Positions 1 through 64,000 of a stretch of 64,000 nucleotides of DNA are shown here, one piece after another. Source of the stretch: Octopus sinensis (Eukaryota). Within the stretch, counting starts at the first letter, position 1; every line of letters starts with the position of its first letter. The translations under genes and the position numbers were made by a program. A model generated the notes under the pieces. The model was given only the letters and a program-made list of their open reading frames with translations. It did not search any database and was not told where the DNA came from. The stretch lies in contig NC_043003.1 of NCBI RefSeq assembly GCF_006345805.1, positions 51,646,001-51,710,000 of the forward strand, given 5' to 3'.

Positions 1-974
1 CTGAGAGGATACTGAAATAATCTTTAGATCAGGAGTGGCACAAGGGGTAGTAAATCAGCGTTGAAAGAAGATTTCAAGAAACTGGAAGCAAGGGAGGAAC
101 TAAAGTCATGTAAAAAAAGATGCTTTGATCTGCTTCTTTCTTCAATGAGCAGCTAGTATGATCAGACATGTGCAGTGAGTTATGAAAAATTGTAGATTTT
201 AGCCAGGAGGTTATGAGTAGTGGAAGTGTACAATGTTGTGCAATAAGTTTTCCAGTCAGAGTGCAGAGTAGCTTCCTCTTTTGAAGTTTGTTTTGCCAGA
301 TCAAGGTAAGAGCCTATATGTTTTTCATCCTTCATATGACAGGAGGGTCGACAAAACAAGTACCAGTCCAGAAATGGTGTTAATTTAATCAACTATAAAA
401 AACTGGCTTCAGCCCTACAGAATTATCATCCTTGAAGGCAACAACCCTGAGTTAGCTCACTCTAAAATACCCAGCACTTGAAGAACAGTGGCTTTTGCTG
501 ATCACAAGTCCAGTCACATAACAAGCCTTAACCGATGATAACTACTCTTACAAGTACATTGAAGGACATAACATTTGCCACCTTTACACACATACATATA
601 TATATATACACCTACAAGTCATTAATGTGTGTGTGTGTATGTGTGTGTATATGTGTGTGTGCACGTGTATTACATCCCTGGTCCAACCAAAGCCTTATCA
701 ACTGATTTAATAGATGGCAACTGAAAGAAATCCATCACATATATGTATACATATATTTGTGCCTCATATATTTTTACTCAGAGCTGAACATTTAACACTG
801 ATGAATAAAGAAGATAATTTTCAGGAAATGATTTGGGCTAAAATGGAAAAGTAGGGTGCAATCATGAAGGAATTAAAAGTGCATTGCAATCAGCAGCACA
901 TAACAGCATATATATATATATGGTCATTTTGCCAGTTTAGCCAATAATCTTGCACAACAAATATATAAACGTAC

Positions 975-1013
<39 letters not shown>

Positions 1014-1284
1014 ATGGGGAGGAAGGTGTGAGTGTGTGTATGTGTGCTTGTCTTTTTGTTTTGACATCACTCGGTACTTGTAAGTAAGCATCACAGTCAT
1101 ACCAAACAGTGTTGTTTACTTCCAGTCTTTCATGAAAACATGTCTGGGTATGGGAGAAATAGTACCTCACTAGGAAACAAGTGAGGGTTGAAAATAAGAG
1201 CATGCAACTATGAAGAAACTGCCTCGACAAATTACATATGATCAATGTGAGATGGAAAAGGGGACATTAAAACAATGGTATATG

Positions 1285-1325
<41 letters not shown>

Positions 1326-3264
1326 GTGCCGGTGGAACGTAAAAAGCACCAACCGATCGTGGCTGTTGCCAGCCTCCCGTGGCATGTAAAAAGCACCCAC
1401 TACACTCACGGAGTGGTTGGCGTTCGGAAGGGCATCCAGCTGTAGAAACACTGCCAGATTAGACTGGACTGGCACAGCCTTCTGGCTTCCCAGACCCCGG
1501 TCGAACCGTCCAACCCATGCTAACATGGAAAACGGATGTTAAACGATGATGAGGATCTTTTAAAACAAATTTCAGAAGGTAAATCACTGAATGATGATTT
1601 GAGGACATTTGTTCCAGTAATAATTTCAAAAGTTTTTCAAGAGAAGAGATGCAAAGTTGGTAAGCAACAGTAAGTTACAACAAAGGTAACCTGTTTAAAA
1701 GAGCACTAAGGAAAACTGATTCAAGGTAAAATGAACACTTTAGTCCCACTACAAACAGCCTCCCTAGTACTGGTGACAGGATAAAATACACACAATACGC
1801 ACAGTAGTTGTGCATGATGACAGGAAGGGCATCCAGCTTTAAAAACTAGGCCAAAAGATGTAGCAAATCTTTTTATTTGCAGCATGTGTCAAGATGACAA
1901 TATTTCAGCAGGTACCAAGATCTTTTAAGGACTTGTTCAAATGACGCTAGTAGGGGAAAAAAAGATGATTAGGAGGATGACAATAATGATGATGATGATA
2001 ATGAAGTTGATGATAGAGAAAGTTGTGATATGTTGGTGTATACAGTTGAGAATGGGAGAGCCCAATACGTGGTTGCATAGTATAAACTTTATTCATATCA
2101 TATTTTCTACTTAAGGTTTCTTTTTTCTGACTGCCGGATGAAGTTGTGTGGGTTCGCATTTCACAGACACTAACTTCGACAGGTTGGACATTTGATTTCT
2201 GTCTTTTTTGTAGGGTTCTCTATGGCCAGCTACATGTACTATGGTCGTTACCTGACTGTGGGACAAATGGAAGGGTTTAACAATCAGTTCAGGGCTCTGG
2301 ATTGAAGAAGAACAACAGGAAACCTCCAGAAAATAAAGACTTCCTTACTTGCCAGTCCTTTTTGGCAGTCCTACAGCTGGAAATGGATTAATGTCTTTGT
2401 GGGGAAAAATTGCACTCAGCACCATCAAGGGAAGCAAGAAAAATGGCATGTATATATAGTGACACTTGTCTTCTCCAAACAGTTATTTACATACCAATCT
2501 ACAACTAAAGTTGCACATAAAAGATTAGAACATACAATTATTCAAGTGGAGAAGGAATAAATGTCTGACATTAAGACAGCACTGATTGAAGGTGTGTCTG
2601 AGTAAATGTATTTGTGTGTGTGTGTGCATGCATGAATTGGTATGTGTAAGAAGACAAGGCATAAAGGAGGGCAAAAAAAAAAATAAACGGAATGAGGAAA
2701 GAAAAGAGGGAAAGAGAGAAATACAGAGAGAGAGAGAGAGAGATGGAGAGACACAAAGAAATAAAGACAGAGGAGTATGAGGTTGAGTTCTCACATGATA
2801 AAATCATTGTTACTAGAGTCTTTGTTACACAAGATCCAGGTCAGCGTTGATCTAGCAGGCATATTGCTCTACTGAAGATGTGAGCAAAAGAAACAGGTAA
2901 AAGTCATCACATTATAGCCTATATTATGAGCTATAAAACTGCTTCAACTGCGCTTGGAGAATTTTTTTAAAAACTTGAATGGGTTCTCTGAAAAATAAGA
3001 AAGCAATGAAAGAAATATGAATTACATTAGAAGAAAAACATATGATTTTGCTTAAGCACAGCAATAGTAATAATGAGTTGTTAGAACTCAATATACTTAT
3101 GCTTTAGAGTAAAGTGTTAGGCAGGTACATTAATTAATAAATGACAAAAGAATGGGAATCATATAATCACCTTCACTAGTTTTTAGGTGTTTCTGCTATA
3201 AGAAACAGAACTAACTGCTTGAGCAACTACCTATAGCTTCCTTGGAGCCATTAAAAAGAAGTTT

Positions 3265-4062
3265 GGGGCTAATGCAGTTTTGCATCTCTCCTTGAAAAAT
3301 GCATTTTTAAAAAAAAAGATTTTTTCTAATTTCTACATTTTAGATATCGGGGATTATGAATATGCAAAAAAAAAAATGTCTTTTAATTTAACCCCCCCCC
3401 CTCCCGCCAATTAAAAATTTTGAACTTTTTTCGAAATTTTTTTCCTTTGTTTTAGATGAGGAGGATTCCGAATATGCAAGAAACCACATTTTCAAAATTT
3501 TAAATTCTATAAGCATATAGCTATGTGTGTAAAGAGGTACATATGAATGTACACTGTCTTCTATAGGACTGCTACATTTAGCTGGCAAATATATTTATGG
3601 ATAAATGGATAGGGATAAATAGATAGACAGATAAATAAATAAATGGATGAAAGAGTTCAAAATTTAAAATTGGGGAGGGGTGAAATTTGAGCCCCTTATG
3701 AAACTTTATATCATTAATTATTAAAAATTAATGTTTGTTTCTCATAAAATGGTGTATATTTCATTTACATTTAATTATTATTTATGGTTATTTAAGGCAA
3801 ACACAAGTAAAATGCAAATTCTTTTCACTTCAATGTTTCTGTCAATATTTAATTTTGATTTGCATATGTTCATTCATTCGCTATGATCTCATTAAAGTAA
3901 ACAAAATCAAAATTTTTAATTGAGGGTGGGGTAGGGAGGGGAGATGAAATTTTAAAAATTGTTTTTTGCATATTTGTGATCTTCGACATTTAAAACACAG
4001 GAATCCGAAAAATTTTTTTTTAATGCATTTTTCAAGGAGAGGTGCAAAACTGCATTAACCCC
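3265..4062. mobile_element. Non-autonomous DNA transposon with GGGG...CCCC termini and 8-bp TSD (Merlin-like by termini and TSD length)
   Basis: TIRs ggggctaatgcagttttgcatctctccttgaaaaatgcatt and aatgcatttttcaaggagaggtgcaaaactgcattaacccc. AGAAGTTT lies at both 3257-3264 and 4063-4070. No coding capacity seen. Confidence 0.75.
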
Positions 4063-5141
4063 AGAAGTTTAATGGAGCCATTAAAAAGATGTTTATTTTG
4101 GAAAGCATATATGGGTTGAAAAATTAAGTACCAGTAAAACACTGTGGTTGATATAATCGACTAGCGCTGCCCTCAAAATTTCAGGCCTTGTGCCTTTAGT
4201 AGAAAGGATTATTATTATTATTAAGGCATCGAGCTGACAGAATCAATAACATGCTGAGCAAAATGTTTAGTAGCATTTCATCTGTCTTTACGTTTTGAGT
4301 TCAAATTCTGCTGAGGTCAACATTGCCCTTCATCCTTTCACACTTGATAAAGTAAGTACCAGTTGCACAGTGGGGTCAATATGATTGACTTATCCCCTCC
4401 CCCAAAATTGCTGGCCTTGTGTCAAAATTTGAAATCGTCATAATCATCATCATTATTATTACTATTATCATTAACAGTTGCTTGTGGACGAAACTATAAC
4501 ACCTTCATGTCATAATTTTCCCCACGTTACGAGTCAATTACTGAATGGTTTTTATTTCAGAGATTTCCTTCTAGATGGACTGTCTTCACTATGACAGTTG
4601 ATTACCATCTATCCTTGACCATATTGGTCACTGACATTGCTGAGTTTTTCCACCATTTGATGGATTGTGTTTTTCATCCTGCAGGGTGCCCAAAAATCAC
4701 CTTCCTCACCAAGCCAACTTGGGGTATGTTGCCAGTTTAGTTACCAATGATCTGCTCATGGAACAGGTGGTGTATATATATATATATCTTCTTCGTTTAG
4801 CGTCCATTTTCCATGCTAGCATGGGTTGGATGGTTTAACTGGGGTCTGGGAAGTCAGAAGGCTGCACCAGACTCCAGTCTGATCTGGCAATGTTTCTACA
4901 TGTATATAATATATACATTTTATTTATTATTTTGCACATTACTTAATCAGAGTTATATGTTTTGTCTTATATTTAATCTTTCTATAATATGTAATTTTCC
5001 TAAATGGTAAAATTTAATTTTTTATTATTGAATTGATAAAAGGGTTTTTTTTTCTTCTTCCCTTCTTTCCTGAGCGTCCAATAATACTTTATTTGTTCCA
5101 CATCCTTGCGTTGTTGTCTTTTTGTTTTCTTGTTTGGATTA

Positions 5142-5185
<44 letters not shown>

Positions 5186-6114
5186 CATATACATATATAT
5201 ATATATACAAAGTAAATCTACGGATAACAACAGGTAATTGAAACTGTGCTAGTTTCAATTCAGTTTTTACTCATCATCCATTTTTACATTTTGTACAATT
5301 TCTCCATTATATGTATATATCAATATGTATGTGAAATTGTGGGTGCATGTTTTGCATAGTTACAGCTGTACACTTTGGGAAGATGGTTGCAAAAGATAAC
5401 AGGAGGAAAAAAAAGTTTGCAATGATGTAGCAAAGGGAAGCTGAATGCACATTTCCTGATAGTAAAAGTACTGCTCTGAAAAGCTGGAGGAGGCAATACA
5501 GTGGGAAAGTGTCAAAATCATTCTGATTTCCAGTCAATAGCTGATAAAAGGAATGTCCTAACCCATACCAGCATGGAAAACGGACAGATGTACATAGATC
5601 TTTATGTACATGCCGGTACGCCACGTCAGATAGTTTGAGAAGTACTGTTCTAGAGGTTAGGTGTGTTGGGCTCACAATTGTGGTTTCATTTCCTGTTGCT
5701 TTAGTCTATCTAGCTGAAATGAATACATGCCTAGTGCTAGTCTAGACCTCTTAGCTTCAAGGTGTCATTTCCTAGGTATTCTGTTGGTTGAGGGTTGGGA
5801 GTAACAAATAGGTGTCTATGCTTATGGCTACATAAATGCCTAAAAGAATTAGGGAAACATACTACATGCTACCAAGTCATCTCCTAGTCTGAGTGACAGC
5901 TTAGTAGTTATATATATATACTCATACAAACAAACACCCACCCCTAAAATACACAGTTTGTTTATACCAGGAAGCTGCACCAGGTTCCAGTCTGATCTGG
6001 CAGTTTCTGCAGCTAGATGCCCTTCCTAATGCCAACCACTCCGTGAGTGTAGTGGGTGCTTTTTACATGCCACCGGCACAGGGGACAGAGGAGGCTGGCA
6101 ACGTCCATGATCGG

Positions 6115-6206
<92 letters not shown>

Positions 6207-6225
6207 ACAAGAAAGTCAAATCAAA

Positions 6226-6311
6226 CTAACTGAATTTTGATGTTGGCTTTTTTTTCGGTATGGCTGGCTGTTCTCGTGTTCTTATCACAACATCTTCATA
6301 GGGATTCGATT
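6226..6311 (-). CDS. THEMIS-like: Terminal coding exon of the THEMIS-like gene (E|SNPYEDVVIRTREQPAIPKKKPTSKFS*)
   Basis: Acceptor ctttgtatcttaaatgtctattccag|AA, phase 1 matching the exon 3 donor. 86 nt ending in TAG at 6228-6226. Encodes YEDV and PAIPKK motifs. Too short for the ORF track. Confidence 0.68.
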
Positions 6312-9229
6312 CTGGAATAGACATTTAAGATACAAAGATTAGATTGTGATAAGTTACTGTTATTCCTACAGTAGTGGAGTGAATGCGATCTCCACTAAGA
6401 TGGCTGTGATAATACACAGACACACACACACACGTCTGTGTGTATTTGTTTTCCCCTACCCATCCACTGATTGATGTCACTGTAACTTAACAGTTCAGCA
6501 AAAGAACCAATAAAATATATATCAGGTTTAAAAAAAAAAACAGAAAAAATAGAAGTACTAGGGTCGATTTGTTTAACTAAAACCCTTCAAAGCAGTGCCT
6601 CGACATAGCTGCATTCCAATTACTAAAACAGGGGAAAAGATAAAATGGAAAAGACTACTTATTTAAAATAGTAGGGTGAGGTTTGAAGGGGATTTGGTTT
6701 TTATTTCTAGCAGGTTGAATGAACATCCAGAGACTCTTGTTTTTTCCACTGTAGACATTTTAACAACTGATGCTCAGACGATGACGATGATGATGACGAC
6801 GACTTTAACAACACCAAAAACAATATTATCATGATGTCAATGAGGAAGCTTGTAGTTGGTTGCTTGATCCTCTAGAAATAACAGTAAAAACTGCCTCAAA
6901 CTACACTATCATCTACGCAACAAAGTACAAGATGAAGCATGACTATCATGTTATTAAAACGACATAGATAACTAGATACAGTAAAGTATACTTTATATGT
7001 GGCTTACTAATCAGGCGCCATTGCTGGAACAGTGACTTGCATCAAATACTTTATTAAAATGATTGGTTAAATAAAACAAGTATACTAACATTTGAAGGGA
7101 AATAACTCAATATATTACACTGACAAAGCCATGCTTAAAATTTCACTCCACAATTATCACGAAAAACTTGTGTATCATATGGCTTCATTGTTATCACACC
7201 GAAAGGATAAAAGGCAAAGTCGACCGCGACGGAATTTGAACTCAGAACGTAACGGCAGATGAAATACCTATTTCTTTACTACTCCCAAGGGGCTAAATAC
7301 AGAGGGAACAAACAAGGACAGACAAACGGATTAAGTCGATTATATCGACCCCAATGCGTAACTGGTACTTATTTAATCGACCTCGAAAGGATGAAAGGCA
7401 AAGTCGACTTTGGTGGAATTTGAACTCAGAATGTAGCGGCAGACGAAATACTGCTAAGCATTTCGACCGGCGTGCTAACGATTCTGCCAGCTCACCGCCT
7501 CAGCAGATGTACTGACACAAGTAATATAGACCTTTTAATGCTGTAACACATCAACTACACAAAAAACATAACTGTAGTGGCTCCTGAAGCAGTATCATCT
7601 TGAAAAATCTTCACCAAAACCAAAAGAAAGAAAATGTGAAAAGAATTTTGGATTCAGAAATACGAAGAACCAAGCCTAACACACATCCATATTTAACACT
7701 TCCAATGCTTTAATGGTCCCTGAGTGAGTAGGTTTCATTCTGTTGCTAGCATTTGAACCAGAATGCAGTTATCTTTCTGCTTGTTTCTCTGGCTGAGGTT
7801 CAGGATGATCATCAGACACATAAATTTCACCTGACAGGGAGGTGGGGATGAAAAGGACATAAGTATCGCACTTACTCCTCTCACCCATGCTAGCATAGGA
7901 GATGGACGTTAGACGATGATAACGATGAAAACCAGCTAAAATATACAAAAATCTTTATTTGTAGTTATGTACTCTAAAAGCTACATTAGCTTAAAGCAGT
8001 TATCTCCCTCTAGTCATCAAGCCAGATACTTGCAAGAAAGACAACTCTTGACTTGGTAAGAAATCGCCATTATGAAATTACAGCGATATTTGGAAGCTCA
8101 GTTTAACCGGCTAAGTGTTCATAACTCTACGAACTCACCTCCAATGATTCCTGTTTAATCTACCCTAACATTCTTCCCTCCAGAATCATCAGCAGTCGAC
8201 CTAGAACCAGCGACGTTGTTTTAACAGAATTGTCAGAGTATTGGGCAAAATATTTGTTGAATTTAGCTCCGACCCATAACATTCTTATTTCACATCACAA
8301 TAAAGTCAACTCTGCCTTTCATCCTTTCCAAAGTCAATAATATAAAATACCAGTAAAATTATGGATGTAATAGCAGGTGATGTAGTATGTTGTAGTGCAG
8401 TGCAGCGGTGGTAAAGATGGTGGTGATGATAGTGATCTTACAGACCAGACAGATTAAACGACACCTACCCGCCATTCTCAAAAGAATATGGGTGAGTATT
8501 GTTGTAACCAACAGGGCTGAGAGAGACTATCTCCAGGGAGGATTCTGCAAACTGTTCTACATGTACTTAAAAAAAATATAGGATAGTCATAGTTGGAATG
8601 ACTATCCTATAGGTCAACTAAATAGTTAATTAGTTGACCACATCAAAAACAGCACTAAACAATTTTCCAATCATTCCTTGCTAGAACTGCAGCCATCAAA
8701 AGCTACTTTCTGCCTACATCCTCCTCCTCCTCCTCCTTCTTCTAAGCTAATAAAGGTGCCCTTGCAGCTGTTCAACCTGTGGGGAACAGTTACCAAAAGT
8801 CATTCAAATCACTCCCTGGCATCTTAAAAAAGGCAAGGACACTTAGGTATTTATAAAAGATAGGATGATCGTTGGTGGAAAGTGTTTGATCATAGACCTG
8901 CACATTTGGAATTTACTTCAGGAAAAATAAAAACAAAAGCAATATCAACCTTCAGAATTACAAGCAAATTATCACTTGTATTGACATAAACTCAATTAGC
9001 ATTGTCCATTTGAAAGGTCATATAAAGATTATGTGCATTGCCTCTGTTATCTTAATTAAATAACTGAGAAAAAAATTGTTAAAGAAATGACTTGCTCTAT
9101 CACTTGCTCTATCATACAACCAGTAGTATGAGACATGTAACTAAGTAGTAATAATATGCAGTTAAACAGCACTACCATTTAACTAAATTGTAGGTACGTA
9201 TGTACCTATATACATACATATATACATAC

Positions 9230-9279
<50 letters not shown>

Positions 9280-9987
9280 GCACGCACACACATATAATAC
9301 ATACATACACACATACACATACATACATACATACATACATACATTTAACTAGTACTACAACACAACTAGCCAGTATTGTATATAACTTATCAATATTAAT
9401 TTAATTAATATAACTAATCAATACTGCCATACAAGTATCCAGTTCTACAATTCATCTTTCTTTTAATGACAACAAATTAATCAATACAAATTAACACACA
9501 TTCTTTTGACTCTAAGCGACAAAACATTTTCATTTATTTTATGCTGGTTGCTGGAGAGTTTCAGTAATCTGAGTGCTGCATAAGGAATTTACTGAATATA
9601 ATTAATTAGTACTCTAACTTGTATTATTATACAATTAATCAGTATCACCAAGTAATTAACTCGTGTTACTGTATAAACTATCTAGTTCAGTTTGACCATT
9701 ACTATTATATAAGTAACTGTGTACTATGCAACTAACTGGTTCCTCTTCTCCTTCCTCCTCATTGTTTTAATGTCCAGTTTTCTATGCTTGCATACATTTG
9801 GATGGCATTTGCTGAAGTGGATTTTTTGATGGCCAAATGCCTCTCCTGTCACTAAATATTGCCTTAGATTTCAAGTACAGTAAAACTTGCTAATGATCAG
9901 GCATGTTTCCAAAGAAGAATGGAAACAGACATCGCCTGCATGATGGTAACACTCATTTACAACTAGTCAAAATGAAAACAAAGAGAG

Positions 9988-10026
<39 letters not shown>

Positions 10027-12399
10027 ACAGGCTTCTTTCAGATTCCATCTACTAAATCCACTCACAAGGCTTTGATCAGCCCAGGACTATAGTACTTGCT
10101 CAAGGTGTTATGCAGTGGAACTGATCCTGAAACCATGTGATTGGGAAGCAAACTTCTTATCACACAGCCATGCCTGCACTTGTTCATCATCATCATCATC
10201 ATCATCATAATCATCATTTAACGTCCATTGTCCATGCTGGCATGGGTTGGACAGTTTGACTGAGCTAGCATGCTGGAAGGCTGCACCAGACTCCAGTCTG
10301 ATTTGGCATGGTCTTCTATGGCTGGATGCCCTTCCTAACACCAACCACTCCAAAAGTGTAATGGGTGCTTTTACATTCCACTGGCACAAGTGCCATTTGT
10401 GTGACACCAATATAAAAGAGATTTCCGGTACAAGAGAAGGTATTTCCAGTATCAGTGGTGGGCGTGGGAAAGGGTGGGTACATCGCATCACTATATGATT
10501 AAATTGTACAGTAATGCTAATATACCACTAACTATACCATACAATTAACAAGTATTGTATAAATTCAAAGATCAAAGGCTCTTCTCAAGCCATAGGCTCA
10601 TAAGGCTAGTTTTCCAGTTTCTGTGGTGTGCATATCCACTCCCACTGGATGGGATGCCAGTCCATCATAGATACTGCTCAATACTGTCAGCTGAATGGAC
10701 TGGAGCAATATGAAATGAAATGTTTTGCTCAAGAACACAATGCATTGCCTGATCTAAGAATTGAGACCACAAGCATTTGATCATAAGTGCAACACTTTAA
10801 CCACTAGGCCAAGTGCTTCCACCACTGTATAACTTAGCAGTACTAATATAACATACTACTATAAATTAACCAGTACTATATAGTTATATATATAAATAAC
10901 CAGTACTATATAAATAGTCAAGGTAAGTGCTTCTATGTGGCCACTCAACTTGCTAGGAATAGAAACCTAAACTAATGTAGGAATAAACAACAGAAGCTAA
11001 CCAAAAACTAATATAATTGTACTTTAGTACTTCATTTGATTAGAAGTCTAACTCTTAATAAACTTGAACTGAAAACAGTAAAGTACAGGCCAAAACAGAA
11101 GGGTAAAGAAATACTGATTGGCGTAAGTTGTTAGTTATTGGGACACTACACAGGTCTCCTACCCTGTTAGAGGCATAGGGGTTTACATTTCTTGTAAATC
11201 ATTCTAGTTATTTTAGTCTATCCTGTTGTTTGTGAGTGTATCATACACATGTATATAAACACATAACTCATACATACATCATACTTATTTAGCAATGATT
11301 ACGAAAATACTTAAAGGTTAAAAGGTAAAGACCCCCTTTCAGTGATGAATGACCTTGGGATAGAGCCAAGAAAGTTCCCCTCTAATCCACACTTGTGGGC
11401 AAGGTTGTTTATGGAAGACCAGCAGTTGCTCATGTATACCAGCCTCGCCTTTCCATGTTATCAAAGGGAAGAGCAAAGGCTGATACAGCTTGGCACCAGT
11501 GACATCATAATTCATTTCTATAAATGAGAGAACTGGAACAACATGAAAATAAAATGTCTTGCTCAATAATACAACACACAGCCCAGTCCAGGAATCGAAC
11601 ATGCTACCTCATGATTGAAAGCCCAATGCTCAAACCACTGAGCCAGGTACCTTCTAAAATAATTAAAGAGTAATTTAGTTTGAGTTTATCACCAGCTGAA
11701 TTGAAGTCCAGGTTTCACATTAGGCTAGAGCCTCTTATCAGTTTTACATGGATGGATATACAGATGTTTAGCCCAAGGTCAGTTTTAAGCTGTTCCAGGA
11801 GTGACTTTCCAGAATTTTTTTTTCTTTTCATTCATAGAGTGTCTAGGATCACATTGCACCTTTCCATTTCTAAGACATCTGTGTGTGAGATGACAGAGGT
11901 TAGGTTGCTATTTCTAGCAGGTCTGGAAACTACATAGTGGCTCACTTGTTGGATCTTATGTGAATGTTTGTAGGTGACAGGTGGTCGTTATAGCAGCAGC
12001 AGTAACAGGAAAAGCCTCACAAGTGGTGATGGTGGAAGTGCTTGTAATTAAAAGTATTACTAAGGAGTGGTAGTGGTAATAGTGAAAGTATTGCTAGTGA
12101 CAGTGGTATTAGTGTAGAAGCAGCGATTGTGTAGTAACATTATTAGTTGTTAGTGGTAGTTTTAGTAAAAGTATTTCTGTTGTTGGTAGTAGTAGTGATG
12201 AAAGAGGTATGATGTACTCATAGCATTATTGTTGATGATAGTAGTAGAAGCAGCAGCAGTGGCAGCAGTAATAGTGGTGGGGAGAATTTGCAAAAACTGT
12301 ATGCCTGGATCCTCACCTAGCCATGGGGTTTAGGTGACAGGTGAAGCAACACACCTGTTGAAATATAATACTGTTATATCAATATTATCTAGTGTAAGG

Positions 12400-13060
12400 T
12401 GGCAAGCTGGTACAAACGTTAGCATGCTGGGCGAAATGCTCAGTGGTATTTCGTCTGCCGTTACGTTCTGAGTTCAAATTCCACTGAGGTCAACTTTGCC
12501 TTTCATCCTTTTGGGATCGATTAAATAAGTACCAGTTATGTACTAGGGTCGATATAATCGACTTAATCCCTTTGTCTTTCCTTGTTTGTCCCCTCTGTGT
12601 GTAGCCCCTTGTGGGCAGTAAAGAAATAGGTATTTCATCTGTTGTTACATTCTGAATTCAAATTCTGCTGAGGTTGACTTTGCCTTTCATCCTTTCGGGG
12701 TCGATAAATTAAGTACCAGTTGCATACTGGAGTCAATCTAATTAACTGCTCCCCTCCCACTCCCCAAAAGTTTCGGACCTTGTGCCTAGAGTAGCAAAGA
12801 ATGTTATCTATTTGTATCACTCTTTCACTGGTTTCAAATTTTGGCACAAGACTAGCAATTTCCGGTGAGGGGAGGGGCACAGGTAAATCGATAACATTGA
12901 CACCCCAGTACTCAGTTGGTACTCATTTTATTGGACCTCGAAAGGATGAAAAGTAAAGTCGACCTTGGCAAAATTTGAACTCAGAACTTAAAGATGGATG
13001 AAATGCTGCTGAACGTTTTGCCAGCGTGCTAATGATTCTGCCAGCTTGTCACCTTGTGCC
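12400..13060. mobile_element. Cluster of SINE family D copies in both orientations (others approx. 4220-4440, 7200-7500, 23340-23580, 43620-43860, 45900-46300)
   Basis: Shared gttctgagttcaaattc(c/t)gc(c/t)gaggtcgactttgcctttcatcctttcggggtcgat, with a B-box-like gttcaaattcc. Confidence 0.8.
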
Positions 13061-13238
13061 ACACACATGTACAGCCTATCAATAATTTTCACACACACAC
13101 ACACTCTCTCTCTCACTCTCTCTTTCTCTCTCTCTCTCTTACCCCCTCTCTCTCTCTCTAAAAACAGACCTCATTTAAAGGGATAGCACAAAAGAAAAAG
13201 TAGCATGTAGGCAGCAGCAGCAGCTTTAGTTTGCTTAC

Positions 13239-13487
13239 CTGTATCAGAAATCTGGCCAGATGATGTCCTTGTGATGTAGACATTTGGCTGTGTGGTGGAA
13301 GTCCTGTTTGAAAGGGAAGGATAGTCACCAGTTGGTGTTGTTGATGCATTTGATGCAGTAGCTGGTGTAGTAGTGGATGTAGTAGTTGATGTAGTTGGAA
13401 TAGGAGTTGGTGCAGAAATTGATGCAGTAGTTAGCATTGGAGTTGTTAAAAGATTGTCGATTCTGATATTTTCATAAATGTTGAAAT
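13239..13487 (-). CDS. THEMIS-like: Coding exon 3 of the THEMIS-like gene (D|FNIYENIRIDNLLTTPML...Thr/Ser-rich...QPNVYITRTSSGQISDT)
   Basis: Acceptor tttttgttttttgttttag|AT and donor CAG|GTAAGC are both strong. The 249 nt run phase 1 to phase 1, compatible with exon 2, and the frame is open. Confidence 0.78.
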
Positions 13488-13680
13488 CTAAAACAAAAAA
13501 CAAAAAAATAATAATAAAATAAAATAGAAAGAATATTCAGTAAGCAAGTGAGTAGGGCAGAGGTCATTGAAGGCCTTTTAGGAAGATTAGTGTATGTATG
13601 GTACACTACAGAGCAAACAATATTTTGGCAGATTTTTCATAAAGGGCAAAAAATATATATCCTATTCTATTATTCTATTA

Positions 13681-13994
13681 CAGGGGTTGGCCACCTTTTT
13701 GAGAGAATGTGCCAAAAGTGGCAAAATCTCTGACACAAAATTCATCCATGTGCCAAGTAAGTTTTTTTGAGAACATATTAGGCTACCTGATATCTCTTAA
13801 GAAAGTGTATCTCTTTTACTTGTTTTAGTCATTTGACTGTGGCCATGCTGGAGCACTGCCTTTAGTTGAGGAAATCGACCCTAGGACTTATTCTTTGTAA
13901 GCCTAGTACTTATTCTATCGGTCTCTTTTGCCAAACATAAACACACCAGCATCGGTTGTCAAGCGATGTTAGGGTGACAAACACAAACATACAA

Positions 13995-14027
<33 letters not shown>

Positions 14028-15750
14028 CATATATATGATGCGCTTCTTTCAGTTTCCGTATACTAAATCCACTCACAAGGCTTTGGTCAGCCTGAGGCTA
14101 TAGTAGAAGGCACTTGCCCAAGGTGCCACACAGTGGGAGTGAACCTGGAACCATGTGGTTGGTAAGCAAGCTACTTACCACACAGCCACTCCTATGCCTA
14201 TATGTATGTATGTTAAGAACTTTTTTAATAAATGATAAAAAAATCACCATGGAGTAGTAAAACATTATATAATGATGGGAAATGTATTTATTCACCTTCA
14301 AAGTTACATCAAAACAACAATGAACCTTTACTACTTTCAAAAGAAAACATCCAATAAAATATCAGTCCAGCAGAAAAGTTGCAGACAGCCTTTGCCACTT
14401 TCAAAAGAAAATATCAGTCAGATGAAATACCAGTTTGACAGAACACTTGCTGACTGCTTTCGATATACATGTATGTACATACAGTATTATCAGTGGGACT
14501 TCTGATGCTGCATCACTGATAACAGAGATTTTGTATCAGGTTTATACTTTGTAACCTTCAGAGATATGCATGCACTACTAGTTTCATCTGTCAGGTTACT
14601 TCTATTATAAGACTTAATATAGTTCATCACTGAGAACAAGGATTCACAGGTATACGTTGATGAAAACATGGATATTAGTGCTGTTGCAAAGTTTTTTAAA
14701 CTGGAAAAATTTTCTGGAATGGCATTCCGAGTCCTTAATAATTTGTTTTCCACGCTCTTCTCTGGTACTCCAGTCTCTAATCACTTTTTTTCAATATTTT
14801 CTAAGTCAACTCTAAGGTCAATAAACTTTTGCTTCCAAACTGAGCTACTTTGAAATTCAATCAACTGCATTTCAATATCAACCATGTCTATCCATGAAAA
14901 CATTTGTAATTCTTCCAGTTTGATAATGTTTGGAAACTTCATGAATTTTGCTGTCTCTTCCAGTTCCCCGAATTTAGCAAACCTTGTAAAAAACTGCTCA
15001 ATAGTTGACTCGATAATGTTTACAAACAGGTTTTGAAGACACTGGCACTCTGTTCTGTCATCTTTTGAGAGAGCACTGATGTACCTCTTTATGTTTGGGA
15101 AGTATCTAAATCTCTCATTGTTCACATCCCTCTTAAAAGCTTCTAGTTTCATTTCAAAAGCCTTTATGTAACCAAACATAACATCAAGTGTCGTACCAGA
15201 GCCCTGTAATTTAACATTCAAGTCATTCAAATGGTCATAAAAATCTGAAAAAAACCCACCAGTTTACAAATCCACATGATGTCAGACAATTCTTGATAAG
15301 AAACATGCTGGCTATTCAAAAAGAGCTTTATCTCATTTAAGCATTCAACAAACCGTTTCAGAACCAAACCTCAGCTAAGCCGTCGATCATTGTTGTACAT
15401 TTTCAATCCTTTATACACAGATTCTACCTCATTCTGCAAGAAAACAGCATAATGATGATGTCACTGCTGTAGCACACATCGAGAGAAATTTTGAATAAGT
15501 AGGTGAGGTGGTTGTCTTGTCAACGAATACCAGTTGCGGAGGCTGAAACCAAAACACTGATTCGGTCTGGGAGGGGATCATTAAATAAAGGTAGGTCTAA
15601 TTTGCAATTTAAAATGTATCTGAGCAATAAAAAGTCGCTATATATCATTAAGAGAAAGTCATTAAATGGAGGGAGAGAGGGTTTCGCATGCTAGAAACAA
15701 ATTATTGGAGTGCCATGTTTGGCACGCATGCCAGGGTGTGTCCACCTCAG
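13681..15750 (-). mobile_element. Internally deleted hAT transposon (Charlie/SPIN/GTF2IRD2-type transposase relic)
   Basis: ORFs 14781-15230 (MNDLNVKLQG..FEMKLEAF) and 14490-14753 (SMFSSTYTCESLFSVMNYIKS..RSNLTD, the hAT dimerization region). Ends caggggttggccacct and gtgtccacctcag. Exact 8-bp TSD TTCTATTA at 13673-13680 and 15751-15758. SINEs are nested at about 13810-14200. Confidence 0.88.
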
Positions 15751-15964
15751 TTCTATTACTTGTTTCAGTCATTTGACTGTGGCCATTTTGGAGCACCACC
15801 TTGAAGAGTTTTGATTCCAGGACGTTTTTTAAGCCTAGTACTTATTCTAATGGCCTTATATGCTGAACCACTAATTTATGGGGATGTAAATATACCAACA
15901 CCAGTTGTCAAGTAGCGATGGGGGACAAACACAGACACAAATACGCATACATAAATATAAATAT

Positions 15965-15995
<31 letters not shown>

Positions 15996-16739
15996 CAATG
16001 GGCTTCTTCCAGTTTCCATCTACCAAATCCACTCAAAAGGCTTTGATCGGACTGAAGCAATTGTACATGGGCCTAAGATGCCACACAGTAGGATTGAACC
16101 CGAAACCATGTGGTTCAGAAGTAAGCTTCTTATCATACAGCCATGCTTGTGCCTATGTATATATGTATATATTTAAGCTAATAAATAGATATAATTTAAA
16201 CCAGTGTTTCTCAACCTTATTCTGGCCGTGGCCCCTTTTAATTCAACAAGAAATTGTTATGACATCCATGCTAATTCAAGGTTTTATCTTCTTTATTTTG
16301 CATCTTTCATATTTTCTATTGGCTTTTTACAATTTGTTTGGAACAGCAGAGTTCATAAATTCACATCTGATGTTTCTAGACATTCATAGTCATATTACAA
16401 ACTTACATACTTACTGAATCTGTGTAGACTTTCCCATCAAAGGTACTTTTGTCTGTTAACATTATGCATCAACAGTCAAATGTTGCAGTCAAATTCTGAC
16501 TGCTAAGTTTTTTGTTTTTTTTATATTTTAACTTCAATAGCCATATGTTATTTTTTTGATGTGTCTTTGATTTGTAATTTAGGCATTGTATTGTGAAATT
16601 AGAATAGTTTCCATAATTAATTTTCTATTTTCATATTAAATTTTATAAAACCGAAAAACTCTTTATCATTAACACACCAGAAACATGTGGACCTAAAAAC
16701 AAACTGCAGATGACAAATATGATCTATAAATTTGACTAT

Positions 16740-16850
16740 AAAACTGAAAGCTGCAAAAATTCATGACATGAAATGTTACATTGGACAGACCCGTACAACA
16801 CTCTCGTGTAAGCTCACCAAACATTTGCAACTAGGAGGAAAATACTCGAG
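16740..16850 (+). mobile_element. GIY-YIG endonuclease fragment (Penelope-like element)
   Basis: CYIGQTRTTLSCKLTKHLQ matches the YIGQT..L..R..(E/K)H pattern. Confidence 0.45.
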
Positions 16851-17458
16851 AAAATATTTACATATATCTATATACACACATGCACTCACATACATACCTA
16901 CAAACATAAATACTACCATACAGACAGGGGTTTAATTAATCTGAAAAGCATTATATATATATATTGGCACAGGAGTGGCTGTGTGGTAAGTAGCTTGCTT
17001 ACCCAACCACATGGTTCCGGGTTCGGTTCCACTGCATGGCACCTTGGGCAAGTGTCTTCTACAATAGCCTTGGGCTGACCAAACCCTTGTGAGTGGATTT
17101 GGTAGATGGAAACTGAAAGAAGCCCGTTGTATATATATATATACATATCTATATGTATGTGTGTGTATATGTTTGTGTGTCTGTGCTTGTCACCCCAACA
17201 TTGCTTGACAACTGATGCTGGTGTGTTTACGTCCCTGTAACTTAGTGGTTCAGCAAAAGAGACCGATAGAATAAGTGCTAGGCTTACAATGAATAAGTCC
17301 GGGGGGCGGTTTGCTCGACTAAAGGCGGTGCTCCAGCATGGCCACAGTCAAATGATTGAAACAAGTAAAAGAGTAAAGAGAGAGTGTGTATGTGTGTATA
17401 TATATATAAAACCATTTACAGTATATCTGCAGACTATATTATTGACTATATATATATA

Positions 17459-18338
17459 ATTTTAATCCAAACGGGAAACAAAAAAACAACAACAATGGAA
17501 CAATTACAGTATTATTATTAATAGGCGCTCAGGAAAAGGAAGCAGGGAGGTATGACGTTTCGAGTGGAGCTCTTCGTCGGAAACATAAAGAAGGAAGAGA
17601 GAGGAAAGAAAGATCCCAGAGCGGGCAACAGGGAAAGAGAAAAAAGACGACTGGTGTTTACGAGTTGCACATGGTGAAAGGCGGATGTTGACGAAAACAG
17701 AGCAAAGTGGGTTTTTTAAAGGCAAAAGAGTGGAGACAAGGTTGGTAACGCAACAGATGTGTGTGTATGTGTGAGTGTGTGCGTGTGCGTGTGTGTATGT
17801 GTGTGTGTGAGGCGAGATGAAAAAACAAAAAAATATATATGTGTGTGTTAGTGTGTGCGTCTGTGTGTAGGCGTGTGAGGTAGGGCGAGACAGTGGTCAG
17901 CTTAGCAGACAAAGGTCAGTAGTAAGAAAAAGAAGGAAGGAGGAAGGGAGGGAGGGGAAGGGTTGGGGGCGTATGTAGCGTGCCAGCGTGTGTTGAGTAG
18001 TAGTGTGTGTGTGTGTCCAGTGTCGTGGTGGTATAAATGGCGAGTAGATTGAATGTGTGTAAGAGTAATGTATATATTTAAGCAATGTGTGTATATGTGT
18101 GCGCGTGTGTGTAACGAAAAAGGGGGGGGGGTTTAAGGAAAAAGGACTCCAGCTGAGGGGAAGATGGAAGAGTGGTCACGCGGAGGCGGGCGTGGGAAAA
18201 CCCAATGACACGCGACGGTCCCAGGAACGGGCGGGAGGTCTTGTCGGTTCCAAGAGCGAGGTGCCTGCGGAGCGTATGCGTGCGCGAGCCGGCGCAAGCA
18301 CGTGCGTGCGCGCGCCTGCGAGTATATATATATATATA
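17459..18338. mobile_element. About 880-bp repeat insertion with a CpG-rich end; probably Penelope-related
   Basis: Contains aggcgctcaggaaaagg...gacgtttcgag, a motif shared in reverse orientation with about 25080-25140 and 5060-5110 and resembling 57100-57200. Bounded by direct repeats atatctgcagacta(t/c)attattgactatatata. Confidence 0.45.
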
Positions 18339-19376
18339 ATATCTGCAGACTACATTATTGACTATATATATATATATATATATGTATGTATATAATTTAG
18401 AGAAAAACCACTATTAAACAATTCAATAAAGACAGATGTTATTCACACCATATTGAAAACATATACTATAAAAAAAACTTATTTTAAATCAATAAAATAC
18501 AATAAATAGTAAATAGTAATAAAAAGACTACGCACATTTCATGGGTATATTTTCAAATAGATAATAATAATAAAATCAATTCGATTCAAAATTAAATTGA
18601 ACTACTACTATTTACTATTTATTGTACTTTATTGACTTAAAATAAGGTTTTTTTATAGAATATGTTTTCTCTATGGTGTAAATAACATATTTCTTTATTG
18701 AATTGTTTAATAGTGGTTTTTCTCTAAATTATATACATATATTATATATTGTGAAATTTGATTTAAAATTGTTGAATTTAACTTTTCCCGGTAAGTTTTG
18801 GAATAATATTCCCTAGTATTATTATATATATATATATATATAGATATATTCTTTTATTCTTTTACTTGCTTCAGTCATTTGACTGCAGTTATGTTGGAGC
18901 ACCACCTTTAGTCAAACAAATCGACCCCAGTTCTTATTCTTTGTAAGTCTAGTACTAATTGTATCAGTATCTTTTGCCAAACTGCTAAGTTACGGCAATG
19001 TAAACATACCGACATCGGTCATGAAGCAATGGTAAGGAATGAACACAGATACACAAATATATATATCTCAACATCATCATCATTTAACGTCCATTTTCCA
19101 TGCTGGCATGGGTTGGACGGTTCGACTGGGGTCTGGGAAGCCAGGAGGCTGCACCAGACCCCAATCTGATCTGGCAGTGTTTCTACAGCTGGATGTCCTT
19201 CATAACGCCAAGCACTCTGAGAGTGTAGTGGCTGTTTTTTATGTGCCACCAGCATAGAAGCCAGTCAAAGCAGCACTGGCATTGGCTACGTTCGGATCGT
19301 GCTTTTTACATGCTACCAGCATTGGGCTCACAGCTACAATTTCCATTTGATTTGATTTTGATATTGCTGTTGATGT

Positions 19377-19437
<61 letters not shown>

Positions 19438-19611
19438 GCTTCTTTCAGTGTCTGTTGACCAAATCCACTCAAAAGGTTTGGTCAGCCCAAGGCTATAGAA
19501 GACACTTGCTCAAGGTACCACATAGTGGAACTGAACCTGGAACCATGTAGTTGAGAAGCAAGCTTCTTACCACACAACCACTCCTATATATGTATTAATT
19601 GAAGTGTACAG

Positions 19612-20851
19612 TATTAAGTTGTCTGAAAAGTTCAGAGTGTTTTTAAGCTAAATCTTTTAACGCTTTGGTGTTGCTTGAAGTGGTAGGGCATCTCTTTGTT
19701 CCTGACAAAAATTAGATTTATTTTTCTTTCAGGCAACCCTTTACTGACATATGAAATGGATAACCAAAAATTTCATATTCATGTTGTAAAGCTTTTCTTT
19801 TTTAAAAAAGGAGAAAATGCTACAAAAACTCGCAAAAACATTTGTGAAGTTTATAGTGATGATGCTATAGGTGAATCAACTGATCAAAGTTGGTTTGCAA
19901 AATTTAAAGCTGGAAAGTTTAGCTTGGAAGATGACAGTCACAGTGGAAGACCTTCAAAATTGGGATAAAGATGGTTTGAAGACAAAAGAAAACTCAAATA
20001 TCATGACTAGAGAACTTGCAAAGGAGTTGGAAGTTTCTAAAAGTATAGATCATGAACACCTAATGAAGCTAGGATACATTTCTCGTTATAATGTAGGGGT
20101 CCCTCACAAACTCTCAGAAATGAATTGTTTGGATTAGTATTCTATTTGTGATATGCTATTGAAACAGAATGAAAGCATAGCTTTTTTTGAAACAACTTGT
20201 TACTGGAGATGAAAAATGGATGGTGTATGAAAACATAGTGAAAAAGATCCTGGAGTTTGCATAAGGATCCCCCAAAACAGCAACCAAAGATGCATATCCA
20301 TGCCAAAAGGGCTATGCTTTATGTTTGGTGGGATCATAAAGACAATATTTATTATGAGCTTCTTCCACAAAACCAGACCATTAATTCTGCTGTGTACTGT
20401 TGTTAGCTGGCTAATTTGAACAAATAAATCAAGGAATTGAGGCCAGAGATTGCCAACAGGAAAGGGGTATTTTTCCAATAAGACAATGCCTGACCTAATG
20501 TGACTTTGGCTGCCCAAAGTTTCATGAACTTAGCTGGGATCTCTTACCCCATCCACTATATTTTTCTGATATTGTGCTATCCAACTACCACTTGTTTTTG
20601 TCTCTACAGAACTCATTGCAAGGAAAAACATTTAACAAATTAAATGGTGTCAAAATGCATCTAAATAACATTTTTTCTTCAAAACTAGTCAAATTTTATG
20701 CTGATGAAATATTTAAATTTTCTGATAGATGGGAAAAGGTCATTAATAACAAAGGAAATTATTTCATTGAATAAAATTTATTGAAAGATCAATTATTTAT
20801 ATCCCTTTTTGCAAATTGAAATATGCTCAAAACTTTCTGTACAACCTAATA
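19612..20851 (+). mobile_element. Decayed full-length mariner element
   Basis: Frame-shifted transposase pieces KGENATKTRKNICEVY, WFAKFKAG.FSLED..HSGRP, VTGDEKW, YHLFLSLQNSL. TIRs tattaagttgtctgaaaagtt and aactttctgtacaacctaata. Confidence 0.88.
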
Positions 20852-21391
20852 TATATCCAGTACAGCCAATCTTACCAATTGGACCCAACACTCTGTTGAA
20901 CCCCCAGTGTAAAACTGATTGGTAAGATCAGCCATAATGGATATATAACACCATACACTTTGATTAACCCCTTGACGCTGGTATTACTTGAAGCATGCAA
21001 GACACTGCTCCAGTTTTTTTATCTAATGAGGCCACACAAACACAAGTGCCAATGAGCTCATGTCTATTTACGGTCATTGTTACAATAACATAGTGTCTTA
21101 CATTTACGTATACCAGTTTATGAAAACGAACTATGTGAAGCTATTTATCATATGATATGTACAAGTTATTCTGTACATGGGACGGCAAGTGCACACACCT
21201 CAAGAGATAAAGTACACGATAGCAAAGGTAAACATACGTCAGCTGCTATAAAGAAGAATGAAGAATTATATATTTTCAAAATTTACTTATTAAGGTATTA
21301 TTTTCCTCAATTTCTAATCTGACTTGTATTTCTGCTGGATAAGTGTATTACTGTCCTTTGATGTAACAGTTATATGCATTTAGTAGATTTA

Positions 21392-22943
21392 CACTGCAAA
21401 CTGAGATAACAGTCCTTGATGATTTTTAGATTTTCTAAATAACTACCTGAAGGATTTTGAAGAAAACTTACATAATAGTACAGTACACTATTTTTGGTTT
21501 GTATACAAAGTTTAGTATTTGCAGCTTTTTAAGTTTTTGTATTAATCAACAATTTTCTTTTTCAGGTGAACAGAATTAATAGTCCTAATATTGATTTCAA
21601 AAGATGGGGCATGGAAAAGATCTTACAGATTATGAGAGGAACTAGGTTATAAAAGAAATAGGTTAAGGCAAGTTTGCAGATGAAGTGGCCAAGAAACTAG
21701 GTCGTCATGTGAAAACAATTCGCAGATATTTAAAAAATCCCAAGTATTGGAATGAGCACAATGGCAAAGACAAGTCCCGAACAGTCACAGTGTGAGACAT
21801 TTCCCATTTCAAGCGATTCTTACTTAAAAATCCTGGATGTACTAGTAAAGCTTTATTTGCAGACGCTAGCATTGAAAATGTCTCCAAAACAACCAGAAAT
21901 AAAGTAATTGGTAGCTTTGCAAAAGAGAAGAAACCTGCGTGCAAGCCTCCATTGACTCCCAAACACAAAAAAGCTTGGTTAGAATGGGATAAAATGTATA
22001 TGAAGACTGATGTCAAGCATATTTTGTTCATTGATGAGTGCCGAGCCACACCAGATGCGCCTGATGGTTGGGCTAAGGGATGGGTGTTTTAGGACAACCC
22101 TGCTCACATGCATTTGCACCAGCAGCAAGGAGGTGGTGGAGTCATGTTTTGGACTGGAATCATGGGAGACAGAATGATTGGTCCATTTAAAGTGCCAGAA
22201 GGTATGAAGATTAATGCTATCACATAGGGATGTCCTAACTGACTGGCTGGATGAGCTCCCATTATCTGAGCTTAGCAAGGTTATTTTTATGCATGATAAG
22301 GCTCCACCACATACTGCTAAGAGAACTAAAGAAGTCCTCTCTCCTCATTGGGATTCAAAAAAGAAACTTTAATGAAGTGGCCAGCCTGTTCTCCAGATTT
22401 GAATCCTATCGAGAACCTCTGGAGCTTTGTCAAACATGAGATCTACCAGAATGGCAAGCAGTACACATCTAAGGAAACATTTTGGAAGGCAATACAAGAC
22501 TCTGCTAAGGCAGTCCTACCTTCTACTATCAAAACACTGACTGAATCCATTAATAACCTCATTTGTGAGGTCATCAAACAAAATGGTTTATACACCAAAC
22601 ACTAATCATAGAGTCAAAGCTTCTGTGAATATGTTATTTATGTATTCTGTTGTTCAATGACACATTTGTGTCATATGAATTATTTAAAATAATTGTTCTT
22701 GGTATTTCTATCCTTATAAGTGATCAAAACAGTAAATTCTTATACTAGGACTATTATCGTTTCACACCTGAAAAATAAGTATGCAAAATAATATGAAAAC
22801 AAAGATAGCTACATATGATAAATTTTGTATACAAACCAAAAATAGTGTACTGTACTATCATGTAAATTTTCTTCAAAATCCTTTGGGTAGTTATTTAGAA
22901 GATCTAAAAAAGTCATCATGGACTATTATCTCGGTTCGTAGTG
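21392..22943 (+). mobile_element. Tc1-family transposon, probably DD37E, decayed
   Basis: About 120-bp imperfect TIRs (cactgcaaactgagataacagtcc...gtatacaaa and its reverse complement), TA on both sides. Transposase motifs KKLGRHVKTIRRYL, LFIDECRATPDAPDGW, MHDKAPPH, WPACSPDLNPIENLW, with stops and frameshifts. Confidence 0.88.
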
Positions 22944-24694
22944 TATACTAAATCAATTGCAATATACAGTCATCCAAAGGTTGACATTCCTATGCAGCTT
23001 TATTCAAGGTGTTACCCATATAACTGGGTGAAGCGAATTGATTTGATGAAAATAATACTTTAACAAATATATTTTGAAGATGTAAAATTCTCCATTCTTC
23101 TTTGTGATGTCTTGATTACAGACTCTATATGCTGCATGAAATTCAATGAAGAGAATTTGGTATTTACCTGTTGAGTGAAGTATAGTTTAATTGTTTATCT
23201 TAAATGATTCTGAACGTTCCTCATCATTCAATGTGGTTAGCCAGATCTGAATTGTTTCAGAATGCTGATAAGGTTCCTGCCAGGATTTAAAATACCTGCC
23301 CCCCACACACACACACACACACGTATCTGTGTGGTAAGGATGGCAAGCTAGCAGAATTGTTAGCACACTGGGTGAAATGCTTAGTGATATTTCGTCTGCC
23401 ACTACGTTCTGAGTTTAAATTCCACCGAGGTCGACTTTGTCTTTCATCCTTTCAGGGTCAATTAAATAAGTATAAGTACCAGTTACGCACTGGGGTCGAT
23501 ATAATTGACTTAATCCCTTTGTCTGTCCTTGTTTGTCTCCTCTGTGTGTAGCCCCTTGTGGGCAGTAAAGAAATAAGAAGCTTGCTTCCTAACCACATGG
23601 TTCTGGGTTCAGTCCGACAGTGTGGCATCTTGGGCAAGTGTCTTCTACTACATCCTTGAGTAGACCAAAGCCTTGTGAGTGGACTTGGTAGATGGAAACT
23701 GAAAGAAACTGCCATGTGTGTGTTTGTTTGTTTGTCCCATCACCACCACCACTTCACAATCAGTGTTGGTGTGTGTTTATGTCCCTGTAACTTAGTGGTT
23801 TGGAAAGAAGAAACCAAGAGAATAAGAATACTAGGCTTAACATAAAAGAAGAAAAGGTACTGGGTAAATTCATTTGACTAAAAACTCTTCAAGGAGGTGT
23901 CCTAGATAGCCACAGTCTAATGACTGAAACAAGTAAAATATAAAAGGGGGTAATGTGTGTGTGTGCACGTGCATGTTGCTTTCAAAGAATGAGTGCACCA
24001 GATGAACTACTATTTATAGTATAAATCATTGGAAATTGCAAAGACACATGTAGACCTAAACTAGTTCTTTGGCAGCACCATTGGCTAACTGAAGATGTCA
24101 TCAGATATATGAAATCTTTATTAATCTTTGTTTTGTAATGAAATATCAGGAGTCAGTGGCTAATTATGTTAGCAATGAATTATATAATACTATTTAAGAC
24201 AGTAATCTCGCTGCGGTTACAATCCAGTTATTGCATAGTGTTGTGATGTAGATTTGTGTGTATGTGTGTGATGTTTTAAATCATTTGTAAGTATTTGAGT
24301 GTTTGCATATGGTGATGTAAATACACATGTATTTGGCAGTATAGATCTCATCCTCTCCCTCCCTTTCTCTCTCTCTCTCTCTCTTTCTCAAATACCAATG
24401 TATGCTTAATGTGTAAACAGACTAACAGACAAATGCACATACATAAATAGGTACATATCGTTAGTCCAATCAAAATATATTTTATTTCAATGCCTCTCAA
24501 TTTAAATTGAATGGAGCTTGATTAGATAGTGGGGATTTGTGTATAAGTACATTTATAAGTGGAGAGGGGTATTAACTCACCATGTAGTGGGGAATTTGTG
24601 TGTTAATCTGTTGTAAAGTGAGTGTGTTAGGTATCAATTCATTATATAGTAGGATATGTTCATTATATAATGGGAACACAATAAAACAGTTATT

Positions 24695-24915
24695 ACAGTA
24701 ATCCCTTGACTATTGCGGGTGTTCAGGTGTTACATTCCAAAACCACACTGCAATAGGTGAAAATCTGCGAAATAGAAACAGTACTGTACTATATATATAT
24801 ATTTTTTTATTATTTTATAATTTGTGTATATTTATTATTTTATAAATGCAAAACAACACCATGGAGGAATTGATGTAAGCTTAAATAGTAAACCGCGATA
24901 GGTGAACCGCGATAT
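24695..24915 (+). mobile_element. pogo/Tigger-like MITE fragment
   Basis: Left end tacagtaatcccttgactattgcggg, with internal ccgcgataggtgaaccgcgata motifs. The right TIR is missing. Confidence 0.45.
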
Positions 24916-25204
24916 GTATATAATTAGGAACACTATTAAACTGTTATATATATAAGTGTGTATGTTTGTGTATGTATGCATGTATATATATATATATATA
25001 TATATCACACCAAATATTTTACTCCGCCCTCAGATATGATGACTGGACTTATACTGTAATATGAAATGAGAGATTAATAAGTAATATGTACATATATAAG
25101 GCTCGAAACGTAGAAGATTTTTTCTATTCCTGAGCGTTATACTAATACATCTGTTTGTTTTGTACACCACCTGTCTTCGTCTTTTGTTTTTTCGTAAACT
25201 CTCT

Positions 25205-25262
<58 letters not shown>

Positions 25263-25297
25263 AGAGAGTTTACGAAAAAACAAAAGATATATATATA

Positions 25298-25467
25298 TAT
25301 TGGCCTGCTCGCTTAGGCAGCGGGGTGGCATCATTCGATATATATATATATATATCACGTGACGTGACCGACCAATCTATCAGATGTAGTTACACATCGC
25401 TGGTCACAATGCGTTCGCATTGTTTTAGCCTTCGAATGATGCCACCCCGCTGGCTAAGCGAGCAGGT

Positions 25468-25472
<5 letters not shown>
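25298..25472. mobile_element. Small MITE with about 41-bp TIRs inside a (TA)n tract
   Basis: tattggcctgctcgcttaggcagcggggtggcatcattcga pairs with tcgaatgatgccaccccgctggctaagcgagcaggtcaata. Confidence 0.75.
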
Positions 25473-25515
<43 letters not shown>

Positions 25516-25521
25516 GTATAT

Positions 25522-25558
<37 letters not shown>

Positions 25559-25589
25559 TGTGTATTTATATATATATATATATACTCTT

Positions 25590-25935
25590 TTACTTGTTTC
25601 AGTCATTTGACTGTGGCCATGCTGGAGCACCGCCTTTAATCGAGCAACTCGACCCCGGGTCTTATTCTTTTGTAAGCCCAGTACTTATTCTATCGGCCTC
25701 TTTGCCGAACCGCTTAGTAATGGGGACATAAACACACCAGCATCGGTTGTCAAGCGATGTTGGGAGGGGACAAACACAGACACACACACACACATATATA
25801 TATATATACATATATACGACGGGCTTCTTTCAGTTTCCGTCTACCAAATCCACTCACAAGGCTTTGGTCGGCCTGAGGCTATAGTAGAAGACACTTGCCC
25901 AAGGTGCCATGCAGTGGGACTGAACCCGGAACCTT
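25590..25935 (+). mobile_element. Representative tandem of SINE-like families B and C (the same pairing recurs at approx. 13810-14195, 15755-16150, 16965-17380, 47110-47630)
   Basis: B: tttacttgtttcagtcatttgactgtggccatgctggagcacc... C: gggcttctttcagtttccgtctaccaaatccactcacaaggctttgg... The two are separated by (CA)n/(TA)n tracts. Confidence 0.85.
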
Positions 25936-25962
25936 GTATATGTATGTATATATGTATGTATG

Positions 25963-26001
<39 letters not shown>

Positions 26002-26279
26002 CAAAATATATATACTTTATTTAAAGCAGCAGAAAATTCAACAAAACCTGTTACTCTGAGTTTCCCGTTGCCGTTCATTGGACAGTTTTTGCTAGAATAT
26101 ATATATATACGAATTGAGATAGGGGTTGTAAATGCAACCCTCCATGGGATAACATATATCCAATATACTGCAAGTGAAGTACCCAACAAAGTTAATACAT
26201 AAATGTTAAGGATTGTGATGCAATCAATTCATTTACTGTTATCTTGTATATATACTGTTATCTTGTATATGTATGTGTA

Positions 26280-26316
<37 letters not shown>

Positions 26317-26982
26317 GTATATATGGGGCAAGTGAACTCGAAATTGAACCAAATTTGATGACTGGCACCCGTGCCTGTGGAGCGTTAACAGCTCCATCCG
26401 AGTAGGATTACTGCTTGGCTTCTGGTATTAGGAAGGGTATCCAGCTGTGGAAGCTCTGCCAGATCAGATTGGAACCTGGCAAAGCCATCTGGTTTGCCAG
26501 TCCTCAGTCAAATCGTCCAACCCATGCTAGCATGGAAAGCGGTCGTTAAATAATGATGACGATGATATATATATATATAATATATATATATATACACACA
26601 CACTGTGATGATGACAATGATATATATACACACACTGTGATGATGACGATGATATATATATACACACACTGTGCTTGAGGAGACCTACTGAGTCAAGTAC
26701 ATCAACATCAAAAATTCAAATGGAAATTGTAGTTGTGATACCTGTGCCAGTGGCACATAAAAAGCACCCACTACACCCATGGAGTGGTTGGCATTAGGAA
26801 GGGCATCAAGCTGTAGAAACACTGCCAGATCAGACTGGAGCCTGGTGCAGCCTCCTGGCTTTCCAGACCTCGGTCGAACCGTCCAACCCATGCTAGCATG
26901 GAAAACGGACGTTAAACGATGATGATGATGATGATATATATATATTTGTGTATATATATATATATTTGTGTGTATGTATATA

Positions 26983-27500
26983 TATATATGTCCACTCCTC
27001 TCTGGATTGTGCCTTTCTCATCCATGTGATCCCAATAGTCCCCCTGAAATCGTAACTCCACCGTCGTGGAGGCCTTCCAGGTGGTCGTTTCCGCTCTGCA
27101 GGTACCACTTGACAACTGCACGGGTCCATCGATTATCGGTGAGCTGGGCGACACGTCCAGCCCATCTAAACTTGCTGCGTGTATACTCTACGATGACATC
27201 CCTCATGCTGGACTTCGTTCTGATAATCTCGCTACTGATGTGCTCTCTCAACGAGATACCAAGCATTGACCTCTGCATGGCTCTTTGAGCCATTACCAGT
27301 CTCTGCTCTTCTCTCTTTGTTGTAGCCCATGTTTCCCAACCATATAACATAGCAGGTAGAACTGTACTGTTGAGGTTGGTGTGGGTGGTCCTGTCCAACC
27401 TTACCTTGAGCACATCCCTTATGCCATTAAATGCCTTCCATCCGACCCTTACTCTCTGTGGGATCTCCTTTTCGATATCTCAGTACATATTCACTTCTGT
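26983..27500 (-). mobile_element. 5'-truncated RTE-clade LINE fragment
   Basis: STVLPAMLYGWETWATTKREEQRL..QRAM.RSMLGISLREHI, KFRWAGRVA...DNRWT, and RKRPPGRPPRRW in an adjacent frame, typical of the RTE RT C-terminus. Confidence 0.85.
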
Positions 27501-27642
27501 GTAACTATGTAAATAAAACTGGTTGTGAATTTTCATTTCCACTTGAGTCATCTTTCCTCGCCTGCTGGAGCCTGAAATAACACAAAGAACAATTTTAATG
27601 GGAGAAGGTGATATTCATCCGATATCGTGAACCTTGCCTCCC

Positions 27643-27678
<36 letters not shown>

Positions 27679-30600
27679 TGATAAATAAAAATATATGCAT
27701 ACATACAAACATATATGTACGTACCTACATCTACATGTATATATACATGCATATATAAATAATTGTACGTGAGTACAGGACACCACAACAAGACATAGAA
27801 ACGGGAAAAACAAAAAAACAAAAACAAGAAAACGAAAAACAAAAAACAAGAAAACGAAAAAAACAGTTACAGGACAAGCTACACAAGGAAAAAACCCATA
27901 TATATACATATATATACATATATATATACATATATATATAGGTATCTTTTATTTACCTGTAATCAGTCTTCCTTCATTCAATGTTAGATTTTAGTTATGT
28001 AATCCAGTCTGAACATAAATGTCTGTATCTATTATATACCTTTTTTTTTTTTCACATATTCTTACTCATTGTGTGTGTGTGTGTGTGCATGCATGTATTC
28101 CTTTAGGTTAAATGTAGTGATATTTATTTAAACAAAATTACCACAATGAATTCCCCTTGAGATATATGATAAATTTTATTCATATTATAAGCACAATTAT
28201 TCCTCACCATATACATAGTACACACTGTTGCAAGAGATGTACCAATGAACTTGCTCTTTGAGTGGTTGTTTTGAACATTGGCTGAAGTGATGGTAGTGGT
28301 GGTGGTGGTGGTGGTGGTGATGGTAGTAGTGCTTTTCTTTTTTCTGATAATAGTATCAGAAAAATACTCTATTAGTGACACACCAGGGAGTGGTATTTGC
28401 TGTGATAATAGTGCTATAGAAAATGGCAGGGAGTGGTATTTTCTCCAATGGCAGTGCAATAGGAAATACTGTTGTTGTAGTACAGTATGGAGTTTTGTTT
28501 GCTTTCATTTCACTGTCATAGAAGGTTCTGACTTGACCGATAAAAGCGAATGGGTTCAGTATGAAATGTCTAGCAGCACCATAGTAATTTTGATTTATCA
28601 CAGACTGTAACTAAAGATACTACAGCAATTTGGGGTGGTACAAATAGAAATGTGTCAGCTCCTGCAACTGATTCTTAGAAGACAAGTGTTGGTAAAAAAA
28701 AACCCAAACTTGCTATCTTCAATATGGTTACTGTGTCGGTTACCGTGTCTATCCTCACTTGTGGTAGTTAATGTCCGGTAATGACTGAAAGAGTACAATT
28801 GCAAAAACAAGAAGCCAAAATAAGGTTCTTTCAAGGGACCTCTGGAGTTATGTTATTTGATAGGATGCATAGCTCAAAGATCAGGGAGTCTCTCCAGATC
28901 AAACTGCTACTTCTTAACATTGAGAGGCCACATCTCTAATACAATAGAAATGTGATTAGAATATCACACGAAAGAATCACAAGGCAGATTCTTCAAGCCA
29001 ACCAACTGGCAGGAGACCTTAGAACAAGATGGTTGTATAATGTCCATAATCTCAGCTGGTCACATTTGAAAATCCAACCAGAAAGTGTAATGACAGTTGC
29101 TTCTGCAGGCACTTTACGGAGGAGGTGCCGAAAGACTCAACCCCACCAACCCTCCCAGGGAAAGCAGAGAAGATGGGTGGATGGACAAAGTGAACCTAGG
29201 GACATAACAACAACTTACAGTGTCACAGGTGTATGTGGCTATATCACAGTAATTTGAATGACTAATGACAATGCTACAAATTACTGTAAATCATTGTCAT
29301 TGTCGTCGTCGTTTAACGTCTGTTTTCTGTGCTAGCACGGGTTGGACGGTTTGACCGAGGTCTAGGAAACCAGGAGGCTGCACCAGGCTCCAGTCTGATC
29401 TGGCAGTGTTTCTACAGCTGGATGCCCTTCCTAACGCCAACCACTCTGTGAGTGAAGTGGGTGCTTTTTATGTGCCACCAGCACAGGTGCCAGGGGAGGC
29501 TGGCAGCAGCCACAATCGGTTGGTGCTTTTTACGTGCCACCGGCACAGAAGTCAGTCAAGGTGGCGCTGGCATCGGCCATATTAGGATGGTGCTTTTTAC
29601 GTACCACCGCCACAGGTATAACAACTACAATTTCCATTTGATATTTATTCTGATGTTGATGTACTTGACACAATAGGTCTCCTCAAGCACAGCAGATCAC
29701 TCTACGATCCAAGGTAAGCACAGCAGGTCGTTCTGTAATCCAAGGTACTTTTGATGGGCTGGGGCTATGTGAAATTGGTGCAGGAAACAGCCATGAACTC
29801 ACATTATTTGTGATGTCTTTGCAGTCACAGCATATCTCCAGAGATCTCGCTCTTTTGTCATTGCCTCAGAAAATAATTAGGCTTCATCATTTGTTGTTTA
29901 AGGCATCCTTAAAGGATGCATTCAGATTTCTCTGTCAAATGCAATAATTACTTATTCATATTGTTTTGAATTAATTATGCATTATCTTGTAGCTTCAAGA
30001 TATTAATGATATGATTGTTTAGTTTTAGAATGACATTATAAGGTAGGTGTGAGAATCCAGGTCTGAACATAAAATATGTAGACTATTTGGGCCAGTTATG
30101 GCCGGTTTAAATACCAACGGGTTAAGCTGCTTTGTTGAACTATCTATTATCTTTTATTACCTCCACCTTAGCGTAGGTGGGAGTATTGTTTTTCAGTCAT
30201 ATTTGTTTGTCCGTGGACAAGATATCTCAAGAACCGCTGGATGGATTCACATGAAACTTTCAGAGATATTTGGCCTTGTGACTGGCATGAACTGATTAGA
30301 CTTAGGGATCAATCCAGTATTGTATAAAGATTCTGGATTATTTTCCGTTTTTTTTATACTTAATTTTTGAGAGTGGTTGGGTTCATTTTTAGTATTCTCA
30401 TTTGTGAGAGCACTTGAGTTTATTTCAGACATTCTCAATTTAAAAATCATCTCTGGCTAATCCCTGAGAGGACATTGGTGTTGCTTTGGCAGAAGTTTGC
30501 ACTGAGTGCTCTTATTTGTTTTAGTCCTTAGGTCACAACCTATTTGGGACACAGCCTTGAAAGATTTACTTAAACAAATCAACACCAATACTTATTTTTT

Positions 30601-30999
30601 AAGCCTGGTACTTATTCAATGAATTTCTTTTGCCAAATTGCTAAGTTACAGGAATGTAAATAAATCAATAATTGGGGTGGACAAATTTAAGCACAGACAC
30701 ACACATATACATCAGTCTCTCTTTCTCTCTCTCTCAACATATATGATAGGATTCAACACAGTTTTCAACTACCAAATTCACTTACATGGCATTAGTTGGC
30801 TTGAGGCCAGAGTAGAAGACACTTGCTCAGGTGTGGCACAGTGGCATTGAACCTAAGAGCATTTGGTTGCAAAGTATTCCAACCAAGGTGTCATACTTAA
30901 TGGAAATAAAAACTAGATATCAGCTCTTAGATACTGAATTATAATAATAATCCTTTCTTCTATAGGCATACAGACTGAAATCTGGAGGCAAAGGGTTAG

Positions 31000-31310
31000 T
31001 ATCAAGTCATCCAATAAATTGTGTCTGATTTTACCTTTTTTAAAATTTAATGAAATTTAATAGTATTTTAGAATGTCTAATGGAATTAAAAATTATTTTT
31101 ATGCATTTGTGTACATTTAAATTAATTAAATATTATTTTACAGAATAATAAAATAAAAATTTCTTTGATTAAAACCCTTTCTAACATGGAAGTATCCAAA
31201 GAGCATTTGTGGCACATAATGCTTTATGAGTACAAAAAAGGAAACTCTGCAGCCGAAGTGACTCGAAACATACACTCAGTTTATGGGAAAGAATGCTTGA
31301 ATGAAAGGCG
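31000..31310 (+). mobile_element. 5' fragment of a mariner element
   Basis: MEVSKEHLWHIMLYEYKKGNSAAEVTRNIHSVYGKECLNER (N-terminal HTH region), then truncated. Confidence 0.7.
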
Positions 31311-33255
31311 TAAGAGGCTGAATCTTACCAGTTTGAATGTAAAATAACTGGAATAGCTGAGTCAGATATGGTCAATTTAAACACTAAAGGGTTAATGACC
31401 CTAAGAGCAATGCCAGAGGAGTGCAAGCTCTTGGTAAGGCCTCCCAAGCTGGACAGGTCAAAGGACAGAGGTCAGTCTAATATAAACTACCTTTTCCTAT
31501 AAGTAAAACAAGTTTGTGTAGGGCTAACACCCCTACCTAAAAAAAAAAGACAAATTACAGAAGCAGCGATGGCAATTCAAAACCAACAAGACCGGAGAGA
31601 GGAAGGCCTTCCTTCAGGGTAACATGAGACAGGATACTGAGGCAGAATTGAAAAAGCTGGGATCCAACTAGAAAGAAGCAGAAAAGGCATCCCAGAACTG
31701 AAAGCAGTAGTAATGTGTCATTAATAGCCTGTGCTCCATGAGGAGAGATGGGCTCAAGGAGTATGTGGTAGTGAACTGAACATTTTAACCACACAACCAT
31801 CCAGTCCTAATAATTTCTTATATAAGGTACAAAAAATAATTTTGGTATTTTTTTTTACAGGTTAGAAATTTGTTGACGAAGGAACAGTCGATTATATTGA
31901 CCCCAGTACTTCATTGGTACTCATTTTAATGACCCCTAAAAGGAAGAAAGATAAAATTTGAACTCAGAATGTAAAGAACCAGAGCAAATATAATAAAGCT
32001 TTTTGTCCAACGGACCAATGATTCTACAAATTAGTCATTACGAAGAGTATCAGATAACTTGAAGTTCACAGAAAACCACAAAATACATAATTTCTTTTGA
32101 AATTGTATTTTTTCTGAAGCATTTGATTCATCAAATAGTGTAAAGTTCAAGTAGGTAGTAATATGGCAGTGTTGGGGGAGAATTTCTTTAAAAACAGGTG
32201 TATAACATGATGACCTGCAAATTTATTCTTAATATGTTTTGGCAGGTTTGAATGCGAATATGCTAATCACAATTGTGCTTTGTCACAGAACAACTTCTTT
32301 ATGAAGAATGTGTGTTTACTACACACTTGATTCATAAGCACAAGGGACTCTAGGACACCCTGTGTTGACATTGCTGTGTCTTGATCGCCACTGGCAAGGC
32401 TAATGAATCTGATAAGAGTTCAAAGCTCTTGTTTATAACTACAGCAAACAAATTGTTCATTGAATTCCTTGTTTTATACTCGTCTCCTCTTCTACCTCAT
32501 GAGCTTTAGCCTATTATTTTCATCTTTCCACCAAGAAGTGTACTCACTTTAGAAAGAAGTATATAAAATTGTCCATGAGAAAATTCTAATTTACTTCTCT
32601 ACATTTTTGCGAATATCTCATTAAAATTATTGGAAAATTATTGAAAGAATAACGTAAGGAGATGCAGGCATGGCTCTTTGGCTAGGATGTTCACTTCATA
32701 ACCATGCCATTTTGGGTTTACTTGGTTCAGTCCCACTTTGCAGTATTTTGAGCAAGTGTCTTCTACTGTAACTCCAGACTGACCTATGCCTTGTGAGTTA
32801 ATTTGGTAGATGGAAACTGAATGGAAGTGTGTGTGTGTATATATATATATATTATGCAGGTATATCTAAAAAGGGTCCAAATATTAAGGTTGATTTCACC
32901 ATCATCATCATTGTTTAATATTAGCTCTCTATGCTGGCATGAGTTAGACAGTTATATAGGAGCTGGCCAAGCAAAAGACTGCACCAGATTTCTATGTCTG
33001 TTTACAACTGGATGCCCTTCCCCACACAAACTACCCTGCAGAGTGGACTAAGTGGTTTTTACGTGGCACCAGCACAGGTGGTCACCAAGTAACTTGCAAG
33101 ACAAAGATCCTTTAAGATGGGGGGGGGGCATTAGAAGAGGTGATCTTGTGTCAGAGGATGAAAGGTTAGAGTGTGACAGAGAGACAGAAACAGGTGTCTT
33201 GCTGTAGAGGAGGTACAGTTTGTTTACTGTAGTTATAAACAAGATTTGTTCAACT

Positions 33256-33485
33256 AAAACCTTTTCAATACCAGCCTGGCTGAAACTGCCACTGGCTCTG
33301 TAATACAAATGTATTGTTTTCATAAGTTTTGAATTAAAATCTTCCACCAAACCTTAGTCACAATTTATGTTCCTAACACTAGCTTAATGATAACTAAATC
33401 ATTTCATTAAATTCTTCATTGCATATAAAATTAATTGGAAGAAACACAGGGCATCTCAAAATAAATAAGGTAATGAAAGGGTTAA
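33256..33485. mobile_element. piggyBac-like MITE (TTAA end); related copy in opposite orientation at 52210-52434
   Basis: Ends ...gtaatgaaagggttaa. The copy at 52210-52434 is bounded by ttaa on both sides and shares internal sequence. Confidence 0.5.
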
Positions 33486-34199
33486 GGTGGTGCCCCAACA
33501 TGGCCACAATCCAATGACTGAAACAAGTGAAAGAAAAAAACATGAAAGAATATATAACAAACACTTTGAATAATTTTAACTATCAAAAGGCAGTGTCTGA
33601 TATGCTAATAATTATTATGTCAAGTTGTTGAATAATGACTTCTAAAATTGGTGAAAAGTGAAATGTTTTAAAGAAGGAGTACAGTTAAATAAACTCCAGC
33701 ACTTGGTTTTAAACCAGATGATGGATAAAATCTAATATACACAAGTAGACCACAGTGGGATTTGAACTCAGAATGTAAAGAACTGGAAATGAATACCCCC
33801 AAAACATCCTGTCCAAGGCTCTCATGATTATATCAGTTTTAGACAGGTACTATATTTATCGAACCTGAAAAGGAAAATTCACCTTGAGAGGATTTGAATT
33901 AAGAATGCATGAAGTCACAATAGGTACAAAAAGGCATTGTGTTTGATGATCTGATAAGTGTGTGTGTGTGTGTGAAAATTGACTAGAATAAATCTTGTGA
34001 TGAAGAAAGAATGAAAAATAAGAAGAATGAAAAATCGAGAGAAAGAGAATCTGTAATAAGATGGAGAAAGAATAAAAAGAAAGGTAGAAAAAAAGCAGGA
34101 ATCAGAAGAAGGGGAAGGGTTAAAAAGTAGAGGAAGAAGTCCTTACAATAAATCAACAACAGCACCATGCTCAACTTGATTAAATAGTCTTCACATCAC

Positions 34200-34750
34200 A
34201 CAATACTGTATCTATCAATGAAGGATAGATTTGATAATGTAGTCCTACAAGTAAAGAGAGGAAAGGATGGTGATGATGGGGGTCATTTTTGACTCGAGGT
34301 AAAACATCAACATCAAAGTTATAACATTAGGACTGAGAAGTAAAGATCCTTTGCCAGGGGAGGTTTACTGATCAATGGTTGAGTTTATATTTATAAAGTA
34401 GTTAAGGGTGATGTCAATGGCACTAAAACGCTATAGTGGAGAGAAAAGTCAAGATTTTATTGTGAAACGTATTGGGTACACTGAGTACAGATGAGTTGAG
34501 ATACGAAGAAAGGCATTAAAGCAATCAGCCACAGTATGCTAGAAAGAAAGCTGTGCTGATGCATATGAAGGATGATGTTTGGATCAGGAAAGTTAAGTGA
34601 TCCATGGAGAATGAACATATGGAAGAATAAGAATGCAAAAGATATTGGAAGATATGGTGAAGGCTGATCTTAAGATGCTGGCTTTCATGAAATGACCTGG
34701 GAATGTATCGAGTGGTGAAACAACAAGATGAAGTAGACCGGTCTAAACAT
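34200..34750 (+). mobile_element. Highly decayed RTE-type LINE 3' remnant
   Basis: Residual ..EDMVKADLKML.. type C-terminal motif with many stops. Confidence 0.4.
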
Positions 34751-35779
34751 GGAAAAGCAAATATGACAAAGATGATGATGATGATTTGGGCTTTGTAGAG
34801 TATTCACAGCTGCTTGGAACTCAAAAGAAACTTAAGTCCTTTTTATAGTTAGATGCTTTAAATTAAGGTCCCAAATATTTCTAGGTTCACATTATTGTTT
34901 GCCCCAAATTAGTCCTGACTCAGCCAATCTATTTTCAAAGATGTTCCAGTCAAAGATGTTCCAGTCTATTATATTTAGGACAACATTATCTAATATTCCT
35001 TCCTTTGCTTTAAGACAATAAAGTATAATTTGTAAGAAATTTAGCTGATACCTTTAGCAGTTAATGTGGCTATGTAGGGGCTCCTTCATTTGGTGAGTTC
35101 TAGTAAACATGAGAGGTATGAAGTTGAAGGTTACAGATAGAAAATGATGGGGGAATGGACAATTGTAAGGTTCTGCTACATAGAAATAAATAACATTTAT
35201 AATTTGGTGTTGTTGAACAATATAAAATTGACAGACATGCATCAGAAACAAGGTGAAGGACTTCAATGATAAGGATTTGATCACTAACTCACAAGCACAA
35301 TACCCCTCTCTGCCTCCTCTAGCACTACAGCAATGGGTTCTACTCTTACCCCTGAACTAGCTAGCTGCATATCCTCTCTACCCATCCACACTGTTATTCT
35401 TCTTTTGGTCATCCTTACGATGTCTTACCTTCTAGATCTGTTTCATCCAACCCTTCTACCTCAGAACTGCATCCCCTTTGAAATTCCCACTTCTCCCACG
35501 TAATTTTCTTTTCTAGGTTATAGTCAACTTGAACATCAAGTATCTCAATCTCACCTGTCTGCAAAAACCTTAGAAGGTGACAGACATATCTTCTCCCATG
35601 GCTGTTGTATTTAATAAAAAAAGGTGGGGAGTGGGGTTAGCTGGAATAACTGAATGTGAGACAAGAAAAATATTGAGGTAAACTGTGGAACTTTGGAAGA
35701 TGACAAAATTTAAGAAGTAGAAATTAAGAGATTCAAGAAAAGAGCATGTATAATTACAACATGACCACAGGGGACATTT

Positions 35780-36500
35780 GGGATCATCTATGTATGAGTT
35801 CTAGAGGTGTCATATAAGAAAAGAATTCAACCAAGAAGTTTGTATATCACATTTCCTTAAACACCTTTTCTAATATTAAGTGCAACAGTCTTGGTTCAAT
35901 GTCAAGTCCATTTTGAGAGAGCCAGGTCACCCAGAGACATTGGCCTTTGGGAGATATTGATGTTGGTCACTAAGGAGAAGAGAATCAAAGTGTTAAGAAA
36001 CACTCTTCAATGACAGTTTTCTTTTTCAGCTTTAGAAACATTGAAAGGAGGGAAATGAAGTGAATGTTAGTGCTGAGAGGAGCAAAGAGGGATGAAGGAT
36101 GAAGCTACATACTTCTATGTTTTCAAATAGGTGGTTCTGAGTGAGAGAGAGGCAGAGAGAGATCTAGATGGCATGGTTTCAAATTTAAATAGGAACATGT
36201 GCTAGTTCAAAATCACATAGTTTGAAGGTAAAGGCGTGGAATGCCTTCAGGGTTTGTGGATATAGTAGTGTTGGAAGTGGAGCATATTTTAGATATAACA
36301 ACAGGAGATTGTGGAAAGTAGAACTTTCATATGCACTAAAAAGGTAAGTTGAAAGGATTTGGAGGAGTGAGAATAGAACTGGGATGCAAAGCAGATAGGG
36401 AGAAAATGCAATAAAAGGCATTAGACTATGACCAAAGTAATACTTTGTTAGAAGTTAGACTGTAACAACAGGACAGCAAGTGTAGTAGTAGATGCCTATA
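35780..36500 (-). mobile_element. Highly decayed CR1/L2-like RT remnant
   Basis: Only residual similarity to the LDISKAFD-VWH region on the minus strand, with many stops. Confidence 0.3.
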
Positions 36501-36624
36501 GAGTTTGTTGACATTTTGTTGACAGATAGAACTGGAAAGAGAGAAAGGAAAGAGAAATGAGATACTTGAGCAGTAACAAGATTAAAAATATAAAGAAGAC
36601 ACAAGAAAGTTAGTAAAATTTCAT

Positions 36625-37255
36625 ATAATGATGAGATTCATACAATCATAAAATTTCTTAAATCATAATTTCTCCCAGTATTAAGATTTCTCTCAATCAT
36701 AAGATTTTTTTCCAAATGTAAGATTCCAGACAAATCATATGACTTTATACATCATAAAACTTCATGCAGACAATATAATTTCATGTAATTCTAAGCAAAC
36801 ATAATATTGACTCTATACAATCATAAAATATCTTCCACTAATAACATTTGCCCAATCATAAGAATTCATATAAATCATGTAAATTCATGCAAAGTTTTCA
36901 TGTAGTCATAAAATTTCATGCAAATCTTAAAATTTCATGCAGCCATAAAATTTAATACAAATCATAAATTTTCGTTTAAATAAAAGATTTCCTGTAGTTA
37001 TTTCATTTCATACTTAACCATATTTTATGCAATCATAAGATTTAATGCAATCATAAATTTCTAGGATTTCAAGTGATCATGAAATTTGAAACAAATCATG
37101 AAATGTTACACAAATCATAGGATTTCATGCAGTTATAAGATTTCATACAAATCATAAAGTATCATGCAAATCATAACAATTCATACAACCATAAGATTTC
37201 ATGCAAACATAGGATTTTATAGCTTCATATGATTTCATGCAATTATAAAGTAATT
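36625..37255. repeat. Degenerate minisatellite, unit about 20-22 bp (consensus approx. ATCATAAGATTTCATGCAA)
   Basis: Recurrent atcataa(g/a)atttcat(g/a)caa units across about 630 bp. Confidence 0.75.
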
Positions 37256-38409
37256 TTGTAAAATAATCTTTGATGGAGCAGACACTGATATAAAGTGATC
37301 TACAAATTTCAATCTGTGGAATAATACTGCAGTCATCAGGCATTGAAAACAAAACCAAATTCAAATTTATCCAATTTGATGTTGATAAATATTCTTCTAA
37401 AAGCCATCAATTTTCTATAAGAATGAACTACCCCCTGGTCCAGGAATTAAACTCACAATCTTATAATTATGGACCCAATCCCCAAACCATTAGGCCATAT
37501 GTCTTCACACCCAAGTATGTTATTATTAAAATGCATTCCACTAAGTGACAAGAGTATAACGTGTGTATGTGTGTGAGAAAAAGAAAGATTGAGTGAAAGA
37601 GACAGTGAAACAATCAAGTATTCAATTGTTCTTAGTAGTCAGAGTCAGTTCATAGGCAAAGTTATTTATGAATTATTGCTTCAAGGACTTGTTGCAAATA
37701 ATAGCTATTTAACAGGCAATAACTGTATCACATAGTGTTAGAGTTACTGTGAACAAATATTTAACTGTTGAGCAAATATTTTGAGGATCAATTGTTCTAG
37801 ACTACAGGAGCATGATACCAGTTTAGGTCTTCCATACTTTTAATGGAGTTCACTCTGTTGCAAGTATTCATACCAGAACCCTGCTTCTTTCTTTACCCTC
37901 ATTGTTAGGTTTGACCCCAGATCAGCACTGCATGAAAAGACCTATGATCAAAGATATTCCAGTGGTGATTGAATCATCTTTTATGATAAGTTTATCTACA
38001 GCAACATTATCCAATATATGTGGTTCCTTTTTTATGATGGTAGGGTGTGATCTGAGAGCTATTTGGCTGCTATGCTCTTTCTAATAGGTCAAGCAAATGC
38101 TTAGAAGTTCCCTAATTTGTTTGACCTTGTTCATGTTTTCCCTACTATTTCAGACTTGGAGATGTTCAGTCCAAGCATTGAGCACATGGTCGTCACCAAT
38201 CAGTAAAAGCCTGTAAAATTCATAGACTTCCTCCTCCAAACTATCTTATAAATAAAAATGTATAAATTCTAGTATCTTGCAGAGATTCTGATTCAAGTAC
38301 CAAAGTTTCTATGTGACACATTGTATGTGTCCCACTTGAAATGTGCTTGAGGGGCTCTTTGTACACTACTGAAGTGAAATATTATTTTCATCATGCACTG
38401 AGCTGAGCT

Positions 38410-38745
38410 GAGACCCCCTTTGGTCATGACTGGCCATGGGATTGCACCTAGAAAGTTACCCTCCCAGGTACAAGTCCGGGCAAGGTTGTTTAGGGAAGAC
38501 CAACAGTTGCTCATGCATGCCAGCCTCCCCTCTCCATGACATTAGTGTTATCCAAGGAAAAGGCAAAGGCTGATATAGCTTGGCACCTGTGACGTCGCTA
38601 CTCATTTCTACAGCTGAGTGAACTGGAGCAACGTGAAATAAAGTGTCTTGCTCAAGAACACAACACGCAGCCCGGTCTTGGATTCTAACTCACAACCTCA
38701 CGATTGTAAGCTCGACGCTCTAACCACTGAGCCATGCGCCTTCAC
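38410..38745 (-). mobile_element. Near full-length tRNA-derived SINE; related copies at about 10590-10820 and 11325-11655
   Basis: Minus-strand head gtgaaggcgcatggctcagtggttagagcgtcgagcttacaatcgtgaggttgtgagttagaatcc has pol III A and B boxes, followed by a body shared with the other copies. Confidence 0.75.
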
Positions 38746-41232
38746 TTCCTCATGCACAATGATAGTTAAAATGTTGAATAAATCACACCATAAAAATGAG
38801 GTTAATAGTCTGATGAATCATTACAATTCTAGATGTATAATGTTTTTTTATCTGCAGGGATGGAAAGTGAAGACAGTAATTATATTTGAACAAATCTGAA
38901 TAATTTAATTTTTGGTTCCAGATGTTGTTTAATGAAATAAAGGAATATTGATTTCTCATATGAGCATAAGTCACAAATCTCAGGTCAAGAGAAGAGAAAG
39001 GTATAATCATTTAAATCAACCCCAGGACCTGATTGTTACTTATTTTACCAACTTAAATAAGAATAAAAGAAAAAACATAACTGCAGCAAAATGTAAAAAG
39101 TTGGAACTAAATGCAGCATGGGATTCTGTCAGCCACATTACTGATTCTGCCAATCCAATGTCTCAATAATTTGTTTTGTGAAATATTTTTATCATCAGCA
39201 TCATTGTCTAATATCCACTTTTCCATGCTTGCATGGGTTAGATGGAATTTATTAAGGCGGATTTTACATAGCCAGTTGTCCTTCCTGTCACCAATCCTCA
39301 ACTATTACTGAGCAAGGTAATATTTCCCCATGATCACACACGTTTTTCAAAGAAGACTTCAGAGAAACAAACAATATCGCTTCTATGATGGTGATGTTCA
39401 TTTACAATCACATGATGTCAAGATGTATGCATGCATACATACATACATACATACATACATACATAAAAAAATAAATATATATATGATATAATAAATGAAA
39501 GCAGTCCTATTATAAGGAATTTCATCTGTCTTTTTGAAGAGACTTGTATACATAGATACGAATTGTTTATAAATCAAATAATGTATATCAGTCAAAACAA
39601 ATTGTTGGCTTTATTTGTTTTTTTTTAATTGGTTATGTTATGTGTCATGTTATATTATATTATATTTTATAGTATAATATATTATATAATATGATGTAAT
39701 AAATTGTTAGATTGTCAATTGTTATTTCTCTACTTAATTTTATTATATAAATATATATATGTAACAAGCTTCTTTCAGATTCTTTCTACCAAAGCCACTC
39801 ACAAAACTTTAGCCAGCCCAGAGCTATAGAAGACACTTGGCCAATATGTCATGCAGTGGGATTAAACCCAGAAACAAACGGATGAGAAACAAACTTTTAA
39901 CCACACAGCCAAGCCTGCAGCTGTTATTGATTTAATAACTAAGGTGGGAAAATCCTTCTTCGATCTAACTTATCAACAACTAACACTGTTAATGCAATAG
40001 ATCAACTTTTACAGAAATATTATCAATAAAACAAACACCAAACTTGTACTAGGATTGACAAAACTCCACCTCTACAATAACCTTTGCCCTTGGGTGACTA
40101 GTATAGGTTTAAGGGAGACATAAACAGAAAAAAATGGCCACGAATCACTGCAGTATATCAATTCAGAAATGAGTGATAGAAACATTTTTTTAAAAAAGCT
40201 AAAAAGTGAGTCTATAAATGCTCACACAAACACCAAGAAAAAGCAGCAAGTTCTCCCTCAAACAACATCCACTTTCCATGCTGGTATGGCTTGTATAAAG
40301 TTTAGTGGGGCAGATCTTTTACAATTGGATGTCCTTCTTGTCATCAACCCTTACCTGTTTCTAAGCTAAGTAATATTTCCCAAAGACCAGATATGATTCA
40401 CAGAACATTGGATATGAGTAACATTTATTTACTATAACCACACATTATCAAGCCAAGAAGATGCAAACACTCTCACATTAACACGCACAGTACTCTGGAA
40501 TAGGTCGTTAATTTGATTTCAATGAACTCAGAATCTCCAATGTAATGTCATTGTTCCTGCTCATTGCTAAACATTTATAGAATGTAGGGGTTGACATACC
40601 AGCAGTTGCATTGCCCAACAGGCAGTGAACTATGAATTCACAATGACATTCCATATATCAAGTGTTCAGTTTCGACTTTGCATGACTCATTATTGCAGAT
40701 TCATGAAAGAAACAAGCTACAGGAAAATATACCCCATAAACAATAATAATATTTTCTCATTGTTCATCAATATCTGCAGATGTACAGCTTCAAAATATGT
40801 CTATTCACCATTAACCACAGCATACTGAACCCGCTAAGCAAAGGGTCTTCACCATAAATAAGTCTTCTGGCCAATAAAGAATGTCATTTCCACAAGAATC
40901 AAAGGAGCAGAGGCTCCAGTAGATGAAAAGTGGAGCAAGAAACAACTGTTAGATGATAATAAATAATGGCAGATATGTTTGCAATTGACATCTTGTAATT
41001 GCAGACATATGGTTATGAAGTCTGCTTTTCAACTATATGGTTTCAGATTCAATCCTACTCTGTGGCCTCTTGGGCAATTACCTTCTATTATAGCTCAGGG
41101 TTGACCAAAGTCTTGTGAGTGGATTTAGTAGACAGAAACTGAAAAAAGCCCACCACATATGTGTATGAGTGTATGGGTGTGTGTGTGTGTGTGTGGTTTA
41201 ACATCTGCCTTCCATGCTGGCATGGGTTGGAA

Positions 41233-41283
<51 letters not shown>

Positions 41284-42302
41284 GTACATATAAGTTAATT
41301 AGAGGATATATTAACCTCTTAAAGGGATGATTACATCCAATAAAATGCTGGTTCTATGCCTAATATTTTGGGGTAATAAAATTTCCCTACATCAATAGGT
41401 ATATATTAAGCATATAATCAGTAATCAATTGACAGAAAAAAAAGAAAATGGAGGGTTGAAAGTTAATAATTATTTATTTATATATTGATAATTCTTACTT
41501 CCTACAGCTGTTTCCATTTGCGCTCATTAAATAAATTACAAATTTATACTTTAAATTTGCATTTATAAGATATGAGCAAAATATCAAGAAAAAAGATAAA
41601 TATTAAAAGATTACATGTTGACTTCTTAGTTCATACCAGTAGACTGATGATATTTTGCTCATATCTTATAAATGCAAATTTAAAGCATAAATTTATAATT
41701 TATAATGGAAATAGCTATAAGAAGAAAGAATTATCAATTTATTAATAAATAATTATTAACTTTCAACTTTCCATTTTCTTTTCTTCTAATAATTGAATAC
41801 TGATTATGTATATCTACATTAGCTGGCCCTGTACCATAAAAAAATGATGGCTAATTGGCATATTTTATATATAAATAAGGATGGTAAATCAAATTAATAC
41901 ACTTGTCAATGTTATCTAGTGGTTGTCTTTTGAGATGTAACAACAATCATCGTTTGTTACTGAAAGAATGCTGATTCACACATACAAACATTCACATACT
42001 TCCCTTGTACATGCACATACATACACACATATACTCACTTGAAGTTTAAACACTGTTTGATGTTTTTTTTTCAGCATTGAATGTTCATCATCCCAATTCC
42101 ATTGCTTGCATGCACGCGTGCAAACACACACACAAACATTCACATACCTCCGTTTTACATACACACATACATATTCTCACAGAGTTAAAACGCTTCCACT
42201 ACCAGCTTGCCATCATCCCTTCCTTCTTTATTCATCTATCACCCCTTCCCTTCTTGTTCATTCATATGTTGTGATGGAGAAAAACACAAGGGTATTATTA
42301 TA

Positions 42303-42338
<36 letters not shown>

Positions 42339-42339
42339 G

Positions 42340-42580
42340 TGATACCTGTGCTGGTGGCACGTAAAAAGCACCATCCAAACGTGGCCACTGCCAGCCTCGT
42401 CTGGCATATAAAAAGCACCCACTACACTCACGGAGTGGTTGGCGTTAGGAAGAGCATCCAGCTGTAGAAACACTGCCAGATCAGACTGGAGCCTGGTGCA
42501 GCCTCCCGGCTTCCCAGACCCCGGTTGAACCGTCCAACCCATGCTAGCACGGAAAACGGACATTAAATGATGATGATGAT
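42340..42580 (-). mobile_element. Representative of abundant SINE-like family A (other copies approx. 1320-1548, 4790-4900, 5970-6115, 10190-10400, 19075-19340, 26330-26570, 26680-26930, 29300-29720, 47170-47325, 47760-48210, 63610-63800)
   Basis: Shared text (cat)n-ttaacgtccgttttccatgctagcatgggttggacgg...ggatgcccttcctaacgccaaccactcc. It generates many spurious MLAWVG.. and MGWTV.. ORFs. Confidence 0.85.
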
Positions 42581-42889
42581 GATATATATATATGTATACC
42601 AACATATACGTGTGTGTATGTGCATGCATGGGTGTATTTGTGTCTCTTTGTTTTGACACTGTGTACTAGTTATAAACAAATGTCACTATTTTACAAGCAG
42701 TACCATTTATTTCTTATCTTTCTGAAAACATATCTAGCCATGAGGAAATATTACCTTGCTTGGAAACAGGTAAGGGTTGGTGACAGGAAGGGCATCCAGT
42801 CATAGAAAATCTGTCTCAGTGGCTTCTGTCCTGTTCATGCAGGCATGGAAAAGTGAATGTTAAAATGATGATGATGATGATGAATAGCC

Positions 42890-43060
42890 CTTTCAGGGAT
42901 AATTTTCTCCAAGCCAATTTCTGGGTAAAACTGTCTACTTTTCTTATGACCTTGTTCCAGTTGCTTTCCACTGGCAAGTCTGACACAAACAAAATTCCCA
43001 TACATTTTGACAAGGGTATCAGTCCTGTGACCCACAATGTTAACTGGCATAAATTAATTA
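42890..43060 (-). mobile_element. L1/Tx1-clade RT fragment
   Basis: MGILFVSDLPVESNWNKVIRKVDSFTQKLAWRKLSLKG resembles the Tx1/L1 LG.F....NW..V..K.....W..R.LSL.G segment. Confidence 0.6.
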
Positions 43061-43870
43061 GCCTTCCTGGATGTTACGCTACAAGCCCACCAAACTGTAC
43101 TTTAATAAAGTACTACTCATAACTGACCTCCTAGCTGAAACTTCTTAAAACTCTGTGATATTCATGTGAAACTTCACCTGTTTTAAAAAAATGACATGGT
43201 AAAGATACAAAAGAAATTCAGCAAACACACTACTAGATGACACATAATAAGCCAGATATGTCAGGTGAACAATACATAAATAATCAATATAGCAATACTA
43301 GATAACTATGATTTAGGGTTGAAATAAGCAGAAAAGCCAAGGAATTTCACTGACTTAATTACTGAATTAAAAACATCACAGCAGTTATGATACATTTTCA
43401 TGCTTCCATTTATATTTGATGTGATTGGAATGATGCACAAGCACTTCAGTCAAAACATTCAGAGATTGCAATAATCTCAATATAATAACAATACCAAGGT
43501 CTGCAAATATTGTTGAGGGATTCTCATATGGTATTTGTCAACCTTGAATAATTCTTAGAATGTGTTCTAAAATGTACTTAATTCTTTTTGATGTAAGAAA
43601 GAAAACACTTGATGAATTATTGAAGTCAATGGTCATAATATTGGTTTTAAATTTTGGTACAAGGCCAGCAATTTGGGGGAAGGGGTTAAGTTGATTACAC
43701 TGACCCCAGTACTCAACTGGTAATCGTTTTATATGTCCCAAAAGGATGAAAGGCAAAGCTGACTTTGGCAGAATTTGAACTCAGAATGTAAAGCTGCAAA
43801 GCATTCTGAAGAAATGCCACTAAGCACTTTGCCTGGTACAGTAACGCTTCTGCTAACTCACTGTCTTGAA

Positions 43871-43905
<35 letters not shown>

Positions 43906-43931
43906 ATAATAATAATAATAATAATAATAAT

Positions 43932-45350
43932 TAAAAAAAAATGGTGACAAGTAGAGAAAAGCTTGTCAGGACAGAAGGTACATGGTTGCCATGTGGTGAA
44001 ATGATGAAGGCAATTCAACCCTAATCCAGCCATAAATATTAGAAGTAGATGGAATTAAGCACAATGACATGAAGAAAAAGATTAAAAGAGTGTACCTGCA
44101 GTGAATGAGAAAAATATTGGCTTCAAAGATGAATACTAGAAACATAAATTCAGTGATAAACTCACACGCAGTCACAGCAGTTCGGTATGGTGCTGGAATC
44201 AAGAAGTGGACCAAGGAAGAGCTAAAGGAGATGGCTCCTAAAGATGCATTGAGCCCATCATCTACATCCAGATACTAATCACCTATACATGAAGAGAGCG
44301 AATGGAGGAAGAGGACTGATAAGTGTGGAACTCTGCATACGTGTCAAACTTGAGAGTTTAATGAGATACCAAGCCCAAAATAAGGAAACCTTGCTAGTGT
44401 CAGTTAGGAACGAGGGAGTATTGAAAGCAGAGAAAAAAGGTAAAACAAAAGAAAAAGTGCAAAAAGCACATGAAGAAGAATTACGCAACAAGGGACTACA
44501 CTATCAATTTCATGTAGCCACAACAGAAGTTACTGGAAAAAATAGGTGGGATTGACTGAAGAAATGAACATTAAAAAAGAGACCAAGAGCATTATACTGG
44601 CAGTGCAAGACCAAGCTTTGGCCACAAACTAGAGGGTCAACCTTTGGAATGAGCAAGTGTCTCTGCTGTTTCACATCTGTAATAGGGTGGATGAAACCAT
44701 TGCCCATATCACGAACAAGTGCCCTAGATTTGCCCCAAACCACTATAAGTCATGGCAACATGATCAGGTAGCAAAAGTGTTACATTGGAAACTGTGCAAA
44801 AAGGAGAGGCTAGAGAGAGGCAAGACATGGTATGAGTACAAACCGCAGAGAGTGGTGGAGTTGGAGACTAGCAAAATCCTCTGGGATTTCCCAATCCAAA
44901 TACATCAGGTGCTATAGCATTAACTGACTAGACCTAGTGGTGGTTGATAAGATGTTCCACATGTGCTATATAGCTGATGTTGCATGTCCCTTTGACCCAT
45001 GAATAGTCAAGAATGAAGGTGAAAAAATCGATAAATACAATCCTCTTAAGTACGAAATAGCCTGGCTATGGAAAATGAAGAAGGTGAAGATAGTGCCAAT
45101 TATTGTTGGGACTTTGGAGACAATATCAGAAGATATCAAGAGGAATATAAAGGAAATTGAAATAGAGTGCCCAGTAGAACTGTTACAAAAGGTTTGCCTC
45201 TTTGGCATGGTCAGAATAATCATGAAAGTATTAGATAGCTAAAAAGAACAGATACCATGGTACCTAAGCTACAAGTAGAAAGCCCACTAAACATGCAAGA
45301 CTCCAGGAGTTCCAACAAAACCTGTGATAAAAAGAAACGATAATAATAAT
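43932..45350 (+). mobile_element. 5'-truncated R4/Dong-like non-LTR retrotransposon (RT C-terminus, CCHC finger, REL endonuclease), decayed
   Basis: Motifs GGRGLISVE, C..CNRVDETIAHITNKCP, HDQVAKVLHWKLC, KILWDFPIQ, DVACPFD, EKIDKYNPLKYEIA.LW, VPIIVGTL. Flanked by (TAA)n on both sides. Confidence 0.85.
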
Positions 45351-47295
45351 AAATGCCCTGGTGCAGTACCAGGCACTGGCTCTCATGGCTTCTGATCTTA
45401 ATTGATAGCAAGTGTTATTATGTACATGTTTTGTTTTAGTATAAAAAAGATGGGCTACAGCAAATATTGTACTCAATACCACAGATTTGCTTGTCAGTTG
45501 CTTGATCTTAACCAGTTGAGCATGTCCCTTAGTGGCTGACAATATGTGCATCTTTGACCATGAGCAGAAGTAGTGGGGGAGCATCATAGCCATATGTTGA
45601 GAGGAATTTGGTGGGGTTTGAATAATTCACCTTTGAAAGTATGAGTGTTTTATTCCATATCTTTAAACAACCCTTATTCAGGAACCTTTTGAGCAGGATG
45701 GGCTACTGCAAGATCATGCACAGTTTATCTTGATGTAAAATCACCATGTCGTGCACATATGGTTGTGATGCATGTGCCTGGTGTACTCTTATAAGACTGT
45801 AGTCATGATGGGTATATAGGGCTTCATATATTTATACTCCAGTGTCACTTTGATGGCATGTACTGTTCTCTCAATAATAATAATAATAATCCTTTCTACT
45901 GTAGGCACAAACCCTAAAATTTTGGCAGAGAGGGCTATTTGATTATATCGACCCCAAGTACTTAATGTACTTTATTGACCCTGATAGGATGAAAGGCAAA
46001 GTTGACCTCAGCATAATTTGAACTCAGAAATAAAGACATCAGAAAGGCTACTAAGCATTTTGTCTGGAGCAGAAACTGATTCTACCATCCCATTACCTTA
46101 ACAGTAATAAAAATGATAGTTTCTGATTGAGGTACAAGGCCAGCAATTTTGAGGGAGGTGGTTAGTTGATACCATCAATCCCCATATCAAACAGGAACTT
46201 TATTCTATCAACCCTGAAAGGATGGAAGGCAAAGTTAACCTTGGCAGGATTTGAAGTCCGATTGTAAAAGTATACTTCTAAATACGTCTAGGCATTTTAT
46301 ATGATACTGGAATAACTCTGCCAAACTAATAATTTCTAAAAAAGGCACAAAGTTACAAACTTTGGGAGAAGTCATAGTGAATTAAAATGACCTTGTGCTT
46401 GCCTGCTACTTAGTTTTATTGAAGATAGCAAAATCTGGACTAAGAATATAAGGAAACATAACTAAATATTACAAGACATTAGTCTGTCATCCTACGAATC
46501 AGCTAATCCATGGCCCTTTATGCTAATAATAATTTTTACTTTTTGGCTACAAGGGCTTAGGAAGTTCAAGGATGAAATACAAAAGCAGTGGAGGACTCAC
46601 ATCAAGTAATAGAGTGAAATCAATAACATAAAGAACAGTAAAACAAGAAAGAACCTTGAAATGGCTGACAACTATATTTGGGGTACTCCACACAAAACTC
46701 CAGATTATTTCAAATGTCAAAAGCAAAACTTTTTCCTGGTTCATGCCACAGCCTGAGTAGTCCCATTTAATCACATCAATTTCACCACTCTCCCTCGTTT
46801 TTCATAAAATTTACTAGAGACCACACCATCCATTCAACTTTTACTTTCCTCTGCAAACTTCAAGTGGTACTTGATGTGAACTTGACTTGAAGGTAAGAAC
46901 TTTGTTCTCTAACCTTTCAAAGTACATTCATGACACAACTCCCTTTGCCAATACCCTCAGGCACAAGAAGACATCAACACTCCCTTCCTTGCCAAAATAA
47001 GGCAGTTGTTTGATCTTCACAATAAACTTGTTTGATAGCCAGATCAGTCCTAAATATAATAACAACTGCACAAAAATCTAAATAATAATATTTCTAAACC
47101 ATATTCTTTTATTCTTTTACTTGTTTCAATCTTCTGACTGAAACCATGCTGGAGCACCACCTTTACATGAACATAGGAAGGGCATCCAGCTGTAGAAACA
47201 CTGCCAAATCAGACTGGAGCCTGGTGCAGCCTCCATGGCTTACCAGACCCCGGTCGAACCGTCCAACCCATGCTAGCATGGAGAACGGACGTTAA

Positions 47296-47327
<32 letters not shown>

Positions 47328-48313
47328 ATCGACCCCAGGACTTTGTAAGCCTAGTACTTATTCAATTGGTCTCTTTTTCCAAACCACTAAGTTTCAGGGA
47401 CGTAAACACACCATCATCGGTTGTGAAGTGATGGTGGGGGACAAACATGGACACACAAACACACACACATGTAGGCTTCTTTCAGTTTCTATCTACCAAA
47501 TCCACTCACAAGGCTTTGGTTGGCCCGAGGCTATAGTAGAAGACACTTGCCCAAGATGCCACACAGTAGGACTGAACCTAGAGCCATATGGTTGATAAGC
47601 AAGCTACTTACCACACAGCCATGCCTGCGCTTGTGATTGCAAATTTTGTGAGAGAGTATAGTCAATTATCTCAACCTCAGTACTTAACTATATTTTATTT
47701 TATTGACTTTTTTATTTTATTTTATTGATTTTATTTGAAATCAAATTCTATGATTGACATCTGTGCTAGTGGAGCACTAAGAGCTCCATCCGAGCGTGAT
47801 CATTTGCCAGAGCAACTGACTAGCTTCTGTGCTGGTGGCACATAAAAAGCACAATTCGAGCGTGATCATTACCAGCGTCGGTTTACTGGCACTTGTGCCG
47901 GTGTCACGTGAAAGAACATTTGAGCGAGGTCATTACTAGTGCCGCTGGACTAGCTCCTGTGCAGGTGGCACATAAAAAACACCATTTGAGCGTGGTTTTT
48001 GCCAGTACCACCTGACTGGCCCTTGTGCCAGTGACACGTAAAAGCACCTATACACTCTCGGAGTGGTTGGCGTTAGGAAGGGCATCCAGCTGTAGAAACT
48101 CTGCCAGATCAGATTGGAGCCTGGTGCAGCCATCTGGTTCACCAGTCCTCAGTCAAATCGTCCAATCCATGCTAGCATGGAAAGTGGACGGTTAAACGAT
48201 GATGATGATGATGACTCTGGAATGAAGAAATGCAAAATTGACCTCAGTGGGATTTGAACTCTAAATGAAAATAACAACATAAAAAAGTGTTTTTTTTTTA
48301 TCTTGGAGCATAC

Positions 48314-48495
48314 CTGATTCAGCCCTCCTGACCTCTGATCTTATAAGACCCTGTGATGGATATTTTTTCTTGCGCATCCGTGAAAAGCTTTTCCGCAATT
48401 TGTTTGCTTTATTGACGCTGAATGTTGATAAAGATCTCCTCATGTTGGACAGCTGTGGTACTATATTCAAATCGCGTCTCCATACAGATCTTGAA
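48314..48495 (-). CDS. THEMIS-like: Coding exon 2 of the THEMIS-like gene (S|SRSVWRRDLNIVPQLSNMRRSLSTFSVNKANKLRKSFSRMRKKKYPSQGLIRSEVRRAES)
   Basis: Acceptor gttattgttgtctacag|T and donor CAG|GTATGC. The 182 nt run phase 2 to phase 1, which fits the phase-2 donor of exon 1. The frame is open and the sequence is non-repetitive, with several CpGs. Confidence 0.78.
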
Positions 48496-49120
48496 CTGTA
48501 GACAACAATAACAATAGCAGTTACAATAATGATTACAAACAGAAACAAAAGAGATCAAATTTGGGGAGAGAAGGATATACTCAATTGAAAAGCAAAGTCA
48601 ACTTCAGTGGGATCTGAAGTCCAGTGTAAAGGTATACAGCTTAATACTACAAAATGTTTTATCTGTCACTTTTCTAATTATACCTATCCACCAGTATTAA
48701 TTATAATTTTTAATTTAGACATAAAGCCAGGAACTTTGGGCGAGAGATAAGCTGATTAAATTGACCGGTCAATTTAATTAATTATTCTTCATAAGTACTT
48801 TTACTTTACCAGCCCCAGAAGGATTTGACCTCAGAACATGCAGATTATAGAATCAGAGCAAATACTGCAAGCAGTATAGGTATGACAAGAATGATTAGAT
48901 AAAGAATAATGGAAAATAACATATATGCTGGAGTATAAGACCACCTAGTAGCCTTAAAAAATACCCATCAGAATAGGAGAGGCAATGGGGAATATACTCC
49001 TGATGTAAAATGTAAACCTTAAATTTTGTATTGTTAAATATGAATAATGGTTGATGATAGACTAAACTCTACCTTGCTAATTACTGACACATCTTATGCA
49101 CCAAGTCATATTTTACACTG

Positions 49121-49152
<32 letters not shown>

Positions 49153-49155
<3 letters not shown>

Positions 49156-49406
49156 GCCTGCCATGAGTGAAATCCCCAGAAACGTGGTATTGTGCATAGA
49201 GAATTTGTCTCCAAGGGCCAGACCACCAACTGGGAGATCTACTGCAACACTTTGAAGTGTTTGAGGGAGGACATTTGGTAAAAGCAACCAGACCTGTGGA
49301 GTGCAAAGAATTGGATTTTGCACGACAACAATGCATCCCATCACTGATCTCTCCTCACTTGTGAGTTTTTGCCAAAAACAACATGGTATTGCTTCTGCAC
49401 CCACCC
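49153..49406 (+). repeat. Second copy of the mariner internal segment 50745-50995, bounded by (TA)n on both sides
   Basis: Direct comparison shows near-identity over about 250 bp, with a handful of substitutions and the same deletion junction. Confidence 0.9.
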
Positions 49407-49417
49407 ATATATATATA

Positions 49418-49700
49418 ACAATTGCAGCGTGGAAGGTGTTTATAAGCCATTTAAGAAACACACAAAACCGTTAGATTCACTTCAGCATTTAAATTTAATT
49501 TGTCAAAATATTTTCGTCGCTTTGAGACCGTGACCTGTTCACTGACAAAGCTTCATGCTGCACGAAGCTTTGTCAGTGAACAGATCACGGTCTCAAAGCG
49601 ACGAAAATATTTTGACAAATTAAATTTAAATGCTGAAGTGAATCTAACGGTTTTGTGTGTTTCTTAAATGGCTTATAAACACCTTCCACGCTGCAATTGT
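49418..49700. repeat. Near-perfect 283-bp inverted repeat (137-bp arms)
   Basis: Arm 49418-49554 is the reverse complement of 49564-49700 with one mismatch that I could see. The spacer is atgctgcac. Confidence 0.95.
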
Positions 49701-49756
49701 TTTCGTTCCAGCACACAATCTTAGATCATGTCACTCGCTATGCAAGTACATCTCTG

Positions 49757-49816
<60 letters not shown>

Positions 49817-50373
49817 CAATAAGAAAATGGAAGGGATGAATATACATACATGTATAACATATTATGCTTTACATATAAAATATATAAAGATACCAGTAAT
49901 TATTAAAATATATAACATACAGGAATAGAAATTGGGAAAATATATAACAGCTGTTTCAGCCAAGATGCAAAAATACCTCATTCTACCTTTATCCCTCCAG
50001 TAGACTGAAGTAATTAGTAGATGCACACACACACATACATGTATATGGTAAGAGAAAAAAGACTCTTTATAAGTTGATAGTTATTGTTGTTGCTTAGCTC
50101 CAGGCTAGCCCTGACTGAGCAAAATTATAATCAAAACTATTTTGGACATGACTATCATGACTTTTTCTTTATCAAAGATAACCATGTCTAACAAATCCTC
50201 TTTTAGCACAACCATTTTGGTGCCACCTATTTGGAGATGGTGATTCAATGCTGTCATCAGATGTATTAATGTTTCATTTGTTCTCTCTCTCTCTCTCTTT
50301 CTCACTCTGTTTTGTGTATCTAGTTATGCTTGTATGTATGTGTAATCTCTCTCTCTTTCTATCAATCTAGCTG

Positions 50374-51265
50374 TATGAGGTGGTATCAAAAAGTTCCCAG
50401 GTTAGTTCTGTAGCACACCAACAGATGGCAGCACATGGTTGTATGCACAGCAAGAGCTAGCAGAGACCTTCATGAGGCACTGTGCAGAGTAACATCACTG
50501 TTTACTTTGCAAGTTGTGAAATTTGTGTTTTTATGATCACGTGTATGATGTAGTCTGTGATTTTGTCATGGACAGAAAGAGCCAACATGAAATTTTGTGT
50601 TAAATTTGGGAAGTCTGCTAAAGAGACATTGAGCATGCTTTGGCAAGCTTATGGCGATGAGGTAATGGGTCATACATAATCTTTCAAGTGATATGGGCAC
50701 TTCAAAAGTGAAAGAACATCCCAGAAAAACGATGAGCAATCTGGAAGGCCTGCCACAAGTGAAATCCCCAGAAACGTGGTATTGTGCATAGAGAATTTGT
50801 TTCCAAGGGCCAGACCATCAACTGGGAGTTCTACTGCAACACTTTGAAGTGTTTGAGGGAGGACATTTGGTAAAAGCAACTAGACCTGTGGAGTGCAAAG
50901 AATTGGATTTTGCACAACGACAATGCATCCCATCACTGATCTCTCCTCACTTGTGAGTTTTTGCCAAAAACAACATGGTATTGCTTCTGCACCCAACCAT
51001 TTTTACCAGATATAGCACCTACAAAATTCTATCTCTTCCCCAAAATGAAAATGTAGCTCAAAGGTTGCTGTTTTAACACTGTAGTCAAGACCCAGAGCAA
51101 ATCACAAAAGGCCCTTGACTCGCTTACAGAAAACAACTTACAAACCAGATTCCAAAAGTGGCAGGAATGCTGGGACTGGTGTATCTCTATGCAAGGTGAC
51201 TATCTCAAAGGCAATGATGTTAAAACTTAAGTAAATAAGGTATTTTTTTTATTAAACATGAAGCC
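50374..51265 (+). mobile_element. Internally deleted mariner element
   Basis: Left TIR tatgaggtggtatcaaaaagttccc. Motifs MKFCVKFGKSAKETL, DEQSGRP joined directly to VLHREFV..GQT.N.EFY, and later YLFPKMK, FQKWQECW. No clear right TIR. Confidence 0.8.
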
Positions 51266-53845
51266 TTGTAACCTATGTTCTAATTGATTTAACTAATTCA
51301 TCACTTCTCTATCAATGTGTCAAAGGCTTTTTTCATTTTATCTGCTGGGACCATGTGGCAGTCTGAATTACAGGAAATCAAGAGAATGTTAGAATTTCAT
51401 AGCTTACTCCATAAGTCATAGTCTTTAAAGTTTGTTATGTTGATAGAGAAGTGCTAAAATATACAATCACCAAAACATGTTGATTGTCCAGTCAACCATG
51501 CCAAATCATCAGCACATTTGTCTCATTCTGCTGACCTGGAGCTAAGCAGCAATAACAATTAACTTCTACAAAAATCATATACCTGTCCCTATATATACAT
51601 CAATGTAAAAGATAACTTGGTGTATATGTCCGTAGCTAACAAAGCAGGGGTTAGCCTGTCATCAACCATTACTCATATTTAACATCGGATTAAAGACTTG
51701 CATTTTATATCAAGGGATTTGGCTGCTATTTCTAACCGTGTCAACAGTTACATAATGGTTCTCTCATTGTTGCATTTACAAGTTGGTTATAAGTCAGGGA
51801 TGCAAGAAAATACCAATAACACTTGCAGACCCTCCCAGCCTATAGTTGATGCTTAGTTGGAACACCTGTAGGTCAATGTTTGTAGGTAAAAGTAAAAGCA
51901 AAGTGCATATTCCAAGGATAACACCATAATTCTCTTCTCTGCACACCTCTTGTAAAGAGGACAGAGATTTGTGTCAGTTGAGACTGTAGTAAGAGAAAAT
52001 GGATGGAAGAAAGAAAACCAGTGTTAATGTAAGTGATGGAGACAAGAGTGTCTTTGTATAGTAAGTAGAAAATGTAAAATGGTCACCAACTGTTTCAATG
52101 ATGAGCATAACAGTGGGTTCAGTCAAATGTACAGCATTGTCACTGAACTCTAGTGAGTATTCCCAACTAACTTAATGAGCAGGTGAGTATTGCAAAAACA
52201 TGTTTGTCATTAATCCTTTTGTTACCATATTTCTTTTGAATAATACAGCCTTTGCTTCAATTAATTCTTAAAATAATGAAGAATTTAGTAAAATAGCTTT
52301 GTCATTATTAAGTTGGTGTTTGGAACCTAAATCAGCACAAAACTTTGAGATTTTGATTCAGATCACTTTAAAAACAAGGCTTGTGTCACACAACTAAAGG
52401 CTAGCCTTAGACAGTTTGGTATCAAAAGAGTTAATGTGAACCTCAGACATAATCAACATCAGCATGACACTGTGTGCGACTAGCTGGAGTTTCATAGTAC
52501 TAGTACAATCCATCTGATAAGCTGCAACACAACTTCCATAAGGCATGTATTGAAGTGTAGCAATAGTAAAAGACAGCTTTTTCTTTTTACTTGCTTCACA
52601 CATTGGATGGCAGCCACTGCCTTGGAGGGTTTTAATCAAATCATAACCACTACTTATTTTTAGGCTTGTTACTTATTCTATCAGTCATATTTACGAAACT
52701 GCTGATGTAAATAAGCCAACACCAGTTGTAAAGCAGTGGTGGAGAACAAACACAAGTCACACACATATATTTGAAGGATTTCCACAGTTGCTATCTACCA
52801 AATTCATTCACAAGGCACTGGTCGGCCTGGGGCTATAGCAGAAGAAACTTACTGATGGTGCTACACAGTGGGATTGAACCTGACACCACATGGTTGCAAA
52901 GCAAGTTCCTTCACCACCTACCCAGCCTTGGCTGTGTCCTCTTTGTATGGTAGTGTTATTGTCAGTAGCTAAGTAATAGTGGTTTTGTCTATGATATCTG
53001 CTAATAATGGTTCTTGTGGAGCCAGGGTCCTAGTGTGTTTTAATATAGTTACCCAAGATCAACACCTATGAGCTCCCACTGTACCTACCTGTCTCACTAG
53101 TTGTTGTCCATTGATATAACACCATGCATAGCATTGTTCTCAACACACCGAGAGTAAAGAAAAAAAGAGCAGACAACTAAAAGGCAGTTATCTGTATGGA
53201 AAATTGTGTAGATGTAGTGGGTGTCAAGTAGTTATGGTGCATACAAGTTAACATGTGAACAACCCTCTAGTTTAGTCATTCTTAAGTGAAAGTCCCTCTC
53301 CTTCAGTATTTCTCATAAAGGACTGTGAGAATTAAAAAGAGGATGGGCAAATTACTGTGATTAATAAAATCAAAATGGTTTTACACTTTTTCGGTTTGTT
53401 TGATACCATGGTGAAGGAAGAACTGCATGGATGCAAACTATTTTGTCTTTCCATCAATAAAGAGTGGGGGAGGGTGGGGAATTTCACCAATAATTTGTAG
53501 GGGAGCTGGTAGTTGACAGTTTAAGAACTATTTCTCAAGTTAATCCATCTTTGCAGCTGCACCTCCCAAAAATACTATTAAAAATACTATTAGGGAGGAT
53601 TTTCAACATTGATACAAGATGATGTTCCAGCATTGCCTTTCCCACCGCCTCCTTTTAAGAGGGGGAAGTGTGCTGATCCCAAAACTTATATCACATGAAA
53701 TGGCATAAACAAACATTAGTAATGCTTTCTTGACACAAGACCACATAAGTTGGGGGATGGGTATAGTACTTGATTAGTATTATAATTATAATCTAATAAG
53801 GATAAAAGACAAAGTTAACAAATTTAATGGGATTTGAATTTAGAA

Positions 53846-54075
53846 CAGTGTTTCTCAACCATTTTTTACCTATAGACCCCTTTGATTCTTGTTTCATTCA
53901 AATAGACCCTCAAAATCACACATTTTATAATTAAATATTAGGAATTGTATTTAAAAATTGATAAAATATTTAGTGTATTGTAATAGTATATAACAAATTA
54001 ATTGCACATAAATTTCAACGACAAAATCTTATATGGTCCTCCAAAGGTCATGTGGACCTCAACAGAGAACCACTT
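53846..54075. mobile_element. hAT-like MITE
   Basis: cagtgtttctcaacc ... gagaaccact ends. The flanks atttagaa and atctaaaa resemble a decayed 8-bp TSD. A similar left end occurs at about 16202. Confidence 0.6.
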
Positions 54076-54110
54076 ATCTAAAATAACAATAATAATAACA
54101 ATGTCAATAC

Positions 54111-56056
54111 CTCATATGGTGTTGAGCGGAATCTCTCAAACAGTCCATACTTTGAAAACGGAGGTGGTAAGTTTCCATATAAAAATACGTTTCCTCAAAT
54201 AGTTCTTCAGCATCCAAGGCTATCCGTTCAACTGGAGAAGTAAAGTCAGTTGGCAAGACAGTATCCTGTTTAAGATCTAGAACCATTTTATATCGACTAG
54301 GAATTTCAATACACACTTGATTTGAAAATGTCGATTCTGTTTGGCTATCTTTTGTGTTAGACACAACCACAACTGTGTCTCGAACAAAATTTTCCAAAGT
54401 TAGCACTGTGTCTGCACTTACTGTTGGGTAGAAATCCCCGGCTTCTACATCCAATGGTAATTTTGGCCGACGGTAGAATAATTCAGACACGAACCATCTT
54501 TCTCTGTCTTCGTTTGCAATCATTTCAATTAAATCAATTTCTAAATCCACAGGTATCTTCAGTTTCTCATATTTTCCACGAGAATTTAGTTTCTCACATC
54601 TTAGCACTTTACATTCCATTTTATAATCGCCACCTCCGAATTTATAGACAACGGTCTGGAAGTTTGGAATTCGGATTATATCTCCTTTATTCAAACTAAT
54701 TGGTTTCGGAAAGTCAGTGGCCACATCTTCCAATACCTGCAGCTCACAGCCAGCCTTGCAAATACTTAATTCAGAGACATTCCGAAATCTCCGTGGTAAT
54801 GCAGAGAAACTTTTATAAAGATTAGGTCCAATTATGAAAAATCTGTCTTCCGTGCGCGCAAGAATTTTATCGATATGTTCCACTCTTCGAACAACTATTT
54901 GTGACTTTGGTTTAAGATAAGTGGCGAATTCAGAAGGAAGGTCGGGGTAAGATACAATTTGGGCTAAGACTGGGAAGAAAATTAGTGGTCGAGTATGTTC
55001 CGATGCCACTTCCCATAATGTACGACGGGCTTTGTAATTTTTGGGATGTTCATAATCTGGAATGGATATACATTTAACAAGCATGTCAGAACTAAGAGGA
55101 ATGAGCCACCTTACGTCTGATTCGCCATTCCGTGTGGGATCAGCATCAACAGTATCAGTAGGGTCACTAGTATGATAAACCTGGACAAAAATCTCAGGAA
55201 TGTCCATATAAATAATATTCCTTCCAGATAATTTCGCAGAACGAAAACTATTCCGTTGATTAGCGAAATATGATTCAGACATGTCGATCGAATCGTCGTT
55301 GAAAAATGGGTCGTCTGTGAATACTTTCGAGGGGGAATCAATTCCCACACGTACGATGCTGTCTTGGTAATTACTGTGATCAACCAATTCATCAGCTTGC
55401 CAAAGATATCTGGGCATGCGATTCGCTTCCAGAAGTTGTTCCACAGTGTAAGTGGTATTCGAATCAACAACGTAAGAAAAATCACCCTTACATGACCATG
55501 GCAGTTCCATAATTCGACCGTCTTGGTGTTGGCATTGTAAATATTTCCCGAAATATCCATCGCGAACGATTTTCAGAAACTTGAATGTATCTCCAGCCTC
55601 AAAATTGTTTTTCTGTATTTCTCCAATGAAACTCTGTTGCGAGAAGCACGACGAACAGTTCGCTTTAAATAATGGCGGTGATACCTTTATTAAATCATTT
55701 ATCGTCTCGTAGATCGCGTCCGGCTCTTGTTCGTCATGTGGAGGTGAAAGAACAACGTACCGTGCTGGATAGTCTATAGGTACTTCAATAGTATCGTGGT
55801 CCGTGACCGGAGTCTTGGCCGACGGATCACAGTGCGTGTCCCACTCGCATTCATCGTCTGCCTTACAAGGTGTCAACAACACTCTGGGGATAACAGTTTT
55901 ATACAAACGCAGCCACTGACCTTCTTCGACAGCAGGAGTCGTCTGGCAGTTACCTGGTGACACAACAAATACAGTTTGTGGAAGATCAAAATTGTCCAGG
56001 AAACTTTTCAGTGTAAACAGCTCGTTGTCTTGTAACGACTCATCCGAGTCCGCCAT
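54111..56056 (-). CDS. THEMIS-like: Coding exon 1 (648 codons + 2 nt) of a THEMIS-like protein with two tandem CABIT modules
   Basis: Uninterrupted 650-aa ORF starting aaaaATGG. Module 1 has LPQTVFV, IEVPIDYPARY, YETINDLI, F.AGD.F and LQCQHQDGRIMELPWSCKGDF, matching the CABIT core phi-X-C-X7-phi-X-LP-phi-X3-GXF. Module 2 lines up, from memory, with vertebrate THEMIS CABIT2: PKSQIVVRRVEHIDKILA, FFIIGPNLYKSFSALPRRF, VLRCEKL, LPLDV, CIEIP, AEELFEETYFYM. A phase-2 donor AG|GTATTG lies at 54111/54110. Confidence 0.88.
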
Positions 56057-56340
56057 TTTTCTTGTTTCAACTTATCTAGTCAAGTTTTTTTTTCGTTCTC
56101 TTTTTTTTTAGGTGTTTCTTTTTTTCACCTGCCGTACCTGACGTTAGAGCTGACTGACAGAACAACTCGCGCTATGGATGGCCACTACGGCAATAATCAA
56201 CAAGTGTTAGCCTTATTTTCACAGGTGTATTGTTTGTCAGCCGGCAAACCTACTCGTCGGCCTATTTCTCTACCCTGTGTAACTATTTATCTATTTGACG
56301 AACCATTTGTCAGGTTGACTTGCAATAAATAGCAGTGGCC
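56057..56340 (-). promoter_or_regulatory. Probable 5'UTR / proximal promoter of the THEMIS-like gene
   Basis: There is no polypyrimidine acceptor just upstream of the ATG on the minus strand (the stretch is A-rich). The unique sequence contains CpGs, CAGGTG E-boxes and TGACG. The TSS cannot be located from sequence alone. Confidence 0.35.
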
Positions 56341-57377
56341 TAGAGAATTTTCACAACTAAACCCTATATAATAATCACATCCTTACATTACCTGTATGTA
56401 TAAGAAATATATATTTATATATCCCCGTCTATGACACACACACACGTACATGCATATTTACACATGTAATATACATACAGAAATAAGGTTAAGCATACAC
56501 ATGCCTATGTATAATAGTATTATATATGTATACACACGAATATATCCAGCCATACATATACACATACATACATACAGGCATACCTACGCACCTTTACACA
56601 CGTGCGCACGCATGTGTGTATATGTATATATATATAGTCCAGCTTTCTGCATATGAGTACAAATCCCTCCTTGAACATTTACGCTTTTCATCCTTTCAGA
56701 GTTCATGAATCAATCCAAAGTGATGGATTGAGGAAATGTATGCGCTTTGACATTTCATCAACCCACCCACCACCTTGGACTGATGCATGATTTATGAACT
56801 CTAAAAGGATGAAAGGCATAAATGTCCTAGGAGGGATTCGAACTCAAAGGCAGAAAGCATGGCTGTGTGGTAAGAAGCTTGCTTCTCAACTGCATAGCTC
56901 CAGGTTCAGTCCCACTGCATGGCACTTTGGGCAACTATCTTCCAATATAGCCTTAGGCTAACCAAAGCTTTGTGAGTGGATTTAGTAGATGGAAACTGAA
57001 AGAAGCCTGTTGTGTGTGTTGCTTTTACGTCCTGTTCTTGTCACTTTTTTTACCCCTCTGCAAAGGAATTTTATTAAATTCATTTTGCAGAAAGGACTGC
57101 TTTGGCCGGATCGTGTTCTGCCCTTACCTTCGAAACACGCATTGAGTCGAAACAGAGGCAGCTGATGAAGGGGAATATTCCTTGTATTGTTTGTATTGTA
57201 CTTTGTTTTTTCATTGTTAAAAAAAAGTCCGTTTCCTTGTTTGATTTTATGTTTTCGTTTCTCGTTGTGTTCTACATTTATTTGTGGTGTCCTGTACTCA
57301 TATATGCATGTATATATACATATAGATGTAGGTATGTACATATATGTATGTATGCATATGTTTTATTTATTAAATTG

Positions 57378-57417
<40 letters not shown>

Positions 57418-58795
57418 GTATATGTATTTGTGTCTGTGTTTCTCTTCCACCAATGCTTGACAACCGATGCTGGTGTGTTTACATCCCCATAACTTTACAG
57501 ATTGGCAAAAGAGACTGATAAAATAAGTACTAAGCTTTAAAAAAATAAGTCCTGGGGTCAATATGTTCAACCAAAAACCCTTCAAGGTGGTGCCCCAGCA
57601 ATTGAATGACTGAAACAAGTAAAAGATAAAAGTGTGTGTGTATTTGTGTGTATACATGTATATATGTGCTTTGGCAGCATTCTGAGTTCAAATCTTGCTT
57701 TCTCTCACTAAGGAAAAACTAGGATTTTCAGGGCTCAGCAAAGGTAGTCTTTAAGTAAATGTCCAGCAAATTTGCCGAAATCGAAGAAAATATCTTACAA
57801 ATATCTTACAAACTATAGAATTTTCTCAATAAAGCCAAGAGAAAAAGATGTTTTATAAATGCATTCTACCAGTATACGAAGTTTAACATTTTTTAGTTTT
57901 CCTAGAAATTATGTTAAAAACTGCCGTTCAAACCGAAAAGATCCAATGTCCATTTTATCCCTCACATATGCCAACATACCAGGGGGCAAGAGTGAAAGCA
58001 AGAAGACTTCAATTCCTGTGCAATCTCAATCCTAATGAATTCTCCCTTACTAGTTGGTATGCTGACATTCAAGAATGATTCACTGAAATACTCTGGTACT
58101 CACTCAAGAACATACCAAACACATTACCGTTATTTTTGTATTTTTTAAAAATATTTATATTTTCTTGCGATAGGAGTCAGGGTTTTGAAATTGGAGTGAT
58201 CTGAGCCAAAACATATTCCATTAACTAGTAGTGTAGCTAGGGGTGGTGGTGCTGTTGGTGGCAGGGCAGTCTGTCTCAGGTGATGCTTTTATGGGGTGGC
58301 ACTTTTAGGTCTGCTGCATAGGCTCTGTTGCTCCCAGGGGTGGTGTGGGGGCAGCAAACATAAGGGCTACCCTGGGTGGTGCATACTCTAGCTATGCCAC
58401 TACTACCAACACTGCCTAAGAATGATATTTTATTTATTAAAAGTAAAATGATAAATGGCAAAGTTGATCTAGACAAGATTTGGACTCAGATTGCAAAGAT
58501 CTGGGACACTGCTAGGCATTATGTCCAAAACTCTGACAACTTTGCCAATTTTATGGCACAAAGCCATTTTCCCCAATACTTCTCCCCATTCAGTTGAAGG
58601 GTCTTGTCTTGCAAGTTACTTGGTGATCTCACTGGTACCACATAAAAACACCCAGCATACTCCAGTGTTAGGAAGGGCAGTAGAGCTAGGTGCAGCCTTC
58701 TGGTTTGCCAGCTTCTGTCAAATCATTAAATCTATGCCAGTATGGGAAGTGGACTTTACATGATAATGATATGTACACACATGTATGTATGCATG

Positions 58796-59365
58796 TATTG
58801 GCTTGTCTGGAAAGTTTGTGCCAATTCATAGTAGCTTACCTTTCGACTTATTTTAGAACATGGTTGAGTCCATAAAATTGGATTTGACTACACCTCCATT
58901 TAGAGCACAGTTTAAGCTATCTTTTCGTGGAAGAGAGTTTATGTTCCTATAACCTGTGATAATTCTGTAACCCTTTAAAATGGAAGATAAGAAAGTTCAT
59001 TTTCAGCACTTGATGCTTCAGGAACCAGACAAAAATTGCTGCAGCTCGGCTGGGATGTATTACCCCACCCTCCATATTCACCAGATATTGCTCCTTTGGA
59101 TTTCCACTTATTCAGATCTCTGCAAAATAGTCTTAATGGTAAAAATTTCATTTCCTTGGATAATGTAAAAAGATACCTTGATGAATTCTTTGCCATGAAA
59201 CCACCTCAATTCTGGGAAGAGGGTATTTTCAAGTTAAAGAAAAGATGGAGATGCATTGTGCAACAAAATGGTTCATATTTGGTTGATTAAAAATGTGATG
59301 GCAAGTATTTATCGACCTTTTTCTTTCCTTTAAAAATCGGCATGAATTTTCCGGACAACCCAATA
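58796..59365 (+). mobile_element. Mariner internal-deletion derivative (about 570 bp) with both TIRs
   Basis: TIRs tattggcttgtctggaaagtt and aattttccggacaacccaata. The N-terminus MEDKKVHFQHLML is fused to LQLGWDVLPHPPYSPDIAPLDFHLFRSLQN... Confidence 0.88.
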
Positions 59366-60769
59366 TGTATGTATTTATGTATGTATGTGTTTATGGATAT
59401 AAAATAATAGCTATTGATAATTAATTGTAACTCAAAGTTCAGTTTATGGCAAACAACCATTAGATTGCATGTTTTCAAAAAATTCCAGGATACATATGGT
59501 TTAATATTATTCAATTTTCAATATTTTATTTTAGTTTAAATTAAAAATTATAAGGAGCATAAATCATCATAATTGTTGCTGTCGTTGTCATTGTTATCAT
59601 CATCGTTGTCATCTTCATCATTTAATGTCAGTTTTCCATGCTGGCTTGGGTTGGATGGTTTGATAGGAGCTGACTAAACCCACCTTTATTGTGTGTCCTG
59701 GCATGGTTTTTACAGCAGGATGCCCTTCCTAACACCAACCACCTAACAGAGTGGTCTATATATATATACATATACATGTATTGAGAATTACAGAAGATAA
59801 AGGGCTAAAAAAATATATAGAAAGTGAATGATTTAAAAATAATATGGCTAAGGAAGAAAGAAATTACGAAACTGTATGGAAATGAGCACATAAAATTAGA
59901 AAGTTGAAAATTATAAGGTATCATTGAACACATTTTATTAAAATATACTGGAATCATGTGGGGTTTTTTAAAACTGAGGAGGGAAACAGAGACTATGAAT
60001 TCTCCTAGAAGATAGTTAAATATTGATCCATTCATTTAAGTAATGATATAATTTTCCATTTTTTCAGGAAGTACTTGTCCAAGTGGCAACATTTGGTGAA
60101 GAATTCTAATCTGATATTTTGATTGATTGCTGGTATATTAAGGCTTTTTTTAGCTATGCATAGCCCTTCCTAACAACAACTACTGTACAGAGTGTACTGT
60201 GTGTCTTTTTTCTTTGTATCAGTAACACTGGTGAGTAGTTTGTAGGACAAAACCTCTTGAGTGAGGTAGAAGTGGGGATAAAAGTGTAGTAAGTAGCCTA
60301 TGCCAGGTATTGAGGGGCATGAATATGATAGAGAAATAGAACAGAAGCCTTGCTGTGAAGGAGGGAGGCTAGATAGCAAAGAAGAAGATGAGATAAGTAG
60401 ATGTCACTCCTCATAATGGTGTTCCAGTTGCCAAGAAGACAATAACTTTAGTCAAGCCTGAATAAGTGACAATGTTTTCAAATTTAAGACAAAATGCACT
60501 AATGTGGTTTCCAGCTGCTTTCTGCAGGTTTGAACTTGGTTCACATGTTAATGAAACACCCTTGTAGGATGTAAAGTGTGGAGACATGTGGCTTAATGGA
60601 TTCCTGGACCAGGAATCGAAACCACTTCATTTCACATTGCTCCACTCTACTTGCACGGCAATTCATGCAGACAACATTGAAAACTTTTTCAAGTGGAGAA
60701 ATTAAAAACTCAACAGAGGAGTAACAAACATTTTTGTTGTACATATTTTACGAAAAATCTGTAAAATTA

Positions 60770-63317
60770 TGGAAAACTTGTTAGCAGATCTAGTGGAGTT
60801 GCAAAAACAGCAACAACAGATGTGACAGCAACAAATGCTACAAGTAATGAAGTTGGTAACAAAACCTGAAAAATCATCAGACCATGTAGCAAATTCAATA
60901 AATGAATTAAATATGACCCAAAAGAAGGAATCACTTTCGAGGCATATTACTGAAGATTTGAACAAATTTCTGAAAAAGAATGCCAAGACTGGACAGATGA
61001 AATAAGAATGCATCTAATTCTGAGGAAACTGGCAACAACAGAGCAAGAGAAATACTGTAACTTTATATTGCCTAAAAAAGTTTCTGACAAAAAATTTCAT
61101 GGACACAATTAACATTTCATGTAAAATGTTCAGTGGGAAAACATTGTTATTCAACATGTTGGAAGTGTTTGAATATGGAGAAAAGTGATGATGAAAACTT
61201 TACCACATATACAGGTAGAGTGAACAGAGATTTAAACTGGATAAAACTTTACATGATAATGATATGATTGAACCATTATGTAAACCTCCTCAAGGAATGA
61301 GAAGACGCAGGCTGGAAAGCGGAACATTTTCCAATCGAAGTCGGATGTAGAGGGTTCGTTGGACACAGTGTGAGACGACTGTTGTTATTGCTAGGCCTAA
61401 CTCATTGTAAAGTCAATACCACCATGACTGATATCCAATCTACAGTGGAGAAGGCTAGCCACTGAATTTGGTTAAAAAGAGACGATGAGCGATGGCTAGA
61501 AGATGCCGTTGAGAGGTAGGCCCCGAAACGGTGCACATTCTCTCCTGATGACCCCATACACTTGCTGACTTCCAGTATACGGAGCTTTTGACTTGTAGCA
61601 CTTGCATTTGAAAGTTGTTTGCAAGACATCTGTAGACTCGTTCAAGTGCCTGATTTTTGCTCAGGGACTTACTGCTAGAAAGGATGCAGAAGAAAGAACA
61701 AAAATTCTTGCAAAGCTAGAAATGAACCAGGATATAACTCTCCAGAAATTGTCAGAAGAGTGCGGTATGATATTAAAAGTAAGACACGACACAGAAGAAA
61801 TCCAATGCAGGGATTGTTTACAGATAAAACCAGTGTGGAAGAATTGGAAGACGGATAAAGTGTGTCACAAAAAACATAATATACATCAGGAGATAAACCT
61901 ATGTATGGCATGTGGTGGCAGGCATCTGAGAAAAGAGTGCCTGTTCAAAAATGCAAAGTGTTTTTATTGTGGGAACACAGGACACATTCAAATAACACTG
62001 CAGAACTAAGATGATGAAAAATTGGACCAAACGGGAAAAAACAAAGTTTGTCATCAAATACAGAGGCAAATTGGTAAGCCAAAATTATTTAAATCAAATA
62101 AAGTAGCATATGGTGTTACAGGAAAGAAATTCTATTTCATTGGTGAATGTATTTGCAATGTAACTTTTCAAGGTGAAACGAAAAGGACAATCATTTATGT
62201 GTTGAAAAAATCATTAAACCTATTTGGTACAGAATGCTTGGAGTTATACAAAATGTGGGCTACCCCCATTAGTGTGTTCTGTGAAAATGTAGTTGGCTCA
62301 GTCAAAATTTTGAATGAGGTCAAGCAACTAAGACAAAAAATTAAAAAAATGTTTCCAAATGTGTTTTTGGAAGGATTAAGTTGTTGCACTAAAACAAAAG
62401 CAAGGATTGCAATAAAAGAAAAGGCAACACCCGTTTTTTGGCTCAAATGGAATGTGCCATTTGCAGCATTAGACCACATAAATAAAGAGCTGGAAAGACT
62501 AGAAAGTGTAAAAAAAACTGAAAATGTCAGCCATTCAGCACTGACAGTTTATGTAAAGGAAAAAATAATAAACTAAGAGTGTGTGCGAAGCCACATATTT
62601 ATGGTCAGAAATGTGCCAGAAGGAATCTGATGAGTTAAAATGCGTTTAACTTCAGACTTGTCACTTTACACACTTCGATCCAAAATTGGAGACAATACTG
62701 GCAACAGATGCTAGTAGGTGTCATACTTCTACACAAATGTAAAGATGGCAGTCAAAAGGCCATAGCTCATGCATTGTGGATGGTATTGACAGTGGAAAAC
62801 AGTACTGGGAAGGTGAAATTACAAAGTACATAGGAAAAATAATGTACAGGTTAAAAAGCAGGAAAGGTATTGAAAAAAGATAGAAACCAATTGAAGAAGT
62901 GATCCATAGAAAATGAACCAGACAGATTGGAAGAACCTGTGGAATGGCTGTATGAAACATTCCGGGTACCAACACCATTACAGGTTGTTGAACCCACATG
63001 TACAAGTGGAAGAAAAAGGAAAAACACAGAGTTCCTACAAATAAACATCAAAAAGAAAAAATATTGGAGGAGGGTGAATAAAGTAAAATTAAATTACTTA
63101 CTTCCTAAAGAAAAAAAAAACTAAAAGGGGAGATGTTGTAGTGAAAAATTGGTACACCCCTTCCCACATGACAAGTCAATTGTGTGACAGTCCAAGTCAG
63201 TCAGTAGTGGACATACAAGTAGTAACATACAAGTGGACAAGGAAACACATTATAACAAGATCACATAATTACCATTGACTAGAAATATCAATTTTATAGT
63301 GCTTTTGTAATTGTAAC
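60770..63317 (+). mobile_element. Decayed Ty3/gypsy LTR retrotransposon (gag, zinc knuckle, protease/RT start, putative 3' LTR)
   Basis: FKCLIFAQGLTARKDAE, CMACGGRHLRKEC, CFYCGNTGHIQ, NLFGTECLELY, FPNVFLEGL..CTKTKA. A polypurine tract aaaaggggaga is followed by tgttg...taaca (about 63132-63317). No matching 5' LTR found. Confidence 0.8.
61255..61629 (+). mobile_element. 3' fragment of a HERO-like RLE non-LTR retrotransposon nested in the gypsy gag
   Basis: AGWKAEHFPIEVGCRGFVGHSVRRLLLLLGL...VEKASH.IWLKRDDERW. Removing the segment restores gag ..LDK(L)TSVDSFKCLIF. ACAT lies at 61251-61254 and 61626-61629. Confidence 0.7.
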
Positions 63318-63342
63318 ATACATACATACATACATACATACA

Positions 63343-63390
<48 letters not shown>

Positions 63391-63575
63391 CTTTATTTAA
63401 AAGCAGCAGAAATTCAACAAAACATGTTACTCGGAGTTTCACGTTCCCGTTCGTCGGACAGTTTTGTTAACAGGTTTTGTTGAATTTCTGCTGCTTTTAA
63501 ATAAAGCATATTACTCTACCCCTGGTATTTGAGTACTCTTTTTTCCACCTTCTTTCACATTTATGTGTTTACTCC

Positions 63576-63614
<39 letters not shown>

Positions 63615-63791
63615 TCATCATCATCATTTAGCGTCCGTTTTCCATGCTAGCATGGGTTGGACGGTTCTACTGGGGTCTGTGAAGCCAGAAGGCTTCATCA
63701 GGCCCAGTCAAATCTGGCAGTGTTTCTACGGCTGGATGCCCTTCCTAACGCCAACCACTCCGAGAGTGTAGTGGGTGCTTTTTACGTGCCA

Positions 63792-63846
<55 letters not shown>

Positions 63847-63849
63847 ATA

Positions 63850-63899
<50 letters not shown>

Positions 63900-63918
63900 A
63901 TATATGTATATATATATC

Positions 63919-63951
<33 letters not shown>

Positions 63952-64000
63952 ATATATATATGTATATATATATATATATATAATATATATAATATATATA

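What the first reader, a model, noticed from the sequence alone, without database searches (positions are those of the whole stretch)
6226..48495. Three distant exons add a pTyr/proline docking tail, predicting a complete invertebrate THEMIS-GRB2-phosphatase-type module
Seen: exons 48495-48314, 13487-13239 and 6311-6226 have canonical splice sites, and their phases chain exactly (2, 1, 1) to give 2463 nt, or 820 aa plus stop. The tail carries a basic NLS-like patch (KLRKSFSRMRKKK), IYENI, and C-terminal NPYEDV followed by QPAIPKKK. Established: pY-x-N binds the GRB2 SH2 domain; PxxPxK/R binds SH3 domains; vertebrate THEMIS uses a PPPRPPK tail and C-terminal tyrosines to recruit GRB2 and SHP phosphatases. 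Inference: this protein keeps the same logic with different sequence, coupling a tyrosine kinase receptor to GRB2/SHP2-type partners.
Basis: partly seen in the sequence, partly recalled or inferred. Interest (0 to 1): 0.75.

Follow-up and report, generated by a model that had tools for sequence, protein, structure and literature searches.

The report
Octopus THEMIS-family gene's spliced tail

Summary
The window holds Octopus sinensis gene LOC115214407 on the minus strand. All three claimed exons are real. The end is wrong: exon 4 stops at 6231 (donor GTTAGT), and a fifth exon (2987-2944) adds KNPFKFLKKFSKRS. The five-exon CDS (2502 nt) translates exactly to XP_029639462.1 (833 aa, not 820). 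Two alternative last exons (36531-36455, 34244-34180) give annotated isoforms without the tail.

The protein has two CABIT domains colinear with vertebrate THEMIS (PDB THEMIS chains E~1e-24; hhalign 98.6%), then a predicted disordered tail.

Across molluscs the tail keeps:
- a basic K/R-R-x-S patch;
- two acidic YEx[V/I/L/Y] tyrosine motifs, each far above chance;
- in gastropods, a C-terminal PxPPPKPR motif resembling the THEMIS PPPRPPK.

The GRB2-type YxN is found only in octopods, at chance frequency. PAIPKK is lost in O. bimaculoides (PVITKK). No proline motif follows CABIT2, and the two arginines essential for THEMIS-GRB2 binding are E and T here. Neither tyrosine fits an ITIM/SHP2 consensus.

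The conserved tyrosines most resemble THEMIS2 Y660 (YEEI), which binds a Src-family SH2 domain.

Verdict: the gene structure is correct and already annotated. "Docking tail" is plausible. "Complete GRB2-phosphatase module" is over-stated.

The parts
54111..56056 (-). Coding exon 1 (ATG at 56056; 1946 nt; aa 1-649). It encodes both CABIT domains. The CABIT1 core motif LQCQHQDGRIMELPWSCKGDF lies at 55540-55478. The conserved CABIT2 Cys487 (VLRCEKL) lies at 54607-54587. The C-terminal helix EETYFYMETY lies at 54196-54167.
   Evidence: ORF and GT donor at 54110. Pfam CABIT 70.1 bits against a cut-off of 24, two stretches. Colinear with PDB THEMIS chains, E~1e-24. Core motif found by regex.
48314..48495 (-). 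Coding exon 2 (182 nt, enters in phase 2; aa 649-710). It holds the conserved RSVWRxDxNIVPQL segment and the basic Ser-containing patch NKANKLRKSFSRMRKKK (48413-48363).
   Evidence: Splice sites. Identical in XP_029639462.1. Conserved in Argonauta. The basic K/R-R-x-S patch aligns with bivalve, gastropod and chiton homologues.
36455..36531 (-). Alternative last coding exon of isoform X2 (VLSVNKMSTNSIGIYYYTCCPVVTV, stop TAA). It is joined after 48314 and gives a 734-aa protein without the Tyr/Pro tail.
   Evidence: The translation reproduces XP_036360655.1 exactly. The same 25 aa occur in O. bimaculoides isoform X2.
34180..34244 (-). Alternative last coding exon of isoform X3 (GLHYQIYPSLIDTVLCDVKTI, stop TAA). 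It gives a 730-aa tail-less protein.
   Evidence: The translation reproduces XP_036360656.1 exactly.
13239..13487 (-). Coding exon 3 (249 nt, phase 1 to 1, a multiple of 3; aa 710-793). It opens with (D)FNIYENI (48314|13487-13465). It then has a Thr/Ser/Pro-rich tract (13431-13327) and YPSLSNRTSTTQPNVY (13323-13276).
   Evidence: Splice sites. DFNIYEN is identical in O. sinensis, O. vulgaris, O. bimaculoides and Argonauta. The T/S/P tract is largely absent from Argonauta and overlaps a 12-nt imperfect tandem repeat.
6231..6311 (-). Coding exon 4 (81 nt, phase 1 to 1, a multiple of 3; aa 793-820). It opens with (E)SNPYEDVVI (13239|6311-6283), followed by QPAIPKKKP (6270-6244). It ends at a GTTAGT donor.
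   Evidence: SNPYEDV aligns with the mollusc-wide EEN[LIF]YE[DE]V motif.
2944..2987 (-). It completes KFKNPFKFLKKFSKRS, with stop TGA at 2946-2944. The last 27 aa have 10 K/R, no acidic residue and 6 hydrophobic residues (5 Phe and 1 Leu).
   Evidence: Found by six-frame search for the C-terminus of XP_029639462.1; acceptor ttttcag|AG. KFKNPFKF[LF]KKF is conserved in Argonauta and O. bimaculoides.

Best explanation
This is the 3' part of an already annotated gene, Octopus sinensis LOC115214407, a mollusc member of the THEMIS/CABIT family.

Shown:
- One large exon encodes two tandem CABIT domains.
- Four small exons spread over 51 kb (introns of 5.6, 34.8, 6.9 and 3.2 kb) encode a roughly 190-aa tail.
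- Two alternative terminal exons give annotated isoforms that lack the tail.
- AlphaFold2 models the tail at low confidence, so it is predicted to be disordered.

Inferred: the tail is a string of short linear motifs that works as a regulated docking and localisation module.
(a) Two acidic tyrosine motifs, FNIYENI (Y714) and SNPYEDV (Y797), each open their own in-frame exon. They belong to a mollusc-wide pair of YEx[V/I/L/Y] sites. Their context (acidic upstream residues, I/L or P at -1, E at +1, hydrophobic at +3) fits phosphorylation by a Src-type kinase and binding of a Src-family-type SH2 domain, as at THEMIS2 Y660 (YEEI). In octopods the first site also has N at +2, so it could additionally take the GRB2/Drk SH2 domain.
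(b) The basic KLRKSFSRMRKKK patch corresponds to a conserved K/R-R-x-S site. It is most likely a basophilic-kinase site, a 14-3-3 site or an NLS-type switch.
(c) A weak PxxPK motif is a degenerate relative of the gastropod C-terminal PxPPPKPR motif.
(d) The polybasic, Phe-rich C-terminus may hold the protein at acidic membranes.

By homology only, the CABIT pair would be the part that acts on SHP-type phosphatases.
For: Gene model: the five-exon CDS equals XP_029639462.1 exactly, and X2 and X3 are reproduced exactly. The same tail is present in O. vulgaris, O. bimaculoides and Argonauta.

Family: Pfam CABIT 70.1 bits. The mollusc profile hits PDB THEMIS chains 9uou_B, 9i3p_B and 9iaz_B at E~1e-24 over both CABITs. 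hhalign to a vertebrate THEMIS-like protein carrying PPPRPPK gives 98.6%, E 7.8e-16, 495 columns. The CABIT1 core motif matches and THEMIS C413 corresponds to C487.

Disorder: pLDDT is below 50 for residues 636-833.

Motif conservation: YEx[VILY] occurs twice in 10 of the 12 complete mollusc tails (three times in one, once in Aplysia), against 0.04-0.2 expected. HMM alignment puts octopus SNPYEDVVI in register with chiton ENLYEDVII, Aplysia DNLYEDVEI, Physella ENFYEDVEI and Lottia ENLYEYVDV. The basic patch aligns with KRFSRS, RRLSRAL and RRFSKAL.

Literature: THEMIS2 Y660 in YEEI is phosphorylated and needed for Lyn binding, and PPPRPPK is needed for Grb2 binding (PMC2903609).
Against: No phosphorylation, binding or expression data exist for this protein. 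I saw no transcript reads, so the splice junctions rest on NCBI models and cross-species conservation. The tail of decapodiform cephalopods could not be recovered, so conservation within cephalopods covers octopods only. The proximal mollusc YED motif sits directly after CABIT2, whereas octopod YENI sits after the basic patch, so their homology is uncertain. SH2 specificity cannot be read reliably from four residues. The membrane-anchor and 14-3-3/NLS readings are inference from composition alone.
Confidence: 0.55

Rival explanations
1. One reading: the tail rebuilds the vertebrate THEMIS logic in full. pY714 (YENI) binds the GRB2 SH2 domain, PAIPKKK binds a GRB2 SH3 domain, and the C-terminal tyrosine recruits an SHP2-type phosphatase. 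Together these couple a receptor tyrosine kinase to GRB2 and SHP2.
For: YENI is identical in four octopods. From my own knowledge, it resembles a bona fide GRB2 SH2 site (FAK Y925, YENV). PAIPKK fits the class II PxΦPx+ pattern in O. sinensis. Gastropod relatives end in PxPPPKPR or RPPRPPPKPR, close to the THEMIS PPPRPPK. All four human CABIT proteins are reported to work with GRB2 and SHP phosphatases (bioRxiv 10.1101/2024.10.01.616165).
Against: YxN is absent from all non-octopod tails except one non-homologous bivalve site, and it occurs at chance frequency. PxxP is lost in O. bimaculoides. There is no PRS after CABIT2, and the GRB2 hotspots R544/R545 are E628/T629. The THEMIS PRS peptide alone shows no detectable GRB2 binding (PMC13381594). 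There is no ITIM-type site in the tail. SHP-1 binds the THEMIS CABITs and GRB2, not THEMIS phosphotyrosines (PMC9250082).
Confidence: 0.2
2. The tail is mainly a serine-phosphorylation-controlled localisation device: an NLS or 14-3-3 switch at KLRKSFSRMRKKK, plus a polybasic, Phe-rich membrane anchor at the C-terminus. The tyrosine motifs play no docking role.
For: The basic K/R-R-x-S patch and a basic C-terminus recur in molluscs. The last 27 aa have 10 K/R, no acidic residue and 5 Phe. GAREM1 localisation is controlled by an NLS and 14-3-3 binding (PMC8093981). THEMIS has an NLS (PMC9250082).
Against: The YEx[VILY] pair is the most strongly enriched and best aligned feature of the mollusc tails. 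That is hard to explain if the tyrosines are incidental. The two readings are not exclusive.
Confidence: 0.2
3. The tyrosine motifs are YxxΦ endocytic sorting signals, or chance features of a fast-evolving low-complexity tail.
For: YENI, YEDV and YITR all fit YxxΦ. The individual motifs are not beyond chance within one sequence. Part of exon 3 is a lineage-specific T/S/P expansion.
Against: No signal peptide or membrane span is evident in the sequence read by eye, and no predictor was run, so AP-2 sorting signals would have no obvious context. The motifs lie in islands conserved from octopods to chitons, while the flanks diverge.
Confidence: 0.05

Closest known systems
THEMIS2 (ICB1), vertebrate
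   Same: Two tandem CABIT domains followed by a tail. The tail combines a Pro/Lys SH3-type motif with an acidic YE-x-hydrophobic tyrosine near the C-terminus. In THEMIS2 these are PPPRPPK, which binds Grb2, and Y660 in YEEI, which binds the Lyn SH2 domain (PMC2903609).
   Different: In THEMIS2 the order is PRS then tyrosine. In octopus it is tyrosines then PxxPK. The octopus proline motif is degenerate and is not conserved within the genus. The octopus protein has two YEx[VI] sites, a basic RKSFS patch and a polybasic end, and its tail is alternatively spliced. Sequence identity in the CABITs is only about 24-27%.
THEMIS (THEMIS1), vertebrate; PDB 9i3p, 9iaz, 9uou
   Same: Colinear CABIT1 and CABIT2 (E~1e-24). 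The conserved CABIT2 cysteine is kept (C413 to C487). Y540 is kept (Y624). The C-terminal helix EE[IL]xEExY..M..Y is recognisable.
   Different: THEMIS holds GRB2 SH3C constitutively. It uses a PxRPxK PRS directly after CABIT2 together with R544/R545 (PMC13381594). The octopus protein has no PRS there and has E628/T629. Y541 is F625. In THEMIS the NLS is central, not in the tail (PMC9250082).
GAREM1/GAREM2 (FAM59A/B)
   Same: CABIT adaptors that combine a proline-rich Grb2 SH3 site with phosphotyrosine sites for Shp2, plus NLS/14-3-3 control of localisation (PMC6852768, PMC8093981).
   Different: GAREM proteins have a single CABIT and usually a C-terminal SAM domain (PMC9250082). The octopus protein has two CABITs and no SAM hit in Pfam. 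No GAREM sequence was available for direct comparison.
Mollusc two-CABIT proteins (Lottia XP_009054732.1, Potamilus KAK3601481.1, Liolophura XP_064605931.1, Aplysia XP_005102966.1, Physella XP_059167082.1, Babylonia XP_076440378.1)
   Same: These are probable orthologues, 23-31% identical. They share the same motif grammar after CABIT2: an acidic YED site, a basic K/R-R-x-S patch, the EEN[LIF]YE[DE]V site, and a basic or proline-rich C-terminus.
   Different: All are uncharacterised. Gastropods have tails of about 460-580 residues with many PxxP motifs. In octopods the first tyrosine motif is YENI and lies after the basic patch.

Membership tests
CABIT-domain (THEMIS/GAREM) superfamily | Match to Pfam PF12736 (CABIT) above the gathering score | tested here: met
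   70.1 bits against a cut-off of 24, E 2.6e-19, two matched stretches.
CABIT-domain (THEMIS/GAREM) superfamily | Core motif φXCX7-26φXLPφX3GXF with the conserved cysteine (as given in PMC9250082) | tested here: met
   CABIT1 LQCQHQDGRIMELPWSCKGDF (aa 173-193) matches exactly. CABIT2 keeps the cysteine (C487, equivalent to THEMIS C413) but has IP in place of LP and lacks GxF.
THEMIS-type (two-CABIT) architecture | Two tandem CABIT domains colinear with THEMIS | tested here: met
   The profile of 24 mollusc proteins matches PDB THEMIS chains. Profile positions 12-194 align with residues 3-190, and 316-603 with 277-549, at E~1e-24. hhalign to the THEMIS-like P0041 gives 98.6% over 495 columns. 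The AF2 model shows two beta-rich domains.
THEMIS-type GRB2 module | Proline-rich sequence PxRPxK (PPPRPPK) directly after the CABIT2 C-terminal helix | tested here: not met
   The residues after the helix are HLRFQSMDCLRDSAQHHM, with no proline motif. The only PxxP in the tail is QPAIPKKKP, about 180 residues downstream.
THEMIS-type GRB2 module | Site-2 hotspot arginines R544/R545, each essential for GRB2 binding (PMC13381594) | tested here: not met
   hmmalign maps R544 to E628 and R545 to T629. They are A/T in Argonauta and E/T in the second cephalopod lineage.
THEMIS-type GRB2 module | LCK-phosphorylated tyrosine pair Y540/Y541 (PMC9250082) | tested here: inconclusive
   Y540 maps to Y624 and is conserved. 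Y541 maps to F625. Phosphorylation itself cannot be tested here.
THEMIS-type GRB2 module | Physical binding of GRB2, and binding or inhibition of SHP-1/SHP-2 by the CABITs | not testable with these tools
   This needs pull-downs or ITC with octopus Drk/GRB2 and Csw/SHP2.
GRB2 SH2 ligand (pYxN) | Asn at +2 of a phosphorylatable tyrosine, conserved in orthologues | tested here: inconclusive
   YENI is conserved in four octopods. It is absent from all other mollusc tails at the homologous sites, and its frequency equals chance.
SHP2 / ITIM-type ligand | [S/I/V/L]xYxx[I/V/L] in the tail | tested here: not met
   The regex finds no ITIM in the tail. Both tail tyrosines have N at -2.
GAREM family | A single CABIT plus a PRS, usually with a C-terminal SAM domain (PMC9250082) | tested here: not met
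   There are two CABIT stretches and no SAM hit in Pfam at E<=1. No GAREM sequence was available for direct comparison.

The most novel reading that the evidence does not exclude
The tail grammar found here is an acidic YEx[V/I] pair, a basophilic K/R-R-x-S patch and a terminal Pro/Lys SH3-type motif. It may be an ancestral, mollusc-wide (perhaps bilaterian) feature of two-CABIT proteins. The vertebrate THEMIS2 pairing of PPPRPPK with Y660-YEEI would then be a rearranged remnant of it. On this reading the THEMIS adaptor logic predates adaptive immunity. In octopods, alternative 3' exons and in-frame phase 1-1 exons, each carrying one tyrosine motif, would let splicing switch the docking sites on or off.
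Probability: 0.3. Interest if true: 0.5.

Novelty: new member of a known kind. Interest (0 to 1): 0.3.

Why it matters
CABIT proteins are known functionally only from vertebrate THEMIS, THEMIS2 and GAREM. A search of the held open literature for CABIT together with Drosophila found nothing on invertebrate members. If the conserved mollusc tail motifs are real phosphotyrosine and SH3 docking sites, the THEMIS-type adaptor design is older than lymphocyte signalling, and molluscs would give a simple setting in which to ask what CABIT domains do. For genome annotation the result is ordinary: the gene model already exists in RefSeq.

Tried and rejected
(1) Tail exons of the second cephalopod lineage (P0003/P0004, 48-52% identical). 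tblastn of the octopod tails against 10 kb downstream of exon 1 in L001 gave only noise. The Logan contigs L002-L006 are genomic, start in a microsatellite and end about 0.8 kb into the intron. The same phase-2 donor after HYLSS is present, but the tail could not be reached.

(2) A profile search of the 5.8-billion-protein database with alignment A2 returned only the four cephalopod proteins already known. It was a wasted search.

(3) A single-sequence PDB search gave only noise, alpha-crystallin at E>0.1. The profile search was needed.

(4) Foldseek of the AF2 model against the PDB library (entries to 2026-04-08) gave no significant hit, only weak SH3-domain matches. The THEMIS entries did not appear among the hits. 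The SH3 hits agree with the published SH3-like CABIT subdomain but prove nothing.

(5) Johnson et al. 2009 (PMC2908989) and Tashiro et al. 2009 (PMC2740447) are not held. Statements on the family come from later papers.

(6) Literature searches for invertebrate CABIT proteins found nothing relevant.

(7) Pfam scans of four intronic ORFs gave no hits.

(8) The reading of the motifs as AP-2 YxxΦ signals was rejected because the protein shows no evident membrane span.


Full report
WHAT IS IN THE SEQUENCE

On the minus strand the window carries a long open exon. It runs from ATG at 56056 to a GT donor after 54111 (1946 nt). Exon 48495-48314 has acceptor ...tctacag and donor gtatgc. Exon 13487-13239 has acceptor ...ttttag and donor gtaagc. 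The third claimed exon starts at 6311 after ...ttccag. The phases 2, 1, 1 are correct.

It is XP_029639462.1, an "uncharacterized protein LOC115214407 isoform X1" of Octopus sinensis. It is 100% identical over the full query except at the extreme end. The real exon ends at 6231, at a GTTAGT donor. A fifth exon, 2987-2944 (acceptor ttttcag), supplies KNPFKFLKKFSKRS and the stop codon.

The five-exon CDS is 2502 nt. It translates residue for residue to XP_029639462.1, and not to the O. vulgaris protein, so the window is from O. sinensis.

Two further annotated isoforms are reproduced exactly from the window. They join 48314 to alternative last exons at 36531-36455 (X2, 734 aa) or 34244-34180 (X3, 730 aa). 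Both lack the whole tyrosine/proline tail.

I saw no transcript reads. The junctions rest on the NCBI models and on conservation of the same tail in O. vulgaris, O. bimaculoides and Argonauta hians.

WHAT THE PROTEIN IS

Pfam finds CABIT (PF12736) at 70.1 bits against a cut-off of 24, in two stretches. An exhaustive phmmer scan of 1.84 billion representative proteins returned only 34 relatives. Every named one is a mollusc: Potamilus, Lottia, Liolophura, Babylonia, Aplysia, Physella, Candidula and Elysia. The unnamed hit P0041 has the sequence features of a vertebrate THEMIS.

A profile of 24 of these proteins matches the solved THEMIS chains 9uou_B, 9i3p_B and 9iaz_B at E~1e-24. The match is colinear over CABIT1 and CABIT2. 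hhalign against P0041, which carries PPPRPPK, gives 98.6% probability over 495 columns. The published CABIT core motif is matched exactly in CABIT1, and the conserved CABIT2 cysteine is kept (THEMIS C413 corresponds to C487) (motif from PMC9250082).

AlphaFold2 models two beta-rich domains up to about residue 639. Residues 636-833 have pLDDT below 50, which predicts a disordered tail. There is no SAM domain. The architecture is therefore of the THEMIS type, not the GAREM type.

THE TAIL, COMPARED ACROSS MOLLUSCS

Among octopods the conserved islands are RSVWRxDxNIVPQL, NKAxKLRKSFSR, AESDFNIYEN, YPSLxNRTSTQPNVY, SDTxSNxYED, QPxxxKxKP and KFKNPFKF[LF]KKF.

In the complete tails of other molluscs the same grammar recurs:
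- An acidic YED[Y/I/V] site lies right after CABIT2.
- A basic patch follows, with K/R-R-x-S (KRFSRS, RRLSRAL, RRFSKAL). In octopus it is KLRKSFSR.
- A second acidic site follows, EEN[L/I/F]YE[D/E]V: chiton LEENLYEDVII, Aplysia AEDNLYEDVEI, Physella EENFYEDVEI, Lottia DDENLYEYVDV. The HMM alignment places octopus TESNPYEDVVI in register with it.
- The C-terminus is basic or proline-rich. In heterobranch gastropods it reads PVPPPKPR, RPPRPPPKPR or APPPIKPR, which is close to the THEMIS PPPRPPK.

Counting confirms the pattern. YEx[VILY] occurs twice in 10 of the 12 complete tails, three times in one and once in Aplysia, against 0.04-0.2 expected. YxN occurs only in the octopods, plus one non-homologous bivalve site, against 0.1-0.8 expected. 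Within the single octopus tail, shuffling produces YxN in 29% of trials, PxxPx[KR] in 18% and both in 5%.

The proline motif is fragile. PAIPKK in O. sinensis and O. vulgaris becomes PVITKK in O. bimaculoides and PLAPKQ in Argonauta.

COMPARISON WITH THE VERTEBRATE MECHANISM

The 2026 cryo-EM study shows that THEMIS engulfs the C-terminal SH3 domain of GRB2. It does so with a PxRPxK sequence placed directly after the last CABIT2 helix, together with both CABIT domains. The PRS peptide alone shows no detectable binding. R544A or R545A alone abolishes binding (PMC13381594, section 8).

hmmalign maps R544 and R545 to E628 and T629 in octopus. No proline motif follows the helix. The constitutive THEMIS-GRB2 arrangement is therefore not conserved here. 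THEMIS Y540 is kept (Y624) and Y541 is F625.

SHP-1 is bound by the CABIT modules themselves and bridged by GRB2. It is not recruited by THEMIS phosphotyrosines (PMC9250082). Neither tail tyrosine fits an ITIM, since N is at -2 in both.

The closest documented parallel to the conserved mollusc tyrosine motif is THEMIS2. Its Y660 lies in a C-terminal YEEI motif, is inducibly phosphorylated and is required for binding the Src-family kinase Lyn. Its PPPRPPK is required for Grb2 binding (PMC2903609).

From my own knowledge, I/L at -1 with acidic residues upstream suits Src-type kinases. pY-E-x-[I/V] is the classic Src-family or Fes SH2 preference. YENV at FAK Y925 is a genuine GRB2 SH2 site, so octopod YENI is compatible with GRB2/Drk as well.

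MOST LIKELY MECHANISM

Shown:
- The gene structure.
- The two-CABIT THEMIS-type fold assignment.
- The conserved motif grammar.
- The existence of annotated tail-less isoforms.

Predicted: the disordered tail.

Inferred:
- The tail is a regulated docking and localisation module.
- Y714 and Y797 are phosphorylated by a Src-type kinase and bind SH2 proteins. A Src-family SH2 domain is the most likely partner. GRB2/Drk is possible at Y714 in octopods.
- The RKSFS/RKKK patch is a basophilic-kinase, 14-3-3 or NLS switch, comparable with the NLS/14-3-3 control of GAREM1 (PMC8093981).
- The Phe-rich polybasic end (10 K/R, no acidic residue and 5 Phe in the last 27 aa) may bind acidic membranes.
- Alternative 3' exons remove the module.
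- Any action on SHP-type phosphatases would come from the CABIT pair, by homology only.

NOVELTY

The gene model is already in RefSeq, and UniProt labels the orthologues "CABIT domain-containing protein". It is published that CABIT proteins are metazoan-wide and commonly carry a proline-rich sequence (PMC9250082). What this analysis adds is the mollusc-wide tail grammar and its likeness to THEMIS2. It is a new member of a known kind, of modest interest.

Noticed in passing
window 36531-36455 and 34244-34180 (minus strand): Two alternative last coding exons lie inside the 34.8-kb intron. They give the annotated isoforms X2 and X3, which lack the Tyr/Pro tail. The 25-aa X2 ending VLSVNKMSTNSIGIYYYTCCPVVTV is identical in O. 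bimaculoides.
   Followed up: yes
window 13487-13239 and 6311-6231 (minus strand): Exons 3 (249 nt) and 4 (81 nt) are both phase 1-1 and multiples of three. Each begins with its tyrosine motif (FNIYENI, SNPYEDV), so either could be skipped in frame. No skipped isoform is annotated.
   Followed up: partly
window 13431-13327 (minus strand), repeat at 13352-13395: The Thr/Ser/Pro-rich tract TTASISAPTPIPTTSTTTSTTTPATASNASTTPTG overlaps a 12-nt imperfect tandem repeat (3.7 copies). It is largely absent from Argonauta, so it looks like a lineage-specific low-complexity expansion.
   Followed up: partly
Similar TA/CA-rich simple repeats occur throughout the window, for example at 64000-63750.
   Followed up: no
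window 61602-62576 (+), 27018-27413 (-), 14781-15230 (-): ORFs of 131-184 aa lie upstream of the gene and in its introns, and they look like decayed mobile-element genes. One carries a CX2CX4H zinc-knuckle-like CFYCGNTGH. None has a Pfam hit at E<=0.01.
   Followed up: partly
L001 12100-12160 and L002-L006: A second cephalopod lineage (48-52% identical, organism not named) has the same phase-2 donor just after HYLSS at the end of exon 1. The exon 1/intron 1 boundary is therefore conserved. An RVT_1 ORF lies about 7 kb upstream in L001.
   Followed up: partly
P0050 (773 aa, Logan, organism unknown): A more distant CABIT protein also combines RPPKP-type proline motifs (SRPPKPS, ARPPKPKS) with acidic tyrosines (EYDDEDYLTMP, DDDGYEEIDE). 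This hints that the PRS plus YEEI-type pairing recurs across the superfamily.
   Followed up: no
P0033 (Elysia marginata GFR84281.1): One mollusc homologue is already named 'protein THEMIS' by its depositor. All the other named ones are 'uncharacterized', 'hypothetical protein', 'unnamed protein product' or 'CABIT domain-containing'.
   Followed up: no

What the first reader, a model, noticed from the sequence alone, without database searches (positions are those of the whole stretch)
54111..56056. Tandem-CABIT (THEMIS-architecture) protein in an invertebrate-type genome
Seen: one exon encodes two CABIT-like modules (aa about 13-330 and 345-632). Module 2 follows, from memory, the order and wording of vertebrate THEMIS CABIT2 motifs, ending in EELFEETYFYM (THEMIS EEITEEQYYMM). 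Established: THEMIS proteins are vertebrate lymphocyte signalling regulators with two CABIT modules, whereas GAREM and fly Serrano have one. Inference: a two-CABIT protein in a probable cephalopod, an animal without T or B cells, would suggest either that the tandem-CABIT phosphatase-regulating scaffold predates adaptive immunity or that it arose twice.
Basis: partly seen in the sequence, partly recalled or inferred. Interest (0 to 1): 0.85.

Follow-up and report, generated by a model that had tools for sequence, protein, structure and literature searches.

The report
Octopus two-CABIT relative of THEMIS
An octopus gene encodes a protein with the same two-module (CABIT-CABIT) body as the vertebrate T-cell regulator THEMIS; unnamed relatives occur across molluscs and annelids, so this body plan is far older than lymphocytes, although the octopus protein lacks THEMIS's own Grb2-binding features.

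Summary
A 650-codon ORF (54104-56056, minus strand) is exon 1 of a five-exon Octopus sinensis gene, LOC115214407 ('uncharacterized protein', 833 aa).

Module 1 passes Pfam CABIT (55 bits). Module 2 alone is missed by Pfam. However, a cephalopod profile aligns module 2 end to end with solved human THEMIS CABIT2 (E 4.5e-8). Profile-profile E-values against CABIT2 are 1e-16 to 1e-19, versus 2.7e-5 against the protein's own module 1.

Unnamed two-module orthologues exist in four mollusc classes and in annelids (Capitella, Paralvinella). A module tree places THEMIS CABIT2 among the invertebrate second modules (73% bootstrap). THEMIS CABIT1 and CABIT2 never group together. This favours one ancient duplication over two independent ones.

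THEMIS's Grb2-clamp features are absent in octopus: no PxRPxK motif follows module 2, and the R544/R545 hotspot is E/T. The tail instead carries YENI and YEDV tyrosine motifs and a PxxPxK motif.

The likely function, a phosphotyrosine-signalling adaptor that regulates an SHP-type phosphatase, is inferred and untested.

It is a new, undescribed member of a known family, of moderate interest.

The parts
54111..56056 (-). Coding exon 1 (aa 1-648 plus 2 nt of codon 649). It encodes both CABIT modules. ATG at 56056, GT donor at 54110-54109.
   Evidence: the spliced translation equals P0001 exactly.
55052..56020 (-). CABIT module 1 (aa 13-335). It contains cephalopod-specific, low-confidence insertions at about aa 225-280 and 297-315.
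   Evidence: Pfam PF12736 55.2 bits on the N half alone. hhalign against THEMIS CABIT1: E 1.1e-10. Model confidence; alignment.
55478..55543 (-). Module 1 core motif YLQC(175)QHQDGRIMELPWSCKGDF. It fits the published CABIT core phiXCX7-26phiXLPphiX3GXF.
   Evidence: translation. Motif definition from PMC9250082. Invariant in four cephalopod sequences.
54113..55036 (-). CABIT module 2 (aa 341-648), of the CABIT2 type.
   Evidence: Profile against solved THEMIS 281-546: E 4.5e-8. hhalign against CABIT2: E 2.8e-19, 265 columns. pLDDT mostly above 90. No Pfam hit when scanned alone.
54542..54607 (-). Module 2 core VLRC(487)EKLNSRGKYEKLKIPVDL. C487 aligns with the buried Cys413 of THEMIS. The (L/I)P is kept; the GxF is lost.
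54167..54214 (-). DAEELFEETYFYMETY, the start of the helix that ends module 2 (aa 621-649 in the model). It aligns with THEMIS EEITEEQYYMMRRY. Y624 corresponds to Y540. R544/R545 are replaced by E628/T629.
48314..48495 (-). Coding exon 2 (aa 649-709 plus parts of the split codons at both ends). It contains the basic, serine-rich patch NKANKLRKSFSRMRKKK (aa 677-693).
13239..13487 (-). Coding exon 3 (disordered Thr/Ser-rich tail). It contains NIYENI at 13465-13482 (Y714), a YxN motif.
   Evidence: The motif is identical in Argonauta.
6231..6311 (-). Coding exon 4. It contains NPYEDV (6289-6306, Y797) and PAIPKK (6250-6267, a PxxPxK motif).
   Evidence: Related N[LP]YE[DY][VI] motifs occur in Argonauta, chiton and Lottia tails.
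2944..2987 (-). Coding exon 5 including the stop codon: the basic C-terminus (K)NPFKFLKKFSKRS.
   Evidence: Nearly identical in Argonauta.

Best explanation
Shown: the region is exon 1 of an intact five-exon octopus gene. Its product has two tandem CABIT modules followed by a disordered, motif-bearing tail of about 185 residues. It belongs to an unnamed clade of two-module CABIT proteins present throughout molluscs and in annelids. Its second module corresponds specifically to THEMIS CABIT2. Its first module is a generic CABIT, closest to GAREM-like single CABIT domains and somewhat closer to THEMIS CABIT1 than to CABIT2.

Inferred from this: the tandem arrangement arose once, before protostomes and deuterostomes split, and vertebrate THEMIS proteins are its lymphocyte-specialised descendants.

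Inferred mechanism, by homology with THEMIS and GAREM: a non-enzymatic cytosolic adaptor in tyrosine-kinase signalling. The CABIT-CABIT body would dock on, and tune, the catalytic domain of the SHP-type phosphatase (the Corkscrew/PTPN11 orthologue). The tail would be tyrosine-phosphorylated at YENI (a Grb2/Drk SH2-type pYxN site) and YEDV. Together with PAIPKK, these sites would recruit SH2/SH3 adaptors on stimulation. This resembles GAREM rather than THEMIS, because the adjacent PxRPxK motif and the arginine hotspot that THEMIS uses to clamp the Grb2 C-terminal SH3 domain constitutively are missing.
For: Gene and identity.

Module 1 is a CABIT domain: and the core motif.

Module 2 is of the CABIT2 type:
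- PDB profile hit to 9i3p_B/9iaz_B/9uou_B, E 4.5e-8, collinear over 266 residues.
- Frog THEMIS (E 1.9e-6) and coelacanth THEMIS2 (E 2e-4) are recovered in a search of 1.84 billion proteins, and only through module 2.
- hhalign of mollusc, annelid and group-D module 2 against CABIT2: probability 98.8-99.2%, E 2.8e-19 to 1.2e-16. Against CABIT1: E 0.008, 4e-6 and 0.028.
- Isolated module 2 of annelid and bivalve-type orthologues passes Pfam CABIT at 28-61 bits.

Clade breadth: Lottia, Potamilus, Babylonia, Physella, Candidula, Liolophura, Capitella, Paralvinella. Module order is always M1 then M2, in about 35 representative proteins.

Single duplication: mollusc M1 against M2 gives only E 2.7e-5 and THEMIS CABIT1 against CABIT2 gives 0.019. 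The NJ module tree recovers the split {M2 + CABIT2} | {M1 + CABIT1 + GAREM-like} in 73/100 bootstraps, and THEMIS C1+C2 together in 0/100.

Fold: AlphaFold2 mean pLDDT 82.6, pTM 0.65, two all-beta modules and a terminal helix. The only structural neighbours are Lck/Fyn/Hck SH3 domains, as reported for the CABIT head in 10.1101/2024.10.01.616165.

Tail motifs and missing THEMIS sites. The site definitions come from PMC13381594.
Against: - No functional or expression data exist. Binding to SHP or Grb2 is extrapolated from vertebrate proteins that share about 20-26% identity.
- Pfam does not recognise octopus module 2 on its own.
- The preference of M1 for CABIT1 over CABIT2 is modest (scores 78.7 vs 62.1, 58.0 vs 47.9, 68.5 vs 50.2). 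Bootstrap support for the key split is 73% in a simple NJ tree with long branches.
- The THEMIS Grb2-contact residues, the adjacent PRS and Tyr34 are not conserved, so the partner set may differ.
- Short linear motifs (YxN, PxxPxK) arise easily by chance in disordered tails, and their conservation is shown only between Octopus and Argonauta, with looser matches in other molluscs.
- Direct superposition on THEMIS was not possible, because the Foldseek PDB copy held no THEMIS entry.
Confidence: 0.7

Rival explanations
1. Same protein family, different job. The lophotrochozoan tandem-CABIT protein is not an SHP/Grb2 adaptor. It would act like the fly CABIT protein Serrano, an apically enriched cytoplasmic partner of the planar-cell-polarity machinery, or have some other lineage-specific scaffolding role.
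For: The THEMIS Grb2 hotspot residues, the adjacent PRS and Tyr34 are absent. Serrano is an invertebrate family member with a developmental role that is neither immune nor Grb2-centred (PMC2776533). Identity to THEMIS is only about 20-26%.
Against: Every CABIT protein studied biochemically so far (THEMIS, THEMIS2, GAREM1/2) is reported to engage Grb2 and SHP phosphatases. The octopus tail carries a canonical pYxN-type site and a PxxPxK motif, both conserved in Argonauta. A related unnamed two-module protein, P0064, keeps RPPKP motifs almost identical to the THEMIS PRS.
Confidence: 0.22
2. Convergence. A single-CABIT ancestor was duplicated independently in lophotrochozoans and in vertebrates, so the shared two-module plan is analogous and not inherited.
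For: M1 is about as similar to GAREM-like single CABIT domains (E 1e-11 to 1e-16) as to anything else. Its preference for THEMIS CABIT1 over CABIT2 is modest. No named tandem protein from ecdysozoans or invertebrate deuterostomes was identified here.
Against: Independent duplications predict that each second module is closest to its own first module. Instead M2 matches CABIT2 at E about 1e-17 to 1e-19, against 2.7e-5 for M2 vs M1. THEMIS C1 and C2 never group in bootstraps, and CABIT2 nests within the M2 clade. The M2/CABIT2 alignment is collinear through the terminal helix.
Confidence: 0.05
3. Not a two-CABIT protein: the C-terminal half is an unrelated beta-rich domain; or the sequence is vertebrate contamination or an untranscribed relic.
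For: Pfam reports no CABIT hit for the octopus C-terminal half alone. No expression data were available.
Against: See for module 2. The gene sits on a 117.5-Mb octopus contig with octopus-type composition and repeats. The 833-codon frame is intact across five GT-AG exons. Mean column identity is 62-64% among four cephalopod sequences.
Confidence: 0.02

Closest known systems
Vertebrate THEMIS / THEMIS2 / THEMIS3
   Same: Two tandem CABIT modules in the same order. Module 2 aligns end to end with CABIT2, including the buried Cys (C413/C487), Y540/Y624 and the terminal helix. A disordered tail follows the modules. No catalytic domain is present.
   Different: Only about 20-26% identity. There is no PxRPxK proline-rich sequence directly after module 2. 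The Grb2 site-2 residues differ: R544/R545 become E/T, Y541 becomes F, E483 becomes N. F327 and Tyr34 lie in vertebrate-only insertions. Module 1 carries cephalopod-specific disordered insertions. The tail bears YENI/YEDV motifs. The animal has no lymphocytes.
GAREM1 / GAREM2 (FAM59A/B)
   Same: CABIT family. A long disordered tail with tyrosine and proline motifs, which in GAREM bind Grb2 and SHP2 after phosphorylation (literature). Invertebrate module 1 is the closest match of the GAREM-like CABIT+SAM proteins P0096 and P0045.
   Different: GAREM has one CABIT and a C-terminal SAM domain. The octopus protein has two CABITs and no SAM hit.
Unnamed lophotrochozoan 'CABIT domain-containing proteins' (e.g. 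Lottia gigantea LOTGIDRAFT_232294/V4AC98, Potamilus KAK3601481, Liolophura LOC135470818, Capitella CAPTEDRAFT_210308, Paralvinella LSH36_13g21002)
   Same: Orthologues or close paralogues: the same M1-M2 order, full-length profile matches with E 1e-41 to 1e-67 for the molluscs, and a shared tail tyrosine motif in molluscs.
   Different: 26-28% identity to octopus. Annelid and bivalve-type second modules remain recognisable to Pfam. Capitella and P0064 may carry a C-terminal SAM-like region, and P0064 carries RPPKP motifs.
Drosophila Serrano (Sano)
   Same: An invertebrate, cytoplasmic member of the CABIT/Themis family (PMC2776533).
   Different: Reported role in planar cell polarity and tracheal tube length.

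Membership tests
CABIT domain family (Pfam PF12736) | Score above the Pfam gathering cut-off (24 bits) | tested here: met
   Whole exon-1 product 71.7 bits; N-terminal half alone 55.2 bits.
CABIT domain family (Pfam PF12736) | Core motif phiXCX7-26phiXLPphiX3GXF with the conserved cysteine (definition in PMC9250082) | tested here: met
   Module 1: YLQC175QHQDGRIMELPWSCKGDF fits fully. Module 2 keeps C487 and (L/I)P but has lost GxF.
CABIT domain family (Pfam PF12736) | Two-subdomain fold: beta core with two extended strands plus an inserted SH3-like head | tested here: inconclusive
THEMIS family | Two CABIT modules in tandem | tested here: met
   Module 2 against solved THEMIS CABIT2: E 4.5e-8. 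hhalign: E 2.8e-19. Orthologous second modules pass Pfam. Octopus module 2 alone does not pass Pfam.
THEMIS family | Positional correspondence of modules (M1 to CABIT1, M2 to CABIT2) | tested here: met
   M2 to CABIT2 is strong. M1 to CABIT1 is preferred over CABIT2 in all three invertebrate groups, but only by 10-18 score units. Key tree split 73/100.
THEMIS family | Proline-rich sequence PxRPxK immediately after CABIT2 (Grb2 SH3C site 1) | tested here: not met
   None follows the helix in the four cephalopod sequences. The only PxxPxK (PAIPKK) lies about 160 residues downstream.
THEMIS family | Grb2 site-2 residues I181, E483, Y541, R544, R545 (R545 is the hotspot; PMC13381594) | tested here: not met
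   Octopus has T (at I181, from the alignment), N556, F625, E628 and T629.
THEMIS family | Basic nuclear-localisation patch inside CABIT2 (YKGKFKRRPREF) | tested here: inconclusive
   The aligned octopus segment YKSFSALPRRFRN is only partly basic. Basic runs occur in the tail instead.
THEMIS family | Direct binding to and regulation of SHP-1/SHP-2; constitutive Grb2 complex | not testable with these tools
   Requires biochemistry.
GAREM family | Single CABIT followed by a proline-rich region and a C-terminal SAM domain | tested here: not met
   Two CABIT modules; no SAM hit in P0001 at E up to 0.1.
GAREM family | Phosphotyrosine sites in the tail that recruit Grb2 SH2 and SHP2 | tested here: inconclusive
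   Motifs of the right type (Y714 ENI, Y797 EDV) are present and conserved in Argonauta. Phosphorylation and binding were not tested.

The most novel reading that the evidence does not exclude
The last common bilaterian ancestor already had a CABIT1-CABIT2 adaptor with a proline-rich SH3-binding motif and perhaps a C-terminal SAM domain. THEMIS would have arisen from it by losing SAM and gaining the Grb2 clamp. GAREM/Serrano-type 'single-CABIT' proteins would have arisen by losing module 2, or would still carry an unrecognised module 2. Tandem CABIT would then be the ancestral state of the whole family, and its original job the tuning of SHP/Corkscrew downstream of receptor tyrosine kinases. 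The octopus gene would be a tractable non-immune representative.
Probability: 0.3. Interest if true: 0.65.

Novelty: new member of a known kind. Interest (0 to 1): 0.5.

Why it matters
THEMIS is essential for T-cell selection, and its mechanism is still disputed (does it activate or inhibit SHP-1?). The papers I could read present its tandem-CABIT body through the vertebrate THEMIS proteins.

If the same two-module body, with module-by-module correspondence, exists across molluscs and annelids, then the scaffold was recruited into lymphocyte signalling and not invented for it. That gives the field natural 'variants' for separating what the CABIT-CABIT body does by itself from what the vertebrate-specific additions do (the Grb2 clamp and Tyr34).

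There is also a practical point. Pfam's CABIT model misses the second module in cephalopods, the limpet and the chiton. Domain counts in databases therefore understate how common the tandem form is, and 'single-CABIT' labels elsewhere deserve re-examination.

Tried and rejected
1. Pfam on the C-terminal half alone gave no CABIT hit. The whole protein scores about 16.5 bits more than the N half, so only a sub-threshold signal is present. I relied on profiles instead.
2. A single-sequence PDB search gave only alpha-crystallin hits at E about 0.1-0.3 over 58 residues. I rejected these as chance; they stayed non-significant with the profile.
3. The search for homologous proteins with the 44-sequence alignment returned only the four cephalopod proteins, because its word prefilter swamped the candidates. 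That search was wasted.
4. Foldseek against the PDB found no THEMIS entry and nothing at E up to 1e-3. The library ends 2026-04-08, and 9i3p/9iaz/9uou are evidently later. No superposition was possible, so I did not spend further fold searches.
5. The founding paper (Johnson et al. 2009, PMC2908989 / doi 10.1038/ni.1769) is not held. Whether it already mentioned invertebrate double-CABIT proteins could not be checked. Secondary sources say only 'single or double CABIT domains'.
6. Contig look-ups for P0003 and P0096 returned sample accessions without species. The taxa of 'group D2' (P0028/64, P0029, P0032, P0034, P0041, P0043, P0044) remain unknown. The one clue is that P0034 and a member of the annelid-type P0035 cluster are each recorded on a contig of identical length, 4,238,714 bp, which is probably the same contig.
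7. The SAM-like C-terminus in Capitella and P0064 scored Pfam SAM_1 19 bits (cut-off 23) and hhalign probability 52%. I left it as unconfirmed.
8. Rfam, the tandem-repeat scan and the other long ORF (62022-62576) gave nothing relevant.
Full report
**1. What is in the sequence.**
The minus strand carries a 650-codon ORF at 54104..56056. It is one of only two ORFs of 180 aa or more in the whole 64-kb, roughly 36% GC window. It is identical to the first 648 residues of an 833-aa protein, LOC115214407 isoform X1 ('uncharacterized protein') of Octopus sinensis, recorded on a 117.5-Mb contig.

The ORF's stop codon is intronic. Four further GT-AG exons (48495-48314, 13487-13239, 6311-6231, 2987-2944) complete a 2,502-nt coding sequence whose translation equals P0001 exactly. 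The gene spans at least 53 kb, with introns of up to 34.8 kb that hold only microsatellites and a short interspersed repeat. No Rfam family is present.

**2. Are there two CABIT modules?**
Pfam CABIT (PF12736, cut-off 24 bits) scores 71.7 bits on the exon-1 product and 55.2 bits on the N-terminal half alone. The C-terminal half alone gives nothing. Module 1 contains a perfect copy of the published core motif, YLQC175...MELPWSCKGDF.

Module 2 needed more sensitive tests:
- A profile of four cephalopod sequences, searched against all PDB chains, hit only THEMIS (9i3p_B, 9iaz_B, 9uou_B). Profile positions 363-632 aligned collinearly with THEMIS residues 281-546, which is the whole of CABIT2 as redefined structurally (267-550). 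The domain E-value was 4.5e-8.
- The same profile, run exhaustively over 1.84 billion representative proteins, recovered frog THEMIS (E 1.9e-6) and coelacanth THEMIS2 (E 2e-4), again only through module 2.
- Isolated second modules of annelid (41-61 bits) and bivalve-type (28-40 bits) orthologues pass Pfam CABIT. Those of cephalopods, the limpet and the chiton do not.

Octopus module 2 is therefore a divergent copy of a domain that Pfam recognises in its orthologues.

An AlphaFold2 model built from a 44-sequence alignment is confident (mean pLDDT 82.6, pTM 0.65; module 2 mostly above 90). It shows two all-beta modules, long strands at 386-401 and 551-567, and a terminal helix at 621-649. This matches the published description of CABIT2 as a core with two extended strands, an SH3-like head and a C-terminal helix. 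Foldseek found no significant PDB neighbour. The only hits with fair probability were Lck, Fyn and Hck SH3 domains, the same partial similarity the crystallographers reported. The Foldseek library ends before the THEMIS entries were released, so no superposition was possible.

**3. The family it belongs to.**
The exhaustive search gave 43 hits. With separate HMMs for the two octopus modules, about 35 representative proteins show module 1 followed by module 2. Neither HMM ever hits the other position.

Named members are:
- Molluscs: Lottia gigantea, Potamilus streckersoni, Babylonia areolata, Physella acuta, Candidula unifasciata and the chiton Liolophura sinensis.
- Annelids: Capitella teleta and Paralvinella palmiformis.

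All carry only generic names ('uncharacterized', 'hypothetical', 'CABIT domain-containing protein'). Similarities follow the species tree: Argonauta 78%, two other cephalopod-like sequences about 50%, other molluscs 26-28%. That pattern, together with the chromosome-scale contig, excludes vertebrate contamination.

**4. One duplication or two?**
Profile-profile comparisons with clean domain boundaries gave:

| Comparison | E-value | Note |
|---|---|---|
| Mollusc / annelid / group-D module 2 vs THEMIS CABIT2 | 2.8e-19 / 3.2e-18 / 1.2e-16 | probability about 99%, 229-265 columns |
| The same module 2 sets vs THEMIS CABIT1 | 0.008 / 4e-6 / 0.028 | |
| Module 1 sets vs THEMIS CABIT1 | 1.1e-10 / 8.4e-8 / 1.4e-9 | |
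| Module 1 sets vs THEMIS CABIT2 | 5.7e-8 / 4.1e-6 / 1.3e-6 | |
| Mollusc M1 vs mollusc M2 | 2.7e-5 | |
| THEMIS CABIT1 vs THEMIS CABIT2 | 0.019 | |

A bootstrapped neighbour-joining tree of 46 individual modules recovers the split {all second modules + THEMIS CABIT2} | {all first modules + THEMIS CABIT1 + GAREM-like CABITs} in 73/100 replicates. THEMIS CABIT1 and CABIT2 never group together (0/100).

Independent duplications would make each second module closest to its own first module, and the opposite is seen. The M2/CABIT2 correspondence is strong. The M1/CABIT1 correspondence rests on position plus a modest but consistent score preference. Two unnamed CABIT+SAM (GAREM-like) proteins are closest to invertebrate module 1 (E 1e-11 to 1e-16).

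**5. What is and is not shared with THEMIS at residue level.**
I used the interface defined by cryo-EM and mutagenesis (PMC13381594) and a cross-phylum alignment.
- Conserved: the buried cysteine (C413/C487, also in all named molluscs and annelids) and Y540 (Y624).
- Not conserved: Y541 (F625), the site-2 arginines R544/R545 (E628/T629; R545 is the functional hotspot) and E483 (N556).
- F327 lies in a vertebrate-only insertion.
- No PxRPxK sequence follows the helix in cephalopods.
- Tyr34, the reported SHP1/LCK-regulated site, lies in a THEMIS-only insertion.

Instead, the roughly 185-residue tail has:
- NIYENI (Y714; the pYxN type preferred by the Grb2 SH2 domain, from established knowledge);
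- NPYEDV (Y797);
- PAIPKK (PxxPxK);
- two basic patches.

All of these are conserved in Argonauta. Related N[LP]YE[DY][VI] motifs occur in the chiton and Lottia tails.

**6. How it most likely works.**
Shown: the gene structure, the two-module architecture, the module correspondence, the breadth of the clade, and the presence or absence of the motifs above.

Inferred: every CABIT protein characterised so far (THEMIS, THEMIS2, GAREM1/2) is a non-enzymatic adaptor that engages Grb2 and SHP-family phosphatases, with the THEMIS CABIT modules binding the phosphatase domain. I therefore propose that the octopus protein is a cytosolic adaptor of tyrosine-kinase signalling. Its CABIT-CABIT body would tune the SHP/Corkscrew orthologue. 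Its tail would recruit SH2/SH3 adaptors after phosphorylation, in a GAREM-like inducible mode. This would replace the constitutive THEMIS clamp on the Grb2 C-terminal SH3 domain, whose determinants are missing.

I give about 0.85 to the identity and evolutionary statement and about 0.4-0.5 to the mechanism. The main rival for function is a Serrano-like, non-Grb2 role.

**7. Novelty.**
The CABIT family has been known since 2009 as metazoan, 'from cnidarians to mammals', with 'single or double CABIT domains'. In the papers I could read, the double form is exemplified only by vertebrate THEMIS1-3. Five full-text searches found no description of tandem-CABIT proteins in invertebrates. The founding paper is not held, and the proteins themselves sit in public databases under generic names.

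The finding is thus a new, undescribed member, or more precisely a new clade, of a known kind. It is not a new kind of system. Many lymphocyte signalling parts are already known to predate adaptive immunity, so the surprise is moderate. The value lies in giving the THEMIS field a non-immune, evolutionarily distant tandem-CABIT protein, and in showing that the Pfam model under-counts second modules.

Noticed in passing
P0064 (aa 536-600 and 690-773) and P0093 Capitella teleta (aa 860-940); not in the window: Some tandem-CABIT proteins outside the cephalopods look like THEMIS/GAREM hybrids. P0064 has two RPPKP motifs almost identical to the THEMIS PRS (PPPRPPK). Both P0064 and Capitella end in a shared region that is weakly SAM-like (Pfam SAM_1 19 bits, cut-off 23; hhalign probability 52% against a verified SAM).
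   Followed up: partly
window 6289-6306 and 13465-13482; tails of P0002, P0007, P0071, P0005: A tyrosine motif N[LP]YE[DY][VI] recurs in the disordered tails of octopus, Argonauta, chiton and Lottia proteins. A basic, serine-rich patch (octopus NKANKLRKSFSRMRKKK, window exon 2) has loose counterparts in bivalve, limpet and annelid tails. These may be phosphorylation/docking or localisation signals.
   Followed up: partly
window about 55110-55380 (aa about 225-315 of module 1): Cephalopod module 1 carries lineage-specific insertions absent from other molluscs, annelids and THEMIS. They coincide with the low-confidence segments of the model (pLDDT below 50 at 253-275 and 310-313).
   Followed up: partly
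Pfam scans of isolated second modules: Pfam PF12736 misses the second CABIT module in cephalopods, Lottia and the chiton, while detecting it in annelids and bivalve-type proteins. Database domain counts therefore understate tandem CABIT proteins, and 'single-CABIT' annotations elsewhere may be unreliable.
   Followed up: partly
window 29460-29617 and 47787-47996: Tandem arrays of 2.5-3 copies of a 64-67-nt unit lie in introns 2 and 1. The two consensus units share a segment of about 26 nt in opposite orientation (TGCTTTTTAyGTGCCACCkGCACAGG), suggesting copies of one interspersed (SINE-like) repeat family.
   Followed up: no
window 5146-5207, 6116-6161, 19382-19432, 25207-26324, 41233-41292, 63797-64000; also 36896-37248: Many (TA)n/(AT)n microsatellites, including more than 100 copies running off the window end, and a degenerate 18-19-nt minisatellite at about 36.9-37.2 kb. 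All are intronic or intergenic.
   Followed up: no
window 62022-62576 (+): The only other ORF of 180 aa or more (184 aa, TTG start), upstream of the gene. It has no Pfam hit and is probably not a gene.
   Followed up: partly
P0034 and P0067 (the P0035 cluster); not in the window: A 'group D2' tandem-CABIT protein and an annelid-type one are each recorded on an ENA contig of identical length (4,238,714 bp), probably the same contig. If so, at least one lophotrochozoan-like genome carries two linked paralogues. The second modules of group D2 have lost the conserved cysteine (F/M/I).
   Followed up: no
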